Origin: Turneriella sp.
Lineage (GTDB): Bacteria > Spirochaetota > Leptospiria > Turneriellales > Turneriellaceae
DNA: 64,000 nucleotides
Assembly: GCA_965279515.1 (NCBI GenBank)
Contig: CBDIID010000003.1
Span: forward strand, 4,032,001 to 4,096,000
Direction: 5' to 3'
In this document: piece by piece, positions 1-64,000 of the stretch
Layout: each line of letters starts with the position of its first letter
How positions within the stretch are numbered: the stretch's first letter is position 1
Translations under genes and position numbers: made by a program
Notes under the pieces: model-generated
Seen by the model: the letters and a program-made list of their open reading frames with translations, nothing else
The model's database searches: none
Told to the model about the DNA's origin: nothing

Positions 1-282
1 CTGCGACTTTGCTGTCCTCGCGCCGTCATTCAACCGCCCGGGCGAGCCGGTCATTCTGAACAAGGCTGAAGGTATTGAAAAATTTCCCGAAATTGAATAC
101 GGTTTTTGGGATGACCGCTTTGCTGCAGGCCCGCCGTCTGCAATTTGGGACATGCGCACCGTGCCACCACTGAAGCTGCGCTAGTTGATGAAATAAAATA
201 TGCGGGTGGTAGGGCCCCCTGTTCAGGGGGCCCCGCAAATTATTAACTATTGACCTGCCTCAACCAGATTGTTCTTATAACC

Positions 283-900
283 ATGGCCATCGGTATCGTC
301 GAGAACGATTCTGCTTTCCGCGACAATTTGCTGCTGACTCTCAAGCAGCTCATGCCGCGCACCAAACTTTCATGGTGGCAAAGTGCTGAAGGCTTGCTCA
401 AAGAAGATTTACAGATCTTGCCTGATATTTTGCTGCTCGACGTGATGTTGCCGGGTATGACGGGAATCGATCTCACGCGCGAACTGATGCGCAGGGGTTA
501 CGCGGGAAAAATAGTGATTCTCACGAACATGAACTCCGACGAGCTTATTTTGCAGGCGATTGAAAGCGGCGCCGTCGGATACGTGCTCAAATCAGACCGC
601 AATGAATTGAAAAACATCATCGATACGGTCGCTGCCGGCGGCGCTATTTTGACGCCGACGATTGCCCTGCGGGTTATGACGGCGCTGCGCGAACGCCGCG
701 CCGATTCCAGTGAGTTTGGCCTTTCAGAACGCCTGCAACAGGTTCTCGATCACATGGTTGCAGGAAAAACCATTCCCCAGGTGGCTAAGGCATTGAAGCT
801 GAGCCCGGCCACTGTACATGGTTATGTAAAGGATATTTACAAGAAACTGAATGTCCATAACCGCGTCGAGCTTGCGCACCGGGTGCGGCGCGCTGTCTAA
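283..900 (+). CDS. NarL/LuxR-family response regulator (REC + HTH)
   Basis: REC motifs IVEND, LLDVMLPG and GYVLK; C-terminal LuxR HTH (LSPATVHGYVKDIYKKL); ATG at 283 preferred to TTG at 250. Confidence 0.92.
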   Translation: MAIGIVENDSAFRDNLLLTLKQLMPRTKLSWWQSAEGLLKEDLQILPDILLLDVMLPGMTGIDLTRELMRRGYAGKIVILTNMNSDELILQAIESGAVGYVLKSDRNELKNIIDTVAAGGAILTPTIALRVMTALRERRADSSEFGLSERLQQVLDHMVAGKTIPQVAKALKLSPATVHGYVKDIYKKLNVHNRVELAHRVRRAV

Positions 901-939
901 AAGAGTTCCCGGCGGATCGTCTTCTGGTAAACCCGGCAT

Positions 940-2793
940 GTGACATTTTCTGTCCTGCGCAGAGCCTTGTGTTGCGGCCTTTTTTTCCTCTGCAGTCTTG
1001 GAGCTATCTCCGCTGAACAAATCGTAGAACCCAACGAAAAAGACGTCATCGATCTCCATAACTACCAGTGGGAGCTCTACTGGAAAAAATTTATCGCCCC
1101 TTCGGAATTCGCCGACGGAACAGCCCCGCAAGCCGACGCGATTATGCAGCCGCTGACAATCTGGAACGGGCGTAAGTTAAAAAATGAAACCGCGCCGTCT
1201 TTCGGCTTTGCGACATACCGGATTAAACTGAAAATCCAAGGCAGACATGAACGGTTGGCTGTTCGGCTGATTGCACCGTTAACGAGCTACCGGCTCTACA
1301 TCAATGGCGAAAAAATGTCGCAAATCGGTGTGCCTTCCGAATCTCCGGCGGGCTTTGTTGCACAACGACGTTCATCCCTCGTCTTTTTCTCTCCGCAGGG
1401 GGCCGATCTGGAAATTATCGTGCACGTGGCAAATTTTCTGCACAATAAGGGCGGTTTGCGGGGTGGCTTTTTTCTCGGCCGTGCCGAAGTGATCCAGGCC
1501 TATGCCATGCGTTATCTGGCAATTGATCTCTTTGCCATCGGGCTTATCTTTGCCATCATGCTCTACCACCTTCTCGTATTTATCCTGACACGTAAGGATA
1601 TCTCAATCCTCGTTTTTGCCGTCCTTGCGTTTGATTATTTCCTGCTCGCCTTCACCTTCGGCGAACAGGCCATTTCGTTGTTCTTGCCGAATCTGCCACT
1701 GGATACACATCTTAAGTTCGGAGCTTTCTGCATTTATATACTACCTCCGTTGATTCTGCACTTCACCACGTTGCTGTTCCCCGGTATATTGCCGCGTTTT
1801 GTTCTGTGGTTGTATTGGGCTATTGCCCTGATCATGGCTGCTTTTTTAATTCTGCCCCCGGTCTTTTTTACCTCCTACAATGTTTTCTACTATGGATGCG
1901 TCGGCCTCTCGGTCGGGATATTGAGCCTGTGGATTGCAATCCGCGCCTACCGGGACAAGCGTGCCGGTGCAGTGTTGTTCGCCCTCGGCCTGCTGTTTTT
2001 AGTTAGCCTAACCGTGTATGCGATTTACCTGTTCACCAGCCATTCACAGGCCGGCAGTTTTCTCTCCATCGGTTTTTGTTTATTTGCTCTCTTTCAATCC
2101 GCGTCGCTCGCGTATAACCATTCGGTACTGGACAGAATCAACGGAGAAATGCAGGACCGCCTGGAGCGCAGCCGTTTTGCCCTGGAGAACCAAAGAAAAC
2201 AGATCGAGGCCAATCTGCACGACAGCCTGGGCGGCAATCTAACCGACATCAAGCTCAGTATCGAAGAATTGGTGCGCCAGCACAGGGCGGCAGGGCTGCA
2301 AGCCGATCTGATCAGGCTGGACCACCGGGTTGCCGGCACAATCACTTCGCTGCGCACAGAATTGCTTTTTCTTGAGGACCTTGAGCTCGTGATGAAGGAT
2401 TTTATTTCCGGCATTAACCTGATTTTATTGCGCCGGTACCAGATGGTCAAACGGGAAGTGAATATCCAAATCACTTCAGCAAGCCGCGACTGCGGCCGCT
2501 GGCTCGAGGGCCGGGGCCTATTGAACGAACAAAATAAACTCGAACTCTGTATGATCGTTCAGGAACTCTGCAATAACAGCCTGAAACACGGCAAAGGTTC
2601 GGCTGTGTGGAACATTGAAGCGGAACCACAAAAACTGGCGATTCGGTTCCAGGGCCGCACGGTCAAAAAAGCCAGTAAGCTGGGCTTGGGGCAGGAAACG
2701 CTGCGCGAACGAGCACATAAAATTGAGGCCGAATACGCGGCGCAGCTGAAAAACGGCGCCTATTCGGCCGAACTCGTCCTGAAGTTTCCATAA
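940..2793 (+). CDS. 7TM-DISM membrane sensor histidine kinase (HisKA_3-type, divergent ATPase domain)
   Basis: Signal peptide, extracellular domain (WELYW, GFATYR, NFLHNKGG), about 7 TM helices, H-box ANLHDSLGGNL, N-box ELCNNSLKHG. Confidence 0.85.
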   Translation: MTFSVLRRALCCGLFFLCSLGAISAEQIVEPNEKDVIDLHNYQWELYWKKFIAPSEFADGTAPQADAIMQPLTIWNGRKLKNETAPSFGFATYRIKLKIQGRHERLAVRLIAPLTSYRLYINGEKMSQIGVPSESPAGFVAQRRSSLVFFSPQGADLEIIVHVANFLHNKGGLRGGFFLGRAEVIQAYAMRYLAIDLFAIGLIFAIMLYHLLVFILTRKDISILVFAVLAFDYFLLAFTFGEQAISLFLPNLPLDTHLKFGAFCIYILPPLILHFTTLLFPGILPRFVLWLYWAIALIMAAFLILPPVFFTSYNVFYYGCVGLSVGILSLWIAIRAYRDKRAGAVLFALGLLFLVSLTVYAIYLFTSHSQAGSFLSIGFCLFALFQSASLAYNHSVLDRINGEMQDRLERSRFALENQRKQIEANLHDSLGGNLTDIKLSIEELVRQHRAAGLQADLIRLDHRVAGTITSLRTELLFLEDLELVMKDFISGINLILLRRYQMVKREVNIQITSASRDCGRWLEGRGLLNEQNKLELCMIVQELCNNSLKHGKGSAVWNIEAEPQKLAIRFQGRTVKKASKLGLGQETLRERAHKIEAEYAAQLKNGAYSAELVLKFP

Positions 2794-2854
2794 CCGGGTT
2801 GTTTGATGCCTTGAAAGCGCTTGGCACGCTGAGTTAGAGTCATACTCAAGCGTT

Positions 2855-3856
2855 ATGTGGATGGCGGTCGATGCAATGAGCGGCGACCACGGGCCGACTC
2901 CGCTCGTGGCGGGTTCGGTGGGTGCAGCGCGCGAACTCGATGCCCACGTCGTTCTTGTCGGCGACGAAAAAATTCTCGGAGCAGAACTCAAACGCCAGGA
3001 TTATACGGGCGATAATATCCGTATCGCGCATGCTTCCGAAATCATCACGATGGAAGATTCACCGGCTATGGCTGTGCGCCAGAAAAAAAACGCTTCCGTG
3101 AATGTCGCCGCCAGGCTCGTGGCAGAGGGCAAGGCGCTCGGATTTTTCTCTCCGGGAAATACCGGCGCCGCGATGGCTGCCGCACTCTCGCAGATGGGCC
3201 GCCTGCCGGGCGTCAAACGCCCCGCGATCGCGACGCCGATACCGCGTGAAGACGGCATGGCCACCGTGCTGCTCGACTCGGGTGCCAACGTCGACTGCAA
3301 GCCTGAGTATCTTGTACAGTTTGCAATCATGGGCGAGGTTTATTCGCGCGAAATTATGGGGGTCATCAACCCCAAGATCGGTCTTATTTCGAATGGTGAA
3401 GAAGATACCAAGGGCAATGAGCTGACACTGTCAGCGCTCCACAAACTCAAAAAACTGCCCTATGATTTTGTCGGCAATGTCGAGGGCCGTGACCTCTATG
3501 GCACAGGCAAACAGGTACATGTGGTTGTCTGCGACGGTTTTGTCGGCAATATTATGCTGAAGACGATCGAAGGTCTGGCCAAGACGATCTTTTCGAGTCT
3601 CAAGAAAAACATCAACGCATCGGCGATTGCACAAGGCGGCGCACTGATGATGAAACCGGCATTCATGGCGGTAAAAAACCGCATGGACTATGCTACCTAT
3701 GGCGGGGCGCCACTTCTGGGCGTCGCCGGTGTCTGTATCATCGGTCACGGTTCGTCGAGTGCACGCGCCGTGAGAAATGCGATCCGCGTGGGGCTCGAAT
3801 TCGGGCAGAAAAATGTCACGCAGCGCATTGCAGAAAATATTAAAAGGTTTGGTTAG
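2855..3856 (+). CDS. plsX: phosphate acyltransferase PlsX
   Basis: AVDAMSGD, GNTGA, RPAIA, LLDSGANVD, NVEG, VVVCDGFVGN, GHGSS. Confidence 0.97.
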   Translation: MWMAVDAMSGDHGPTPLVAGSVGAARELDAHVVLVGDEKILGAELKRQDYTGDNIRIAHASEIITMEDSPAMAVRQKKNASVNVAARLVAEGKALGFFSPGNTGAAMAAALSQMGRLPGVKRPAIATPIPREDGMATVLLDSGANVDCKPEYLVQFAIMGEVYSREIMGVINPKIGLISNGEEDTKGNELTLSALHKLKKLPYDFVGNVEGRDLYGTGKQVHVVVCDGFVGNIMLKTIEGLAKTIFSSLKKNINASAIAQGGALMMKPAFMAVKNRMDYATYGGAPLLGVAGVCIIGHGSSSARAVRNAIRVGLEFGQKNVTQRIAENIKRFG

Positions 3857-3859
3857 TTT

Positions 3860-4225
3860 ATGTTGGTGTCACTTCTCAGGGCAAAAATCCACCGCGCGGA
3901 AATTACGGACGCGAATCTTCACTACGAAGGCAGCCTCACTCTCGATGAAGATTTTCTCGATGCTTCGGGTCTTCTCGAATTCGAGAAAATCCATGTCGTC
4001 AACGTCAATAATGGCGCGCGGCTTGAGACCTATATCATCAAAGGCAAACGCGGTTCGCGCGAAGTCTGCCTGAACGGTGCCGCGGCGCGGCTGGGGCACC
4101 GGGGTGATAAGATCATCATCATTGCTTATGCACAGATGAGCCTGGAAGAGGCGCAAAAATTCCAGCCGAAAATTGTGCTGTTAGGCGAAAACAATATAAT
4201 CCAGAAAATTCTGCCCGTCGTCTAG
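3860..4225 (+). CDS. panD: aspartate 1-decarboxylase
   Basis: KIHRA, YEG-S self-cleavage site, NGARLETY, LNGAAAR. Confidence 0.97.
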   Translation: MLVSLLRAKIHRAEITDANLHYEGSLTLDEDFLDASGLLEFEKIHVVNVNNGARLETYIIKGKRGSREVCLNGAAARLGHRGDKIIIIAYAQMSLEEAQKFQPKIVLLGENNIIQKILPVV

Positions 4226-5115
4226 CGCAGTTTCAGGGTCTTCTTCATCCAGCCTTCAATATCCTTGAAGATCTTGAGGCGGTTGAGTTCGTTAAAGTTT
4301 TCATGAAAATTCTGCGGGTAGAGATCGTAGTGCAATAGTTTTGGATTGATTTTCTGCGCGAGGGCTTCCGTCACCTTGATGTCGGCCAGGTGGTCATCAC
4401 CGGCAACAACGAGAAATAGCGGCTGGTTCCACTTGTGAAAGATGCCAGCCAGGTCTGCGTGTGCCTTGAGAAGTGCATTGCCAAAACGGATTGTCGACTC
4501 TTTCGCACGGATATGGTCTTTTTCATCTTCGTAGTGGCGGCGCGTAATGTCAGCGTCATGCGTCAGGCTGTCGGTGAGCGATGGCGCCGGCACTTTCATT
4601 TTTGGCAGAATCGCCGCCATGGGTTTTGAAAGCGCGACCAGTATCTTGGGTACTTTCACCGCGTTGCCGAAATAAGGCGATGACATGATGTAACCTTTGA
4701 CGGCCGCATCTCCGTGCGGTAGGCGCTGTAAGACAAAGTGAGCGGTGATCAGGGCGCCCATCGAGTGTGTCAGGAAAACAATCGGTTTTTTCGGATATTT
4801 TGTTTTCACCCATTGCAGGAAAAGTTCCATGTCATCTAAAAAAATCTGGAACGAGGGGATATCCACACGGGCTCTCTCTGCATGGCCGTGCATGTCGAAA
4901 CTGACTGTCGCCCAACCTTTTTTCTTAAAATGCAGCGCGGGCGTTACCCAGTCGCCGGCATGGGCCAGGCCGCCGTGAACGGCTAAAAAAACACCCTTGG
5001 GTTTTGCCGGCCCCCAGATGTGTATCTTACGCTGAACGCCGTCGCTGCAAGGCAGCGTGTCGAGAGCATCTTCAGAGAAGCGGTTTTTGGTAGTGGTGGG
5101 TTTCTTTTGCGCCAT
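4222..5115 (-). CDS. alpha/beta hydrolase (lysophospholipase/monoacylglycerol lipase-like)
   Basis: VHGG, FDMHGHA, nucleophile elbow THSMG, acid Asp (GDDHL), C-terminal FHE. Confidence 0.85.
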   Translation of the reverse strand: MAQKKPTTTKNRFSEDALDTLPCSDGVQRKIHIWGPAKPKGVFLAVHGGLAHAGDWVTPALHFKKKGWATVSFDMHGHAERARVDIPSFQIFLDDMELFLQWVKTKYPKKPIVFLTHSMGALITAHFVLQRLPHGDAAVKGYIMSSPYFGNAVKVPKILVALSKPMAAILPKMKVPAPSLTDSLTHDADITRRHYEDEKDHIRAKESTIRFGNALLKAHADLAGIFHKWNQPLFLVVAGDDHLADIKVTEALAQKINPKLLHYDLYPQNFHENFNELNRLKIFKDIEGWMKKTLKLR

Positions 5116-5160
5116 AATAATCGTCTGCTTTTGCCCTGCGGGGCCTCTGTCATGCTCTTT

Positions 5161-5949
5161 TCAGTCGGCGCTGTAACTGCAGCGCAGGCGCTGTGGTTTC
5201 TTAGCGAGCTTCACTTGGGTCGCGGCGCTGCGGCGCTCATCTTTCACAGCTGTGACTGTCAGGGGAATTTCCGTCTGTTTTTCATTCTCCTCCACGACGC
5301 AGCGTATCTGATCGTTTTTGTAACCGATGCCGAGAAAACCGCTGCGGGCTCCGATACTCAGCTGAACAGACGCGGTAATATTGTCGGCCCATTGCCACTC
5401 GGCGATCGGCCAGAGTTCATAGGTAAAGCCCTGCGTCCAATTGCCATTACTGAAGTAGCTATGGCCGCGCTCGTCATAGCTGAGGGCCTGGCGGTATTGA
5501 ATCTCCAGCTCGCCTTCGCCTTTTTCAAATTCCAGAATTTGTTCTGCGATTTGCAGGTTTTTCATGGCATCGGGGCAGAATGAGCACAGCTTTCTATCGT
5601 CAATTTTCCGGGTTTGCGGCGCCGCAGTGAAAAGTTTTTCCCGGTAGCGGAAGCTGACGTTGCCCGAGCCCGAAAACACAAAACTCAGTTTCACTTTTTC
5701 GTCCGCGGCCGCGAAAATTTTATAACGTACCCGGGCATCGCAGGCGCGCGCGGCGAACAGGTCAAAATTCATTTTGCCGGTATGCGCTTCGGGGCAATGG
5801 AATTCCAGGGTTTCGCCGAGAACTTTGAGTGCGGCTTTTTCAGCCCTGAGTTCGCTGCCGGCGCGGTCGATGCGCACGGGAGCACGCAGGTTGGGCCAGA
5901 CGCCGGTCGCTGCGCACAGGAAAATGAAAAAGACTTTGCGGAGAATCAT
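5161..5949 (-). CDS. hypothetical exported protein
   Basis: Signal-peptide-like N-terminus MILRKVFFIFLCAA; several Cys; fills the gap between neighbours. Confidence 0.65.
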   Translation of the reverse strand: MILRKVFFIFLCAATGVWPNLRAPVRIDRAGSELRAEKAALKVLGETLEFHCPEAHTGKMNFDLFAARACDARVRYKIFAAADEKVKLSFVFSGSGNVSFRYREKLFTAAPQTRKIDDRKLCSFCPDAMKNLQIAEQILEFEKGEGELEIQYRQALSYDERGHSYFSNGNWTQGFTYELWPIAEWQWADNITASVQLSIGARSGFLGIGYKNDQIRCVVEENEKQTEIPLTVTAVKDERRSAATQVKLAKKPQRLRCSYSAD

Positions 5950-5974
5950 GCGCCTCGAAAGGCATTTGCACATC

Positions 5975-6604
5975 ATGGAAGCAAGCCCTTTTGCGGCATC
6001 GTCGACATCCCTATACCTGATCTGTGACGGTGAAACCTGTCGCGACCGCGGTTTGCCCTATGAAGATTTCTTCGCCGGGGCGATCGCCGGCGGTGCGGGA
6101 ATGATTCAGTACCGCCATAAGAATATTCCGGAGCCGGAATACGAAAAAAATCTGCTGCGCCTCGTGAAAGTCTGTGAAGGATCGCAGGTAACACTGATTG
6201 TGAACGACCACGCCCAAATTGCTGAAAAATTTTCACTGCCGCTGCATTTAGGCCAGGGGGATGCCCTGCCACGAGACCTCAGGGTTCCCTATGGCAGGTC
6301 GACACATAACTTTGCAGAACTGGCTATCGCCCTCGCCGCGGAACCGCCACCCGGTTATATCGCGCTGGGCACGATGTTCCCGAGTACAGTGAAACCCGAT
6401 GTCATACCTGCGCGCGACCGCGTCGATGAATATCTGAAACGTACGGCATTACCCTTGGTACTGATCGGCGGTATCACTGCCGATAACGTACGCTTTCTGC
6501 CGCGATCACCGAAGATTTTCTATGCTGTCATCAGTGATGCCTTTCGTTTTGGGGCAACGAAAGAGGGGATTGAGAAGTACGTTAAGGCCTGGCCGCGGGC
6601 CTGA
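5975..6604 (+). CDS. thiE: thiamine-phosphate synthase
   Basis: LYLI, IQYRHK, LIVND, LHLGQGD, GRSTH, FPSTVK, IGGI; start set to ATG 5975. Confidence 0.9.
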   Translation: MEASPFAASSTSLYLICDGETCRDRGLPYEDFFAGAIAGGAGMIQYRHKNIPEPEYEKNLLRLVKVCEGSQVTLIVNDHAQIAEKFSLPLHLGQGDALPRDLRVPYGRSTHNFAELAIALAAEPPPGYIALGTMFPSTVKPDVIPARDRVDEYLKRTALPLVLIGGITADNVRFLPRSPKIFYAVISDAFRFGATKEGIEKYVKAWPRA

Positions 6605-6608
6605 GGCA

Positions 6609-7286
6609 TTACCAGCTCTTCTGCCAGACATCGAGCAGGGCAAAGAGGTTGTTCTTCAGCGCGGCGAACGGCATCTCGGGTGAGGGTGCTATGAGTTTGT
6701 CCATATTCTCAAACTTATGCCTGAGGCTCTCATACCACATCGTATACCACTCAAAAGAAAGTTCATTATGGAACTGCAACCCGAGTGAGTTCTTAAAAGT
6801 GAAACCCTGGTTTGTGACAATCTTGCCTGAGAACAACTTTTCGAACCCCGGCGGCAAAGTGAAATTCTCACCATGCCACTGAAAACAATCCCACTCGTTG
6901 GCGTCGAGGTTGCCGTCCTTAAAAAAACGGTGCGCAGCCAGCGGGGAGACTTTATCAAAACCCAGCTCAAAAGCCGACGGGGTAATCACGCCGCCCGCAA
7001 CTTTGCTGATGGCCTGCGCGCCGAGGCATACCCCGAGTACAGGGCGATTGGCATGTACGAAATCGGCGGTCAGCGACAGCGATGTATTCATAAGCCAGCT
7101 GTCGTCGTTCACAGACATCGGACCGCCCATCGCAACGAGGCCGTCATAGGCCATGAGAGCATTTGCCGGCGGGCGCTGTTTCTGGAACAGGTTTACATAG
7201 AAATGTGAATGGCCGTTCTTTGTAAGCCATTCGGCGATGGTGCCCAAGCCTTCTTCTTCCTGGTGCCGCAAAACGATGAAGCGCAT
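6609..7286 (-). CDS. type 1 glutamine amidotransferase
   Basis: MGGPMSVND, LGVCLGAQ, FQWHGE, LQFHNE. Confidence 0.92.
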   Translation of the reverse strand: MRFIVLRHQEEEGLGTIAEWLTKNGHSHFYVNLFQKQRPPANALMAYDGLVAMGGPMSVNDDSWLMNTSLSLTADFVHANRPVLGVCLGAQAISKVAGGVITPSAFELGFDKVSPLAAHRFFKDGNLDANEWDCFQWHGENFTLPPGFEKLFSGKIVTNQGFTFKNSLGLQFHNELSFEWYTMWYESLRHKFENMDKLIAPSPEMPFAALKNNLFALLDVWQKSW

Positions 7287-8884
7287 TATTTGCCTCCGAA
7301 TTTTTTCCTGAGTTTTCCGAGAAGTTCGAAAAATGCCCTTGCTTCGTCAAGGCGGGCAAGCTGTGCCAGGGCCGCGTAAGCGACAAGCGCAACGGGAATC
7401 GATACGGCCAGTTGCAGGATGGCCCTTTCGGGAAAAACAAACTTCCGCAGTAAGAGGAGCAGGGCCGCAAAGATTACGTTCACCAGAAAAATTCCCAAAA
7501 GCCCGTTGGCAAGGCGACCCGGTGAGTGAAAAATTTTCCGCCGGAACAGGATAACCCCGTAGATGATGACGCCGCACCAGGCAGCGAGCGCCGAGCCCAG
7601 TGCGAGGCCGCCGTGGAGCAATGGCTGCATGAGAGTGAGGCTCAGCGCGAAGTTAAGGAAGAGTGCGATGCCCGTGATGATGGCCGGCGTTTTCGTGTCC
7701 ATGCGCGCATAGAGTGAAACACTGAAGAGTTTTTGCAGGCTGTAGGCGAGAATACCCGGCGCATAACACATCAGCGCCGTCGCGGTAACATCGGTTGAGC
7801 GGCTGGTAAAGGCACCGCGTTCAAAGATCAGGCTGACGATCGGTGTACTGAAGACCATGAGGCCGGCGACGGCAGGCAGCAAAAAGAAGAAATTTAACCG
7901 CATCGAATACGCGAGGTTGGTTGAAAACCGCTCACCTGTTGTGTCTTCATGGAATAATTTTGAAAGTTGCGGTAAACTGGCAGTGGCAACGGCGACGCCA
8001 AAGATACCGATCGGCAACTGGATCAGGCGGTGCGAGTAGGTGAGCGCCGAGATCGCTTCAGGCACGCGATCGGCGAGTGAAGTCGCAAGGTACACATCGA
8101 TGAGCTGGCCTAACTCTTGCATCGACGCCGCAAAAACTGCAGGCAACATGAGCGACCCCAGTGCCTTGAGAGCACCGTGGCGCAGGTTGAAACTGTAACG
8201 CGGTTTGAGTCCCCGGCGGTGGACTGTATAAATCTGGAAAGCGACCTGTGCAACTGCCGCGAGTAACGTTGCCAGCGAAAAAATGTAGATCGACCGCACG
8301 TCGAAGGCGGTATGCGCCAGGCGCATGTATGCGGCATAGGCGCCGAACACAATCAGGATGACGATGTTCAGAAGCGCCGGCCCGAAGCTCGCGGCCCAGA
8401 AAATCTTGTGTGAATATTGGATGCCCATGTAGAGCGATGCGACGCTCATCATGACAAGGTAGGGGAAAAGCAGCTGGCTGAGGTTGATCGTGAGCTGAAG
8501 TTCTGCCGGGGGAATTTTATCCCCCGCGAGAATCACGGGCAAAAGATAGGGCAAAAGGAAAATAACCAGAACCGTGATTAATCCCATCGCGATAGCCGTG
8601 AAAACAATGACGACGCCGGCCGCCTCGCGCGCCTTGTCTTCGCCCTCGCGCGCATATTTGTTGTAGAGCGGCACAAATGCCTGCGAGAGCGCGCCCTCGG
8701 CGACGAGATTGCGCAGCATGTTGTTGAGACGGAAGGCGATGTCGAAGGCAACGGAAAGCGGGCCTGTGCCGAAGGCATACGCTTTCAGCATGTCGCGCAT
8801 GAGGCCGAGCACGCGCGAGAACGACGTAAACAGGGAAAAGATCGAGGAATGTTTTAATGTCTCGCGCGTATGCGAATCGGCCAC
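7286..8884 (-). CDS. murJ: lipid II flippase MurJ
   Basis: SRVLGLMRD, AEGALSQAFVP, RLIQLPIGIFG, FERGAF; about 14 TMs. Confidence 0.95.
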   Translation of the reverse strand: MADSHTRETLKHSSIFSLFTSFSRVLGLMRDMLKAYAFGTGPLSVAFDIAFRLNNMLRNLVAEGALSQAFVPLYNKYAREGEDKAREAAGVVIVFTAIAMGLITVLVIFLLPYLLPVILAGDKIPPAELQLTINLSQLLFPYLVMMSVASLYMGIQYSHKIFWAASFGPALLNIVILIVFGAYAAYMRLAHTAFDVRSIYIFSLATLLAAVAQVAFQIYTVHRRGLKPRYSFNLRHGALKALGSLMLPAVFAASMQELGQLIDVYLATSLADRVPEAISALTYSHRLIQLPIGIFGVAVATASLPQLSKLFHEDTTGERFSTNLAYSMRLNFFFLLPAVAGLMVFSTPIVSLIFERGAFTSRSTDVTATALMCYAPGILAYSLQKLFSVSLYARMDTKTPAIITGIALFLNFALSLTLMQPLLHGGLALGSALAAWCGVIIYGVILFRRKIFHSPGRLANGLLGIFLVNVIFAALLLLLRKFVFPERAILQLAVSIPVALVAYAALAQLARLDEARAFFELLGKLRKKFGGK

Positions 8885-9019
8885 AAATCCGGTCTGCGTA
8901 TTAAAAATACAGGGTAAAGCGGTTGGTGTTATGGCCGTTTAGAATGAATTAATAAAGGGGACATGCGGTTCCCGGAGGATTTCATTCCGTTCGGAGTTTC
9001 CATTCCATTTCTGCCTATG

Positions 9020-9574
9020 TCATAACTTTGTCGAACCCGAGCCGACTCCGCCTTTGAACACGGTGCGGCTCAGCGAGCGATCAGTGATGATGCCACGCTT
9101 ACCTGTGAGTACATTGCCCGAACCATCTTGTACGGTAACAGGCACGTTCGAATAAAGCATGTTTTTGGTTTCGTCCCAGAACAATTCTTCGGTCTTCATC
9201 TTACGGTTATGCGGGGCTTCGACGAAGACATTCCCCGAAATCGTCATGAATTTATTGCCCTGCTGCAGTACCGCGCGTTTGCCGGTGATGATTGTGGCCT
9301 TACCGAAGTCTTTCGATTTGCGGTTTGTTTCAAAATATTCAATGTGCAGATCAAAGAGATGTGTTTCATCTTTAACCTGCACGATGTAACCTTCAGCGGC
9401 CGCGGCACGCCACAGTAATTCGCCCTTACGGAACGCCTCTGCGGTAAAATTTCTCAGTGTCGCATCGGCGCCGCGAATCTGGTCGCCGTACATGAGCTCG
9501 GGTATGAATGCAGACTCCTTGGAGCAGCTTGCGCTGACTGCAATCAAAGAAAGGCTGAAAAAAACAAAGCGCAT
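9020..9574 (-). CDS. lptC: LPS export protein LptC-like
   Basis: N-terminal anchor with lipobox-like SASC; beta-jellyroll pattern (GNVFV, TEELFWD, SNVPVTV). Confidence 0.75.
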   Translation of the reverse strand: MRFVFFSLSLIAVSASCSKESAFIPELMYGDQIRGADATLRNFTAEAFRKGELLWRAAAAEGYIVQVKDETHLFDLHIEYFETNRKSKDFGKATIITGKRAVLQQGNKFMTISGNVFVEAPHNRKMKTEELFWDETKNMLYSNVPVTVQDGSGNVLTGKRGIITDRSLSRTVFKGGVGSGSTKL

Positions 9575-9626
9575 ATGGCGAAGAACACCTTAAGCAGACG
9601 CCGCTCGCGCCGGTAAACTGAAATCG

Positions 9627-10424
9627 TCAGCGCGAATCGGCAGGCAGCATGAGGGGAGCCTTACCGTCGGTAATAATAATCTTGGTATTCGGCGATTTGG
9701 CGAGCTCTTTGAATGCTTCGATGGCGCGCAGCTGGATGATCTCTTTATTCAGTCCCTGCGTCAGGATTTTCTGCGAGTCGCGTACTCCCATCGCCTCAAT
9801 TTTCCGGCGTTCAGCCTCCTGACGTTCCTGATTCAGGATATACTCCATACGCTGTGCTTCCTGTTCGGCACGGAGCTTTTCTTCGATTGCAGCATAGAGC
9901 CCCGGGGGCAGGCGAATGCTTTTTAACAGGACCTTGCTGATGATAAAACCTTTGTCTTCCAGAGTTTCACGCATACTCTTCAAAATCTCGCCCTCAATTT
10001 CACCACGCTTGCCCGTGTGCATGTCTTTAGCCAAAAAACGGGCGGAAACATCGGCAGCGGCCGAACGAAAAACATTGATGACAACGCGTTCTTCAGTCTG
10101 GTGGAAATCGTTGCCACCGAACTCAACCAGCAGTGATGGAATTTTTTCCTGATTCAGCTTATACAGAATCGAAATATCGGCTTCTATATTTAAGCCTTCT
10201 TTACTGGGTAATGAAAGCGAAACTTCAAGGTTTTCGATGGATACCGGCAGCACGATAATATCCGTCCAAAGCGGATTGTAAAAATAAAGTCCGGCTTGCA
10301 GAATTTCAGTGCTTTGCTTGCCAAATTTGCGTTCGACACCGAGGTTACCGGTTTGGATGGTCTTACAGGCAACAAAACCCATTAGAACCACGATGATTCC
10401 GGAAAACTTTGCGATCCAGGTCAT
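9627..10424 (-). CDS. SPFH/prohibitin family protein
   Basis: GLYFYNP, SKEGL, AIEEKLRAEQE coiled coil, IEAMG. Confidence 0.92.
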   Translation of the reverse strand: MTWIAKFSGIIVVLMGFVACKTIQTGNLGVERKFGKQSTEILQAGLYFYNPLWTDIIVLPVSIENLEVSLSLPSKEGLNIEADISILYKLNQEKIPSLLVEFGGNDFHQTEERVVINVFRSAAADVSARFLAKDMHTGKRGEIEGEILKSMRETLEDKGFIISKVLLKSIRLPPGLYAAIEEKLRAEQEAQRMEYILNQERQEAERRKIEAMGVRDSQKILTQGLNKEIIQLRAIEAFKELAKSPNTKIIITDGKAPLMLPADSR

Positions 10425-10550
10425 ATTCCCTCCCCGCCACTGGCGGCTTGATTAAAGTAAGAAATGCCGGGCGTTGCGGCAATATTCGGCCCTGCAAAAG
10501 CTGACCGCAAAGTGGTGTTTGGGGTTCCCATTTCAGGACTGTTTTGCTTG

Positions 10551-10574
10551 ACCCTACCCACACGTGGGTAGGGT
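10551..10574. promoter_or_regulatory. perfect dyad overlapping a -35 hexamer (putative operator)
   Basis: ACCCTACCCA-cacg-TGGGTAGGGT overlapping TTGACC at 10548-10553, in a divergent intergenic region. Confidence 0.5.
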
Positions 10575-10603
10575 GAGCTTTCGATCCGATCATTGGAGGT
10601 GTC

Positions 10604-12022
10604 ATGGAACAACTCTCTTTAGAAAAATTACAACGCCAGAACGCGGCGCTTTTAAAGTTGGCGAAAAGTACCGCTATCGACAGCGGAAATCTGAAACAGG
10701 CTTTTCGCGAAATTACGGAAGCTGGTGCTGCGACACTCGATATCAAACGTTGCAGTATCTGGGCCTATACAGAATCGCGTGACGGCATCGTCTGCCTCGA
10801 CCTCTACGAGGCCGAGAAGAACGAACACAGCGATGGGCTTAAGCTCATGGCAAAGGATTTTCCGGCATACTTCAAGTATCTCACCGAAGAACGTTTTCTG
10901 GCCGCTCACGACGCCCACACCGATGCCTCGACGTTCGAGTTCTCTGACGTCTATCTGAAGCCGCTCAACATCAATTCGATGCTCGATGCCCCGTTTCGCC
11001 GCTCGGGTGAGATGATGGGGGTTATCTGTAACGAACAGGTCGGCCCCGGGCGCACCTGGACTCCCGAAGAACAGAATTTTTCCGGCTCCCTCGCTGACCT
11101 GATCTCGCGGGCGTTTGAAGCGGAAGCCCGCTTTAAGGCGCAGGAAGAACTGAGACAGGCCAATGAGCAACTCGAACAGAAAGTAGAGGAGCGCACGCGG
11201 CAGCTGAGTGAAACCTTGGCCCAGGTGCAGGCACTCAAGAACCAGCAAGACGCGGATTATTTTCTGACGAGCCTTCTCATCAATCCCTTGTCGCGCGTTG
11301 AAAAGAGCGTCGGAAATATTTCGCTTGAAAGTCTGGTTGTGCAGAAAAAAAAGTTTTCCTTTAAAGACCGCAATTACCAGATAGGCGGCGATTTTGTCTA
11401 CAGCGCCTCGGTGCCGATCGGTGGCGTGCCGCATATCTTTATCGTCAACGCCGACGCGATGGGTAAATCGATTCAGGGCGCAGGTGGAGCGCTGGTTTTG
11501 GGCGCGATTCTCAAAGCGCTGCTCGCGCGACCCTCGGCGCGCGTGGAGGCTGGCCCCGCCAGCTGGTTATCCGCCTTGTACCGCCGCCTCAATGACGTAT
11601 TTCTCTCGCTCGAGGGCAGCATGATGATTTCGGTGTCGATGGCTTTTATCACGCCTGAAAACGTCGCCTATGTGCTTTCCGCCGAACACCCTGATCCGGT
11701 GTTACTCCGCAACGGTATCGCGTCGCTGATGGCTACGACGCAGATTCCTAAACTTGGTTCGATGCGCGACGATATGCCGAGCGGAAAAATTCCCATCACG
11801 CGCATCCAGCTTTTATCCGGCGATACGCTGATCTTTGCTTCCGACGGCCGCGATGATTTAATGTTGGAAACGCCCAAAGGCAGGGTTTACAATGAAGACG
11901 AGACGCTCTTTTGCCGGCATGTGGAAAAATCGGGCGGCTCGCTTGCGAGGGTCTTCGACAACATAGCAAGCGCAGGCGAAATCACCGATGATTTCTCCGC
12001 CGTGCAGTTGAAAGTTAGTTGA
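10604..12022 (+). CDS. GAF-domain SpoIIE/PP2C-type phosphatase
   Basis: GAF (SMLDAPF, GVICNEQ), coiled coil, IGGD, ADAMGKSIQGA, ASDGRDD, TDDFS; RBS GGAGG. Confidence 0.9.
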   Translation: MEQLSLEKLQRQNAALLKLAKSTAIDSGNLKQAFREITEAGAATLDIKRCSIWAYTESRDGIVCLDLYEAEKNEHSDGLKLMAKDFPAYFKYLTEERFLAAHDAHTDASTFEFSDVYLKPLNINSMLDAPFRRSGEMMGVICNEQVGPGRTWTPEEQNFSGSLADLISRAFEAEARFKAQEELRQANEQLEQKVEERTRQLSETLAQVQALKNQQDADYFLTSLLINPLSRVEKSVGNISLESLVVQKKKFSFKDRNYQIGGDFVYSASVPIGGVPHIFIVNADAMGKSIQGAGGALVLGAILKALLARPSARVEAGPASWLSALYRRLNDVFLSLEGSMMISVSMAFITPENVAYVLSAEHPDPVLLRNGIASLMATTQIPKLGSMRDDMPSGKIPITRIQLLSGDTLIFASDGRDDLMLETPKGRVYNEDETLFCRHVEKSGGSLARVFDNIASAGEITDDFSAVQLKVS

Positions 12023-12073
12023 ACGTTTGTTCATTTTTGCTATGCGGATTGACCTCGTTCATTAGGCTGGCGT

Positions 12074-13081
12074 ATGTCAGCACACGCGGCCGCAGAGACG
12101 ACGAGCAGCGGGCTTATCCCGAACGTCGACATCGATTTTTTTCTGCACACGCTCTATACGCGCTTTGTTCCCGAAAGCTTCCGCTGGAATTTCGGCGAAA
12201 ACCTGTATAATGTCTATGTCGCTGCCCGCCGCAAGGCATCCGGCGCGCGCCTCGGCAGCGCCTTCCTGGGTGACATCACGGTAAAATATCTCGAGTGGGG
12301 CCGGCCGCAGTTGCCGAAGCTGTTACTCCTGCATGGCTTTGCCGACAGCAAAGACGGTGTCTTGCCGTATGCCAAGGAACTCTCGCGGCGCTTCCACGTG
12401 ATTGCGCCCGATCTGCCGGGTTTCGGCGAGAGCGAGAAACCTGCACGCGTCGTCTACAACCTCGAGCAGTTTGACACCTGGATCACACGTTTCGCCGATA
12501 AGATGCACTTTGACCGGTTCGTGCTGGCCGGGCATTCCCTGGGTGGGGCCATCGCCGCAGAGCTCGCGACGAAAATTCCGCAGCGGGTACAGCGCCTGAT
12601 TCTGATTTCGGCTGCGGGCCTGGTGCCAACAAACGACGGCGACAATATCTATGAGCGTATCCTGAATGGGCACAATCCGTTCGAGGTTTCATCCTATGAG
12701 GATTTCCGCGAGTTTTTCAAACTCATTTTCAGCGACCCCCACAAGGCGCCGTTGCCGGTGAAAAATTATCTCTACATGAAGTTCGCGGCCAACCGCACCT
12801 GGTACCACAAGATTTTCCTGGATATGATGGGTGATATTTCAAGCGAAGATTTCATCGACCAGCGTAAGGCAGAGCAGCTGAAGAAATTCGCCGCCATCAA
12901 AACGCCGACGCTCATTGTCTGGGGTCGCCATGACGGTTTTTTTCCCGAATCGATCGGCAACTGGATGCACCGCACTGTAGCAGATTCGCGCTATGCCCTG
13001 ATTGAAGAGGCCGCGCACATGGCACCGATGGAGCAGGCCGATAAGCTGGCGAAGCTGACGCTTTCTTTCCTGAATACATAA
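12074..13081 (+). CDS. alpha/beta hydrolase (lipase-like)
   Basis: LHGF, DLPGFGES, GHSLGG, WGRHD, AAHM. Confidence 0.9.
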   Translation: MSAHAAAETTSSGLIPNVDIDFFLHTLYTRFVPESFRWNFGENLYNVYVAARRKASGARLGSAFLGDITVKYLEWGRPQLPKLLLLHGFADSKDGVLPYAKELSRRFHVIAPDLPGFGESEKPARVVYNLEQFDTWITRFADKMHFDRFVLAGHSLGGAIAAELATKIPQRVQRLILISAAGLVPTNDGDNIYERILNGHNPFEVSSYEDFREFFKLIFSDPHKAPLPVKNYLYMKFAANRTWYHKIFLDMMGDISSEDFIDQRKAEQLKKFAAIKTPTLIVWGRHDGFFPESIGNWMHRTVADSRYALIEEAAHMAPMEQADKLAKLTLSFLNT

Positions 13082-13128
13082 CCCTAAAAAAGTTGCCGCC
13101 GCATAGTGCCGGTCGTGGCTGACGGTGC

Positions 13129-13638
13129 ATGAACAACCTATCTTTGGATATCGGCTGCGGTCCCCATAAGCTGCCCGATGCGATTGGCATCGATATCCGT
13201 AAACTACCCGGCATCAAGTATGTGCATAATATGAATAAGGCTCCCTGGCCTGTGAAAGAAAGATTCGATTTTATGCGCTGCCAGCACGTGATCGAACATA
13301 TTGCGAATCTTCCGGTGCTCGTTAAGGAAATCTATCGCCTGTCCAACCATGGCTGCGTCGTTTCATTCGTGACTCCGCACTACAGCTCTTGTGCAAGCTG
13401 GGGAGACCCCACGCATGTGCACCATTTCGGCCGGGGTTCGATTATACAATTGTTTGAAATGGAGTTAGGCAACGACAAATTTGAGACCGTCAAGAATGAA
13501 TTAAAATTTACCGGAGCGCTGTTTGATTTACCTGGTTGGCTGATCTATAAAATCTCTCCTAAAAAATATGAAAAGTATTTTGCCTGGCGGTACCCGGCCA
13601 ATGAAATACATACGACGATCAGGATTCTGAAGAAGTGA
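13129..13638 (+). CDS. SAM-dependent methyltransferase (surface-glycan associated)
   Basis: LDIGCG, HVIEH, DPTH. Confidence 0.85.
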   Translation: MNNLSLDIGCGPHKLPDAIGIDIRKLPGIKYVHNMNKAPWPVKERFDFMRCQHVIEHIANLPVLVKEIYRLSNHGCVVSFVTPHYSSCASWGDPTHVHHFGRGSIIQLFEMELGNDKFETVKNELKFTGALFDLPGWLIYKISPKKYEKYFAWRYPANEIHTTIRILKK

Positions 13639-13703
13639 GATATTCGGGAAAGTGAAACTGCCTTTAGGCAGATTTATGAGTCTTTGGCAAAGGTTAAATG
13701 CGT

Positions 13704-14729
13704 CTATTTTGATTTTCGCGCGGTATCTTTGTAAACCTTCATAACCTCGCTCACAGAAATTTTACTGATATCGTAATCATCGACAAGGGCATCCGAAGCG
13801 ACGACGAATTGCCGCTGGGCTTCCGTGTAGAGCCCCCACGTTGGTAATATCCACTGGGTCATCAGGCTGATGCTCGGCGTCCCGATGGCGGCAGCAAGAT
13901 GGCGTGAAGCGGAATCCAGGCAGAATACAAGTTTGGAGTGCTTCATCACAATTGCTGTTTCGAGCAGCGGGTGTTCAGCAAAAATCGTCGTACGGTCACG
14001 GACCTTTTTCAGATCCAGTGCGTTAAAAATGGCATCGCAGAGCTGTGATTCGTTCGGGCCTGACACCAGTACGAATTGCAGTTTTTTCTCCAGCACAGCA
14101 ATGGCTGTGATGAGTTTTGCCCAGTTGGCCGCAGGCCAGCGTTTTCTTTCCGAACTGGCACCGGGATGTATGACGATAAAAGGGGTTTTGATTTTGGGCA
14201 GGATATGACCCAGCGGGGGGGCCGTTGTGGGAATGACAAATGTCGTTTTACGCTGCCTTTCGATCGGCGCTATCAAAGCCGCGAGATTCAGGTAAAAATC
14301 GATGAAATCCCTCGCCCCTTCTTTCTCAGCGAGCTTTTCCGTAAGTAGCCATGACAGCGATTGATGTTTGAGCCCACCCCGGATCCTGGCGCCGGATAAG
14401 AATGCCCAGATGCAGGCCCTGTCATTGTAATCTGTGATGAGTATCCGGGAAAATCTGAAAGCACGGATTTTGCGGGCCCAGAAGAAAAATAATTTCGTTT
14501 TGATCCAGATTTTTTTCAGGCCGGAAGTGCGTTTTATGTCCGAAAGCGGAATCGGCCAGATCTCATTGATATCGGTATTTGTACTCAGCGCCGCGGTGTA
14601 ACGGCCGTCGCAGAGCACCACAATGTGTGCGTGGGGTAACGCCCTGCGCAGCGCGGCATAAGCCGCAGTCTGCACGATGAGATCGCCCATCAGCTTTTGC
14701 GAAGTTACGAGAATTTTTTCCGGTGACAA
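13704..14729 (-). CDS. glycosyltransferase family 9 (heptosyltransferase-like)
   Basis: MGDLI, IHPGAS, KRWP, DSASRHLAAA. Confidence 0.9.
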   Translation of the reverse strand: MSPEKILVTSQKLMGDLIVQTAAYAALRRALPHAHIVVLCDGRYTAALSTNTDINEIWPIPLSDIKRTSGLKKIWIKTKLFFFWARKIRAFRFSRILITDYNDRACIWAFLSGARIRGGLKHQSLSWLLTEKLAEKEGARDFIDFYLNLAALIAPIERQRKTTFVIPTTAPPLGHILPKIKTPFIVIHPGASSERKRWPAANWAKLITAIAVLEKKLQFVLVSGPNESQLCDAIFNALDLKKVRDRTTIFAEHPLLETAIVMKHSKLVFCLDSASRHLAAAIGTPSISLMTQWILPTWGLYTEAQRQFVVASDALVDDYDISKISVSEVMKVYKDTARKSK

Positions 14730-14744
14730 AGCCCTACCGCTGCA

Positions 14745-16712
14745 TCAGTGTTGCAATTGCAATTGATAAAAATTCTTATAAACCTTGCTTTTTCTCAGGA
14801 GTTCTTTATGCCTGCCGCGTTCCACAATTTTACCGTCTTTCATGACCAGGATCTGGTCGGCCTTAAAAATTGTCGAAAGCCGGTGTGCAATGACGAATGT
14901 TGTCCGGTTCTTCATTACCGATTCAATGGCCAGCTGTACGAGGCGTTCCGATTCGGTATCGAGAGCGCTCGTGGCTTCATCAAGAATCAGAATTCCGGGG
15001 TTCTTGAGAATCGCGCGGGCGATCGAAAGCCGTTGGCGTTGCCCGCCAGATAACATCAAGCCGCGTTCGCCGACGATGGTATCATATTTAAGGGGAAGCT
15101 TTTGGATGAATTCATCGGCAAAGGCCATTTTCGCCGCGCGGATCACTTCCGCTTCGGGTATGTCAGAGCGGCCATAACACAGGTTTTCGCGCACTGTGCC
15201 GTTAAACAGGAAGATATCCTGCGTGACGATGCCAATGCGCTCGCGTAAAGATTCGAGTTTGAACTGGCGGATATCTGTGCCGTCGAATTGTATGCTGCCG
15301 TCGGTGACATCGTTGAAGCGCAGAATTAAATCCACCATTGTCGATTTGCCTGCGCCGGAGTGCCCGACGAGCGCGACGGTTTCGCCTCTCTTCGCCTTGA
15401 GGCTCACTTTTCTCAGGACCAGTTTATCTGTTCCCGGGTATTGGAATTCGACATCTTTGAATTCGATTTTTTCGACCTCTTCAGGCATCATCACAGGAAC
15501 CAGGGCTTCTTTCACTTCGGATTTATGGTCGATGATTTCGAAGATGCGGCTACCCGAAGCGATCGATCTCTGCACGAGATTATACCAGCCCGCCATTTGT
15601 TTGATGGGGCTGAGCAGCATAATGAGCGTGAATAAGAAGGCAAAGAAGCTTCCCGATGACATCTCCTGATCGAGAATCAGCGTGCCGCCATAGACGATGA
15701 GCCCCACGACGATAAATGACGTGATCATTTCCACGAGCGCCGGCCCTAACTGGTGGGTGATGCGGTATAAAAAATTCTGCTTAAAGAGACTCATATTAAT
15801 CTCTTCAAAGCGTGCAGACTGGTACGGCTCCATGCCGAAGGCGCGGATGATCCGGATGCCCGCGATGACTTCCTGCAGGTGGCCGTTGAGTTCCCCCAGG
15901 CGAATCTGTTCATTGGTTGTCAGGCCGCGGATTTTACTGGAAAGAAAATGCACCGGGATCAGCACAATCGGAACGCCGATTGTTGTGATGAGAAGCAATT
16001 TGACTGAAATCATCGCCAGGATGATAACATGCGTACCAATGATGAAAAAATTATTGATGGAAGTTCTGAGTTCGGTAGAAGTCGCCTCTGACAGGGTCGT
16101 CACGTCATTGATGATACGGCTCATGAGCACGCCGGTTTTTTCTTTCACAAAATACGAAAGTGGTAACCGTATCATGCTCGCATAGAGCTGACGGCGGATA
16201 TCTGTTACGGCCAGCAATCCCGTTGCTGTCAGCAGATAGACGGTGGCAAAATCAAATATCAGCCGCAGAAGGAAGATTGGCAGAACCAGAAATGAAATAT
16301 ATTTCAGAACCTTGATGGCCGGAATTGTCAGCAAAAACTGGTTCAGTTCGAGCTTTTTTCTGACCCAAAAGGTTTTAATCCCCGATGCAAATTCCATCGC
16401 CACGGCGCTGGATTTCTCCTGCTTCAGGATGCTGCGCTCTTTCTCGTAAAAATCTTTCATCTGCGGGGATTCAATCAGGCTTTTTAGCTCGGCGGGATGA
16501 GTTTTTGCCAGCTGACCAACCTCCCAGATTTCAAAATGGACCTGCAGGGGTTTTGAACCACCGGTTTCAATGACGTCGAAAATCGGCTTCAGCGATAAGA
16601 GGCTCAGCCCGTTAAAAATAGAGAAAAGGAAAGAGGCGAGCAGCCCCATAAAAAACCGCCGTTTATATTTCGAAGCATAACTCAGGATACGGAAATATAT
16701 CTTTCGGTTCAT
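14745..16712 (-). CDS. msbA: ABC exporter, MsbA-like lipid A flippase
   Basis: TMD plus NBD: GHSGAGKST, LSGGQRQR, ILILDEAT; flanked by GT9 genes. Confidence 0.85.
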   Translation of the reverse strand: MNRKIYFRILSYASKYKRRFFMGLLASFLFSIFNGLSLLSLKPIFDVIETGGSKPLQVHFEIWEVGQLAKTHPAELKSLIESPQMKDFYEKERSILKQEKSSAVAMEFASGIKTFWVRKKLELNQFLLTIPAIKVLKYISFLVLPIFLLRLIFDFATVYLLTATGLLAVTDIRRQLYASMIRLPLSYFVKEKTGVLMSRIINDVTTLSEATSTELRTSINNFFIIGTHVIILAMISVKLLLITTIGVPIVLIPVHFLSSKIRGLTTNEQIRLGELNGHLQEVIAGIRIIRAFGMEPYQSARFEEINMSLFKQNFLYRITHQLGPALVEMITSFIVVGLIVYGGTLILDQEMSSGSFFAFLFTLIMLLSPIKQMAGWYNLVQRSIASGSRIFEIIDHKSEVKEALVPVMMPEEVEKIEFKDVEFQYPGTDKLVLRKVSLKAKRGETVALVGHSGAGKSTMVDLILRFNDVTDGSIQFDGTDIRQFKLESLRERIGIVTQDIFLFNGTVRENLCYGRSDIPEAEVIRAAKMAFADEFIQKLPLKYDTIVGERGLMLSGGQRQRLSIARAILKNPGILILDEATSALDTESERLVQLAIESVMKNRTTFVIAHRLSTIFKADQILVMKDGKIVERGRHKELLRKSKVYKNFYQLQLQH

Positions 16713-16813
16713 TAGGTTGGGCCATCGGCACTAAACGATTCAGGCCGTAAAACGGTTGCCTGCGTTCAGCTAAATGTGGTTTCTGGGCTGATCTGAGTTT
16801 CCGCTCTGGCCGG

Positions 16814-17839
16814 ATGCCACGCCGCATCGTTATTCTGACGCAGAAAGAGATCGGTGATTTGGTCGTGGTGACCGCGCTTATCAGGGCGTTGCATAAAAAC
16901 TTCCCCGGCCATGAACTCATCGTTGCCAGCCGCCCTGTCGTGCGCGAAGTCTATGCGAACAACACCGCCATTTCAGGCTTTGTGAATATTCAGCTTGCGG
17001 ATGTGAAAAAGGGCCCTGTAGGTAAACGCGTCGCGGCTTTTTTTCGCTACCTGTGGATTCTGCGGCGGTTAAAAGCAGAAATCGTACTACAGCTGGAAGC
17101 CAATGATGTCATGGCTTTGTGGACCCGCTTCTCGGGAGCGAAGATTCGCATCGGTGTCCGTAACCAAACCTTTCGCCGCCTGTTTTCGGCCATAAATACC
17201 CTGGCCGAAGGGGAGCAGAGTGCCTTGCTTTTTTATCTGAGTTTTCTTGATCCTTTGGCTGCTGCTCCGGCTGGTTTCAAGACCGAGCTCTTTGCCCATT
17301 CCCGGCGAGGGCTACGCAAGGCGGATGGCATTCTTATCCATCCCGGTGCGCGTATCCAGGAAAAGCTCTGGCCCGTGGCAAAGTGGCTGGAATTCCTGGG
17401 GCGCCTCCGGAAAAAATATCCCCGTTTGCGAATCCGTGTCGCTGCAAGCATCTTTGATAAAGACATCTGCGACAGCATCCGGGAGGGCGCAGACCCGAAG
17501 TGGAAGCTGGAGTGGGCGGAGATAAAAACTTTCCAGGATTTATGTAACGCCGTCGCCGAATCCGAACTCGTGATGGTTATGGATTCCTCTCCCCGCCATG
17601 TCGCTGCCGCGTATGATGTACCGACAATAGCGATAGTTCCGGAATGGACGTTGAATGACTGGGGTATTTACGATAAAAACCGGCACCGCGTTGTGGTTTC
17701 CCACACGGTGCGCCCGGTTTTTGGTTTAGATACCATTGAAGTGGCTGCGGTGTCGGATGCATTTGAAAAATACTGGCGGGAACTGAAAAAATCCCCGCCG
17801 AAACGGATTCGGGGATTACGGAAGGAGCAAACAAAATGA
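16814..17839 (+). CDS. glycosyltransferase family 9
   Basis: IGDLV, IHPGA, KLWP, DSSPRHVAAA. Confidence 0.9.
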   Translation: MPRRIVILTQKEIGDLVVVTALIRALHKNFPGHELIVASRPVVREVYANNTAISGFVNIQLADVKKGPVGKRVAAFFRYLWILRRLKAEIVLQLEANDVMALWTRFSGAKIRIGVRNQTFRRLFSAINTLAEGEQSALLFYLSFLDPLAAAPAGFKTELFAHSRRGLRKADGILIHPGARIQEKLWPVAKWLEFLGRLRKKYPRLRIRVAASIFDKDICDSIREGADPKWKLEWAEIKTFQDLCNAVAESELVMVMDSSPRHVAAAYDVPTIAIVPEWTLNDWGIYDKNRHRVVVSHTVRPVFGLDTIEVAAVSDAFEKYWRELKKSPPKRIRGLRKEQTK

Positions 17840-18621
17840 ATCGATACAAGGTAATTTTCCGGGCATGCGATGCGGTGCAGAGCCTTAGAAACCCGCGGCC
17901 TTTCGGTCTCGATAAAAAGACGCTGATCAAGATCTGTTTTTTAAGTCTCGTCGAATCGCTGAAGGCGGTCGATCACGAAATTTATATCATGGGCGATAAA
18001 TTGTCCGACGAGATGATGGAATTTTTCGGGCGTTTCAAGGCCACGGTGACCAACGGCGTTTATGGCAACGATGAATCGATACGCATGACCTTCCGCCAGG
18101 CATTAAAATACGAAAATGAAGACTGGGTTTATTTTTGCGAAGACGACTACATTCACCAGCCGCAGACCTTTCAGTATATTGACGAATTTATCACAAACCG
18201 CGAAGAAATCATGGCATACGAGCCGCGCCGGGCGATCTTTAAACTTTTCGTGCGCGACCTGAATAAAAAAGACCTCTTCATCCATCCGCCGGATTACCCC
18301 GACCGCTATAAGAAGGACTGGAAAAGACATTCTTTTCTCTTCCTGAGTAAGTACTGTCACTGGCGGCAGATTTCACACACAACTTTTACGTTTATGGGGC
18401 AGGTGAAATCATTGCGCAAATTCGAGAAGCACCTCTTCCATTCGGCGCACACCGCGCACGACGGATACCTGAGCCGTAAGCTTTATGGCAGGCTGCTTTT
18501 TATGGGGCGGGGTATCGCGGTTTCGCCAGTGCCCGGCCTTGCATGCCACCTGCATGAAGAAACCCTGACGCCCCTCGTCGACTGGCAAAAGCTGGTAGAA
18601 CACTATAAAGAAAGGCTCTAA
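17836..18621 (+). CDS. putative GT-A fold glycosyltransferase
   Basis: YFCEDDY DxD-like motif; ATGA-coupled to the upstream GT9. Confidence 0.65.
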   Translation: MNRYKVIFRACDAVQSLRNPRPFGLDKKTLIKICFLSLVESLKAVDHEIYIMGDKLSDEMMEFFGRFKATVTNGVYGNDESIRMTFRQALKYENEDWVYFCEDDYIHQPQTFQYIDEFITNREEIMAYEPRRAIFKLFVRDLNKKDLFIHPPDYPDRYKKDWKRHSFLFLSKYCHWRQISHTTFTFMGQVKSLRKFEKHLFHSAHTAHDGYLSRKLYGRLLFMGRGIAVSPVPGLACHLHEETLTPLVDWQKLVEHYKERL

Positions 18622-18672
18622 GCCGAATAGGTTTACGCCCTGTCGCAAAGTAGGTTTGCGGTGGAAAAGATT

Positions 18673-20262
18673 ATGGCAAAACCTAAAATTCTGATTTCCG
18701 ACAACCTGGATCAGGACGGCGTAGATATCCTGACCGCATCCGGGCTTTTCGATGTCGATTTCCGCAAGAAGACCAGCCGCGAAGAACTCGAAGCAGTCAT
18801 CGGTGAAGTCGAAGGCCTGATTATCCGTTCGGCTTCCAAGGTCGATAAGGCCCTCGTGGAAAAAGCAGGTAAGCTCAAGGTAGTCATCCGCGCCGGTGTG
18901 GGTGTCGACAACATCGATATTCCTGCCTGTTCGCAGAAGGGGATTGTTGTGATGAACGCGCCTGCGGGAAATTCTATCTCCACCGCCGAGCAGGCCATTG
19001 CCCTCATGTTCGCTCTCGCGCGTAAACTACCGCAGGCGCACGGTTCGATGAAACAGAAAAAATGGGAGAAAACAAAATTCCAGGGCTCGCAGCTTACGGG
19101 TAAAAAACTCGGCGTCATTGGCCTCGGCCGTATCGGCAAAGAGGTGGTGAAGCGCGCGAAAGGCCTGCAGATGGAAGTTCTCGGTTTTGATCCTTACATT
19201 CCGAAAGAGAACCTGGGGCACCTGGAAATCCGCCTCGAGCCGATCGACGCGATTCTGAAAGAGGCAGATTTTATCACGGTACACACGCCCTTGACCGATG
19301 CGACGAAGGGTCTTGTGAACGAGAAAAATCTCTCTATGCTGAAGCCGGGCGTTCGCCTCATCAACTGCGCGCGCGGCGGTATCTATGACGAAGCCGCTGT
19401 AGCGAAAGGCGTGCAGGAAGGTATCATTGCCGGTGCTGGTCTCGATGTGTTTGTCGAAGAGCCTCTGCCCGCGACCAGCCCGCTCTATGATCTCGACGAT
19501 GTCGTACTGACGCCGCACCTCGGCGCATCGACGGACGAGGCACAGATCGAAGTTGCGAAAGAAAGCGCCGACTCGATGGTGGCCTTTTTCAAAACCGGTG
19601 TCGCGCGCAATTCCCTGAACTTCCCCACGATCGACCCGACCTCGATGGATCAGCTTGCGCCATGGTTTACGCTCTGCGAGCAGGTCGGTTCATTCATTGG
19701 CCAGATGGTCAAAAACCCGATTAAGGACGTCGAGATCGCTTACCGCGGCGAATTTACCGCGCTGAACCTTGGTCCTTTGGAAATCGCCCTGACGAAAGGT
19801 TTACTCTCTGTGGCGTTGGGCGATGATGTCAACCTCGTCAACGCGCCGATTCTTGCAAAAGAGCGCTCGCTGCGCATCACGGGCAGAAAAGACGAAAAGG
19901 GCGAGAAAGAATCGTCTGTCATCAAAATCACCGTGTACGACGAAAAGGAACGTTTGACGCTCAAGGCCTCGGTGGGTGCCACCGGCGGATTTATCACTGA
20001 ACTCAACGGCAATTCGCTCGAACTCAAGCCTGAGGGCAATCTCCTTTATATCCAGAATACAGATACCCCAGGCGTAGTAGGTCATCTCGGGACATTCCTG
20101 GGCGAGCATAAGATCAATATCTCGAGCATGCAGCTCTCGCGTGCCGCCAAAGGGGGTGAAGCCCGCACCTTCCTGGGGCTCGACGACGAAATGTCCAAGG
20201 CGCTGATCGATACCCTCAAAAAGAAAGAATTTATTGTTGAGGCGCGCTTCATCAAGATTTAG
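18673..20262 (+). CDS. serA: D-3-phosphoglycerate dehydrogenase (long form with ACT domain)
   Basis: RAGVGVDNID, GLGRIG, INCARGG, TPHLGAST, C-terminal ACT (DTPGVVG). Confidence 0.96.
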   Translation: MAKPKILISDNLDQDGVDILTASGLFDVDFRKKTSREELEAVIGEVEGLIIRSASKVDKALVEKAGKLKVVIRAGVGVDNIDIPACSQKGIVVMNAPAGNSISTAEQAIALMFALARKLPQAHGSMKQKKWEKTKFQGSQLTGKKLGVIGLGRIGKEVVKRAKGLQMEVLGFDPYIPKENLGHLEIRLEPIDAILKEADFITVHTPLTDATKGLVNEKNLSMLKPGVRLINCARGGIYDEAAVAKGVQEGIIAGAGLDVFVEEPLPATSPLYDLDDVVLTPHLGASTDEAQIEVAKESADSMVAFFKTGVARNSLNFPTIDPTSMDQLAPWFTLCEQVGSFIGQMVKNPIKDVEIAYRGEFTALNLGPLEIALTKGLLSVALGDDVNLVNAPILAKERSLRITGRKDEKGEKESSVIKITVYDEKERLTLKASVGATGGFITELNGNSLELKPEGNLLYIQNTDTPGVVGHLGTFLGEHKINISSMQLSRAAKGGEARTFLGLDDEMSKALIDTLKKKEFIVEARFIKI

Positions 20263-20268
20263 TCCGCC

Positions 20269-21282
20269 GTGGCTGCGCGCGAGGGCTCCTTTCTCGGGAA
20301 AATCTTCCGCCGCCTCGCGGATTTTTTTGACGGGCAGCGTAAGCCCGGTAGATCTTTGCTGGCAGGTTCACCCCGCGAAGTTGATATTGTCACTCTCGCG
20401 ATTGTCTTCATTGGACTTGTCGTAGCCGGCACTTTGATTCATACCTGGTATTTTCTGCTGTGGAATGTTCTGTTCGCCGCCTTTTTTTGTGTGGGTACTT
20501 GGTTGATTTTTTACTCTGCGCGCTGGCGCCCCGGCGCGCGGGGGTTCTTGCTGGGCCTATTACTACTGGCATCGATACCCGCGGCGACCGATCGCCTCTT
20601 AGGGCTTTTTACTTTTTCTCTGTTGTTTCTTTTTCTTTTGCGCGGCCTCTTGATTTCAGAAAACTTTCTGCGCCGTGAAACACTGAGCGTCATCGCTGTG
20701 GCGTTACTGTGTTTCAGCTCTTATGGGGCGTTCACGGCAGTTCTTGAGAGTGTGCGTAGCTTATTTTTGCATCTGCGCGCGCCGATTCCGCTACAGTGCG
20801 AAGCAAAATCTGAGCAGAGACTCTGCCGTGCTGGCGAGGTTGCGTTTTCGGTGCCGGAGTACTGGCGGCCGGGAGGCAACTCACGGTTGGTCGAAGATTT
20901 GAGGTTGGTTGCTCCGTTGAAGCCTTATGCTGATAGCGCAACAGATAATACCATCGCTTTTGCTGCGTTTGCCGCCCCGTCAGCGCAGGTCATGCAGCAG
21001 ATACAAAATTTTTTCATTAGTCAGAAGGGGTTTATGCGCAGCAAGGCGATGAATAGTGAACCTTTGACGCCGCAGCAAATTCTGAAAAGCCATGATACTT
21101 CGCTCTACGCCGTTCGTTATCAGGGCAGTTCGGTTCCCGGATATCTTGCCGGCAGCGAAGAGATGACGGCGCTCGTGCTGCTGCATGAACGCCGCGGCAT
21201 GACCTGGCTCTTTGTCGTCGATGGTACCGATCTTTCGGCGCGTGAATTTATTTTACACCGGATTATCAGCGGTTTCCGCTAG
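20269..21282 (+). CDS. hypothetical membrane protein
   Basis: About 5 hydrophobic segments followed by a soluble domain; starts 6 bp after serA. Confidence 0.65.
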   Translation: MAAREGSFLGKIFRRLADFFDGQRKPGRSLLAGSPREVDIVTLAIVFIGLVVAGTLIHTWYFLLWNVLFAAFFCVGTWLIFYSARWRPGARGFLLGLLLLASIPAATDRLLGLFTFSLLFLFLLRGLLISENFLRRETLSVIAVALLCFSSYGAFTAVLESVRSLFLHLRAPIPLQCEAKSEQRLCRAGEVAFSVPEYWRPGGNSRLVEDLRLVAPLKPYADSATDNTIAFAAFAAPSAQVMQQIQNFFISQKGFMRSKAMNSEPLTPQQILKSHDTSLYAVRYQGSSVPGYLAGSEEMTALVLLHERRGMTWLFVVDGTDLSAREFILHRIISGFR

Positions 21283-21784
21283 CGGTCAGCAGCACCGACG
21301 CCTGGCAGACAACCGCTTCACGGCGACCGACCGCATCGACCTTCTCATTCGAACGCCCTTTGACACTGATTTGATCCAGGGCGATGTCCATGAGTGTTGA
21401 GAGTGAACGGCGGATGTCTTCGCGCACGGGGGCAATCCGCGGCTCTTCGCAGATAATATTGCAGTCGATATTGCCAATCGTGTAGTTACGCGTCCGCATT
21501 TTTTCAAGGGCAAAAGCCAGGAAATCACGGCTCGGCCGGTTCTTATTCGCGGCGTCAGAAGGCGGAAAATAATGACCGATGTCGAAATCGGCAAGAGCTC
21601 CTAAAATTGCATCAGTGATTGCATGAAGCAGTACATCCGCATCGGAATGGCCGGCGAGTGCAAACGGTGCAGGAATTTTTATACCCCCGAGCCAAACACC
21701 ATCTCCGGTTGTTGTTCGGTGGATATCGTAGCCCAGGCCAATGCGGCACGAGGCCGCTGGGGTTGCCGCTGCCATGGATGACAT
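21266..21784 (-). CDS. ispF: 2-C-methyl-D-erythritol 2,4-cyclodiphosphate synthase
   Basis: RIGLGYDIH, GHSDADVLLHA, DIGHYFP. Confidence 0.96.
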   Translation of the reverse strand: MSSMAAATPAASCRIGLGYDIHRTTTGDGVWLGGIKIPAPFALAGHSDADVLLHAITDAILGALADFDIGHYFPPSDAANKNRPSRDFLAFALEKMRTRNYTIGNIDCNIICEEPRIAPVREDIRRSLSTLMDIALDQISVKGRSNEKVDAVGRREAVVCQASVLLTASGNR

Positions 21785-21806
21785 CTTTGCGGCAACCCAA
21801 TGCGCC

Positions 21807-23147
21807 TTACGATCCCGCGGCGACTACCTTGACTGTCGGTAGGCTGGTAAACTGTGTGGGCGTCGTCTCTTCCGTCGGTTCGCTTTCAGGCGGCAATGCC
21901 AGCAGGCGTTCGACTTCCTGTACGTCTTTGTCACCGCGGCCAGAAAGGCAGATCAGAATCAGCGGGTTCTTTTTGCCCTTCTTCTTCATCTCTTCAATGT
22001 AGTTCTTTGCTGCCGCCAGTGCATGCGCCGACTCGAGTGCGGGAATAATGCCCTCTTCGCGGGCGAGTTCCTGAAATGACTCGAGGGCCTGTTTGTCTTT
22101 GACTGCAACATACTGCGTGCGGCCCTGCTTCAAAAGGTAAGCATGTTCGGGCCCGACACCCGGGTAATCGAGGCCAGCGGAAATCGAATGCACATCGTTC
22201 ACCTGACCGTCGGGAGACTGCAGTATGTAGGTGAGGGCACCCTGCAGTACGCCGGGTTTACCTGCGACCAGGGAAGCTGAGTGGTTACCGGGGGTTAATC
22301 CCCCCGCGCGGCCGCCGGCTTCAGCGCCGATGAGCTCCACCTTGGTGTCTTTGAGAAAACCATAGAACATACCCATGGCATTGGAGCCGCCGCCGACGCA
22401 GGCGAACACCGCTTGCGGCAGTTTACCTTCGGCTTTCATAATCTGCTGGCGTGCTTCACGGCCAATGATTGACTGGAACGTACGCACCATTGTTGGGTAA
22501 GGATGCGGCCCGATGACGCTGCCGATGAGATAGTAGGTGTCGTCGACATTCTTCGACCAGTCGCGCAGCGCTTCGTTGACCGCATCGCGCAACGTGCCAT
22601 GTTCGCCGCCGACGCCGGCAACTGTCGCACCCAGAAGGCGCATGCGGAAACCATTGAGGGCCTGGCGGCGCAGGTCTTCAGAGCCCATATAGATATGTGC
22701 GGGTATTTTCATGAGCGCCGCAGCCGTCGCGGTTGCGACACCATGCTGGCCGGCACCGGTTTCGGCAATGATGCGCTTCTTTTTCATCTTCTGCGCGAGA
22801 AGCGCCTGGCCTAAAGTGTTGTTAATCTTATGCGAGCCGGTATGGAGCAGGTCTTCGCGCTTGAGATAGATCTGCGCATTGTAGCGCGCCGACAGGTTGG
22901 CGGCATAGGTGAGCAGCGATGGGCGCCCGGCATAATCATTGTAAAGCCCGAGCAGTTCTTTTTCGAACTTTTTATCCTTGCTGAATTTTTTCCACGCGGC
23001 GTTGAGCTCGTCAAGCGCCGGAATTAATAATTCTGAGACAAAACGCCCACCGAATTCGCCGAAATACCCTTCGGGGATTTCAATTTTTTTTGCGGGCGGT
23101 GCCTGGATTTTCGGTTTAGTCTTTACGCTTTTCTTTTTTGCTGCCAT
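21807..23147 (-). CDS. trpB: tryptophan synthase beta subunit
   Basis: [44 protein letters not shown]. Confidence 0.97.
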
Positions 23148-23485
23148 TAAAAGTCTTCCTCTGCTTCTTCTACGGAAGTATAGACGTCAAAAACCTTGTC
23201 GAGCATGGTGACCTGCAACAGGTTCAGTATATTCTGCTCCGTGGCGACAAGGCGCAGCTCACCGTTCTCGCGCCGGCAGATTTCGGCGTACCGGGCGAGT
23301 ACGCCCAGGGCCGAGCTCGAAATATGCTGTGCGGCTCCCAGATCGACAATGACCTTGAAGCGGCGTTTTTCGGCGAGGGCGTTCAGGGCGTCTTCGATTT
23401 CATAGACCTGATGCGGGCGTATTGAGCCCGACAGCATCAGCAGTGCGACAGAACCTTCGGTGGCTATCTTCATAAGGTCAGGCAC
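23147..23485 (-). CDS. STAS domain anti-sigma factor antagonist
   Basis: IVDL...ISSSALG motif, 112 aa. Confidence 0.88.
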
Positions 23486-23652
23486 GGCAAATTACGCGCC
23501 GCAAAAGTAGGATGTTTCGCTGCCATCGATCCGGCGACATTATGTCACATCTTTGATACAGGTCAAGCATATATTGAACAGCAGGCGGGCGGGGGCTGTA
23601 GCCTAGCTAAGAGTTTGACGGCCTGTCTGACTGCCAGACTATGGATAGTTGG

Positions 23653-23679
23653 AAAGTGGCGTTTGCCGCTTTTTTTTTT
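23653..23679 (+). terminator. terminator-like hairpin in the rimP leader (putative attenuator)
   Basis: AAAGTGGC-gttt-GCCGCTTT stem running into 10 T, about 80 bp before rimP, with no upstream + strand gene. Confidence 0.75.
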
Positions 23680-23758
23680 GAGGCGTTCCCCGCAACTACA
23701 ACGGCTGGTAAAAACGGGGAAGCCCCGAATCAGACAACTCGAATAAGCCGAGTCGAAT

Positions 23759-24289
23759 ATGACGATTGCAGAAATTACGGAAAAACAGGTATCTGAGCGC
23801 GCTGAGGCGGCGTTGCCGGCGGAGCTGAAGCTGCACAAGATCGCTTTTTTCCACAGCAAGGGCAATACCCGCATCGTGGTTCAACTCGATAAACCGTCGG
23901 ATGTATACGGTTCTGTAAATATCGGCGAGTGCGAGCGGTATGCACGCACGCTGCGCGACAGTCTCGACGATCTTGAGAAAGTCAGCGGCATGAACCTGAA
24001 CTATTCGCTGGAGGTATCTTCAGCGGGTGCCGAGCGCGAGCTGGCGTCGCTCGCCGAAGTGCGCAGGTTCAGCGCATTGCCGCTGAATGTCACCTTTGCC
24101 GCCGAAAATGGCAAGGTGCATTCCGAAGTGCTGAAGGCGGCATCGTTTGAAGGCGAGGTTGTAACCTTCCAGCTGGCGGATTGCAAGCTCAACCGCAAGA
24201 GACTTTCGCCGAAAAAGATTTTAGCGGCGCCGCCTTACCGGGTGGAATGGAATAATATTAAGAAAATACGGCTGCACCTCGACGTGTAG
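23759..24289 (+). CDS. rimP: ribosome maturation factor RimP
   Basis: YSLEVSSAGAER; first gene of the nusA operon. Confidence 0.92.
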   Translation: MTIAEITEKQVSERAEAALPAELKLHKIAFFHSKGNTRIVVQLDKPSDVYGSVNIGECERYARTLRDSLDDLEKVSGMNLNYSLEVSSAGAERELASLAEVRRFSALPLNVTFAAENGKVHSEVLKAASFEGEVVTFQLADCKLNRKRLSPKKILAAPPYRVEWNNIKKIRLHLDV

Positions 24290-24309
24290 CGATGTGAGGA
24301 GAAAAGAAA

Positions 24310-25713
24310 ATGGCACGAGCAAAAAAGGCGGTAGTTGAAAAGAAGCGATCGTTCTTTGAGGATATCCAGCAGGTAACGCAGGATAAGGGTTTCGACAAAC
24401 AGGAAATTCTCGAAGTCGTGGAAGCAGGTCTCATCGCCGCTTACAAACGTAAATACCGCACAACCGACAACGTCAAGGTCGTGATGGACAAAGAAAAAGA
24501 CGACGTGTTTGTCGTCGCGCGCCGCGTTGTCGTCGATAACGTCGTTTTACCTGGCATGCAAATTCTGCTCGAAGATGCAAAAAAAGTGAATCCCGACATT
24601 AAACTCGGTGAAGAAATTGATATTATAGAATACCCGCTCGAATTCGGCCGCATCGCCGCGCAGACTGCCATGCAGATCGTGGCGCAGCGCCTGCGCCAGC
24701 TCGAACAGAATAAAATACGCGACGCCTACGAAGGCAAGATCGGCGAAATCATGAACGGCTATATTCTGCGTAAACGCGGCGATACCGTTTACGTCGATCT
24801 CGGCAAGGTCGAGGCGATTATGCCGGTGAAACACCAGATTCCGAAAGAGCGCTACCGCGTAGAAGACAAGATCAAGGTTTTACTGCACTCGATCGAACAG
24901 GATAAGGGAGGCGGGCCGCTGCGCGTCATCGTTTCGCGCGCCGACCGCATGTTCGTGCAGAAACTTTTTGAAAAAGAAGTTCCTGAAATTTTCGAAAAGA
25001 TTGTAGTCATCAAAACGATCGGCCGTATTCCCGGTGAGCGTTCAAAGGTCGTTGTTGCGTCTGAACGCCAGAACGTCGACCCGGTCGGCGCCTGCGTCGG
25101 TGTGCGCGGTGTGCGCATTCAGGCAATTGTGCGTGAACTGGGTACCGAGCGTATCGACATTGTCGAATGGGCGGCAGATCCGCGTGAACTCATCACCAAC
25201 GCACTGACACCGGCATCCCCAAGCCTTGTCAAGGTAGACCCGGTCAGCCGTGAAGCCCTCGCCGTCGTGCCCGATAAAGACCTCGCGATCGCCATCGGCC
25301 GCGAAGGCACGAACGTGAAGATCGCTTCGTACATCACGCAGTATAAAATCGATGTAAAATCCGAATCGCAGTTCTCGCAAGAGATGGCGTCTCCCGAGGC
25401 GAGAAAACGCCTCGATGAGATTTTCGATGTCGCAGCGCCAGAAGAAGCACCCGCAGAAGAAGAGGGTACGTCGCTCACTGCGCTGCCAGGGCTCGCACCG
25501 CGGATCATCCGCATTCTGAAAGACAATAATATCCGCTATATCGAAGACCTTGTTTCGATGGATGAGGAAAATCTCGTCAATATCGAAGGTATCGGTCGCG
25601 CGACGGCAAAGCGCATTATGGAGATCATCTCTGAGAACGTCGAGTTCGAAGAAGGTGAAGAGAACCAGGAAACACAAGAGAACCAAGAACTTGACGCGGC
25701 GCCTAAAGCCTAA
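24310..25713 (+). CDS. nusA: transcription termination factor NusA
   Basis: FGRIAAQTA, S1 and KH domains (DPVGACVGVRG, AIGREG), acidic C-terminus. Confidence 0.97.
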   Translation: MARAKKAVVEKKRSFFEDIQQVTQDKGFDKQEILEVVEAGLIAAYKRKYRTTDNVKVVMDKEKDDVFVVARRVVVDNVVLPGMQILLEDAKKVNPDIKLGEEIDIIEYPLEFGRIAAQTAMQIVAQRLRQLEQNKIRDAYEGKIGEIMNGYILRKRGDTVYVDLGKVEAIMPVKHQIPKERYRVEDKIKVLLHSIEQDKGGGPLRVIVSRADRMFVQKLFEKEVPEIFEKIVVIKTIGRIPGERSKVVVASERQNVDPVGACVGVRGVRIQAIVRELGTERIDIVEWAADPRELITNALTPASPSLVKVDPVSREALAVVPDKDLAIAIGREGTNVKIASYITQYKIDVKSESQFSQEMASPEARKRLDEIFDVAAPEEAPAEEEGTSLTALPGLAPRIIRILKDNNIRYIEDLVSMDEENLVNIEGIGRATAKRIMEIISENVEFEEGEENQETQENQELDAAPKA

Positions 25714-25742
25714 GTCAAGACATAAGGAACATAAAAGCGCGC

Positions 25743-27956
25743 ATGGCAGACAAAATTAAACTAACGCCGAAGAAGATCGTGCTGAAGAGCAATTCTTCAA
25801 AAGACTCGATCGCAGGCAAAATCAGCGCGCAGAAAGTACGCGACGACCAGCAACGCGAAGAAGAGCGTAAGCAGCAGCAAGCTAAGGCGCCGGTCCCAAC
25901 CACTACCAGCACTACCGCTGCGAAGCCTGCGGTTGCCGAGGTCAGAAAACCTGTCGAACGTGTACCGCCAAAACCGCGTACCGTTTTCGTTCAGGATGAA
26001 CGGCAACCCAAGACCGAAGCCGAAGAGCGCGAGGTCAAAAAAGGTCCGGGTACAAAACCCGGCGCCGACAAAAAGAAATCCAACCTGCGCGAAGATATTC
26101 TCAAAAAAGAAGAACACAAGAAGTTCTTCATCGGCCAGAAGCAGCGAGACCGGGGCAAGCCCGAACAGTCGCAGGCCGTTTCATCCGTGCCGTCAAAAAT
26201 CAAGATCACTGAATTCGTTCAGGTTGGCGAGCTGGCTAAAAAGCTCAACGTGCGTGCGCCCGAAATTATCGCGAAACTGATGCAGATGGGCGTTATGGCG
26301 ACGATTACCCAATCGATCGATGCCGAAACCGCTACGCTGCTCGCTTCAGAATATGGCTGCCAGATCGAAGTTATTTCACTCTATGAAGAGACGCTGATCC
26401 AGGAAGAACCTGATACAGCAGAAGAACTCGTCAACAGGCCGCCGGTCGTAACGATCATGGGTCACGTCGACCACGGTAAGACAAAGCTGCTCGACGCGCT
26501 TCGCCAAACCGACGTTGTTGCAACCGAAGCGGGTGGTATCACACAGCACATCGGGGCATACCAGGTGACGCGCCCGAAAGGTAAAATTACCTTTCTCGAT
26601 ACGCCGGGTCACGCCGCGTTCTCAGCGATGCGCGCGCGCGGTGCCCAGGTGACTGACATCGTCGTTCTCGTCGTCGCCGCCGATGACGGTGTGATGCCGC
26701 AGACTGAAGAAGCGATCTCGCATGCGAAAGATGCGAAGGTGCCAATCATTGTCGCGGTAAACAAGATCGATAAACCTGCGGCAAATATCGACCGCATCAA
26801 ACAAGATCTCGCTAAATTTGAAATTCTCTCCGAAGACTGGGGCGGTACCACGCCTTTCATTCCGATTTCAGCGCTCCAGAAATTGAATCTCGATAAACTC
26901 GAAGATGCAATTCTCGCGCAGGCCGAAGTCATGGAAGTCAAGGCGAACCCGAACAAACATGCCATCGGCACTGTCGTCGAAGCGAAACTCGACCAGGGCC
27001 GCGGTCCCGTGGCGACGATTCTCGTGCGTAACGGCACGCTGCGCGTCGGCGATGCTTTCGTCGTTGGCCTCGAGGGCGGCAAAATCCGTGCGATGTATAA
27101 CGACAAGGGCCAGACCGTCAAAGAAGCCGGCCCTGCAACACCGGTGGAAATTCTCGGCTTATCGGGAGTTCCCAACTCAGGCGATATCATGAACGTGATG
27201 GCGACCGAACGTGAAGCGCGCGAAATCGCCGACAAACGTCAGGAACTCGCCCGCCACCAGCAGGCGCAGCAGGTTAAAAAGGTCAAACTCGAAAACTTCG
27301 ACGCGACCATCGAAGAGGGCAAACTCAAGGAATACAAGGTCATCATCAAGGGTGACGTGCGCGGTTCGGTCGAAGCGCTCACGGCTTCGCTTGAAAAACT
27401 GTCGAATGACGAAGTGCGCGTGCGTGTCATCATGGGCTCAACCGGTGAGATTACCGAGAGCGACGTGATGCTGGCATCTGCGGCGAAAGCGACGATTATC
27501 ACTTTCAACGCGCGTGCCAATGCCAAGGTGCGCGACATTGCTTCCAAAGAAGCGGTGCCGATCAAGAATTACAGCATTATCTACCAGGCGATCGACGACA
27601 TGAAACTCGCCCTCGGCGGTATGCTGTCTCCGGATATCTCAGAGCGCGTTAACGGCGAAGCCGAAGTGCGCCAGGTCTTTAAGATTTCCGGTATGGGTAC
27701 AGTGGCGGGTTGTTCGGTACGTTCGGGCTTCCTGAAACGCACGAACCCGATCCGCGTACTGCGCGACGGCGCCGTAGTGTTTACGGGTGCATTCAAATCG
27801 CTGAAACGCTTTCAGGAAGACGTCGGTGAAGTCAAAGAAGGTTTTGAGTGCGGTATTCTGATCGAGAATTTCAACGACATCAAGGTCGGCGATGTGATCG
27901 AGGGCTTCGAAAAAGTCGAGACACAGCGCACCTTTGAAGAAGCGGGAAGTAAGTAA
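25743..27956 (+). CDS. infB: translation initiation factor IF-2
   Basis: GHVDHGKT, DTPGH, NKID, GFECGI. Confidence 0.98.
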   Translation: MADKIKLTPKKIVLKSNSSKDSIAGKISAQKVRDDQQREEERKQQQAKAPVPTTTSTTAAKPAVAEVRKPVERVPPKPRTVFVQDERQPKTEAEEREVKKGPGTKPGADKKKSNLREDILKKEEHKKFFIGQKQRDRGKPEQSQAVSSVPSKIKITEFVQVGELAKKLNVRAPEIIAKLMQMGVMATITQSIDAETATLLASEYGCQIEVISLYEETLIQEEPDTAEELVNRPPVVTIMGHVDHGKTKLLDALRQTDVVATEAGGITQHIGAYQVTRPKGKITFLDTPGHAAFSAMRARGAQVTDIVVLVVAADDGVMPQTEEAISHAKDAKVPIIVAVNKIDKPAANIDRIKQDLAKFEILSEDWGGTTPFIPISALQKLNLDKLEDAILAQAEVMEVKANPNKHAIGTVVEAKLDQGRGPVATILVRNGTLRVGDAFVVGLEGGKIRAMYNDKGQTVKEAGPATPVEILGLSGVPNSGDIMNVMATEREAREIADKRQELARHQQAQQVKKVKLENFDATIEEGKLKEYKVIIKGDVRGSVEALTASLEKLSNDEVRVRVIMGSTGEITESDVMLASAAKATIITFNARANAKVRDIASKEAVPIKNYSIIYQAIDDMKLALGGMLSPDISERVNGEAEVRQVFKISGMGTVAGCSVRSGFLKRTNPIRVLRDGAVVFTGAFKSLKRFQEDVGEVKEGFECGILIENFNDIKVGDVIEGFEKVETQRTFEEAGSK

Positions 27957-27989
27957 TCCCACCGGACCCGAAAGGGTCCGAGGCTAACG

Positions 27990-28409
27990 ATGAACGATAT
28001 CAAGAGATTGCGCCTGCAAAATCAGATTTTTCGTCATGTGGCAACGTATTACCAGAAGATGGCGGGCGCGAGAAATGCCCGGGCAACCCTGGAGCTGCCT
28101 GATGCCGAAGGCGCCACGCCGCGCAACCCCTTTGAAGTCACCGATGCCGGTAAATTTACCGAGCAGGTATCGGACTATTGCACGTTCACACGTTGTGAAC
28201 TTTCTTCAGACGGCTCATTTGCGAAAATTTTCGTAAGCATCTGGGGCACTGCTAAAGAGCAGGAGCGCATCTTCAAGGAAATTCAGCGTATGGCCCATGG
28301 CATGCGTTCGAGCATTGCCAAGAACATCCGCATGCGTGCGATACCGCATCTCGCCTTCGTACAAGACCATTCGTTCGAGCGCGCCAGCGAAGTCGATAAG
28401 CTGATCTAA
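27990..28409 (+). CDS. rbfA: ribosome-binding factor A (with internal insertion)
   Basis: Position after infB; TRCELSSDGSFAKIFVS and MRAIPHLAFVQD. Confidence 0.88.
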   Translation: MNDIKRLRLQNQIFRHVATYYQKMAGARNARATLELPDAEGATPRNPFEVTDAGKFTEQVSDYCTFTRCELSSDGSFAKIFVSIWGTAKEQERIFKEIQRMAHGMRSSIAKNIRMRAIPHLAFVQDHSFERASEVDKLI

Positions 28410-28507
28410 GGAAGTTCTGCAAAAGCCAAAATTAGGAGCGCAAATGTCAGCATTTGCGGGCATTCCCTCGCGCGGCCTTGGCCGCGCTTGACTTTTGCAG
28501 AACTTCC
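28410..28507. mobile_element. MITE-like element with 16-bp perfect terminal inverted repeats
   Basis: GGAAGTTCTGCAAAAG...CTTTTGCAGAACTTCC flanked by CTAA and CTAG; two internal hairpins. Confidence 0.65.
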
Positions 28508-29311
28508 CTAGCGCGCCGGGCTGAAGCGCCGCGCGAGAAATTTTTTCACCACAAAGGGCAGCCTTGCCATCAGCGACACCAGGATCACCATGATTTTAGG
28601 GAAATTAATTTCGCGTTTCTTCTTTAGAATACCACGTACGATAATTTCTGCGGCCTTATCGGCACTCATGAGAAAGGGCAGGGGGATGGTTGACTTTTCG
28701 ACCATCGGCGTTTCGACAAAGCCGACATGCACCGTGGTCACGGCGACACCGCTATTTTGAAGATCCAGGGCCAGGCATTCCATGAAACGACTGAGGCCTG
28801 CCTTGGGCGAAGAGTAACCTGCGGCATCGGGCAGCGCCGAATACGAGGCGAGCGAGCTGATGGCGACCACGTGACCTGAGCGGCGCGCGACCATTTGTGG
28901 CAACAGAGCCGTAATGGTAGCGAGTGCACCGGTGTAATTGGTCTGTGCAACCGGGCCAACCGCCGGCCACGACCATGAGAATTGTAAATCCGTGGCGATG
29001 CCAGGCGACATGGATGTCGCAGCTGTGCGCACACCGACGCCGGCATTGGCGATGACGAGGTGAATGCCACCGAATTTTTTATCGAGGGCGACGATTGTCT
29101 TAACGGCAGCATCTGCCTTTGCCACATCGAGCGTAACCGCGGTCGCCTTGCCACCCGCCGCGCGAATATCGGCGGCGATCTTTTTCAGCAGGGGCAAGCG
29201 CCGCGCCGTCAAAATGACGTGTATACCCCGTGCCGCGAGATTGCGCGCCAGCGCTTCGCCGATGCCGCTCGAGGCGCCGGTGATTAGGGCGGTGCGCGGG
29301 CTTATTTCCAA
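28508..29311 (-). CDS. short-chain dehydrogenase/reductase
   Basis: TGASSGIG, NAG, YSSPK (YxxxK). Confidence 0.92.
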   Translation of the reverse strand: MEISPRTALITGASSGIGEALARNLAARGIHVILTARRLPLLKKIAADIRAAGGKATAVTLDVAKADAAVKTIVALDKKFGGIHLVIANAGVGVRTAATSMSPGIATDLQFSWSWPAVGPVAQTNYTGALATITALLPQMVARRSGHVVAISSLASYSALPDAAGYSSPKAGLSRFMECLALDLQNSGVAVTTVHVGFVETPMVEKSTIPLPFLMSADKAAEIIVRGILKKKREINFPKIMVILVSLMARLPFVVKKFLARRFSPAR

Positions 29312-29745
29312 TTTGCGAGAATGAGGCCTGTGATCGAGAGGCCTACCAGGTTATAAATGGCATTGATGAATACCAGTTTCCACGAGCGACCTTCCCATGC
29401 CTTTTGGCCGAGGGTCTGAGGCAGAAAGAACCCCAGCCATGTGAAGAATGCAGCCGAAAGGCCTAAGGACATGGGCTTGGGCGGCATTTGGGGCATCGTG
29501 GCATTGCCGAAAAAATGCCAGACGAACATGTTGTGCGCCAGCACCCAGATGATCAGGAACGAACCCACCACCATTAAGAATGCGCTGAAGACAAACTGCT
29601 TCGGGTCGGGTTTAAAATCTGCAGGAAATCCCATTTCTTTTGCCCAGGTTTTTCCGAAGACCGGGCCATACCAGAGAAAGCCGAAAACAAAATTGGCTGC
29701 GACGGCGGCGCCGATGGCCAGGTAATTGAGTTGGATTGTTTCCAT
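29302..29745 (-). CDS. DUF1761-like membrane protein
   Basis: NYLAI...GFLWYGPVFGKTW, 4 TMs. Confidence 0.8.
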   Translation of the reverse strand: METIQLNYLAIGAAVAANFVFGFLWYGPVFGKTWAKEMGFPADFKPDPKQFVFSAFLMVVGSFLIIWVLAHNMFVWHFFGNATMPQMPPKPMSLGLSAAFFTWLGFFLPQTLGQKAWEGRSWKLVFINAIYNLVGLSITGLILANWK

Positions 29746-29783
29746 AGGCAGGCGTGCGCCCATTTTGATAATATGGCAAGTCT

Positions 29784-31484
29784 TTATCGGTTGAAATCCG
29801 TCACCAATACGCCGTCCTTGGGAATGCCGTAGACCGCCAGCGGTTCGGTTTTACCGCGCAACTGTACGCGGGCATGATATTCCGCGGGAATATCTTTTAG
29901 CCCGGCGTGGGCCGCGACGGTCTCTGAAAACAAAAGCCATGTGCCTAGTTTTTTGTTCGCGTGTTCGAGCCGGCTCGCGGTATTCACGACGTCGCCGATG
30001 GCGGTGACGTGCGCGGCCCTGCCATAACCGAGTTCGCCCACAATCGCGGGCCCCGCATGCAGGCCAATACGGATCTCGAGCGGGTTCTGAATTTCTTCGG
30101 ACAGGACTTCATTGATGAGCCCTAACTGCTCGTTCATGCGCAGCGACGCATGCAGCGCGCTTTGCGCCGCGGTCTCGATGTCGCCGTTCAGGCCAAAGAT
30201 CGCCATAATGCCGTCACCAATGAACTTATCGATGAAACCGTTATGCTGTTCAATGATCTTGCCCATGCTGCGGAAATACTGGTTTAACACGAAGACGACA
30301 TCATACGGAAGTTTGTTTTCGGAAAACGACGTAAAACCCTTGAGATCCGAGAAAAATACCACCACTTCTTTTTCTGCGCCGTTTGCGTCTGCGCGGCGTG
30401 TCAGCAGCGCGGCGGCGCCGGCATGTGTTGCCTGCGATGCGCCGATCAGCGGCGCGATTTTCACTTCGCCCGAGACACGCGCCTGGCAGGCGAGGCGCAC
30501 ATCGTTTTCGGCAGCGATTTTTTTCAGGACGCCGCGCTCAGCGCTTTCAGCGGGCGACAGGTTCTCGCTGCCTGACAGTACGCGCACACGGCAGGTCGAG
30601 CAACGCCCGTTACCGCCGCAGACATGCGCATGCTCGATACGGTGGGCGAGGCTGCCTTCAAGCAGCGTAATGCCGCTGGTCACCCGTATCTCAGGGCCGC
30701 CCGCATAGCTGATGCGTATCGTGGCCCGGCGCCGGGCCTTGCGCAGCAATATGATACGCGTGAGAAAGAGACTGCCGATGAGCAGGGCTACCAGCGCCAT
30801 ACCGATCAGGTAAAAAATTCCCTGTGTCAGCACCACGCGTTGCGGCCAGCCGCCGTGTTCGAGTATAACTTTCCGCAGCCACTCGGGATTTTCAGCCAGG
30901 CGGAAAACCTGGTTGGCCGCTGCAGTCACTCCGGCTAAGCCCAAAAGTGGTATGGTCGTATAGAGTACCGCGAAGCGCGTGCGGTAGCGTTCGAACCAGG
31001 GTTTGAGGCTCAGGATGTCGGTCACGCCATAGTAGGCATGCACCCAGATCAGCAGCGACATAAAGAGCAGAAAGTACATCGCACCGCCACGAAAGTTGTG
31101 GTAAAGATAAAAGGCATAGGTATCGTTGTAACCATAAACCCACCACTGCATACGCGTGCCGCAGATGTGCAGTAAAAGAAAGAGGGGGATTGCCAGCCCG
31201 GTGAAGATCTTGATTTTTTCACGGGTACTGAACCGCCACGACTGGCGGAACATGAGCCGCCAGATCGCGCTTTGCGCGTGCAGGAAAAGCGCGAGTGGAA
31301 ATACGAACTGAATCACCGGGTTACGCCAGAACAGCAGAAAAAATTTGCGCCCGCTTTCCATAGCTTCCAGCGAGATCAGGCCCAGCGCATGATTCAGAAA
31401 GTGCGTCGCCGCGAAGAACATCAGCACGAGAGAGGCCGCGAGACGTATACGAATGAGAATCGGCGTCTGGGTCCATTGCAGCAT
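29784..31484 (-). CDS. membrane adenylate cyclase with [2Fe-2S] ferredoxin domain (CyaC-like)
   Basis: His-bearing TM domain, CGGNGRCSTC...LAC, class III cyclase motifs (SDLKGFT, DKFIGD, TAIGDVVNTASR). Confidence 0.9.
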   Translation of the reverse strand: MLQWTQTPILIRIRLAASLVLMFFAATHFLNHALGLISLEAMESGRKFFLLFWRNPVIQFVFPLALFLHAQSAIWRLMFRQSWRFSTREKIKIFTGLAIPLFLLLHICGTRMQWWVYGYNDTYAFYLYHNFRGGAMYFLLFMSLLIWVHAYYGVTDILSLKPWFERYRTRFAVLYTTIPLLGLAGVTAAANQVFRLAENPEWLRKVILEHGGWPQRVVLTQGIFYLIGMALVALLIGSLFLTRIILLRKARRRATIRISYAGGPEIRVTSGITLLEGSLAHRIEHAHVCGGNGRCSTCRVRVLSGSENLSPAESAERGVLKKIAAENDVRLACQARVSGEVKIAPLIGASQATHAGAAALLTRRADANGAEKEVVVFFSDLKGFTSFSENKLPYDVVFVLNQYFRSMGKIIEQHNGFIDKFIGDGIMAIFGLNGDIETAAQSALHASLRMNEQLGLINEVLSEEIQNPLEIRIGLHAGPAIVGELGYGRAAHVTAIGDVVNTASRLEHANKKLGTWLLFSETVAAHAGLKDIPAEYHARVQLRGKTEPLAVYGIPKDGVLVTDFNR

Positions 31485-31527
31485 ACTGCACGCCGACACC
31501 GCCGAGGCCGGCGTCAAATTGAAATTG

Positions 31528-31893
31528 TTAACCGAGGTCGTTCACGACTTCGCTGTTGCCATGGAGGCCCTGGGCCGTGATCAGGTAACGCACGAGAGCG
31601 GTGCGCAGGGTTCGCTGGTCCTTGGCTTTGATCTGGATGTCTTCCTTCAGCAAGTACCTGACGTAATCGGCTTCATGGTGGCATTTGACATAGGTTCTGA
31701 GCAGATCAAAATATCTTCGCTCCTGGTTTGCTTTGTCCCAGTGGTTGCCAAAGAGCCGCGCCATCTCAGCCCTGACTTCGGCATTGGATCGATGTTGCAG
31801 CAGAAAACGCAGCAGATACGCGGCTTCGAGAACACCTTTAAAACGGGTCTGGGCCGTAACGGGTGCTAATTTGGAGGTATGGATGATGGTCAT
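31528..31893 (-). CDS. hypothetical protein
   Basis: 121-aa ORF downstream of a near-consensus promoter; ends just upstream of the cyclase. Confidence 0.6.
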   Translation of the reverse strand: MTIIHTSKLAPVTAQTRFKGVLEAAYLLRFLLQHRSNAEVRAEMARLFGNHWDKANQERRYFDLLRTYVKCHHEADYVRYLLKEDIQIKAKDQRTLRTALVRYLITAQGLHGNSEVVNDLG

Positions 31894-31959
31894 AAGCGAA
31901 AGCGTGGATAAATGAAAACCTGGTTGATTTAACTTTGGCCCTCCATTGGATATTGGCTG

Positions 31960-31988
31960 ATCATATACTAATTAAAACCTTGTGTCAA
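31960..31988 (-). promoter_or_regulatory. sigma70 promoter
   Basis: TTGACA-17 bp-TATGAT on the minus strand. Confidence 0.75.
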
Positions 31989-32006
31989 GAGTCGACATGT
32001 GTAATC

Positions 32007-32026
32007 TCTAATACCTAGGTATTAGA
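32007..32026. promoter_or_regulatory. perfect 20-bp palindrome, putative operator
   Basis: TCTAATACCTAGGTATTAGA, 18 bp upstream of the -35 above. Confidence 0.6.
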
Positions 32027-32028
32027 AA

Positions 32029-33171
32029 TCACACTTTTTTATCCACCTCATGCAGAAATACGGTCAAGCGCTGTAACTTATCCTTTGCCGGCGATGCGGG
32101 AGTGTTGTCCCTGCCGATGGTCTTACGGTAAATGGACGAGAGATGCACTTTGAGGGTATTCGGTGAGAGTTGCATCTTTTTAGCAATGGCTGACCGGGAT
32201 AGCCCGTCGGCGATCAGGCAGCATAGCGTTGCTTCCTGGTAGGTGAGGTTATATGCCACCTGAAGGTGGGCAAACAGCGATTCGGTATTCTTCTCGCCGG
32301 TTCCAAGCTGCGGCCCGGAAGAGCGGAAAAATCTCTGGAAAAAAACAATCGCGATGAGCGCAGAGCCGCTGGTCAGAAAGACGTTGAGAACCTTATCCAC
32401 CGGCACGAAGAATTCATTGATGATCCAGGAAAACACCAAGGCGGCAGCGATGGCAGCAATGCCTCCGGCAATGCGCAGGTATTTATGGGAAGTCGCGGGC
32501 AGGTGTCCGGTTTCAAAGAGCGCCTTGGCAAAAAATACACAAACGGCGGCTTCGCTGGCGTTCCCCAGCGGAAAAATTTCCACGCCGAACACGGGCAGGT
32601 GGCAGGTAAGAGCACCGAGCCAGAAAACAATAAAGATGAAACGCATACGTTTTGTGAATGCCGTGTCCTGCTGCGGAAGGCTGAGCAGGTAAAAGCCCAC
32701 GACGACGCAATAGGCATTGCTAAAGGCATAAAGAGCGGCCCCACCACCGAGTAGCGGGTAGTATCCCCAATTATATTTCTGCAATCCGGAAATGAATAGC
32801 GTGTCACCGGCGGTAAACCAGAATGAGTATTCGAGGATTACCAGAATAACGATGGTCAAAAAATCCGCAATATGCGAAGCGAGGTTTTTCGGCTGCCCCG
32901 AGAGTGCAAAAGCGATACGCAGAAAGGCCCATGGAATCAAGGCGATAAAATGGTATCCAATAAACAGAATGACTTTTGCTTCGTTGTAAGATTTCGCCAA
33001 AAAGAGCTGCATCAGCGATAAATTCCACAGCGCCAGCGCCGCATAAAAGATAAACAGCGGCCAGGTGTACTTGCTCCGTGGTCTGCCGGAGAAAATCAGG
33101 AACAGCAATGCGCTATCGGCAAGAAAACCTGCCAGCGGAATCATGAAGTAGTATTGCAAAAGGGGATTCAC
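32029..33171 (-). CDS. membrane-bound one-component regulator (multi-TM sensor + LuxR HTH)
   Basis: Many TM helices, then LTYQEAT...LSPNTLKVHLSSIYRK. Confidence 0.85.
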   Translation of the reverse strand: MNPLLQYYFMIPLAGFLADSALLFLIFSGRPRSKYTWPLFIFYAALALWNLSLMQLFLAKSYNEAKVILFIGYHFIALIPWAFLRIAFALSGQPKNLASHIADFLTIVILVILEYSFWFTAGDTLFISGLQKYNWGYYPLLGGGAALYAFSNAYCVVVGFYLLSLPQQDTAFTKRMRFIFIVFWLGALTCHLPVFGVEIFPLGNASEAAVCVFFAKALFETGHLPATSHKYLRIAGGIAAIAAALVFSWIINEFFVPVDKVLNVFLTSGSALIAIVFFQRFFRSSGPQLGTGEKNTESLFAHLQVAYNLTYQEATLCCLIADGLSRSAIAKKMQLSPNTLKVHLSSIYRKTIGRDNTPASPAKDKLQRLTVFLHEVDKKV

Positions 33172-33452
33172 AAATCTTGCGGGAAGTTCCCGGAAACAAT
33201 CTCAGCGAAATTGCAGTCTCGTCTAAACTCCACACGTCAAGCGTAGCTTAAATTATAGAGAGTTTTTATCATGTCGAAAATCCACATGATTGTATAGGTT
33301 TTGACGACACTGCCATTGGATTGTTTTTCCCTCTTTCTGTGGCTGTTGCGCTCAGCCATGGCCTCCAGGCCGGCCTGATTTGCAGCGCTAGTCTTTGAGA
33401 AACAAATCCCGGGTGGCGCTGGGTCTCGGGAAGGCGGAGTGCCCCAGAGAAA

Positions 33453-34481
33453 ATGGCTGCGAACGAACGTGATTTTTTTTACCGTCTCACTCCCGATGAG
33501 ATTATCGATGCGGTGGTGAAACTTGGCCTCGAACCTTCGGGGCATGTCGCCCAACTCAATAGCATGGAGAACCGTGTCTTTGACCTGAGGCTCGAAAATG
33601 GCAGTCATGTCGTGACAAAGTTTTACCGTCCCGGCCGCTGGTCGGCGACGCAGATTCTCGAAGAACATGCATTCCTGTTCGATCTCAGGGAGAACGATGT
33701 GCCCGCGCTCGCGCCGCTGCAGTTTTCAGGCCAAAGTCTGTTCGAAGAGCAGGGCATCCACTTCGCGATCTGGCCGCGTACCGGTGGCCGTGAGCCCGAA
33801 GAGCTGAGCGAAATCGATCTGCAGATTCTCGGACGCCTGCTCGCGCGCCTGCACAATGTCGGTGCGGCGCGTTCTTTTAAAAGCAGGCCGCTCTTTACGG
33901 CAGAGCGCTTTGTGCACGAACCTGTGCAGGTGCTCAAAGACAAAAAATACCTGGGTTCGCAGTTTCAATCCCGCTATGAGGAACTGGCAGAAATCGTCGC
34001 CATTGCCTTTGCGCAGCGCGCGGCGGATGTACCGCTGCTGCCGATACACGGCGATCTGCATAAGGGCAATATTCTGAACGGCAGTGATGGCTGGTTTCTG
34101 CTCGATTTCGACGACTCGCTGACCGGGCCGGCGGTACAGGATGTCTGGATGATGTTCCCGGGTTCTTCCGCCGAGGCGCTCGCGGCGCGTGAAATTTTTC
34201 TCTCTGCGTACCGCGAGTTCCGTGAATTTGAAAACAGCTGGCTTGGCCTCGCCGAGGTGCTGAGAGCCATGCGGATTATCCACTATTCAGGCTGGATTGC
34301 GCGCCGCTATGACGATCCTTCGTTTTTGGCTGCCTTCCCGACCTTTGCCGATGATGCCTATTGGGAAGAGGAGATCGGCGTACTGTCCGATATCTGCGCC
34401 GCGCTTGACCCCGGCGCCGCTTCAGGTGGGCAGGGGGAGCAACTCAGCAATAAGGATTTCTTTTTCGACTGGGAGAAGTAG
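33453..34481 (+). CDS. srkA: stress response Ser/Thr kinase SrkA/RdoA
   Basis: LNSMENRV, KFYRPGRWS, HGDLHKGN, DFDD, GPAVQD. Confidence 0.93.
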   Translation: MAANERDFFYRLTPDEIIDAVVKLGLEPSGHVAQLNSMENRVFDLRLENGSHVVTKFYRPGRWSATQILEEHAFLFDLRENDVPALAPLQFSGQSLFEEQGIHFAIWPRTGGREPEELSEIDLQILGRLLARLHNVGAARSFKSRPLFTAERFVHEPVQVLKDKKYLGSQFQSRYEELAEIVAIAFAQRAADVPLLPIHGDLHKGNILNGSDGWFLLDFDDSLTGPAVQDVWMMFPGSSAEALAAREIFLSAYREFREFENSWLGLAEVLRAMRIIHYSGWIARRYDDPSFLAAFPTFADDAYWEEEIGVLSDICAALDPGAASGGQGEQLSNKDFFFDWEK

Positions 34482-34486
34482 GCAGG

Positions 34487-34657
34487 CTAGGGTTTTATTC
34501 CCTTCTCTTTCATTTCCTGTAATAGTTTTGCCGGATAGCCCGGACGACAAGGGCAGTTTTTCTGGTGCTGGCGATGCCAATCAACCCGCTGCTCGAATGT
34601 AGCATTCTTAGGCATGATGTTCTTCATATGCCAGACTTTATTGATTTTTGAAGTCAT
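34487..34657 (-). CDS. small protein with H-x2-H-x3-C-x-C motif (56 aa; not in the ORF track)
   Basis: RBS AGGAGAAG; MTSKINKVWHMKNIMPKNATFEQRVDWHRQHQKNCPCRPGYPAKLLQEMKEKGIKP; 20 bp downstream of pfkB. Confidence 0.75.
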   Translation of the reverse strand: MTSKINKVWHMKNIMPKNATFEQRVDWHRQHQKNCPCRPGYPAKLLQEMKEKGIKP

Positions 34658-34677
34658 GAGTTCTCTTCTCCTGCGCT

Positions 34678-35643
34678 TCAGCGCGCATGCAGATTAAATA
34701 CCTTATCCCGGCTGTCTTCGGCGGGCATCTGGCGGTAAAGTTGCCGGGCATCTTCGGCATGGAATAGCTCCGACCCGGCGTTCATCGTCGCAGCGGTACC
34801 GCAGGCGACACCAAAGCGAATGGCTTCAGAGAGCGTTGCCCCGGAAACCAGCATGTGAATGATGCCAGCCACCAGGCTGTCGCCGGCACCCACTGTGCTC
34901 AATTTTTTCACGGCAGGTGCAGCAACGTATTCGCTGAAATCGTGGCTAACCAAAAGCGCACCTTCGGCGCCGAAAGATACGACAACGATCTTGCACGCGC
35001 CGCTTTCAACGAGGCTGCGCGCAGCTGCTTCTGCCGTATCCCTCGTTAGCTTGGGCTGGCCTGTGAGTTCCGCGAGTTCCGATAAATTGGGTTTGATAAG
35101 ATAGGGGCGCTGCGCGACCGCGTGCCGAAGAGCAGTACCCGAGGTATCCACGGCGCAGCGAATACCACGCCGGTTTGCCGATTCCACAATGCGGGCAAAA
35201 AAATCTTCGCCAAATCCGCGCGGCAGGCTGCCGCTTGCCACGATAAACAGCGGGAAAGGCCGGATTGACTCCAGCAAATCCAGCATCTCGTCCTGGGTTT
35301 CATCCGGCATCGCGTCCGATGGCATGACAAAACGGTACTGTTTTCCCGTTGTATTTTCGAACAGCGTCAGGTTTTCCCGCGTTTCCGTGCCATGGGCTGC
35401 GACAGCATGAAATACGATGCGGTTTTGCCTTAACAGCTGCATCAGCAAATCGCCATTACGTCCACCCGATGCCAGAATCGCCTGTGCATCCATCCCGAGG
35501 GATACCAGGGCTTTTGCCACGTTGATGCCTCCGCCGCCGGCTTCAATTTTCACGCTGCTGCAGCGCATTTTTATGTCCGGCTGCAGAACTTCCGTCGAGA
35601 CATCTTTATCGAGACATGGATTGGGTGTAACCGTGACAACCAT
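34678..35643 (-). CDS. pfkB: PfkB family (1-/6-phosphofructokinase) hexose kinase
   Basis: VTVTPNPCLD, GGGGINVA, IKPNLSEL, STVGAGD; ATG 35643. Confidence 0.9.
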   Translation of the reverse strand: MVVTVTPNPCLDKDVSTEVLQPDIKMRCSSVKIEAGGGGINVAKALVSLGMDAQAILASGGRNGDLLMQLLRQNRIVFHAVAAHGTETRENLTLFENTTGKQYRFVMPSDAMPDETQDEMLDLLESIRPFPLFIVASGSLPRGFGEDFFARIVESANRRGIRCAVDTSGTALRHAVAQRPYLIKPNLSELAELTGQPKLTRDTAEAAARSLVESGACKIVVVSFGAEGALLVSHDFSEYVAAPAVKKLSTVGAGDSLVAGIIHMLVSGATLSEAIRFGVACGTAATMNAGSELFHAEDARQLYRQMPAEDSRDKVFNLHAR

Positions 35644-35644
35644 G

Positions 35645-36457
35645 CTAAGACAGCAAATAGCCGCCGTCGACGACGATGGTTTCCCCGGTAATATACCGCG
35701 AGGCATCGCTTGCAAGAAAAAGAACTGTCGCGGCAATATCGTCCGGCGTGCCTTGTCTTCCCATGGGGATCCGCGCCGTGAAGCTCTTCATTATATCTGC
35801 CATTTTTGCCGGAGCCGCATTCTCGGTGTTCACGATCGCAGACATAATTTTTGCCGCGCCGGGAGTTTCTATTCCACCGGGCGCCACAGCATTCACCGTA
35901 ATACCATGCGCCGACAGTTCGAGCGCCATTGACCTGGTCATCATCAGCATTCCGCCCTTCGACGCATCATAATGCACGAGATTGCCTGAGGGGTGCAGCG
36001 AATCGATCGAGGAGATATTGATTATCTTTCCGGGATTACCCTTTGCCTTCATCGCCATTGCCGCCTGCTGGGCATAAAAGAAAGCACCTTTCAGGTTGAT
36101 ATCGATCACCTTGTCCCAAAGCTCTTCACTTGTTTCCAGGAGCGGCGAAAATGGGAATATACCGGCATTATTCACGAGAATATCCAAGTGCGCGTAAGTT
36201 TCCATGGTCTTATTCACCGCACTCTTGATATCGCTGACCCGGCTTGCGTCGGCCACCACATAAGAGACTTTTCTGCCTGCGGTTTTCAGCGAAGCGCTCG
36301 CGGTTTTGCAGGCTTGTTCGTCTACATCCGCAATCATTACCGAAGCTCCCGCCTCAGCCAAACGGTCTACAATGCCAAGGCCGATGCCCATGGCGCCACC
36401 CGTAACAAGAGCCGTTTTTCCGCTCAAGTCAAACATCTCGCTGATATTCTTACGCAT
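35645..36457 (-). CDS. short-chain dehydrogenase/reductase
   Basis: TGGAMGIG, NNAG, YDASK, VDGG; RBS GAGGT. Confidence 0.92.
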   Translation of the reverse strand: MRKNISEMFDLSGKTALVTGGAMGIGLGIVDRLAEAGASVMIADVDEQACKTASASLKTAGRKVSYVVADASRVSDIKSAVNKTMETYAHLDILVNNAGIFPFSPLLETSEELWDKVIDINLKGAFFYAQQAAMAMKAKGNPGKIINISSIDSLHPSGNLVHYDASKGGMLMMTRSMALELSAHGITVNAVAPGGIETPGAAKIMSAIVNTENAAPAKMADIMKSFTARIPMGRQGTPDDIAATVLFLASDASRYITGETIVVDGGYLLS

Positions 36458-36487
36458 ATTTACCTCTTTCAATTGAATTGTTTAATC

Positions 36488-36554
36488 ATTATAGCCAGAA
36501 AAACCGCGCGGTCAATTCGGGTCGATACCGGCCAATGCGCGGACATTTACGTGG
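36488..36554 (-). promoter_or_regulatory. island operator 1 (degenerate) + promoter of SDR-pfkB
   Basis: Minus strand: CCACGTA-aatg-TCCGCGC, 21 bp, TTGACC-16-TATAAT. Confidence 0.65.
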
Positions 36555-36596
36555 TTTATAATGCCCGGCTGAGCCTGCACAGGCTGTTTTTGGGCA

Positions 36597-36664
36597 GCAC
36601 GTATTAATACCCGGAAATTCGGGGAATACGGGCAATTGACGCTCCACGATTTCCGGTATAAAAT
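36597..36664 (+). promoter_or_regulatory. island operator 2 + leaderless promoter of HDOD-cyclase
   Basis: GCACGTA-ttaa-TACCCGG, 21 bp, TTGACG-17-TAAAAT, ATG at 36671. Confidence 0.75.
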
Positions 36665-36670
36665 CAAAGA

Positions 36671-37555
36671 ATGACAAGCGAGCTTTTGACTTTAGAGGGA
36701 CTGGAAGTGACGCTGCGCAGCATGCACCTGCCGTTTCAGCCGCAGGTACTGTCGGCTATATTGCAGCTCAGGGAAGATACGCGCATGAACTTCGGCGAGC
36801 TTGATCGCCTGATTCGGGTTGATCAGAATATCGCCTCGCTGGTTCTTAAGGTCGCCAATTCCAGTTTTTATTCGCGCGGGCAGGAGATCCGCACGCTGCC
36901 CCAGGCGATCGGCATGATCGGCTTCAGGACAATCGTTTCCCTGGTTTCAGCAGTCGCGACAAAAGAGATATTCAGAAGCGGCGATTACGCGCGGTTTAAA
37001 AAGTATGTCTGGCAGCATTCGCTCGCGGTCTCCATCATCGGCAGAATTCTCTCTGAAAAGCTTGGGCTGACGGAACTGAAAGAAGAGGTATTTATCGGCG
37101 GCCTGCTGCACGACATCGGCAAGGTTGTCCTGAACCAGATCGACCGCCGGAAGTTTATCGCCGTACTCGATCAGACGCTGGGCTCGGAGAATCCCTTTGG
37201 GCAGGCGGAATTGGAGCACTTCGGAGTAGATCACGCTTCGGTCGGACAACTGATCATTAAGATATGGAATTTACCGTTGGTATACCGCGAGGTCACGGTT
37301 TTTCAGAATAGTCCCGGCAATCCCGGTATCATGAAGTTGCCGGAGAAGGACCGCAATATCATCCATGTTGTCGGGCTGGCCAATCTCATCGCTAAAATCC
37401 ATAATTTCGGCCATGCAGAGAAGGCTGTCGATGATCTGCTGGGAGAGTTCTATCGATTGCTGCGCATCGGTCCCGAACATGAAATCCACAAAATTCACTG
37501 GCCGACGGCAGTGACGGACGATCCGCATTTGCAGATGCTTTCCATGGTTCACTAA
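36671..37555 (+). CDS. HDOD domain protein
   Basis: VLKVANSSFY, AIGMIG, WQHSLAV, GLLHDIGK, DHASVG, WNLP. Confidence 0.92.
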   Translation: MTSELLTLEGLEVTLRSMHLPFQPQVLSAILQLREDTRMNFGELDRLIRVDQNIASLVLKVANSSFYSRGQEIRTLPQAIGMIGFRTIVSLVSAVATKEIFRSGDYARFKKYVWQHSLAVSIIGRILSEKLGLTELKEEVFIGGLLHDIGKVVLNQIDRRKFIAVLDQTLGSENPFGQAELEHFGVDHASVGQLIIKIWNLPLVYREVTVFQNSPGNPGIMKLPEKDRNIIHVVGLANLIAKIHNFGHAEKAVDDLLGEFYRLLRIGPEHEIHKIHWPTAVTDDPHLQMLSMVH

Positions 37556-37558
37556 GTT

Positions 37559-39316
37559 ATGCGTCCAGAAGTATCAGCAGCAACCGGCGCAGAAATGCAG
37601 ACCCATTTTGAGATCACGGCGTACGAACTTTATTCCGGTGTTCAGGAAAAGATCAAAGAGGAAATCCGCACACTATTGACCGGCCTGGGGAAACCGCGGC
37701 TCGCCGGCCCGGTCACGACCATGGTGCTCGAACTTGCTGCCAATGCCCTCAAGGCGCTCTATAAGTATGTCTTTTTCGAGTACGCTATCAAGGAATCCGG
37801 TCTTGCCGACCTGCCGTACGACGATTGGCATAATATTCTTAAAGAAGAGCTGGATACAAACAAAGCGCGCAATTTTGAAAAAATCTGCCGGGAGAAATCG
37901 CTCCGCCTGACGCTGCGCTGTCAGACGCGCGACGACAAACTGCGGTTCGAGGTTGAAAACGATGGCTCGCCATCGGCAAAGGAGCGGAAAGCGCTGCGCG
38001 CCATGCTCAAAGAAGCTTCGCATGCACAAAACCTTCAGGCATACCTTGCCATGGACGAAGGCGAAACAAGCGAAGTCACTGTCGAAGAAAAAGCAGGTTT
38101 TGGGCTCAGTCTCATTTTTCTGACGCTCACGGGCCTCGGGCTTGACCGGCATAATTTTCGTATACAGGTAAACTCCCGATCGACGACGGCGATTCTCGAA
38201 ATACCGTTTAGTGCTCTTGATGATAACGGCAGCGGCAAAATCCGCGTTCTGGGGACAGGCGAAGAAACCGGAAAAACTATCCTGGATGTGATTGATAACC
38301 TGCGTTTCGGCGTTGTCGTTTTCGACGAACGTGGCAATATACTCGAAGTCTCGGAAGCACTGCTCGAACAATTGAATCTGCCTGCCGATAAATCCGGGCA
38401 TTTCCATGAGCTGCTTAAGGCCCGCTTCACCGAAGATATTTTTTCAGGTCCATACAGCGTGCCCCTCGTCAATTCGTTCGAGAATTACCGCCTGAAAGTA
38501 CCGCGCTACGGTGATGATAAGGAAATTCTTTTCAATATCAGCGGTGTTCTGAATCCGCAGACCCGTCGCGTCGAGACCATCTGGCAAACCATCAATCTCG
38601 GTAAGGATATGGGAACGCTTTCGGAAGGTTCGATCTTCGAAAACGTCCACATCCAGAATATCGTCCGTCCCTATATCCCAGGCATGATTCTTGAAAAAGC
38701 GCATGCATCACTGCGCTCAGGGCGTTTTGTACTGGAGAATGAGCATCGTGAGGCTACGATTTTTTTTCTCGATCTTATCGGGTTTACCGCAATCAGTGAA
38801 AACCTTCCGCCCGCGAAAGTCATCGATCTGCTGAACCTCGCCATGGGTATTGCAGTAAAATCCATCGAAGGGAACCAGGGTTCGATCGATAAATTCATCG
38901 GCGACGGGATCCTGGCGATCTTTCCGGGCCCGTTACCGGCCGTCGTCGCGGCTTTTGAGATCCAGAATAATTTCAAGGGATTGAACGAATACCGCCGCGT
39001 CAGCGGTAGTCAACCCATTGAATTACGCATTGGCATCAATACGGGCATGGTCATTCTCGGCAGTGTGGGCACAAAGCGCCGTATGGACTTCACCGCCCTG
39101 GGCGATGTCGTCAACACAGCATCGCGCATCGAAAAATCTTCTGCTGCTAACAGTGTGCTCGTGAGTGATACCACCTATTCAAAAATCAAGGACCAGGTCA
39201 TTGTGAGCCGCTCATTTCAGCAAAAAGTAAAAGGTAAACAGAATGAAATTACCCTGCACTTTCTGAAGAAAGTTACCTATGAACACGCTGGCGTGACGAG
39301 GGTGCTGGAGTTGTAA
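37559..39316 (+). CDS. class III adenylate cyclase with N-terminal HATPase-like and PAS-like domains
   Basis: ELAANALKA, ENDG, AGFGL; PAS-like GVVVFDERGNI; LDLIGFT, DKFIGD, TALGDVVNTASR. Confidence 0.88.
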   Translation: MRPEVSAATGAEMQTHFEITAYELYSGVQEKIKEEIRTLLTGLGKPRLAGPVTTMVLELAANALKALYKYVFFEYAIKESGLADLPYDDWHNILKEELDTNKARNFEKICREKSLRLTLRCQTRDDKLRFEVENDGSPSAKERKALRAMLKEASHAQNLQAYLAMDEGETSEVTVEEKAGFGLSLIFLTLTGLGLDRHNFRIQVNSRSTTAILEIPFSALDDNGSGKIRVLGTGEETGKTILDVIDNLRFGVVVFDERGNILEVSEALLEQLNLPADKSGHFHELLKARFTEDIFSGPYSVPLVNSFENYRLKVPRYGDDKEILFNISGVLNPQTRRVETIWQTINLGKDMGTLSEGSIFENVHIQNIVRPYIPGMILEKAHASLRSGRFVLENEHREATIFFLDLIGFTAISENLPPAKVIDLLNLAMGIAVKSIEGNQGSIDKFIGDGILAIFPGPLPAVVAAFEIQNNFKGLNEYRRVSGSQPIELRIGINTGMVILGSVGTKRRMDFTALGDVVNTASRIEKSSAANSVLVSDTTYSKIKDQVIVSRSFQQKVKGKQNEITLHFLKKVTYEHAGVTRVLEL

Positions 39317-39437
39317 AGTCGCTGCACCTCTCCGGCGATGCTGGCGAGGGCCTCGTTTTGCACTCCTTGCATCGAGACGAGAGGATCGATAGTTGAGACT
39401 TCAACCGATCCGCTTTGTGTTTCACGTACTAGTACCC
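39317..39437 (-). pseudogene. remnant of a DUF302-like gene (C-terminal part)
   Basis: VLVRETQSGSVEVSTIDPLVSMQGVQNEALASIAGEVQRL resembles DUF302 C-termini; no matching N-terminal half. Confidence 0.6.
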
Positions 39438-39489
39438 GATTTATCGGAGAATTCCCCGGATTGACTTTTGCTGAAATTTTATTTAAGCG
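39422..39489 (+). promoter_or_regulatory. island operator 3 + promoter
   Basis: TCACGTA-ctag-TACCCGA, 21 bp, TTGACT-17-TAAGCG (weak -10). Confidence 0.7.
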
Positions 39490-39544
39490 TGCTATGCTCC
39501 GGTTCACCACCGGGTGCAGAAATAAAGCAACAGGAGATCAGTAT

Positions 39545-39940
39545 ATGCAAATAGTACATGTAAAAGTAAAGCTACTATGGGCGGTAAGCCTATTTATGAC
39601 CCTATCTATCGGCGCGGAAGGCATGGGGCAGGGTAAAGGGCTGAAAATGGGAGGGCCATGCCGTGAAGACCGAATGAAACATTGCTCGCATGCCATGGGG
39701 GATCATAGCGGGATGCTGCAATGCATGAACGACCACGAAAAAGATCTGAGTAATGCGTGTAGGGACCATAAGAATGCAATGAATGCGGATATGAAAAGTG
39801 CGCACGCTGCCTGTATGCCAGATATCGAAAAATTCTGCGCCGATGTTAAACCCGGTCAGGGCAGGATGCGTGATTGCCTCAGAAAGAATAAAGCAGGGCT
39901 TTCTCAAACCTGCAAAGATGCGCATAAAAATATCCAGTAA
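39545..39940 (+). CDS. exported cysteine-rich repeat protein
   Basis: RBS AGGAG, signal peptide, two C-x2-D-x4-C...C-x11-C repeats; Met/His rich. Confidence 0.8.
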   Translation: MQIVHVKVKLLWAVSLFMTLSIGAEGMGQGKGLKMGGPCREDRMKHCSHAMGDHSGMLQCMNDHEKDLSNACRDHKNAMNADMKSAHAACMPDIEKFCADVKPGQGRMRDCLRKNKAGLSQTCKDAHKNIQ

Positions 39941-39963
39941 AAAATAGCTCTGAAAGGTCATAC

Positions 39964-40131
39964 ATGGAAGAACTGTACTACTGGGAAACTTCAGTGAAGT
40001 GGACCGGCGAACGGAAGGGTGTGATGACATTTCCGGCAATTGCAGAAAACATAAAACCGGATTTTGTCCCGTTTAAATCAAAGTTCAAGGCCCAACCCAA
40101 AAGTCTGAGAAAACAAGAAAATAACCGTTGA
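39964..40131 (+). pseudogene. truncated OsmC-like gene (N-terminal remnant; not in the ORF track)
   Basis: MEELYYWETSVKWTGERKGVMTFPAIAENI resembles OsmC-family N-termini, then diverges and stops at 55 aa with no Cys. Confidence 0.5.
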
Positions 40132-40145
40132 AAAGGAGAAATAAA

Positions 40146-40754
40146 ATGAAAAAATTACAAGTTGTGTTTTTAATTGGGGCGATGGCGAGCAGCAAGCTGT
40201 TCGGCGCTGCAGATTCAGTAGCTGCGCCCCCAGCAACCGCCAGCGAAGTGAGTTCAAAACCAAAAACCGGCAGGTATCTCATGGCAGACATCACCGGGTA
40301 TGGCGGCAGTTTGTTCGCGCTTTACGGTAATGGGAGTTCCTTGAACGATACGGCGAGCGTTGGCTTGCGGGGCTTCGTTCATTTTGGCAACGCATTCAGA
40401 CTCGGCGCCATTGGCACGATGACGGGACGCACCAATACGGGTAATAATACCCGCGAAATGACGGGTAGTCTTGGGATATTTGGCGAGTTCTTATTGCGTT
40501 TTGACCCACTGATTATTGGCCTTGGTGTAAAAGCCGCTGGTGCTGGTTATAGCTCACATGACCGGGGCACCCAGGTAAGCGGGACAAGTTATGGTTATTT
40601 CAATGCCATGCCATTTGCAGAGCTTGAAATGCGGCTTTTTGAATGGGTTTCGCTTAGTATTTACGGCGGCTACGACTATTTCGTAGGCAACAGTGCAAGC
40701 CCGAACGTTTCGCAGCCGGTTGTGGGTGTGGCTGTGACATTCGCGCGCTACTGA
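40146..40754 (+). CDS. putative outer-membrane beta-barrel protein
   Basis: RBS AAGGAG, signal peptide, alternating Gly/aromatic strands, terminal aromatic residue. Confidence 0.7.
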   Translation: MKKLQVVFLIGAMASSKLFGAADSVAAPPATASEVSSKPKTGRYLMADITGYGGSLFALYGNGSSLNDTASVGLRGFVHFGNAFRLGAIGTMTGRTNTGNNTREMTGSLGIFGEFLLRFDPLIIGLGVKAAGAGYSSHDRGTQVSGTSYGYFNAMPFAELEMRLFEWVSLSIYGGYDYFVGNSASPNVSQPVVGVAVTFARY

Positions 40755-40833
40755 GTTTGGTATACCACTTAGGAGAAGGCCAATATGCTTATTGGCCTTA
40801 GATGTTTCGGGCATGCCAAGGCGTTTCCGAAAT

Positions 40834-40901
40834 TCAGGTAAAACTACCTGATAAGTCCTGTATATCACCGCCTTGACTTGGCCGCTTTTTTAAGTTATCA
40901 C
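40834..40901 (+). promoter_or_regulatory. island operator 4 + leaderless promoter of the M50 operon
   Basis: Perfect TCAGGTA-aaac-TACCTGA, 21 bp, TTGACT-17-TATCAC, ATG at 40907. Confidence 0.78.
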
Positions 40902-40906
40902 AAACC

Positions 40907-41992
40907 ATGAAATGGTCACTTTATTTTGCTGAGGTCCGCGGCATTAAAATTTATGTCCACTGGAGCTTTGTCATACTCGTGACGTGGGTTACCTTCGCGG
41001 CATGGACCAGAAATCACAGTTGGAATCACGCCCTTTTTGCCACTGCGTATATCCTGCTGCTCTTTGTCTGCGTTGTCCTGCATGAATTTGGGCATGCGCT
41101 AACCGCGCGGCGTTTTGGCATCCGTACGCAGGACATTACTTTATTGCCCTTCGGCGGCGTCGCGCGGATGGAAAAAATGCCCGAAAAGCCCAGCGAAGAG
41201 TTTCTCGTCGCCATTGCTGGCCCCGCAGTCAATGTTGTCATTGCATCCGCACTGCTGGCAGTGCATTACTTCTTTTCAATACCGCTCCGCTTTCAACCGG
41301 ATTTAGACCTGTTAACGGGAATAAACCTGCTGACGTTACTCATGTTCGTCAACGCATTCATGGCGGTCTTCAATCTCATACCGGCTTTCCCGATGGACGG
41401 CGGCAGAATACTGCGCGCTGCCCTGGCAGCGAAATTTCCCCACCCGCAGGCAACGCAAATCGCCGCCCGTATCGGGCAGGCCTTTGCCGTGGTCTTCGTG
41501 CTCGTGGGCGTATTCAGCAATATCTGGCTTGTTTTCATCGGCATTTTTATCTACATGGGGGCGGGCGGCGAAGCGGCGCAAGAGGCCATAAACTCTGAAC
41601 TTGCGCGCTTTCGGGTGCGGGATCTGGTCATGACGGATTTCCCCACTATCCGGGATACAGACCTTCTGGGCGCGGGCATCCGGCTGTCGCTGAGAAGCCA
41701 GAGCAAAGAGTTTCTTGTCGTCGATGCCGTCGGAAATCTGCAGGGAACGCTGACACCCATCGAAATGCTGGCGGGTCTTTCTGAGCGCGGGGAGAACACC
41801 CCGATCCGCCAGGTGATGCGCACCGGTCTGCCGATGCTTTCACCCGACATGACCATCGTCGAAGCCCTGCGCAAGATGACAGAAAACAATGCCCAGATGC
41901 TGCCGGTCGGAACCGGGGATCAGCTCATCGGAATCATCGATATGACAAATATTTCTGAATTTCTGCAGGTACGCAGGCTCATCCAGAAATGA
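40907..41992 (+). CDS. site-2 (M50) zinc metalloprotease with CBS pair (Rip3-like)
   Basis: HEFGH, AGPAVN, FNLIPAFPMDGGR, C-terminal CBS domains. Confidence 0.93.
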   Translation: MKWSLYFAEVRGIKIYVHWSFVILVTWVTFAAWTRNHSWNHALFATAYILLLFVCVVLHEFGHALTARRFGIRTQDITLLPFGGVARMEKMPEKPSEEFLVAIAGPAVNVVIASALLAVHYFFSIPLRFQPDLDLLTGINLLTLLMFVNAFMAVFNLIPAFPMDGGRILRAALAAKFPHPQATQIAARIGQAFAVVFVLVGVFSNIWLVFIGIFIYMGAGGEAAQEAINSELARFRVRDLVMTDFPTIRDTDLLGAGIRLSLRSQSKEFLVVDAVGNLQGTLTPIEMLAGLSERGENTPIRQVMRTGLPMLSPDMTIVEALRKMTENNAQMLPVGTGDQLIGIIDMTNISEFLQVRRLIQK

Positions 41993-42075
41993 ACTGTTGA
42001 TGATTTAACGCGGCGGCATGATAGGAAATCCTGCCTGCCGCCGAATGGATGCCGCGTGCATCAAAGGAGAAAAAA

Positions 42076-42510
42076 ATGACACACGATTTACTGATCGCCG
42101 TATGCGGAAGAACCGGGGCACGTTTTTTCACGGGGGATTCCATGCTCACGGGAATACATCCGATTCACAAGCTGGAAAATCCCCAGGGCAGATTGCAGGC
42201 GCATTCACTCGACAGCGATAAAGCGGGGGAGAGCGGTTCGAGTAATTACAGCGGGCATAATTCATTCTCACCCGAGCACAATGCGGTTGACCACGAAGCG
42301 ACCCGGTTTGCGGGGGAAGTTGCGGATTTTCTTAACCGGGCACGTGTCGAACATACTTGCCGTGAAATTCTTATCGCAGCAGATGCTAAATTCACCGGCA
42401 AACTCAAGGAGCACCTGGATAAGGATACAGGCAGAATGGTGCGCAACTATGTTATCCAGGATCTGATGAAGACCGAAGACAGGGACCTGCTCGCACACCT
42501 GCGCCCGTAA
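42076..42510 (+). CDS. host-attachment (AtsE)/baeRF family protein
   Basis: RBS AAGGAG; ARFF, ENPQGR, RFAGEVADFL, AADAKFTGKL, DL. Confidence 0.8.
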   Translation: MTHDLLIAVCGRTGARFFTGDSMLTGIHPIHKLENPQGRLQAHSLDSDKAGESGSSNYSGHNSFSPEHNAVDHEATRFAGEVADFLNRARVEHTCREILIAADAKFTGKLKEHLDKDTGRMVRNYVIQDLMKTEDRDLLAHLRP

Positions 42511-42514
42511 GGTA

Positions 42515-45079
42515 ATGAAGGCCCTCCCGGATCTGCGCGCTTTTCGGGGAATTTCGCGCAGCGAAGCCGTCCAACGCCTCATGGCGGGCGGTTACAACGA
42601 AATTCAGCAGGCGAAACCTCCGGGGCGCGTTGCCATGGCATTTTCGGCGCTGCGCGAGCCGATGGTTTTACTGCTCTTAGTCTGTGCCGCGATCTACCTG
42701 TCCCTGGGCGATCTCCGCGAAGGGCTCATTATGTTCACTACCGTCTTCGTCGTGGGTGGTATTGAATTTTATCAGAGGCAGAAAACGGAAAGGACAATGG
42801 AGCAGCTGCGGCAATACTCGAGTCCGCGTGCCCTGGTTATCCGCGACGGAGAAGAAATGCGCATTGCAGGGCGCGAAGTTGTCACCGGCGATATCGTCAT
42901 CGTCCGCGAAGGTGACAGGGTCCCGGCAGATGCGGTGGTTCTCTTCGAACTGAATCTGGGTGTGGATGAATCTCTTCTGACCGGCGAATCGCACCCGGTT
43001 GCAAAAACCGAAGGCACCACGGCCACGCTGATCACTCCTCCGGGAGGCGACGTTTCAGCTTCGCTTTATTCGGGTACGCTCGTCGTCCAGGGCCAGGCTG
43101 TCGCGCTCGTAGCGGCCACGGGGGAATTCACGCAAATGGGCCTGCTGGGAAAAACACTCGCGGCTATCCCCGATGAGAAATCTGCCCTGCAGAAAGAAAC
43201 CGGCAGGATCGTTGCCGTGTTCGCGGTTGTGGCGTTTATTCTCTGCTCGGCAGTCGTCGTCACGTTTGCTATCCGCTATTCCAATTGGCTGAAAGGTTTT
43301 CTCGCTGGCACGGCGCTGGCGCTCTCCATGCTGCCCGAAGAGTTTCCGGTGGCGCTGACAATCTTCCTTGCTGTCGGGGCATGGCGTATCGCGCGCAAGA
43401 ATGTCATGACGCGCGTGCCGGCTGCGCTCGAGATTCTGGGTGCCACAAGCGTGCTTTGCTCCGATAAAACAGGAACGATAACAGAAAACCGCATGAGACT
43501 GACGATACTTGCCAATGATTCTGATGCCTTGCAGGTCGATTATTCCGCTCCGGCTGCGGAGCTGCCCGAAAGTTACCACGAAGTTCTTGAGTATGCAATT
43601 CTCGCCAGCCAGGCAAATCCCTACGATCCCATGGAGAAGGCAATTCTGTCGTTCGGAAATACGGCTCTTGCCGGCAGCGAACACTTACACGGCGAATGGA
43701 ACCTCTTCAAAGAATACCCGCTCTCCCGTTCGCTGCTGGCCATTTCGCGCGCTTTTAAGAATTCGCAGGGTGGCTTTGTCATCGCCGCGAAAGGGGCTCC
43801 CGAGGCGGTATTTGATCTTTGCCACCTGAATCCTGAAGCATTCGCAGAGCAGACAGGGCGTGTCACAGAGTTTGCCAAAAAGGGCCTGCGGGTCATCGCC
43901 GTAGCCAAAGCGTTACCCGGTAAAGACAGGCTTCCTGAAATACAGCATGATTTCGAATTCGAGTTCCTCGGCCTTCTGGGCTTTAAGGATCCTGTTCGGG
44001 CCGGTGTTCCGGATTCCATAGCTGCCTGTGCGAAAGCGGGCATCCGCGTCATTATGATCACCGGGGATCATCCGGCAACGGCCGCGCATATTGCCCGCGA
44101 AATACAGATAGCCGATTGCGATCGTGTGCTTACCGGAAACATGCTGCGGGAAATGAGCGCAGCAGAGCTTAAGGATAATATCCGGAGGACGAATGTCTTT
44201 GCCCGGATTTCTCCCGACCAGAAATTGCAGATTGTCCGCGCACTGAAAGAAAATGCAGCCACAGTCATTATGACCGGCGACGGTGTGAACGATGCGCCTG
44301 CGCTCAAGGCCGCCGACATTGGCATCGCCATGGGGGGCAAAGGCACCGACGTTGCGCGCGAAGCGGCCAAGCTTGTCTTACTCGACGATGATTTTTCGAA
44401 TATCGTTAAGGCAATTAGCCTGGGGCGCAGAATTGTCGCCAATTTGAGAAAGGCTTTTTCTTTCATTGTGGCATCCCATATTCCGATCGCTGCCGTTGCC
44501 CTGATCCCGGTTCTTTTTCCGGATCTGCCGGTGATTTTATTTCCGGTTCATATTGTTTTCCTCGAGCTGATTATCGATCCTGCATGCACGTTAGCCTTCG
44601 AGAATGAAGAAAACCCGCGGATTATGGATGCCCCGCTGGATGCGACCCAGGGACGGTTCTTCGATTTACGCTCCATAACCCTCAGCTTTCTGCAGGGTGT
44701 TTCGGTGACTGCGGCCGTCGTTGCCGTTTATTTTACGACCCGCTACACCGGTTACTCTGAAAATGTTTCCCGTGCGCTGACATTTGCCACACTTATCATG
44801 GGAAATATTTTCCTGATTCTGTCCAATGCATCAGCTTCGCGCTTCGCGCTGAATCCTGCGGGTTTCAGAAACCCGGCATTGCGCTGGATTATCATCGCGG
44901 CAATTTTGCTCCTGGCTGTAATACTCTATCTGCCGGGAATCCGTGAAGTTTTCCGCTTTGAATCGCCTGATTTCATAAGCCTCGCATTATGCGCCGCCTG
45001 CGCCTTTGCCGGTATATTGTGGTTTGAGGTGCTCAAGTATTGGCGGCAGGCTCAGCGCGCGCGCGGAATTTCAATTTGA
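42515..45079 (+). CDS. cation-transporting P-type ATPase (P2-like)
   Basis: TGES, PEEFP, DKTGT, KGAPE, TGDH, GDGVNDAP. Confidence 0.95.
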   Translation: MKALPDLRAFRGISRSEAVQRLMAGGYNEIQQAKPPGRVAMAFSALREPMVLLLLVCAAIYLSLGDLREGLIMFTTVFVVGGIEFYQRQKTERTMEQLRQYSSPRALVIRDGEEMRIAGREVVTGDIVIVREGDRVPADAVVLFELNLGVDESLLTGESHPVAKTEGTTATLITPPGGDVSASLYSGTLVVQGQAVALVAATGEFTQMGLLGKTLAAIPDEKSALQKETGRIVAVFAVVAFILCSAVVVTFAIRYSNWLKGFLAGTALALSMLPEEFPVALTIFLAVGAWRIARKNVMTRVPAALEILGATSVLCSDKTGTITENRMRLTILANDSDALQVDYSAPAAELPESYHEVLEYAILASQANPYDPMEKAILSFGNTALAGSEHLHGEWNLFKEYPLSRSLLAISRAFKNSQGGFVIAAKGAPEAVFDLCHLNPEAFAEQTGRVTEFAKKGLRVIAVAKALPGKDRLPEIQHDFEFEFLGLLGFKDPVRAGVPDSIAACAKAGIRVIMITGDHPATAAHIAREIQIADCDRVLTGNMLREMSAAELKDNIRRTNVFARISPDQKLQIVRALKENAATVIMTGDGVNDAPALKAADIGIAMGGKGTDVAREAAKLVLLDDDFSNIVKAISLGRRIVANLRKAFSFIVASHIPIAAVALIPVLFPDLPVILFPVHIVFLELIIDPACTLAFENEENPRIMDAPLDATQGRFFDLRSITLSFLQGVSVTAAVVAVYFTTRYTGYSENVSRALTFATLIMGNIFLILSNASASRFALNPAGFRNPALRWIIIAAILLLAVILYLPGIREVFRFESPDFISLALCAACAFAGILWFEVLKYWRQAQRARGISI

Positions 45080-46128
45080 ATGCGCGAACCTTTGCCGGGC
45101 TCCGAAACGATCTGCAAAATGCCGCCCGCAATCTGGGCCCTTTCTTTCATAATGTGCAGGCCTAAACCTTTGCGGCGGTTTGCACCGGAGTGCAGGGCTT
45201 CAATATCCATACCTTGACCGTTGTCGCTTACCGCAACGACCAGGCTCCCGGCGCTGAGGGTTGCGGCAATTTCTATGCGGCTTGCGGCCGCATGTTTTAC
45301 CGCATTGACGAGTGCCTGTTCGACAATGCGGTAGACGTTGATATCCCAGTTTTCCGGGAAGAAACCGTCAAGCGATGCGACATCGGTAATGATTTCGGGG
45401 CCGTCCGCATGAGAAAAACGCTGCGCAAGCTGCAAAATCGCCTGGGCAATGCCCAAACCCTTGAGCCCGATCGGGCTCAGGTTATGCGAGAGCGTGCGAA
45501 CTTCCTGCAGAATTTCATCGAGGTAGGCGATGATTTCAGCGGCTTCGCTGAGTACAGGGAAGCCGCTCTGTTTTTCAATTTTTGCGAGCTTCGACTGCAG
45601 TTGCAGTTTTAGCGCGAGAAGCGATTGTCCCAGTCCGTCATGAATTTCCTGGGAAAGTGCGGAGCGTTCTTCTTCGCGGATTTGCAGGATTTTTTGTGAT
45701 AGTTGTTTGAGTTCCGCTTCGATGGATTTGCGTTCCATTGCATAACGCATCGATCTTGCGAGAAAAAAAGCGGATAACCCGTTCTTTTGCAGGAAATCCT
45801 GCGCGCCGGAGCGAACCGCGGCGGTGGCCATTTTTTCATCCTTGAGCCCCGTGAGCAGAATGATGGGAATCCGTAATGCTTCTTCCTGCGCTCTGTGGAA
45901 TGTCTCAAACCCCTGGCTGTCGGGCAGCGACAGGTCAAGGAGTATCAGGCGAATATTTTCGTTGCGTAATACATCCAAGCCTTCTCTCAGCGTTGTTTTC
46001 CAGATCAGTTGAAATTCTCCGGTATCTTCGCCGGGCATCAGGTTGATTTCTGAGACCATCTCTTCGATCAGGCGGGCATCACCTGGATTATCTTCGATGA
46101 GGAGAATATTGCGGTTCCGGTCAGTCAT
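45052..46128 (-). CDS. REC-HisKA_3-HATPase hybrid histidine kinase
   Basis: N-terminal REC (EDNPGD, LLDLSLPD), EIHDGLGQ, NAVKHA, DNGQG, GLGL. Confidence 0.92.
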   Translation of the reverse strand: MTDRNRNILLIEDNPGDARLIEEMVSEINLMPGEDTGEFQLIWKTTLREGLDVLRNENIRLILLDLSLPDSQGFETFHRAQEEALRIPIILLTGLKDEKMATAAVRSGAQDFLQKNGLSAFFLARSMRYAMERKSIEAELKQLSQKILQIREEERSALSQEIHDGLGQSLLALKLQLQSKLAKIEKQSGFPVLSEAAEIIAYLDEILQEVRTLSHNLSPIGLKGLGIAQAILQLAQRFSHADGPEIITDVASLDGFFPENWDINVYRIVEQALVNAVKHAAASRIEIAATLSAGSLVVAVSDNGQGMDIEALHSGANRRKGLGLHIMKERAQIAGGILQIVSEPGKGSRIQIEIPRAR

Positions 46129-46133
46129 TGTGT

Positions 46134-46556
46134 TTACCGCGGTGGTAATTTGACAATGCTGAGCCAGAAGTCCTCTATCATTTTTATGACCTGGATAAAC
46201 TTCTCGAAGTCGACGGGTTTATTTATGTAACAATTGGCATGGAGATTATAAGTGCGGACGATATCCTGCTCGGCTTGTGACGTTGTCAGTATGACGACGG
46301 GGATTCTTTTCAGTTTTTCAGTATTCTTGATATGATCCAGGACTTCAACCCCGCTGACGCGCGGCAAATTGAGATCGAGCAGAATTAGGTCGGGGTGTGG
46401 ATTTGTTCCGGTATCGTTGTCGAGAAAAACAATCGCTTCTTCGCCGTCTTTCGCGATGTTCAGATGGTTTGATACCCGCCCTTCTTTTAATGCTTCTATC
46501 GTCAGGCGAATGTCCCCGGGATTATCTTCGACAAGCAGTATTTCGATAGATTTCAT
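46134..46556 (-). CDS. single-domain response regulator (Rcp1-like)
   Basis: VEDNPGD, LLDLNLP, LTTS, ANCYINKP, FWLSIVKLP. Confidence 0.92.
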   Translation of the reverse strand: MKSIEILLVEDNPGDIRLTIEALKEGRVSNHLNIAKDGEEAIVFLDNDTGTNPHPDLILLDLNLPRVSGVEVLDHIKNTEKLKRIPVVILTTSQAEQDIVRTYNLHANCYINKPVDFEKFIQVIKMIEDFWLSIVKLPPR

Positions 46557-46580
46557 AGGTGTACTCCTGACGGATGGCGC

Positions 46581-48020
46581 TTAGCCGGGCAACGTAAAAT
46601 GAAAAACAGTGCCCTTGCCTACAGTCGATTCCAGCCAGATCTTGCCGCCATGCCGTTCGACAATCTTTTTACATACCGCAAGGCCGATACCCGTACCCGG
46701 GTATTCAGCGCGGTGATTGAGGCGCTGGAAGATGACAAAGATCCGCTCAGCGTAATTCATATCGATACCAATGCCATTGTCGCTGACGGCGAACTGCCAG
46801 AAATCCCCTTTTTCCTGCACGGAAATACGGATTATGGGCGGCTTGTCTGAGCGGAACTTGATCGCATTGGTGATCAGGTTCTGGAAAAGTTGCAGGATCT
46901 GGGTTTTCTCGACCTTCAGCTGGGGCAATACGTCTGAATGAATTTCAGCCCCGGCTTCTTCTATGGCGATTTTCAGGTTGGCCTTAACCCTGTCCAAAAT
47001 TTCGTTGAGATCGGACTGTTGAAAGTTCTGTCCTGTCGTGGAGACGCGCGAGTAGGCGAGCAGATCGTTAATGAGTGTCTGCATGCGTTGTACACCATCG
47101 ACCGCGAAAGCGATAAATTCATTGGCGGATTCGTCGAGTTTGTCCTGGTAACGGCGAGCCAATAGCTGCACATAGCTGCCGATCATGCGCAAAGGTTCCT
47201 GCAGGTCATGCGACGCCACATAGGCGAATTGCTGCAATTCCGCATTGGAGCGTGCCAATTCACGCTGGATTTCCTTGAGCTCGGTAATATCTTCTTCAAT
47301 CGCCAGGTAATGCGTAATCTCGTTGGCGGCATCCTTGATCGGCGAGATCGAGGCCAAAACCCAGAACAGTTCTCCGGTTTTTTTCCGGTTATGGAATTCG
47401 CCTTTCCATTCCTCTCCTTTGGCTATCGTGCTCCACAGGCTGCGGTAGTCGTCTTCAGAGAGGTGCCCCGATTTCAGGAAGTTCGGGTTTTTTCCGATGA
47501 CCTCGGCCGCGGTGTAGCCGGTCACTTCAGTAAATTTCCTGTTTACGTATTCGAGACTGCCGTCTTTATTCGTCACCAGTACGAGACTTGCGCTCTGTTC
47601 CACGGCGCGTGACAGTTTGCGCAATCCCTCTTCGGCATTTACCCGCGCGGTAATATCGGAAACAATGCCCGTAAAATAGGTTTTTCCATGCAGGACCATT
47701 TTGCCTACGGAAAGGTTCATAGGAAATACAGAACCGTTTTTTCGCTTACCGGTAACTTCGCGGCCGATGCCGATGATTTTTGCTTTTCCGCTATTCGTGT
47801 AATTGGCGAGATAACCGTCATGCTCTTGCTGGTAGGGCGACGGCATCAGCATGTTGACATTTTTGCCGATAATTTCCGCAGCCTTATAACCGAATATTTT
47901 CTCTGCCGCGGGATTCAGCGAGTCGATGAGACCTTTTTCGTCGATGACAATAATACCATCGATGACGGTATCGAGAATCGCGCGAAGCCTGGCTTCTTCT
48001 TCGGAAAGTTCAGCTTGCAT
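46581..48020 (-). CDS. cytoplasmic PAS-PAS histidine kinase (FixL-like haem PAS + NifL-like PAS)
   Basis: LMPSPYQQEHDGYL...IIGIGREV; second PAS GKNPNFLKSG...LWSTI; H-box ASHDLQEPLR; no TM. Confidence 0.92.
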   Translation of the reverse strand: MQAELSEEEARLRAILDTVIDGIIVIDEKGLIDSLNPAAEKIFGYKAAEIIGKNVNMLMPSPYQQEHDGYLANYTNSGKAKIIGIGREVTGKRKNGSVFPMNLSVGKMVLHGKTYFTGIVSDITARVNAEEGLRKLSRAVEQSASLVLVTNKDGSLEYVNRKFTEVTGYTAAEVIGKNPNFLKSGHLSEDDYRSLWSTIAKGEEWKGEFHNRKKTGELFWVLASISPIKDAANEITHYLAIEEDITELKEIQRELARSNAELQQFAYVASHDLQEPLRMIGSYVQLLARRYQDKLDESANEFIAFAVDGVQRMQTLINDLLAYSRVSTTGQNFQQSDLNEILDRVKANLKIAIEEAGAEIHSDVLPQLKVEKTQILQLFQNLITNAIKFRSDKPPIIRISVQEKGDFWQFAVSDNGIGIDMNYAERIFVIFQRLNHRAEYPGTGIGLAVCKKIVERHGGKIWLESTVGKGTVFHFTLPG

Positions 48021-48035
48021 TTCAGGATTTTCCGT

Positions 48036-48428
48036 TCAGTCTGAATCGGAAAACGAATCCTGTCCGGCAAGAACCTTTCGGATAGTGACAATCAGATTTT
48101 CAAAAACGGCGTCTTTGGATACGAAGGCTGCAGCTCCCTTTTCTTTGGCAACGCGACGGAAAATTTTGTCTTCTTGTCCCGAAACGATGATCGTGCGGAT
48201 CTCGGGATAGAGTTCAGAGATTTTTGCGAGCACGGTGAATCCGTTCATCTTTGGCATCGATATATCCAGTAGAATAAGGCTGCATTGAGGGTCGATTTGG
48301 GCCTCCAGCACAGCAATACCGTCCGAAAATTCGGCAATCACGCGGAATTCAGAATTGTCATGCAGATGCTGGCGCAATATTTTCCTGAAGGCGGCGTGGT
48401 CGTCGACGATGATGATACCCGGTTTCAT
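48036..48428 (-). CDS. stand-alone REC domain (NarL-type, no DNA-binding domain)
   Basis: VDDH, LLDISMP, FVSK. Confidence 0.85.
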   Translation of the reverse strand: MKPGIIIVDDHAAFRKILRQHLHDNSEFRVIAEFSDGIAVLEAQIDPQCSLILLDISMPKMNGFTVLAKISELYPEIRTIIVSGQEDKIFRRVAKEKGAAAFVSKDAVFENLIVTIRKVLAGQDSFSDSD

Positions 48429-48440
48429 TTTCAAAAGCAA

Positions 48441-48508
48441 TCCATATCATGAAACATCCGGCGGGTCAAGGCGGCAAAATACATGGAGAAACACGTATTT
48501 ATACGTGT
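48441..48508 (-). promoter_or_regulatory. island operator 5 + promoter of the sensor operon (possibly bidirectional)
   Basis: Perfect ACACGTA-N4-TACGTGT at 48491-48508; minus strand: 21 bp, TTGACC-17-TATGGA with TGn extension; plus strand TTGCGG also 21 bp away. Confidence 0.72.
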
Positions 48509-48588
48509 GAAATTGGCCCGGTAGAGTCGTTGCGGGCCCGCATTTTTGAGTGGACGGCGGGTTTTATTTCTATGCTCAAATAGCAAAA

Positions 48589-49239
48589 ATGGATAACTCG
48601 CCCGGGAAAAAACGCATTATTCTTGCGGATGATCATGCGATTCTGCGTGCTGGTCTCAAGAATCTCATTGCCGAAGACAGTGAATTTCTTGTGGTCGCGG
48701 AAGCGAATGACGGCGAGTCGCTGCTCGCGAGGCTGAAATCCACACCCTGCGATCTTGTCATCATGGACATTTCGATGCCCAACCTGAACGGCCTCGCAGC
48801 GCTCGAACAGATCAAAAAAATCTACCCGAAAATGAAAGTGCTGATCTTGAGCATGCACAAAGAACGCGACTATGTAAAGAACGCTATGGTTAAGGGTGCG
48901 GACGGGTACATGTTTAAGGACGCCGTATTTGACAAACTGCTTTCATCGGTAAAAGATATTTTTTTGGGCCAGAAAGCGTTTTCCTCCGAAGTCATGACAA
49001 TATTCCTCGACGAATATGTGCACGCGCAGGAGGGGCAATCCACCCTGGATAACCTGACCAAACGGGAGCGTGAAGTCTTGCGCGCTCTCGTCAAGGGGCT
49101 CACGAACAAGGAGATCGCCGATCAGCTCGACATCAGTGCGCGTACGGTCGAGGGGCACCGGGCAAATCTCATGGATAAACTAAACGTGAAGAACATGGCG
49201 GAGCTCATGAAAACGGCGATTTCTCTCGGTATCAACTGA
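48589..49239 (+). CDS. NarL/FixJ-family response regulator
   Basis: ADDH, MDISMP, LSMH, LTKREREV, ISARTVEGHRANLMDKL. Confidence 0.93.
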   Translation: MDNSPGKKRIILADDHAILRAGLKNLIAEDSEFLVVAEANDGESLLARLKSTPCDLVIMDISMPNLNGLAALEQIKKIYPKMKVLILSMHKERDYVKNAMVKGADGYMFKDAVFDKLLSSVKDIFLGQKAFSSEVMTIFLDEYVHAQEGQSTLDNLTKREREVLRALVKGLTNKEIADQLDISARTVEGHRANLMDKLNVKNMAELMKTAISLGIN

Positions 49240-49259
49240 CCCGGCGCCTGGCGGCGATA

Positions 49260-49910
49260 TCAAACAAGTCCTTTGTCGACCGCATAACGAACCAGGTCTG
49301 TAACATTCCCGAATTCCAATTTCTCCATGATGCGGCTGCGGTAGGCCTCGACCGTGCGCGAGCTGATATCCAGCTCTTCGGCTATCACAATGTTTGTCCA
49401 GCCGCGGGCGAGAAAGACCAAAACTTCTTTTTCTCGTTTGGTGAGCAAATTCAGCGAGATATGGCTTTCTTTAAGAACCCGGCGCTCGTCCGTTGCTACC
49501 GTCAGTAGCTCTTTAGAAAAGGATTTATGCCCGGCGGCGATGGATTTAATCGCCGAGATCAGTTTCTCAAAAGCCTCGTCTTTTAAAAGATAACCCTGGA
49601 CCTTTTTTGCCAGCGCTTTCTGCACAAATTCAGGTTCCTTATGCATGCTCAAAATCAGAATTTTCAGATCCGGGTAAGATTCCCGGATAGCAGATAATGC
49701 TTCCAGGCCGCTGAGTTCAGGCATGGATAAATCGAGAATCAGCATGTCGCACGGCTTCTCGCCCAGTATTTCGAGCAGGCGCCTGCCATTTTCCGCTTCG
49801 GCAACAACCGTCATGGTCGGATTTTCATTGATGAGGTTTTTCAGGCCGGTGCGCAGTATGGGATGGTCGTCGACGAGAACAATGCGCAGTTTTCGGATCT
49901 CATTGAACAT
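49260..49910 (-). CDS. NarL/FixJ-family response regulator
   Basis: VDDH, LDLSMP, LSMH, LTKREKEV, ISSRTVEAYRSRIMEKL; ATG 49910. Confidence 0.93.
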   Translation of the reverse strand: MFNEIRKLRIVLVDDHPILRTGLKNLINENPTMTVVAEAENGRRLLEILGEKPCDMLILDLSMPELSGLEALSAIRESYPDLKILILSMHKEPEFVQKALAKKVQGYLLKDEAFEKLISAIKSIAAGHKSFSKELLTVATDERRVLKESHISLNLLTKREKEVLVFLARGWTNIVIAEELDISSRTVEAYRSRIMEKLEFGNVTDLVRYAVDKGLV

Positions 49911-50010
49911 GGCTGTGTTTTGGGTGTGAATCCGGCCGCTATATCTTACGTCGAGCAGATATCCAGTCTTTTGTGAGAAAGAGAAAATAGCTGCCCGCAT
50001 GTACAAAAGG

Positions 50011-50049
50011 GAATACACCGGGCTGGGTTTAAAACCGCCCGGTGTATTC
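50011..50049 (-). terminator. putative terminator of the ppsA-sqr-tusE-dsrE operon
   Basis: 13-bp IR GAATACACCGGGC...GCCCGGTGTATTC followed on the minus strand by CCTTTTGT. Confidence 0.6.
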
Positions 50050-50068
50050 AAATGCGAGGAAATGATGC

Positions 50069-50539
50069 TCAGGTAAAAACAATATGCCCGCCGGCAGCTT
50101 TCTCATAGAATTCGCCGACGGTAATAATTTCCGAAACCTGTTCGCAGAAATCTTCTTTTTTGAGTTTGAACATGTCGACCGAGGCCTTACATCCATAAAG
50201 ACCAGCGCCTGAATCGTGAATCATCTGGATGAATTCGGGTATCGGTGGAATATCCAGCTCCGACATCTGTTTTTTCATCATATGCGTTGCGAGTCCTGAC
50301 ATGCCCGGCAGCATGCCTAGCAGCGTCGGCATATGCATACCGGGATTTCCCACCGTTGCCACCTTGATGTGGTCCATCGTCTTTTTCACGACCGCGTCGA
50401 GGCCAAAAAAGGTGAAGAAGACATTCACCGTGATTCCTTCCATGCGGGCGCCGTTGGCCATGATGAGCCCGGGGTAAACTCCGTCGAGCGAACCCTTGCT
50501 GATGATAATGGATACCTTTTCTTTGCTTAAATCTGACAT
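50069..50539 (-). CDS. DsrE2/DsrH-like sulfurtransferase family protein
   Basis: FFTFFGL, LYGCKASVDM, GGHIVFT; RBS AGGAG. Confidence 0.88.
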   Translation of the reverse strand: MSDLSKEKVSIIISKGSLDGVYPGLIMANGARMEGITVNVFFTFFGLDAVVKKTMDHIKVATVGNPGMHMPTLLGMLPGMSGLATHMMKKQMSELDIPPIPEFIQMIHDSGAGLYGCKASVDMFKLKKEDFCEQVSEIITVGEFYEKAAGGHIVFT

Positions 50540-50556
50540 AATTTTCTCCTATGTTC

Positions 50557-50871
50557 TTAAATACACCCTACAGGCTTGGGGACGCCGGCGATCTTCGCTG
50601 CCTTTTTTCCCGGGCCGCCGGGAAAAAGAGCATAGAGTTCCTTCGTATCCACACCGGAAAATTTTGTAATCCGCCTGATCGTCGGCGATTTGCCGGTTTC
50701 CTGAAAATCCTTGCGCATGAAGCGGATCACCTGCCAGTGCCGGTCACTGAGCGTGATACCCTCGTTCTTCGCAATCGTGCCGGCCAGATCTTCTGACCAG
50801 TCACCGGGATTCACGAGGAATCCCTCATCGTTCACCGGTGGTGATTGTATTGTTGTGGTTTCCGTTATCAT
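50557..50871 (-). CDS. TusE/DsrC family sulfur relay protein
   Basis: DEGFL, WSEDLA, HWQVIRFMR, LYALFPGGP, AGVPKPVGCI. Confidence 0.92.
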   Translation of the reverse strand: MITETTTIQSPPVNDEGFLVNPGDWSEDLAGTIAKNEGITLSDRHWQVIRFMRKDFQETGKSPTIRRITKFSGVDTKELYALFPGGPGKKAAKIAGVPKPVGCI

Positions 50872-52124
50872 CTGATCTCCTTATTTTTTCCGCGCATACT
50901 CATGCGGGCTTGGACAAAAGGAATTCCGCGTCCTTTGAGCAGCACATACCAATAGACAAAACGAAACAGCAGTTTTCCCAGGTGGTTAAGCCAGCTCTCT
51001 TTCAGAAGAGCAAACGGACCGATCACGGGGACAGGGAAGCGACCGGGCAGGGGTTCTTGCTCGTAGTTAAAATCGACCATAAACCCTTTGTGAAATCCCG
51101 ATTCGATAAAGCAGTTTGCATGCCCATCGAAGTTTTGGGGCCAAGGCCGATTCTCTATGTAGGCCACAAGGTTGGCTGTCAGCACTTCAGCCTGGAAGTG
51201 CGCGACAGAGCCCGCTTTCGAAGAGGGCAGGTCGGTGGCGTCGCCCAGTACAAAAATATTGGGTTTGATTTTGGATTGCAGTGTGCCGGGGTCGGTGGGA
51301 ATAAAATGCAGTTCGTCGCCGAAGCCTGATTTTTCGACGGCAGGCGAACCCATGTTGGTCGGCACTGTCACCAGCAGATCGTAAGGCACCTCGGTGCCGC
51401 CATACGAGATCATTTTTTTACCGGCAGGGTCGATTTGCTCGATATGAAATTCAGGTACAACGCTGATATTGCGGCGTTCGAGCAGATCCCCTAACACCTT
51501 TGCGGCGACAGGTTTTGTAAAAGCTCCGGAAAGCGGCGTTACGTAGCTCAGATGTGTTTTGCTGCGGATGCCTTTTTTTGTCAGAAACCAGTCGGCCAGC
51601 AGCGTGAACTCGAGCGGCGCCACGGGGCATTTGATCGGCATTTCTGTAATGTGTACAACGAGATCTCCCCCCGTGAAATTCTGTAATGCGGGAAAAAGCG
51701 CGGCTGCGCCCGCAGGGGAATAGAAATCAAAAACATTTTTTAACCAACCATCGCCTTCCAGCCCCGCAGTTTCGGAAGGCACCGTACGGCAACCCGTCGC
51801 AACAATGAGTATGTCATAAGCCAGCTGGATGCCACCCTGCAGGTGTACTGTATCTGTCTCCGGCGAAATGGCCTCGATCCCGGTGTTCATCCAGCTCACC
51901 CTCTTGGGCAAAAGATTTTGTTTTTTCCGGGTGATTTGCGGCAGGGTATATTTGCCGAACGGCACAAATAGCAGGCCGGGCTGGTAGATATGGTCGGGGC
52001 TTTCGTCCACCAGGGTGATATGCCAGTCGCGCAGGGATTTCTGCCTGCACAAATGATGCGCCATGATGGTGCCGGCAGTACCTCCGCCCAGAATCAGTAT
52101 TTTCTTACCCGCCATGTTTTTCAT
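50868..52124 (-). CDS. sqr: sulfide:quinone oxidoreductase (type III-like)
   Basis: GGGTAG, HIYQPGLLF, KCPVAPLE, GDAT, SKAGS, FDGHANCF. Confidence 0.85.
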   Translation of the reverse strand: MKNMAGKKILILGGGTAGTIMAHHLCRQKSLRDWHITLVDESPDHIYQPGLLFVPFGKYTLPQITRKKQNLLPKRVSWMNTGIEAISPETDTVHLQGGIQLAYDILIVATGCRTVPSETAGLEGDGWLKNVFDFYSPAGAAALFPALQNFTGGDLVVHITEMPIKCPVAPLEFTLLADWFLTKKGIRSKTHLSYVTPLSGAFTKPVAAKVLGDLLERRNISVVPEFHIEQIDPAGKKMISYGGTEVPYDLLVTVPTNMGSPAVEKSGFGDELHFIPTDPGTLQSKIKPNIFVLGDATDLPSSKAGSVAHFQAEVLTANLVAYIENRPWPQNFDGHANCFIESGFHKGFMVDFNYEQEPLPGRFPVPVIGPFALLKESWLNHLGKLLFRFVYWYVLLKGRGIPFVQARMSMRGKNKEIR

Positions 52125-54508
52125 GCGGGTTTCGGGCGGTGTTCAATTTCGGCAGCCTGTTTTTTGACCGCGATAAACCGCTCAGGGTCGACAGAGATGG
52201 AATCGATGCCTGTCTCAATCAAAAATTCACAAAACTCCGGATAGTCGCTCGGCGCCTGGCCGCAGATTCCCACGGTAATGCCGGCCTGATGCGCCTTAGT
52301 GATGGTTTGCCGGATCAGTTCTTTGACTGCCAGGTCACGCTCATCGAAAAGATAGGCGAGGCGATCTGAGTCACGGTCAATACCCAGCGTGAGTTGCGTG
52401 AGATCGTTACTGCCGATGGAAAAGCCATCAAACTTTTCCGCAAATTTATCCGCGAGGATTGCATTCGAGGGAATCTCGCACATCATATAAAATTTCAGCC
52501 CCTCATCGCCGCGGTGCAGGCCATGCCGGCCCACTTCGGCGAGTACCTGGTCTGCCTCGGCCAGCGTGCGCAGAAACGGTATCATGATGTGGATATTGGT
52601 AAATCCGCACTCGGCGCGGGCGCGTTTGACGGCCGCACATTCCAAGGCGAATCCCTCCCGGTATGCCTCGCTGTAATACCGCGAAGCGCCCCGGAAGCCG
52701 ATCATGGGATTTTCTTCGGCCGGTTCAAAATATTTTCCGCCGACGAGATTGGCATACTCGTTGGTCTTGAAGTCGCTCATCCGCAGAATAACCGGATTGG
52801 GAAACCGCGATGCGGCGATGCTGCAGATGCCCGAGCAGAGTTTTTCGACAAAATAATCTTTTTGATCGGCAAACCCCTGTGTGAGGCCGGCTATCTGTGC
52901 AACAACTTCCGCATCCGTAACAAGTTCCGGGTGGACCAAAGCCATCGGGTGAATCTTGATGCGGTCGCTGATGATAAATTCCATGCGCGCCAGGCCAATA
53001 CCGTCGGCAGGTAACTGCCACCAGTCGAGCGCCGTATCGGGGTTCGCCATGTTGATCATGATTTTCGTGCGGGTGTCGGCGAAATGGTCGATGCGCTCGC
53101 TCGCGATCGCGAAGTTAAGTTTTCCGGCAAAAATTTTACCGGTATTGCTTTCTGCGCAGGAAAGTGTAATCTCCTCGCCCTGCGCGATGCTGCTCGTGGC
53201 ATTTCCGCAGCCGATAATCGCGGGGATGCCCAGCTCGCGGCTGATAATCGCGGCATGCGACGTTCGGCCGCCGTGGTCTGTGACGATGCCCGCCGCCTTC
53301 TTCATGATCGGAACCCAGTCGGGGTCCGTCATCGTCGCAACGAGTATGGATCCTTCGCGGAAGTCGGCGAGATCTTTTACGTCGCGCACGACACACGCTT
53401 TGCCGGCGACGATCTTACTGCCGATAGCAAGGCCGCTTGCCAAAAGCCGACCTTTGTCGAGCATGCGGTATTTTTCAAAGATCCCGGTGTCGCGCCTGGA
53501 TTGTACGGTTTCAGGACGCGCCTGGACGATATAGAGTTTGCCCGTAAAGCCATCCTTCGCCCATTCGATATCCATCGCTTTGCCGTAATGCTGTTCAATG
53601 ACCATGGCCCAGCGGGAGAGATCGATGATTTCAGAATCCTTGAGCACAAACGCAGAACGTTCATAGATACTCGTCGGTTGTGTTTTGACAGAATGCGCCG
53701 AGTCGCGTGTATAGATAATCTTTGTTTCTTTTGATCCCGTAGTTTTTTGCAAAATGGGTCGGTCGGCTTTCCCGATCAGGGCTTTGAATACGCGGTATTC
53801 GTCGGGATCAACCAAACCCTGTACGACGCTTTCGCCCAAACCCCAGGCCGCATTGATGGTTACGTTGCCGGGAAAACCGTTCTCCGTATCGATCGTGAAC
53901 ATGACCCCAGCACCGGCAAGGTCGGAGCGGATCATTTTCTGGATACCGATGGAAAGATAGACCTTCATATGATCAAAACCCTTGCTTTCGCGGTACGAGA
54001 TCGCCCGATCGGTAAAAAGCGAGGCATAACACTGCAGGCAGGCTGTGAGCAGTTTTTTATCGCCGCGGATATTCAGGTATGTCTCCTGCTGGCCGGCGAA
54101 GGAGGCATCGGGCAGGTCTTCCGCGGTCGCGCTGCTGCGCACGGCGACGTCGGTTTCGGCTGCCTGGTACTCCGCCGAAAGTTTGGTATAACACTGAGAA
54201 ATCTCGCCGGCGATGTGCCCGGGAAAGCTGCCGCCCAGGATCAGGTCGCGAATGCTTTTTCCTGCCACTGACAGGGAAATTTTTCCGCTTTTCATTTGCT
54301 GCAGAAGGGCAGTAATGGGAGCGGAGAGATTATTCTTTTCCAGAAACTCGCGGTAAGCGAGGGAGGTCGTTGCGTAGCCGAAGGGAACCGGGATACCTTT
54401 GGTCTTCAGGTTACGCGTCATCTCGCCCAGAGAGGCGTTCTTGCCGCCGACGATGCCGACGTCCTCGATGCCGATCTCGTCGAACCAGCGTATGTAGTTG
54501 CCTTTCAT
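52121..54508 (-). CDS. ppsA: phosphoenolpyruvate synthase
   Basis: GGKNASLGEM, RSSATAEDLP, QARPET, GGRTSHAAI, DFKTNEY, SIGSNDLTQ. Confidence 0.97.
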   Translation of the reverse strand: MKGNYIRWFDEIGIEDVGIVGGKNASLGEMTRNLKTKGIPVPFGYATTSLAYREFLEKNNLSAPITALLQQMKSGKISLSVAGKSIRDLILGGSFPGHIAGEISQCYTKLSAEYQAAETDVAVRSSATAEDLPDASFAGQQETYLNIRGDKKLLTACLQCYASLFTDRAISYRESKGFDHMKVYLSIGIQKMIRSDLAGAGVMFTIDTENGFPGNVTINAAWGLGESVVQGLVDPDEYRVFKALIGKADRPILQKTTGSKETKIIYTRDSAHSVKTQPTSIYERSAFVLKDSEIIDLSRWAMVIEQHYGKAMDIEWAKDGFTGKLYIVQARPETVQSRRDTGIFEKYRMLDKGRLLASGLAIGSKIVAGKACVVRDVKDLADFREGSILVATMTDPDWVPIMKKAAGIVTDHGGRTSHAAIISRELGIPAIIGCGNATSSIAQGEEITLSCAESNTGKIFAGKLNFAIASERIDHFADTRTKIMINMANPDTALDWWQLPADGIGLARMEFIISDRIKIHPMALVHPELVTDAEVVAQIAGLTQGFADQKDYFVEKLCSGICSIAASRFPNPVILRMSDFKTNEYANLVGGKYFEPAEENPMIGFRGASRYYSEAYREGFALECAAVKRARAECGFTNIHIMIPFLRTLAEADQVLAEVGRHGLHRGDEGLKFYMMCEIPSNAILADKFAEKFDGFSIGSNDLTQLTLGIDRDSDRLAYLFDERDLAVKELIRQTITKAHQAGITVGICGQAPSDYPEFCEFLIETGIDSISVDPERFIAVKKQAAEIEHRPKPA

Positions 54509-54514
54509 AGGCTA

Positions 54515-54582
54515 TGCTTAGACTATTTTCCGGCCGACTGCAAGTCGGCAGGTTACTTTGAAAATCGGGTAGAAGTACGTGA
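54515..54582 (-). promoter_or_regulatory. island operator 6 + leaderless promoter of ppsA
   Basis: Minus strand: TCACGTA-cttc-TACCCGA, 21 bp, TTGCAG-17-TAAGCA, ATG at 54508. Confidence 0.72.
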
Positions 54583-54608
54583 ATATATCAGTCTATGCGA
54601 TGTGGCAG

Positions 54609-55211
54609 CTACGACGTAGCTCCAGGCTCTTTTCTATCATCCGGCCTGGGATATTGATTTTCCCAGGGCCACATTCTGGCCTCCGGGCTCTGCGGGTATT
54701 CCTCGGCAATTTCACTCATCGCGGCGTGAAAAACATCTTTATCCCGGTATCTAAGGTAATAGGCCATGCCTTTGAGCATAATCAAATGGGCAATGCGGGG
54801 ATTTGCCGGGTATTTTTTAATGAGGGCTTCGAGAATATCGGCGGCTTTGCCGTAGTCACCCCTGGGTAAAAGTAGCCTAACCTCGCCAATCCCCAGCGCT
54901 ACCAGGAAATCCTCAGAATTCAAAGCTCCTTCCATGAACCACACGGCCTCGCCGGAGCGATTGAGAAAATAAAAAGCAGGCGTCCAAACGGCGTTATAAC
55001 GCGCGCGGATATCAGGGTTTTTGAAAATATTCAACCGTACCGGAATAAATTTCCGGTTTACCTCATCGGCGACTGTTTCTGCGGAGAAGACCTCATGGTC
55101 CATTTTCAAACAGCCCGAACAATCCGGGCGAAAAAACTCAAGTAAAACCGGAAGCCGTGATTCCTTTGCTTTTTGCAGGCCAGCTTCGTAATTTTCAATC
55201 CAGTTGAGCAT
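54609..55211 (-). CDS. thioredoxin-fold (CSGC) + TPR-like protein
   Basis: FFRPDCSGCLKM, WTP cis-Pro, TPR-like helices (YP...YPQS). Confidence 0.82.
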   Translation of the reverse strand: MLNWIENYEAGLQKAKESRLPVLLEFFRPDCSGCLKMDHEVFSAETVADEVNRKFIPVRLNIFKNPDIRARYNAVWTPAFYFLNRSGEAVWFMEGALNSEDFLVALGIGEVRLLLPRGDYGKAADILEALIKKYPANPRIAHLIMLKGMAYYLRYRDKDVFHAAMSEIAEEYPQSPEARMWPWENQYPRPDDRKEPGATS

Positions 55212-55268
55212 CAGTATAATACGGTCACTGAGGGGAGCGATCCCAAAAAGTCCGCAACTATCCGGTTA

Positions 55269-55426
55269 TGTGCGCCTGAATGGAGTCGGTTCGCGCATGG
55301 CGAACCAAGCACACCTTCCGTGTGCGGTGCCCATTGGCCTGTCCATGGCGAAGGTCTAGCCAGCTGTGACCGTCTTCGGTCTCTGGAGCAAAATACACTG
55401 CATTTTGCGGAAGTGCTGCGGGCGCT
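55269..55426 (-). repeat. degenerate, hairpin-expanded copy of tRNA-Arg
   Basis: Colinear blocks matching the adjacent tRNA, separated by hairpins. Confidence 0.6.
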
Positions 55427-55447
55427 CGGAAAAAACAATCTAAATTG

Positions 55448-55521
55448 TGCGCCCGAATGGAGTCGAACCATTGACCTTCAGATTCGTAGTCTGACACTCT
55501 ATCCAGCTGAGCTACGGGCGC
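55448..55521 (-). tRNA. tRNA-Arg(ACG)
   Basis: GCGCCCG acceptor stem, TAGCTCAGCTGGATAGAG D-arm, anticodon loop CT-ACG-AA, GGTTCGACTCC; CCA not encoded. Confidence 0.97.
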
Positions 55522-55622
55522 TGTTTACGGCGACCGTGGCTCCGCTTTTACGGTGCTACGGGCGCTGTTAGGCTTTGTCTAAAAGGGTATTTTAGACACA
55601 CCGTCAATCGATTTAGGATTGA

Positions 55623-56600
55623 TCAGAGGGTCTTCAGCCACCCCAGTATCTCCGCCTTAATTTTGGCCTTATCGGTGCGCACATACTTGCTCATGAGAAT
55701 ATGGCTGCCATCGGCAATTTCAACCAGCTTGTTTTTAGTGTTTTTTAGCAGCGGAAAGTAGTTCCGGACCTTGCGGATGTCGATGGCGTCATCAGAGTGT
55801 TCGGCGTCCTGGTAATAAATCATGCCCAACGCGGGCGCCGTGACTTTTTCAAAGTTGTCTTTATTCACAACATAACGCCTGAGATTGTTCAGATTCACCA
55901 CCGCGGCGAATTTTTGCTTCGCCAGCCAGTATTTATAATAATCCGGGTGCTGGCGTTTTTCGGGGTCCTTTTTCCAGCGCGCGTCGCGGTCTTTGCCCAG
56001 CACCAGCTGGCCGAGTTCCAGACCGCCCGGGAAATTCAACAGGCGCGCACTCTTGTCGCCAAAATCCCAAAAGGGCGAGGCGAGAATCACAGCATGTAGT
56101 TTATCCGAATGCCGCGACGCGAGGTAGGTGGCCACAAGGGCGCCGGTCGAGGTGCCTATCAGGATTACCTTTTTGCCCAGCTTCGGCATCTGTAATAAGG
56201 CAGTTTCCATTTCCTGCAGATACTGGTCGAAGGTCGCCGCGGCATGCGCCTCGGCGGTCGAACCGTGGCCGGGCAGGCGGGCATAATAGATATTGGCATT
56301 CAGTTCAGAAGCGATGTCGTCGCCGGTTTCTTCGCCCTCGGCGCGCGTCGCGCCAAAGCCGTGGATATAGAGAATGGCATAACCGTCCTTTTCAGGGTTG
56401 TTGATTGTCAGTTTTTCCGTGAGACCTTCGGGAACACCGATGGCTTTGGAGAAGTTGATCCTGCGTTTGGCAAACTCCTCAAAGGTTTCGACAGGGGTTT
56501 CGGGCTGATAGACGTACTGTAGATTGCCATGCTTGCACCAGGCGCGGGTATAGAAAACTCCCCCCACCAAAAGTATAAACAGGAGTATTTTCTTCCGCAT
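55623..56600 (-). CDS. exported alpha/beta hydrolase (esterase)
   Basis: IHGF, RLPGHG, GTSTG, GSH; N-terminal anchor. Confidence 0.87.
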   Translation of the reverse strand: MRKKILLFILLVGGVFYTRAWCKHGNLQYVYQPETPVETFEEFAKRRINFSKAIGVPEGLTEKLTINNPEKDGYAILYIHGFGATRAEGEETGDDIASELNANIYYARLPGHGSTAEAHAAATFDQYLQEMETALLQMPKLGKKVILIGTSTGALVATYLASRHSDKLHAVILASPFWDFGDKSARLLNFPGGLELGQLVLGKDRDARWKKDPEKRQHPDYYKYWLAKQKFAAVVNLNNLRRYVVNKDNFEKVTAPALGMIYYQDAEHSDDAIDIRKVRNYFPLLKNTKNKLVEIADGSHILMSKYVRTDKAKIKAEILGWLKTL

Positions 56601-56642
56601 GGCCTATTTACACTTGCCGGGTGACATCGGCGAGCGGAATTT

Positions 56643-59561
56643 GTGCCGATGCCCCCCGCCAAGAAAACCAAAGCCAAACAAAAGAAGATTCTCGTCCTTG
56701 TCGACGGCCATGCCATGGCCTACCGTGCCCATTTCGCCTTCGCGGGCCAGAATCTGACCGACGATAAGGGCAATGCGACCGAAACCACGTTCGGTTTTTA
56801 CCGCATGCTCGCGAAACTCATCGCCGACAGAAAACCATCCCACATCGTGCTTTGTTTCGACCCAGGCCGTGACGCGAACCCGCGCTATGAAATGTTCAAG
56901 GAGTATAAGGGCAACCGACCGCCGATGCCCGACGAGCTGCGCCGCCAGATCGACGATATCCAGAAGATTGCTGTCGAGCTGAACCTGCCGCCGCTCATTG
57001 TCGAGGGCGCCGAGGCCGACGACACCATGGCGTCGATTGTCGAGCAGTACCGTGAAAATTTTGATAAAATCGAAATCGCCTCGGGAGATAAAGACCTCTA
57101 CAATATTCTCTACAAGAATGTAGTGATGCTGCGCTCGAAGATGGGCGTCTCTGACATGGAAGAGATCAACGAGGCATGGGTTAAAAATAAACTCGGCATC
57201 ACGCGCGAGCAGGTGCCCGATTATATGGCGCTGGTCGGCGATTCGGCGGATAACATTCCGGGGGTAAAGGGCGTCGGTGAGAAAACGGCCTCTAAACTCA
57301 TTCAGGATTTCAAAAGTCTCGAGAAAATCTACAAGAATATCGCGAAGATCAAGCCCGACGGCCTGAAGCTGAAACTCGAAACCAGCGAGAAGATGGCTTA
57401 TCTTTCGCAAAAACTTGTGACGCTCCGCAAAGATATCAAGCTCAAGGTAAAGCCTGACGCGATGGTGATGGAGCTCAGCCCTGAGAGCGCCAATATTTTC
57501 CGCCAGAGAAAACTGCCGGCCGTCGCCAACGAGTGGGAGAAACTTCTTAAATCGCAGGGTATCGCCGCCGCTGTGAATACAGCGGGAGCGCCTGCCGCCA
57601 AGGAAGGCAAGGCCGTAAAAAAAACCGCCACGAAGTTCTGCGCCGACATGACGACCGTGAAGACGGTAAGCGAACTGACGGCGCTGCTCAAGAAATTATC
57701 TTCACTCGCTGAAATCTGCGTCGACACCGAAACGACCGGGCTTTCGCCGCACGACGCACAGATCTTTGGTGTATCACTGGGCTGGCACGAGGGCAAGAAG
57801 CTGAAGAGCGCTTACATTCCCTTGCCGGGCAGCGACGGCGGCGCGGGGCTCAACCCCGATTATGCCGATGTCGACGCGCCGGAGAAAATGCTGCCGCACC
57901 TGAAAAGTTTTCTCGAAAACAAAAAAATTGCAAAGATCGGCCAAAACATCAAATTCGACCTGCAGGTATTCCGCACTGCCGGCATCGAGGTCGCTAACTA
58001 CGCCGACGATACCATGCTGATGTCGTACCTGCTGAACCCCAATGTCCGCAGGCATAATATGGACGACATGGCCGAAGACCATCTGCAATACAAAACCGTG
58101 ACATTCAGCGAACTCGTCGGCAAGGGCAAGGGGGCATTGCCCATCGGCGCGGTGCCGCTCGATAAGCTTAGCCACTATGCCTGCGAAGATGCCGAGGTGA
58201 CCCTCGCGCTGCGTGACGCAGTTTTCCCAAAAGTTAAAAAAGCGGAACTCGACAAGATCTACCACGACATCGACGTGCCGCTGGCCAAGGTGATCGCCGA
58301 GATGGAGTACGCAGGCGTCAGTATCGACCTGCCTTATCTCGCCGAGTTGTCGCGCGACTATAAAAAGAAGATTAGCACCGCGGAAAAACAGATCTATAAG
58401 CTCGCCGGCGAAGAATTCAATATCTCGTCGACGAAACAGTTGCAGACAATTCTTTTCGATAAGCTGAAGATTGAATCGCTGCGCAAGACCGAGAAGGGCG
58501 CGCAGTCGACCGACCAGAGCGTGCTTGAAGAGCTGAAAGACGCGCACCCGATCATGCATCCGATTCTCGACTACCGTATGTACACGAAACTTCTCAGCAC
58601 CTATGCGGAAGCTTTACCGCAGTATGTCGCCAAAGCCACCGGCCGGGTGCACACATCGCTTTCGCAGGTCACCGCGGCGACCGGCCGGCTCTCGAGTATT
58701 GATCCCAACCTGCAGAACATACCCATCAAGGGAGACGAAGGCTCGCACCTCAGGGCCGCGTTCATCGCGTCGAAGGGCAAAAAGCTTCTCAGTCTCGACT
58801 ACAGCCAGATCGAGCTGCGCATTCTCGCGCACTATTCAGGTGATAAGAATCTGATCGCGGCGTACCAGAACGACGAGGATATCCACGACCGCGCGGCCTT
58901 CATGTTGTTCCGTTCCCGTTTTGATGAAAAGAAGGGCACATTCGACGGACCGGGGCGCGACGTCGTCTTCGAGGTAAACACCGCGGAGCTCAAGAAGATG
59001 AAAGCGGCGCCGCATTTCTCAGACCTGCGTTCGCAGGCGAAGGTGTTGAACTTCTCGATCGTGTACGGTGTTACCGAGTTTGGTCTCAGCCGCAACCTAA
59101 CGATTTCGCGCAGCGACGCCAAAGAACTCATGGCGAACTACTTTGCGGCTTTTCCCGGCATCAAGAAGTACATGAACGAGGCGATTGAGTCGGCGCGTGA
59201 AAAGGGGTATGCCGAGAACCTCTTTGGCCGCCGCCGCACGATCGGTGATATGAACAATCCCAATCGTTTTGTGCGCGAGGGTGCCGAGCGCCTGGCCATC
59301 AACACTCCGGTGCAGGGTACAGCCGCCGATCTCATCAAAAAAGCCATGATTACAATTCAGGCGAAGATCAAGGCTGAAAAACTGAAATCCCGCATGGTCT
59401 TGCAGATCCACGACGAACTCTTGTTTGAGGTCGTGCCCGGCGAAGAGAAAGCGCTCGAGGCGCTGGCACGCAAGGAAATGGAAGGCATCGTTAAACTGAA
59501 GGTGCCGCTCAAGGCTTCAGGTGCTTTCGGGGCAAACTGGAACGAATGCAAGGGCGGCTAA
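56643..59561 (+). CDS. polA: DNA polymerase I
   Basis: 5'-nuclease (LVDG, EADD, GDSADNIPGV), 3'-5' exonuclease (DTETT, NIKFD, YACED), polymerase motifs DYSQIELR and QIHDEL. Confidence 0.98.
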   Translation: MPMPPAKKTKAKQKKILVLVDGHAMAYRAHFAFAGQNLTDDKGNATETTFGFYRMLAKLIADRKPSHIVLCFDPGRDANPRYEMFKEYKGNRPPMPDELRRQIDDIQKIAVELNLPPLIVEGAEADDTMASIVEQYRENFDKIEIASGDKDLYNILYKNVVMLRSKMGVSDMEEINEAWVKNKLGITREQVPDYMALVGDSADNIPGVKGVGEKTASKLIQDFKSLEKIYKNIAKIKPDGLKLKLETSEKMAYLSQKLVTLRKDIKLKVKPDAMVMELSPESANIFRQRKLPAVANEWEKLLKSQGIAAAVNTAGAPAAKEGKAVKKTATKFCADMTTVKTVSELTALLKKLSSLAEICVDTETTGLSPHDAQIFGVSLGWHEGKKLKSAYIPLPGSDGGAGLNPDYADVDAPEKMLPHLKSFLENKKIAKIGQNIKFDLQVFRTAGIEVANYADDTMLMSYLLNPNVRRHNMDDMAEDHLQYKTVTFSELVGKGKGALPIGAVPLDKLSHYACEDAEVTLALRDAVFPKVKKAELDKIYHDIDVPLAKVIAEMEYAGVSIDLPYLAELSRDYKKKISTAEKQIYKLAGEEFNISSTKQLQTILFDKLKIESLRKTEKGAQSTDQSVLEELKDAHPIMHPILDYRMYTKLLSTYAEALPQYVAKATGRVHTSLSQVTAATGRLSSIDPNLQNIPIKGDEGSHLRAAFIASKGKKLLSLDYSQIELRILAHYSGDKNLIAAYQNDEDIHDRAAFMLFRSRFDEKKGTFDGPGRDVVFEVNTAELKKMKAAPHFSDLRSQAKVLNFSIVYGVTEFGLSRNLTISRSDAKELMANYFAAFPGIKKYMNEAIESAREKGYAENLFGRRRTIGDMNNPNRFVREGAERLAINTPVQGTAADLIKKAMITIQAKIKAEKLKSRMVLQIHDELLFEVVPGEEKALEALARKEMEGIVKLKVPLKASGAFGANWNECKGG

Positions 59562-59708
59562 ACCGCCGGTTGAGCGCTCGCAATCGGCTTGACGGTGTGT
59601 CTTTTTGATTGGTTTCTCCGCCTGCCCCATCTTAAGGGTGGGGTTGTTAAGGAGCACGTAGTGCCCCTTAAAGAAAAATAATACCCACCACCGCAGGTGG
59701 TGGGCCAG

Positions 59709-59790
59709 GCTCGGGTGGTGGAATTGGTAGACACGTACGCTTGAGGTGCGTATGCTTTACGGCGTGGGGGTTCAAGTCCCCCCTCGAGTA
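59709..59790 (+). tRNA. tRNA-Leu(GAG)
   Basis: GGTGGAATTGGTAGACAC D-arm, TACGC-TT-GAG-GT-GCGTA, long variable arm, GGTTCAAGTCC. Confidence 0.97.
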
Positions 59791-59829
59791 CATTTTGCCC
59801 GGTAAACCCGGGTCCGGGGAAATCCCGTT

Positions 59830-60012
59830 ATGAATCAAAAAGACGGCGCCAGGCGTGCCGAAGATGATCTTGCAGATTCCATCGCCAGTCTGTGGCAGAA
59901 AATCGACAGTGAAGCTGCTGCGGCAAAAAACGCCGAAACCATGAAGTCCGAAGCCCTGATTCTCGAATGGGCGGGCAAACTCGCAGAAATCCTCAAAGGC
60001 CAGCGCAAATAA
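59830..60012 (+). CDS. small hypothetical protein
   Basis: 60-aa helical ORF ending 1 bp before the HAD gene. Confidence 0.5.
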   Translation: MNQKDGARRAEDDLADSIASLWQKIDSEAAAAKNAETMKSEALILEWAGKLAEILKGQRK

Positions 60013-60013
60013 T

Positions 60014-60697
60014 ATGGTGAAACACGTCTATCTCTTCGATATCGACGGCACGCTGATCAACGCGCGCGGCATGGGCTCAAGACTCTTCAGGCAGAGCGTC
60101 GCTGAAACCCTGGGCTATGAACCTGCGTGGGGTCATATCGATTTCGCAGGCCAGACCGACGCAGGGCTACTCAGCCGGGCCCTCGCCGAGGCAAAATACA
60201 CGGTCGCCCCTGACACCCATGCGCGTTTTTTTGAGCGCTACCATGGCCACCTCGAAACCAATTTCCGTCAGAGTCCCGCCGAAATACTGCCGGGTGTCGG
60301 CGATGTGCTGCGCCATCTGGCGGATGACCCCGGTGCCTTACTGGCGCTTCTTACCGGAAACACGCGCCGGGGTAGCGAGCTCAAGCTCGGCGACCTCTTC
60401 CATACTTTTGCTTTCGGCGTTTTCGGAGACAAGCACGCCGACCGCAATGACCTGGGCCGCGAAGCGAGAAGTTATGTCGATGCCACCTTCGGCGCAGACG
60501 TGCGCCTGACCGTCATTGGCGACACTCCCAACGATATTGCTTGCGCACGCGCCGCGGGTGCAACGGCTGTGGCTGTCGCGACGGGATCTTTTTCCCCGGC
60601 GGATTTAGCGCATGCAGACCGGGTTTATACAGACCTGACAGAGTGGTTGCCCGGCATCATGCACAGGCCGCACCCTGCGCAGCCCCACGCTGGATAA
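60014..60697 (+). CDS. HAD-family hydrolase (phosphoglycolate phosphatase-like)
   Basis: FDIDGTL, LTGN, IGDTPND. Confidence 0.92.
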   Translation: MVKHVYLFDIDGTLINARGMGSRLFRQSVAETLGYEPAWGHIDFAGQTDAGLLSRALAEAKYTVAPDTHARFFERYHGHLETNFRQSPAEILPGVGDVLRHLADDPGALLALLTGNTRRGSELKLGDLFHTFAFGVFGDKHADRNDLGREARSYVDATFGADVRLTVIGDTPNDIACARAAGATAVAVATGSFSPADLAHADRVYTDLTEWLPGIMHRPHPAQPHAG

Positions 60698-60965
60698 CAG
60701 GCTCCTGTGCCGGTAAGCCCGTGATCTGGGTGGTGGTGAGAAAAGCGTTGTCCATCATCACCAGCGGCGCCAAATGGCAGTTACCCGAGCAGCGTATCGT
60801 ATCCAGTTTCACCGAACCGTCGGCACTGACGGGGTTCTCCTGAATGCCGAACTTCTCTTTGATCAGCTGCATCGCGCGGCCGCCGCCTTTGTGTGTGCAA
60901 CTGATTCCTGTGCAGATGGTAATCCTGCGCAGTGCTGCTTTCGGGCGTTTCGTCGTTGCTTTCAT
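60657..60965 (-). CDS. thioredoxin-like [2Fe-2S] ferredoxin (NuoE-like domain)
   Basis: CTGISC...CSGNCHLAP. Confidence 0.82.
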   Translation of the reverse strand: MKATTKRPKAALRRITICTGISCTHKGGGRAMQLIKEKFGIQENPVSADGSVKLDTIRCSGNCHLAPLVMMDNAFLTTTQITGLPAQEPVIQRGAAQGAACA

Positions 60966-61043
60966 AGCTGTCTTTAACCCATTTCCGCGTCCCCGTCAAT
61001 GCGGTGATCGACGCAGCATACCGCGTAATATTACCTGGCAGAG

Positions 61044-62099
61044 TTAATCAAATTCCAGCTTATCGAGCCGCTTTATGGCTTTTTGCATGAGGCTCGAATG
61101 GCAGCGTGTTCTCAGCTCGGCCGGGGTGAGGAATTTACCGCCCGGTATTTCCGCTTTGATAAACATGAGTTTGGCGGAGATCTTATAGCGGGTAATCGTA
61201 TGCCTGAAATCGAGCGGTAAATTCTGGGCCCGTGAAAGTGTTTTTTTGATCAGTGCGGCGGATATTTTTCCGGGCAGCGTTGCCACATTACCCTTAGGCG
61301 GTAGCACGAGATATGCCGGGAACATTAGTTCGCCGCTGAGAAACGGAAATTTTTCGGTATTTTCAAAGACCTGGTACTTATTGCCCTTGCGGTGAACAAA
61401 CATGAGCCAGAGTACTTCCAGCGCTTCAACGCGTGCCGCTTTTTTAGGAAACTGCATCTGCTGGCCGGCAGCATAGGCTCCACAAAAATCAGCGGCGAAA
61501 CATTTATCGCAGGCCGGTTTTTTTTTGCAGATCGTCTGCCCCCATTGCATGAGTGCTTCGTTGACGTCGCCCGCCGGCATCTTTGTCTCAAAAAGCGGCG
61601 CGGCGGCGCGCCCGGCGGCCTCGCGGAATTTCTGGCCGCCCTGCGGATGCGCGATGGTGTAGATGCGTGAAAGCACGCGCGCGTGGTTGGCATCGAGCGC
61701 GAGAATTTTTTCGCCGCCATGGATCGACGCAACGATCGCGGCGGTGTAATGGCCGATACCGGGAATCCGTACCAGCTCGCCGTAAGCGACCGGCACTTCA
61801 GCCTTGTGCTTTTTTACAATTTCGACGGCAGCCTTGAACATGTTGCGCGCGCGCGAATAATAACCCATACCCTGGAAGGCAGCGAGCACATCTTCGAGGG
61901 GACCTTTGGCCAATGCTTTTACATCGGGGAACCGCTTGAGGAAGGTCTTGAGCTTTTCTTTACCGGCGGCAATCTGCGTTTGCTGCAGAAAAATTTCCGT
62001 GATCCAGGTGCGGTAGGGATTCCGCTCCAGGCGAAATTCATAGCGGTGTTTCTCCCCGGCATACCAGGCTAAGAGGCGATTGACAAGGCTATCGGGCAA
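61044..62099 (-). CDS. mutY: A/G-specific adenine glycosylase
   Basis: EIFLQQT, GMGYYSRARN, PGIGHYTA, LDAN, four-Cys Fe-S motif. Confidence 0.92.
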   Translation of the reverse strand: MPDSLVNRLLAWYAGEKHRYEFRLERNPYRTWITEIFLQQTQIAAGKEKLKTFLKRFPDVKALAKGPLEDVLAAFQGMGYYSRARNMFKAAVEIVKKHKAEVPVAYGELVRIPGIGHYTAAIVASIHGGEKILALDANHARVLSRIYTIAHPQGGQKFREAAGRAAAPLFETKMPAGDVNEALMQWGQTICKKKPACDKCFAADFCGAYAAGQQMQFPKKAARVEALEVLWLMFVHRKGNKYQVFENTEKFPFLSGELMFPAYLVLPPKGNVATLPGKISAALIKKTLSRAQNLPLDFRHTITRYKISAKLMFIKAEIPGGKFLTPAELRTRCHSSLMQKAIKRLDKLEFD

Positions 62100-63387
62100 A
62101 GACAGCTTCTCCGTCGATGAGCGTCATCGCCACCATTTCTGTGTGTGGCCGGTAGAGAATACGGTTGAGCCGTTCGGAAAGTGACGAATAATGGTTCGGC
62201 TCTTCATCGAGCAATGTATCACACCGGCTATCGTCGATCAGCGCCAGGTCTGCGCGTTTGCCGACGGTAAAGCTACCAAGTTCATCTGCACGGCCGAGTG
62301 CCTGGGCATTGCCCAGCGTCGCCTGGTAGAGCGCCGTTGCGCAGTTCACGCCGACCTCGCTGCCATCGAAGTGCGCCCGCAGCTTGGCCATCTCTGCCAT
62401 CTGTTTTGCTTCATGCAGCATCGAGAGCGAGTATCCCGCTGCTACGTCGGTGCCGAGCCCCAGGCGCAAACCCGCTTTCTGAAAAGCTGCATACGGCAGA
62501 ATGCCGCTACCGAGGAAGTTGTTTGAGACCGGGCAGTGGACGATCACGCTTTGCCGTTCGCGTATCCGTTGCTGCTCGTCCGCTGTCAGGTGAATGCCGT
62601 GGCCTAACAGGGATTTCCCGTGGAGGCAGCCGTACGTATCGTAAACCTCGGTGTAACTTTTTGCCTCGGGAAAAAGTTTTAGCGTCGTTGCGATCTCCGC
62701 CGTGTTCTCGCTGATGTGCGTTTGCAGAAAAGTATCATGCCCGCGGCTGATCTCGCCGCAGAGCTGTAACAGCCCGGCAGTACAGCTGATGGCAAAACGC
62801 GGTGTGACGACAAATTCCGCGCGGTTTTTCTTATGGTACTGGCCAATGAGCCGGGTCATATCCTTTTCAGCAGTAGCGGCATCCGTGAGAAGAGCCTTCG
62901 GCACATTGCGGTCCATCAGGGTAAGGCCCAGGTAGGCGCGTATGCCCGAACGTTCTGCCTCGGCGAAGGCGATATCGGCTGCAGCAGCAAAAGACGACAG
63001 GTAGGCGACGACGGTGGTCGTGCCCTGTGTCAGGCAGCTCTGGAAAAAATTGAGGCTCTGCAGTTCAGCCACCGCAGCGTCGGCAAAACGTGACTCCTGC
63101 GGAAAGGTATATTTTTCGAGCCAGGGCAATAATGCCTCAGCGCCCTGCGCGGCAAATTCATACTGCGGCAGATGCGTATGCAGGTCGATGAGTCCAGGCA
63201 GGGCAATGGCGTCATCGCGCACGAGCACGTCGTAGCTTTTGAGTTTTTCGGGCGCCGGCGCAGTGGCTGAGAAATATTCAATAATGCCCTGTTCATTCCA
63301 GAGCAAAAAGGCTTTGTCAAAAAATTCCAACCGGCCATCCGCAGTGGGATTCACAAACGCGGCGGTAATACCTCCCTTTTTGCGCAT
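62089..63387 (-). CDS. guaD: guanine deaminase
   Basis: DLHTHLPQ, WLEKYTFP, TPRFA, QTHISE, HCPVSN, GTDVAAG. Confidence 0.93.
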   Translation of the reverse strand: MRKKGGITAAFVNPTADGRLEFFDKAFLLWNEQGIIEYFSATAPAPEKLKSYDVLVRDDAIALPGLIDLHTHLPQYEFAAQGAEALLPWLEKYTFPQESRFADAAVAELQSLNFFQSCLTQGTTTVVAYLSSFAAAADIAFAEAERSGIRAYLGLTLMDRNVPKALLTDAATAEKDMTRLIGQYHKKNRAEFVVTPRFAISCTAGLLQLCGEISRGHDTFLQTHISENTAEIATTLKLFPEAKSYTEVYDTYGCLHGKSLLGHGIHLTADEQQRIRERQSVIVHCPVSNNFLGSGILPYAAFQKAGLRLGLGTDVAAGYSLSMLHEAKQMAEMAKLRAHFDGSEVGVNCATALYQATLGNAQALGRADELGSFTVGKRADLALIDDSRCDTLLDEEPNHYSSLSERLNRILYRPHTEMVAMTLIDGEAVFAR

Positions 63388-63392
63388 GGGGA

Positions 63393-64000
63393 CTATTCTA
63401 TGACGGGAATCGGCCCCGTCAATTTACCTTCACGGAACTGTTCGAAATAGGGTTCGCTCGTGGTCTTAAACTCATCGCGCGTGAGTATACCGTGCAGCCG
63501 GCCGCCGACCATCAGGCCGATACGGTCGGCGAGTTTGTAGGCGAGATTAAAATCGTGTGCGACAACGATGGCTGTGCTGCCGAGATTGCGTTTAATGCCC
63601 TTGATGAGTTCGGCGATCGCGTCGGTGAGCACGGGGTCGAGCCCCGCTGTCGGGTCATCGAACAGCAGAATTCTCGGGTCCATCGCAATGGCGCGCGCAA
63701 TGCCGGCGCGTTTTTGCATCCCCCCGGAAAGCTCTGACGGATATTTGTCTTCGACGTCCTTAAGACCGGCACGGTTCAGGCATTCGGTTGCTTTCGCGCG
63801 CAGCGCATCCGCATCGAGTTTGCTGAAACGCCGCAGGGCGAAGACAACATTCTCCCAGACATGCAGGGAATCGAAGAGACCCGATTTCTGGAACACGTAG
63901 CCGATCTGCTGGCGCAGCTGGTCGAGTTCGCGGTTTTTCAGCTTATGCACATTGCGCCCGAGAATTTCAGCCGTGCCGCGCTGCGGCCTGAACAGGCCGA
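63393..64000 (-). CDS. mlaF: ABC transporter ATP-binding protein, MlaF-like (5' end outside the window)
   Basis: GYVFQKSGLFDSL, LSGGMQKR, FDDPTAGLDP. Confidence 0.82.
   Translation of the reverse strand, partial: GLFRPQRGTAEILGRNVHKLKNRELDQLRQQIGYVFQKSGLFDSLHVWENVVFALRRFSKLDADALRAKATECLNRAGLKDVEDKYPSELSGGMQKRAGIARAIAMDPRILLFDDPTAGLDPVLTDAIAELIKGIKRNLGSTAIVVAHDFNLAYKLADRIGLMVGGRLHGILTRDEFKTTSEPYFEQFREGKLTGPIPVIE

Follow-up and report, generated by a model that had tools for sequence, protein, structure and literature searches.

We propose that some Turneriella carry a gas-responsive regulon, probably induced when oxygen is low, and that a gene cluster of the free-living spirochaete Turneriella sp. 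(GCA_965279515.1) forms its core. The regulators of a relay encoded in the cluster appear to switch on about 12 promoters through one shared DNA signal; the new element is a palindrome that stands at fixed spacing before the -35 box of seven promoters.

The window, i.e., the whole stretch of DNA analysed, comprises 64,000 nt of the forward strand of contig CBDIID010000003.1 (4,032,001-4,096,000). The genome (G000) was compared with 13 other Turneriella genomes (14 in all), among which G001 and G008 are the two relay-bearing congeners; G002, G007, G011 and G016 are further genomes named below. Contigs from a public run, in three pieces, span 42500-62400 with zero mismatching letters and a depth of 7-8 on the two long pieces; the run is possibly that of the source study, so this agreement is not independent.

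Table 1 Features of the cluster and its surroundings (positions in the window)
Feature	Position	Strand	Remarks
56-aa small protein	34487-34657	-	Matches a cluster of hypothetical proteins (Atlas score 0.91); 20 nt from pfkB
PfkB / Pfk-2-type hexose kinase	34678-35643	-	Family-level profile matches
Short-chain dehydrogenase (SDR)	35645-36457	-	Family matches; 72% orthologue in G001 cluster
Operator, SDR-pfkB operon	36537-36554	-	One core mismatch; 21 nt before TTGACC..TATAAT
Operator, HDOD-cyclase	36597-36614	+	Upstream of genes
HDOD protein	36671-37555	+	Profile match; genus-wide gene
Adenylate/guanylate cyclase	37559-39316	+	Profile match; genus-wide gene
Operator, Cys-rich gene	39422-39439	+	Upstream of gene
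Secreted Cys-rich-repeat protein	39545-39940	+	PF00839
Putative 55-aa remnant	39964-40131	+	Translation only
Outer-membrane beta-barrel-like protein	40146-40754	+	Contains palindrome at 40437 without -35 box
Operator, M50-baeRF12-ATPase	40834-40851	+	Perfect, TCAGGTA-N4-TACCTGA; upstream of genes
M50 site-2 protease + CBS domain	40907-41992	+	HEFGH and NLIPAFPMDG motifs
baeRF12 / Host_attach	42076-42510	+	Single domain, 144 aa; profile match
P2-like cation P-type ATPase	42515-45079	+	DKTGT and PEEF motifs; family matches
Hybrid kinase (receiver, HisKA_3, HATPase)	45052-46128	-	His163
Single receiver	46134-46556	-	Type found after phytochrome-class kinases; profile match
Sensor kinase (FixL-type haem PAS, flavin-type PAS, phytochrome-class kinase core)	46581-48020	-	His67, Arg87; His271
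Single receiver, first gene of relay operon	48036-48428	-	Profile match; candidate feedback element
Operator, relay operon/narL1 intergenic	48491-48508	.	Perfect palindrome; TTG at fixed distance on both sides; conserved in G001 (L031:13013)
NarL/FixJ-family regulator 1 (narL1)	48589-49239	+	Profile match
NarL/FixJ-family regulator 2 (narL2)	49260-49910	-	Downstream of ppsA operon, co-oriented
Sulfide module	50069-52115	-	DsrE2 50069-50539; TusE/DsrC 50557-50871; type III SQR 50868-52115
PEP synthase PpsA	52121-54508	-	Family match
Operator, ppsA-sqr-tusE-dsrE2	54565-54582	-	Upstream of ppsA
Thioredoxin-TPR protein	54609-55211	-	Profile match; operator absent
tRNA-Arg(ACG)	55447-55521	-	Cluster 34678-55211 on its 3' side
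Thioredoxin-like [2Fe-2S] ferredoxin	60657-60965	-	Beyond the region of the initial annotation; co-inherited with relay
Operator, ferredoxin	61021-61038	-	Conserved in G001 and G008

The co-located PfkB, SDR, M50-CBS, baeRF, P2-type ATPase, PpsA, thioredoxin and sulfide genes listed in the initial annotation are all present and intact at 34678-55211; the thioredoxin-TPR protein probably lies outside the regulon. The gene remnants and erosion also described there were not borne out: coding density of the cluster is 93%, the small gene at 34487-34657 looks intact and is probably the last gene of the SDR-pfkB operon, and only 39964-40131 may be a remnant. No library searched recognised this last frame, whose start may be OsmC-like. 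The HDOD, cyclase, Cys-rich and beta-barrel-like genes, the shared operator and the ferredoxin had gone unremarked.

Several cargo genes are rare in the lineage. PfkB, the ATPase and baeRF12, which are the most DosR-like part of the cargo, were each found in none of the 13 congeners; these include the two that also bear the relay, whose genomes are 84% and 86% complete. PfkB, whose closest named relatives are Bacteroidota at about 50%, and baeRF12 are both missing from the 19 genomes of their own family, and their homologues elsewhere in the class do not lie in such clusters (12 neighbourhoods). A PDB search with baeRF12, run to E values of 10, yielded one chance hit and no relative. The SQR scores 579 bits against NF049943 (cut-off 525), and alignment with a solved SQR places both catalytic cysteines, in CPVAP and NCF; a literature search for the SQR-DsrE2-TusE module returned nothing.

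The haem-PAS kinase cascade ending in NarL/FixJ regulators was correctly recognised in the initial annotation, and its three tiers are, judged from the sequence, intact. PAS-A of the sensor kinase matches FixL (E 2e-35) with His67 and Arg87 on the haem histidine and distal arginine of FixL, which we take to be H200 and R220. Both residues are invariant in three of three orthologues, and Asn73 stands where FixL has an arginine beside the haem-histidine helix. The second PAS (PAS-B) resembles flavin PAS domains and flavin redox sensors, and the receiver at 46134-46556 is presumably Rcp1-like. In the PDB, E. coli NarL (6e-32) is a better match to NarL1 than DevR (1e-28), which belongs to the same family, and two further NarL paralogues in G000 have similar recognition helices (RTVE-HR). 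An AlphaFold model built from a 3-row alignment was unusable (mean pLDDT 55.9). The relay is patchy, occurring in 2 of 13 congeners, and the ferredoxin is found in the same two. A search for the system in other phyla, over 79 genome and 40 metagenome loci, turned up only generic PAS kinases, apart from one duplicate of an already counted locus, and no composite site scoring at least 20. The conserved core comprises the relay, narL2 and the ferredoxin, and the cargo varies between genomes.

The seven promoters in or beside the cluster have in common an 18-bp palindrome with the core CRSGTA-N4-TACSYG (a definition that rests on three sites), which lies 21 nt before a sigma70-type TTG(AC) -35 box. 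Sequence alignment places a degenerate second site between the two, a tandem arrangement as in Dev boxes. In the available parts of the respective papers, activator sites lie upstream of the -35 box both for FixJ at fixK (PMC4999443) and for tandem Dev boxes (PMC3177182); by analogy, the position of the operator is an activator-type placement.

Seven of the nine exact palindromes in the genome fall within 36598-61022 of the window, and for eight of the nine a TTG stands at the fixed spacing. Across the genome the bare palindrome shows no enrichment (9 matches, 12 for a reversed control), and in G001, G008 and G016 nearly all of its matches that lie away from the clusters are within ORFs. Exact composite matches number 9 in G000, 2 and 2 in the relay-bearing congeners and 1 in the other 11, so that four of the five found outside G000 accompany the relay, a distribution that supports one regulon. 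With a matrix trained on three sites from G001 and G008, the local sites of G000 rank 1, 2, 6, 7, 8, 15 and 16 among 9,681,356 positions, and a site absent from the training set precedes the SDR-ppsA-sqr operon of G001. The ppsA, sqr, M50 and HDOD counterparts fetched from relay-less genomes score below 11, and scores of at least 20 occur only in G000, G001 and G008 (329 loci, 2.86 Mb, redundant). Co-regulation of the cluster is supported by this shared, precisely placed operator. About five remote genes are predicted members, including two CrtI-like and one flavodoxin-fold flavin oxidoreductase; for two remote members the orthologues or nearest homologues in G001, G002, G007, G008 and G011 lack the site, and a third had no match in five genomes. 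A search around the three haem-copper oxidase loci turned up no operator, and the best operator score at the HSP20 genes (3 genes, 2 loci) was 0.6.

The cluster lies downstream of a tRNA, as the initial annotation had it. A short copy of the tRNA-Arg(ACG) 3' end, seen by eye, is located at 55270-55288, about 160 nt from the tRNA, and G011 and G007 have comparable partial copies adjoining the same tRNA-Arg. We searched the cluster's far end for a tRNA-end duplication and the scanned ORFs for an integrase, and found none of either; GC content (51.9%, chromosome 53.1%) does not give a strong compositional signal. Synteny is lost at both cluster ends and IS1595 ORFs adjoin the G001 cluster, and these do mark variable sites. 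Most congeners carry dispersed counterparts of the M50, HDOD-cyclase, ppsA and sulfide genes, e.g., M50-CBS proteins at other loci (51-53%) and operator-less HDOD and cyclase counterparts in G011, G002 and G008 (59-62%). The cluster ppsA forms its own clade, distinct from the genus-wide copy; transfer of this gene from outside the genus was considered, and a single Turneriella clade was not rejected (AU test, 26 rows, p 0.49). For the proposed acquired island, for which a presence/absence check had been suggested, patchy occurrence in the genus is borne out for the relay; a single acquired block is unsupported because several genes have those dispersed counterparts. We discarded a tRNA-integrated island with a far att copy, integrase and deviant composition, and a single recent, eroding acquisition was rejected on the coding density, near-mean GC, lack of a far att copy and dispersed counterparts. 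The 'island' is better described as a mosaic of patchy and genus-dispersed genes.

We infer that low oxygen induces the regulon. O2 bound to the FixL-type haem would hold the kinase off, with the flavin-type PAS contributing redox input. When O2 drops, His271 would be phosphorylated and the phosphate passed to the receivers; the hybrid kinase would then be activated and phosphorylate NarL1, NarL2 or both, which would bind the tandem sites and activate transcription. PfkB, PpsA and the SDR could adjust carbon flux, SQR with its sulfur carriers could remove sulfide, the P-type ATPase could move cations, baeRF12 could damp translation and two cyclases could alter cyclic-nucleotide signalling. According to the available portions of PMC4082495 and PMC3721108, PfkB and a cation ATPase are induced by low oxygen in both the DosR and the lxa (low-oxygen-activated, Burkholderia cenocepacia) systems.

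The sign could also be the opposite, with a sensor active without O2, a kinase switched off by phosphorylation of the hybrid receiver and genes on in air or on re-oxygenation, i.e., an oxic or oxidative-stress regulon. This is unlikely in our view, yet it would suit the flavin oxidoreductases among the remote members, a site found on no high-affinity oxidase or universal stress protein (USP) gene, and SQR, which requires an oxidised quinone pool. Reciprocal kinase logic is moreover documented for Myxococcus NmpU/NmpS in the accessible part of PMC11841059. The PfkB, cation ATPase, M50-CBS and baeRF families, however, are associated with low oxygen or dormancy in DosR and lxa.

Improbable as well is that the system responds chiefly to sulfide or cellular redox instead of O2, the haem and flavin PAS domains reporting sulfide or a reduced respiratory chain to a regulon centred on sulfide removal. 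PAS-A closely resembles the O2-sensing FixL and retains the distal arginine, the sqr module of G008 has no operator despite the presence of the relay, and the majority of members are non-sulfur genes, even though the operator precedes SQR-TusE-DsrE2 in G000 as well as G001 and the second PAS is like flavin redox sensors. A PAS kinase and a NarL-type regulator control sqr on sulfide in Bacillus licheniformis, and the haem sensors DosP and DosS are sulfide-responsive, as stated in the accessible text of PMC9918477. A further reading, that a regulator from another locus recognises the operator, with the cluster a gene accretion at a tRNA hotspot and the relay one passenger, is very improbable: the RTVE-HR helix of native NarL paralogues (in 12 of 13 congeners), the dispersed counterparts of many cluster genes and the one exact composite match in relay-less G011 would fit, but composite sites track the relay over 14 genomes, including its own promoter in G000 and G001, and high scores among the 329 loci are restricted to relay-bearing genomes.

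Returning to low-oxygen induction, a more speculative extension, which we offer tentatively and with considerable doubt, is that regulons in Turneriella are seeded by a mobile haem-plus-flavin relay, which at each new location gains targets through one promoter design and captures native signalling genes and foreign cargo. The native genes would be two nucleotide cyclases and the HDOD protein, and the foreign cargo PfkB, the cation ATPase and baeRF12. G000 might thereby have converged on a USP-free, DosR-like dormancy content. The spirochaete would then possess a persistence switch that is triggered by oxygen and linked to cyclic-nucleotide signalling, and that works through a new operator and mostly leaderless transcripts.

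The analysis yields a predicted, testable oxygen-response regulon in a spirochaete lineage, with sensor, relay, operator and about 12 promoters; in the literature we found no comparable oxygen-response system for this lineage. The operator is common to the three relay genomes and the cargo is not, which offers a natural case of the assembly of a low-oxygen survival regulon and bears on what makes unrelated bacteria arrive convergently at PfkB, cation ATPases, CBS proteins and release-factor homologues. There is no direct bearing on tuberculosis dormancy or pathogenic Leptospira, since a search of 190 genomes of the class gave no full-length orthologue with more than 60% identity beyond the genus.

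As described in the available parts of the cited papers, the DosR system (PMC4082495, PMC3177182) is similar in its haem sensor, HisKA_3-type kinase step and NarL-family regulator, in an 18-bp palindrome in strong-plus-weak tandem adjoining the promoter and in autoregulation, and in having PfkB, a cation ATPase and a ferredoxin among its targets, the resemblance of the cargo to PfkB, CtpF and Rv2625c being at family level only. Identity with the DosR regulon, to which the initial annotation had likened the island, is nevertheless not supported, given several differences, within the same parts of those papers: (i) The Turneriella haem is in a PAS domain, with no GAF, whereas that of DosS is in GAF-A (PMC4082495). 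(ii) The half-site T-C-R-S-G-T-A keeps G5 but has A7, and the Dev box has essential G5 and C7 (PMC3177182). (iii) No USP was found: PF00582 gave 0 matches in the genome, which is 99.99% complete, and its control matched 13 of 14 genomes. (iv) The HSP20 genes have no operator. For the triacylglycerol synthase Tgs1, PF03007 gave no match, and its control matched 0 of 14 genomes. Also unlike DosR are the three-tier relay with two regulators and the single-domain, 144-aa baeRF, Rv2629 being the three-domain, aeRF1-like Balon (PMC10901736). The family overlap with DosR is seen in lxa as well (available part of PMC3721108) and therefore marks a general low-oxygen gene kit.

Indeed lxa, which low oxygen induces and which contributes to anoxic survival, is to the extent covered by that part of PMC3721108 likewise a patchy cluster of native-like GC with a PfkB-family kinase, a cation ATPase, its own two-component genes and one motif before many operons and a few remote loci. 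It differs in its six USPs, alpha-crystallin and Fnr/Anr-type TGA-N6-TCA motif, and the Turneriella cluster has no USP, uses another palindrome and includes both a sulfide module and a haem relay. The FixL-FixJ system of Alphaproteobacteria shares the FixL-type haem PAS and a NarL/FixJ output that binds an imperfect palindrome of 18 bp lying upstream of the promoter (PMC4999443, in part), and the co-induced single receiver FixT of Caulobacter may have its counterpart in the candidate feedback receiver (PMC7078487, in part). The phytochrome-class core, extra flavin-type PAS and hybrid second kinase, where FixL passes phosphate to FixJ directly, set the Turneriella system apart, as do many direct targets instead of fixK, a site that differs from the FixJ motifs given in the same part of PMC4999443, and no oxidase targets found. 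The NreBC-sqr-pdo system of B. licheniformis also places a PAS kinase and NarL-type regulator over SQR, but it is a sulfide-specific pair whose PAS falls in a clade separate from the haem PAS domains, with a CstR-type repressor and sulfur genes only (accessible text of PMC9918477). NmpRSTU of Myxococcus xanthus, per the accessible part of PMC11841059, combines a haem sensor kinase with a single receiver, a hybrid kinase and a DNA-binding regulator in an autoregulated relay, with an oxygen-related regulon that includes a CBS protein and a P-type ATPase; peculiar to it are the protoglobin NmpU, active in O2, a sigma54 NtrC-type output and cbb3 oxidase, HemN and USP targets. By analogy, the Turneriella system appears much like lxa, DosR, FixLJ and Nmp, but built from different parts.

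The window is part of the 4.84-Mb main contig (C3) of a genome that is 99.99% complete (G000), and Pfam and NCBIfam assignments recovered every gene of the initial annotation. That annotation had proposed an eroding island, a description we do not retain: coding density is 93%, the genes are full length relative to relatives, and a single unconfirmed 55-aa remnant was seen.

Features of the cluster, its left flank and the predicted regulon (window positions)
Feature	Position	Strand	Remark
Membrane-bound LuxR-type protein	32029-33171		left flank
SrkA-type kinase	33453-34481		left flank; core gene
56-aa ORF, pfkB, SDR		minus	first in cluster order
HDOD, adenylate/guanylate cyclase			after pfkB-SDR
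Cys-rich gene, beta-barrel-like gene			after HDOD-cyclase
M50-CBS, baeRF12, P-type ATPase		plus	
Relay operon: receiver, PAS-PAS kinase, receiver, receiver-HisKA_3 kinase		minus	
narL1			between relay operon and ppsA group
ppsA, sqr, tusE, dsrE2, narL2		minus	
Thioredoxin-TPR gene, then tRNA-Arg			last in cluster order
[2Fe-2S] ferredoxin	60657-60965		operator-bearing; beyond the island as first annotated
HAMP cyclase, two CrtI-like flavoproteins, flavodoxin-fold reductase, unknown protein			remote members, full matrix

A repeat search yielded a 22-nt match shared by the upstream regions of the Cys-rich gene and ppsA, and a perfect palindrome lies upstream of the M50 gene. The pattern derived from these three sites, CRSGTA-N4-TACSYG, has nine exact matches on the chromosome, seven of them at window 36598-61022. 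The bare palindrome is not enriched genome-wide (9 vs 12 for a reversed control); among 719 permuted palindromes, five matches within a comparable span were reached by one and three matches by 19. Position relative to the promoter is stronger support for this putative operator than the palindrome count: (i) TTG occurs exactly 22 nt past the palindrome core in eight of nine matches, both remote palindromes included; (ii) a degenerate second site falls within the gap between palindrome and -35 box; (iii) TA follows the -35 box by 16-17 nt; and (iv) for 11 of the 19 listed sites, the distance between site start and an ATG is 72-75 nt. The SDR-pfkB operon has a further one-mismatch site upstream with the same spacing.

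From only three training sites, taken from the congeners G001 and G008, a matrix places the seven local sites at ranks 1, 2, 6, 7, 8, 15 and 16 of 9,681,356 positions; the two best-ranked are orthologous to training sites, unlike the remaining five. With the full matrix, scores drop from 26.7 to 19.3 after the twelfth site, and five remote members are added. Exact composite matches, i.e., the palindrome with TTG at the fixed distance, number nine in G000, two each in G001 and G008, one in G011 and none in the ten other genomes of the genus; allowing one mismatch brings the counts close to the control. Toward narL1 the palindrome and TTG are present with a score of only 6.9. No site was found at the thioredoxin gene, the HSP20 loci or the three loci that encode haem-copper oxidase subunit I in G000, a genome in which cytochrome bd subunit I was not found. 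Starts at 36671, 40907, 54508 and 60965 lie 5-6 nt past the putative -10 box, which suggests leaderless or near-leaderless mRNAs.

Elsewhere in G000, another P-type ATPase of this subtype (46%; C3:1704829-1707285), likewise absent from 13 congeners, is not among the operator matches. In G008, three operator-like sites (L214:334-6050 on contig C82; scores 36, 25 and 19) surround dnaK-dnaJ and groEL genes, which cluster next to CheB/CheR, a PAS-HisKA_3 kinase and a further NarL, and chaperones may be regulon cargo there. A weaker site (L034:830 on contig C142; 21.9) precedes a gene of the glycogen/starch synthase family that runs divergently from narL2.

Full-length orthologues of the sensor kinase (79% and 74%) occur in two of 13 congeners, G001 and G008, as does the operator-bearing ferredoxin. 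Behind tRNA-Leu in G001, on the opposite side of polA and adjoining two IS1595 transposase ORFs, lie the relay, the two NarL-type regulators, SDR, ppsA, sulfide module and ferredoxin; the G001 SDR-ppsA-sqr run carries an operator outside the training set. PfkB and baeRF12 were each found in none of 19 family genomes and the P-type ATPase in none of 13 congeners, absences that are soft for G001 and G008 because these are 84% and 86% complete. DNA matches to HDOD-cyclase (at least nine of 13 congeners) and to M50, ppsA and dsrE2 (at least ten of 13) fall at other loci. At the loci fetched, dispersed counterparts lack the operator; those of HDOD, cyclase, M50, ppsA and SQR have 48-62% protein identity. 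Given these counterparts, the uneven cargo and flanking genes that differ on both sides in congeners, the cluster is a mosaic at a variable site beside a tRNA rather than one recently acquired block.

In a ppsA tree (83 rows; 78 of 118 database matches used), the cluster copy groups with its counterpart from G001 in a clade that excludes the genus-wide copy, and a single Turneriella clade was not rejected (26 rows, p 0.49). The genus-wide ppsA is in pieces in G011 and G003 (L035:7092-9497, L226:5782-8127). In four congeners (L048, L226, L259, L260) it lies near a divergent HemN-like gene, Pfam-checked for L048 only, another low-oxygen-type association. Comparison of gene order with G011 and G002 points to a ~63-kb inversion (C3 about 4024000-4087500; window -8000 to 55500) that moved tRNA-Arg from a methyltransferase neighbour to beside the hydrolase-polA pair. 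Short near-identical pieces (165-326 nt, depth 2-5), distributed over the relay, ppsA and polA, come from groundwater (two runs) and drinking water (one run).

PAS-A of the sensor kinase matches the FixL haem domain (E 2e-35). His67 and Arg87, invariant in all three orthologues, align with the haem histidine and distal arginine of FixL; Asn73 stands where FixL has a second arginine. The top PDB matches of PAS-B are 3ewk and NifL, with Aer lower; these proteins bind FAD, and we infer a flavin cofactor for PAS-B. The kinase core is phytochrome-class, and inspection found phospho-acceptor residues in place. Three genomes of another family have the four-gene layout without the operator, their kinase matching only beyond PAS-A. 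A kinase, receiver and hybrid kinase with another N-terminal sensor recur in other lineages (L317, L318, L319, L084), which marks the relay as a modular chassis.

The sequence shows the gene content, intact motifs, one promoter design and co-occurring relay, ferredoxin and operator, and co-regulation by the relay is highly probable. O2 bound to haem would keep the first kinase off and low O2 would turn it on; the hybrid kinase would then relay to NarL1/NarL2. Binding of these regulators to the tandem sites would activate promoters of the sigma70 type, among them that of the relay operon. The single receiver at the head of this operon may restrain the loop in the manner of FixT (PMC7078487). 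Low-oxygen activation overall is more likely than not. The main doubt is its sign, because NmpU inactivates the hybrid kinase NmpS (PMC11841059) and an inverting hybrid kinase step would give the opposite response. Sulfide as input is the next rival (PMC9918477). At C3:4697551-4701831 of G000, a further set made up of a kinase, a HisKA_3 kinase and a NarL is a candidate for cross-talk.

The cluster resembles DosR and lxa in being sensor-linked, with tandem operators and cargo overlapping at family level; Rv2625c is labelled Rip3. The cluster belongs to neither. No universal stress protein was found in G000 (control positive in 13 of 14 genomes). Identity with the DosR regulon fails on this point and on three others: haem is in GAF in the DosR-regulon sensor DosS (PMC4082495) and in PAS here; the DevR half-site needs an essential C7 whereas this operator has A7 (PMC3177182); and Rv2629 is a Balon whereas the cluster baeRF12 has one domain (PMC10901736 and PMC6514570). 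The PfkB and ATPase overlap between lxa and DosR was already noted in PMC3721108. In a literature collection with few subscription papers, we found no description of the system or operator in spirochaetes, and supplementary motif tables could contain a comparable site. We conclude that the cluster is a real and probably low-oxygen regulon, related to DosR and lxa by likeness rather than identity, whose operator and sensor-relay combination is probably new.
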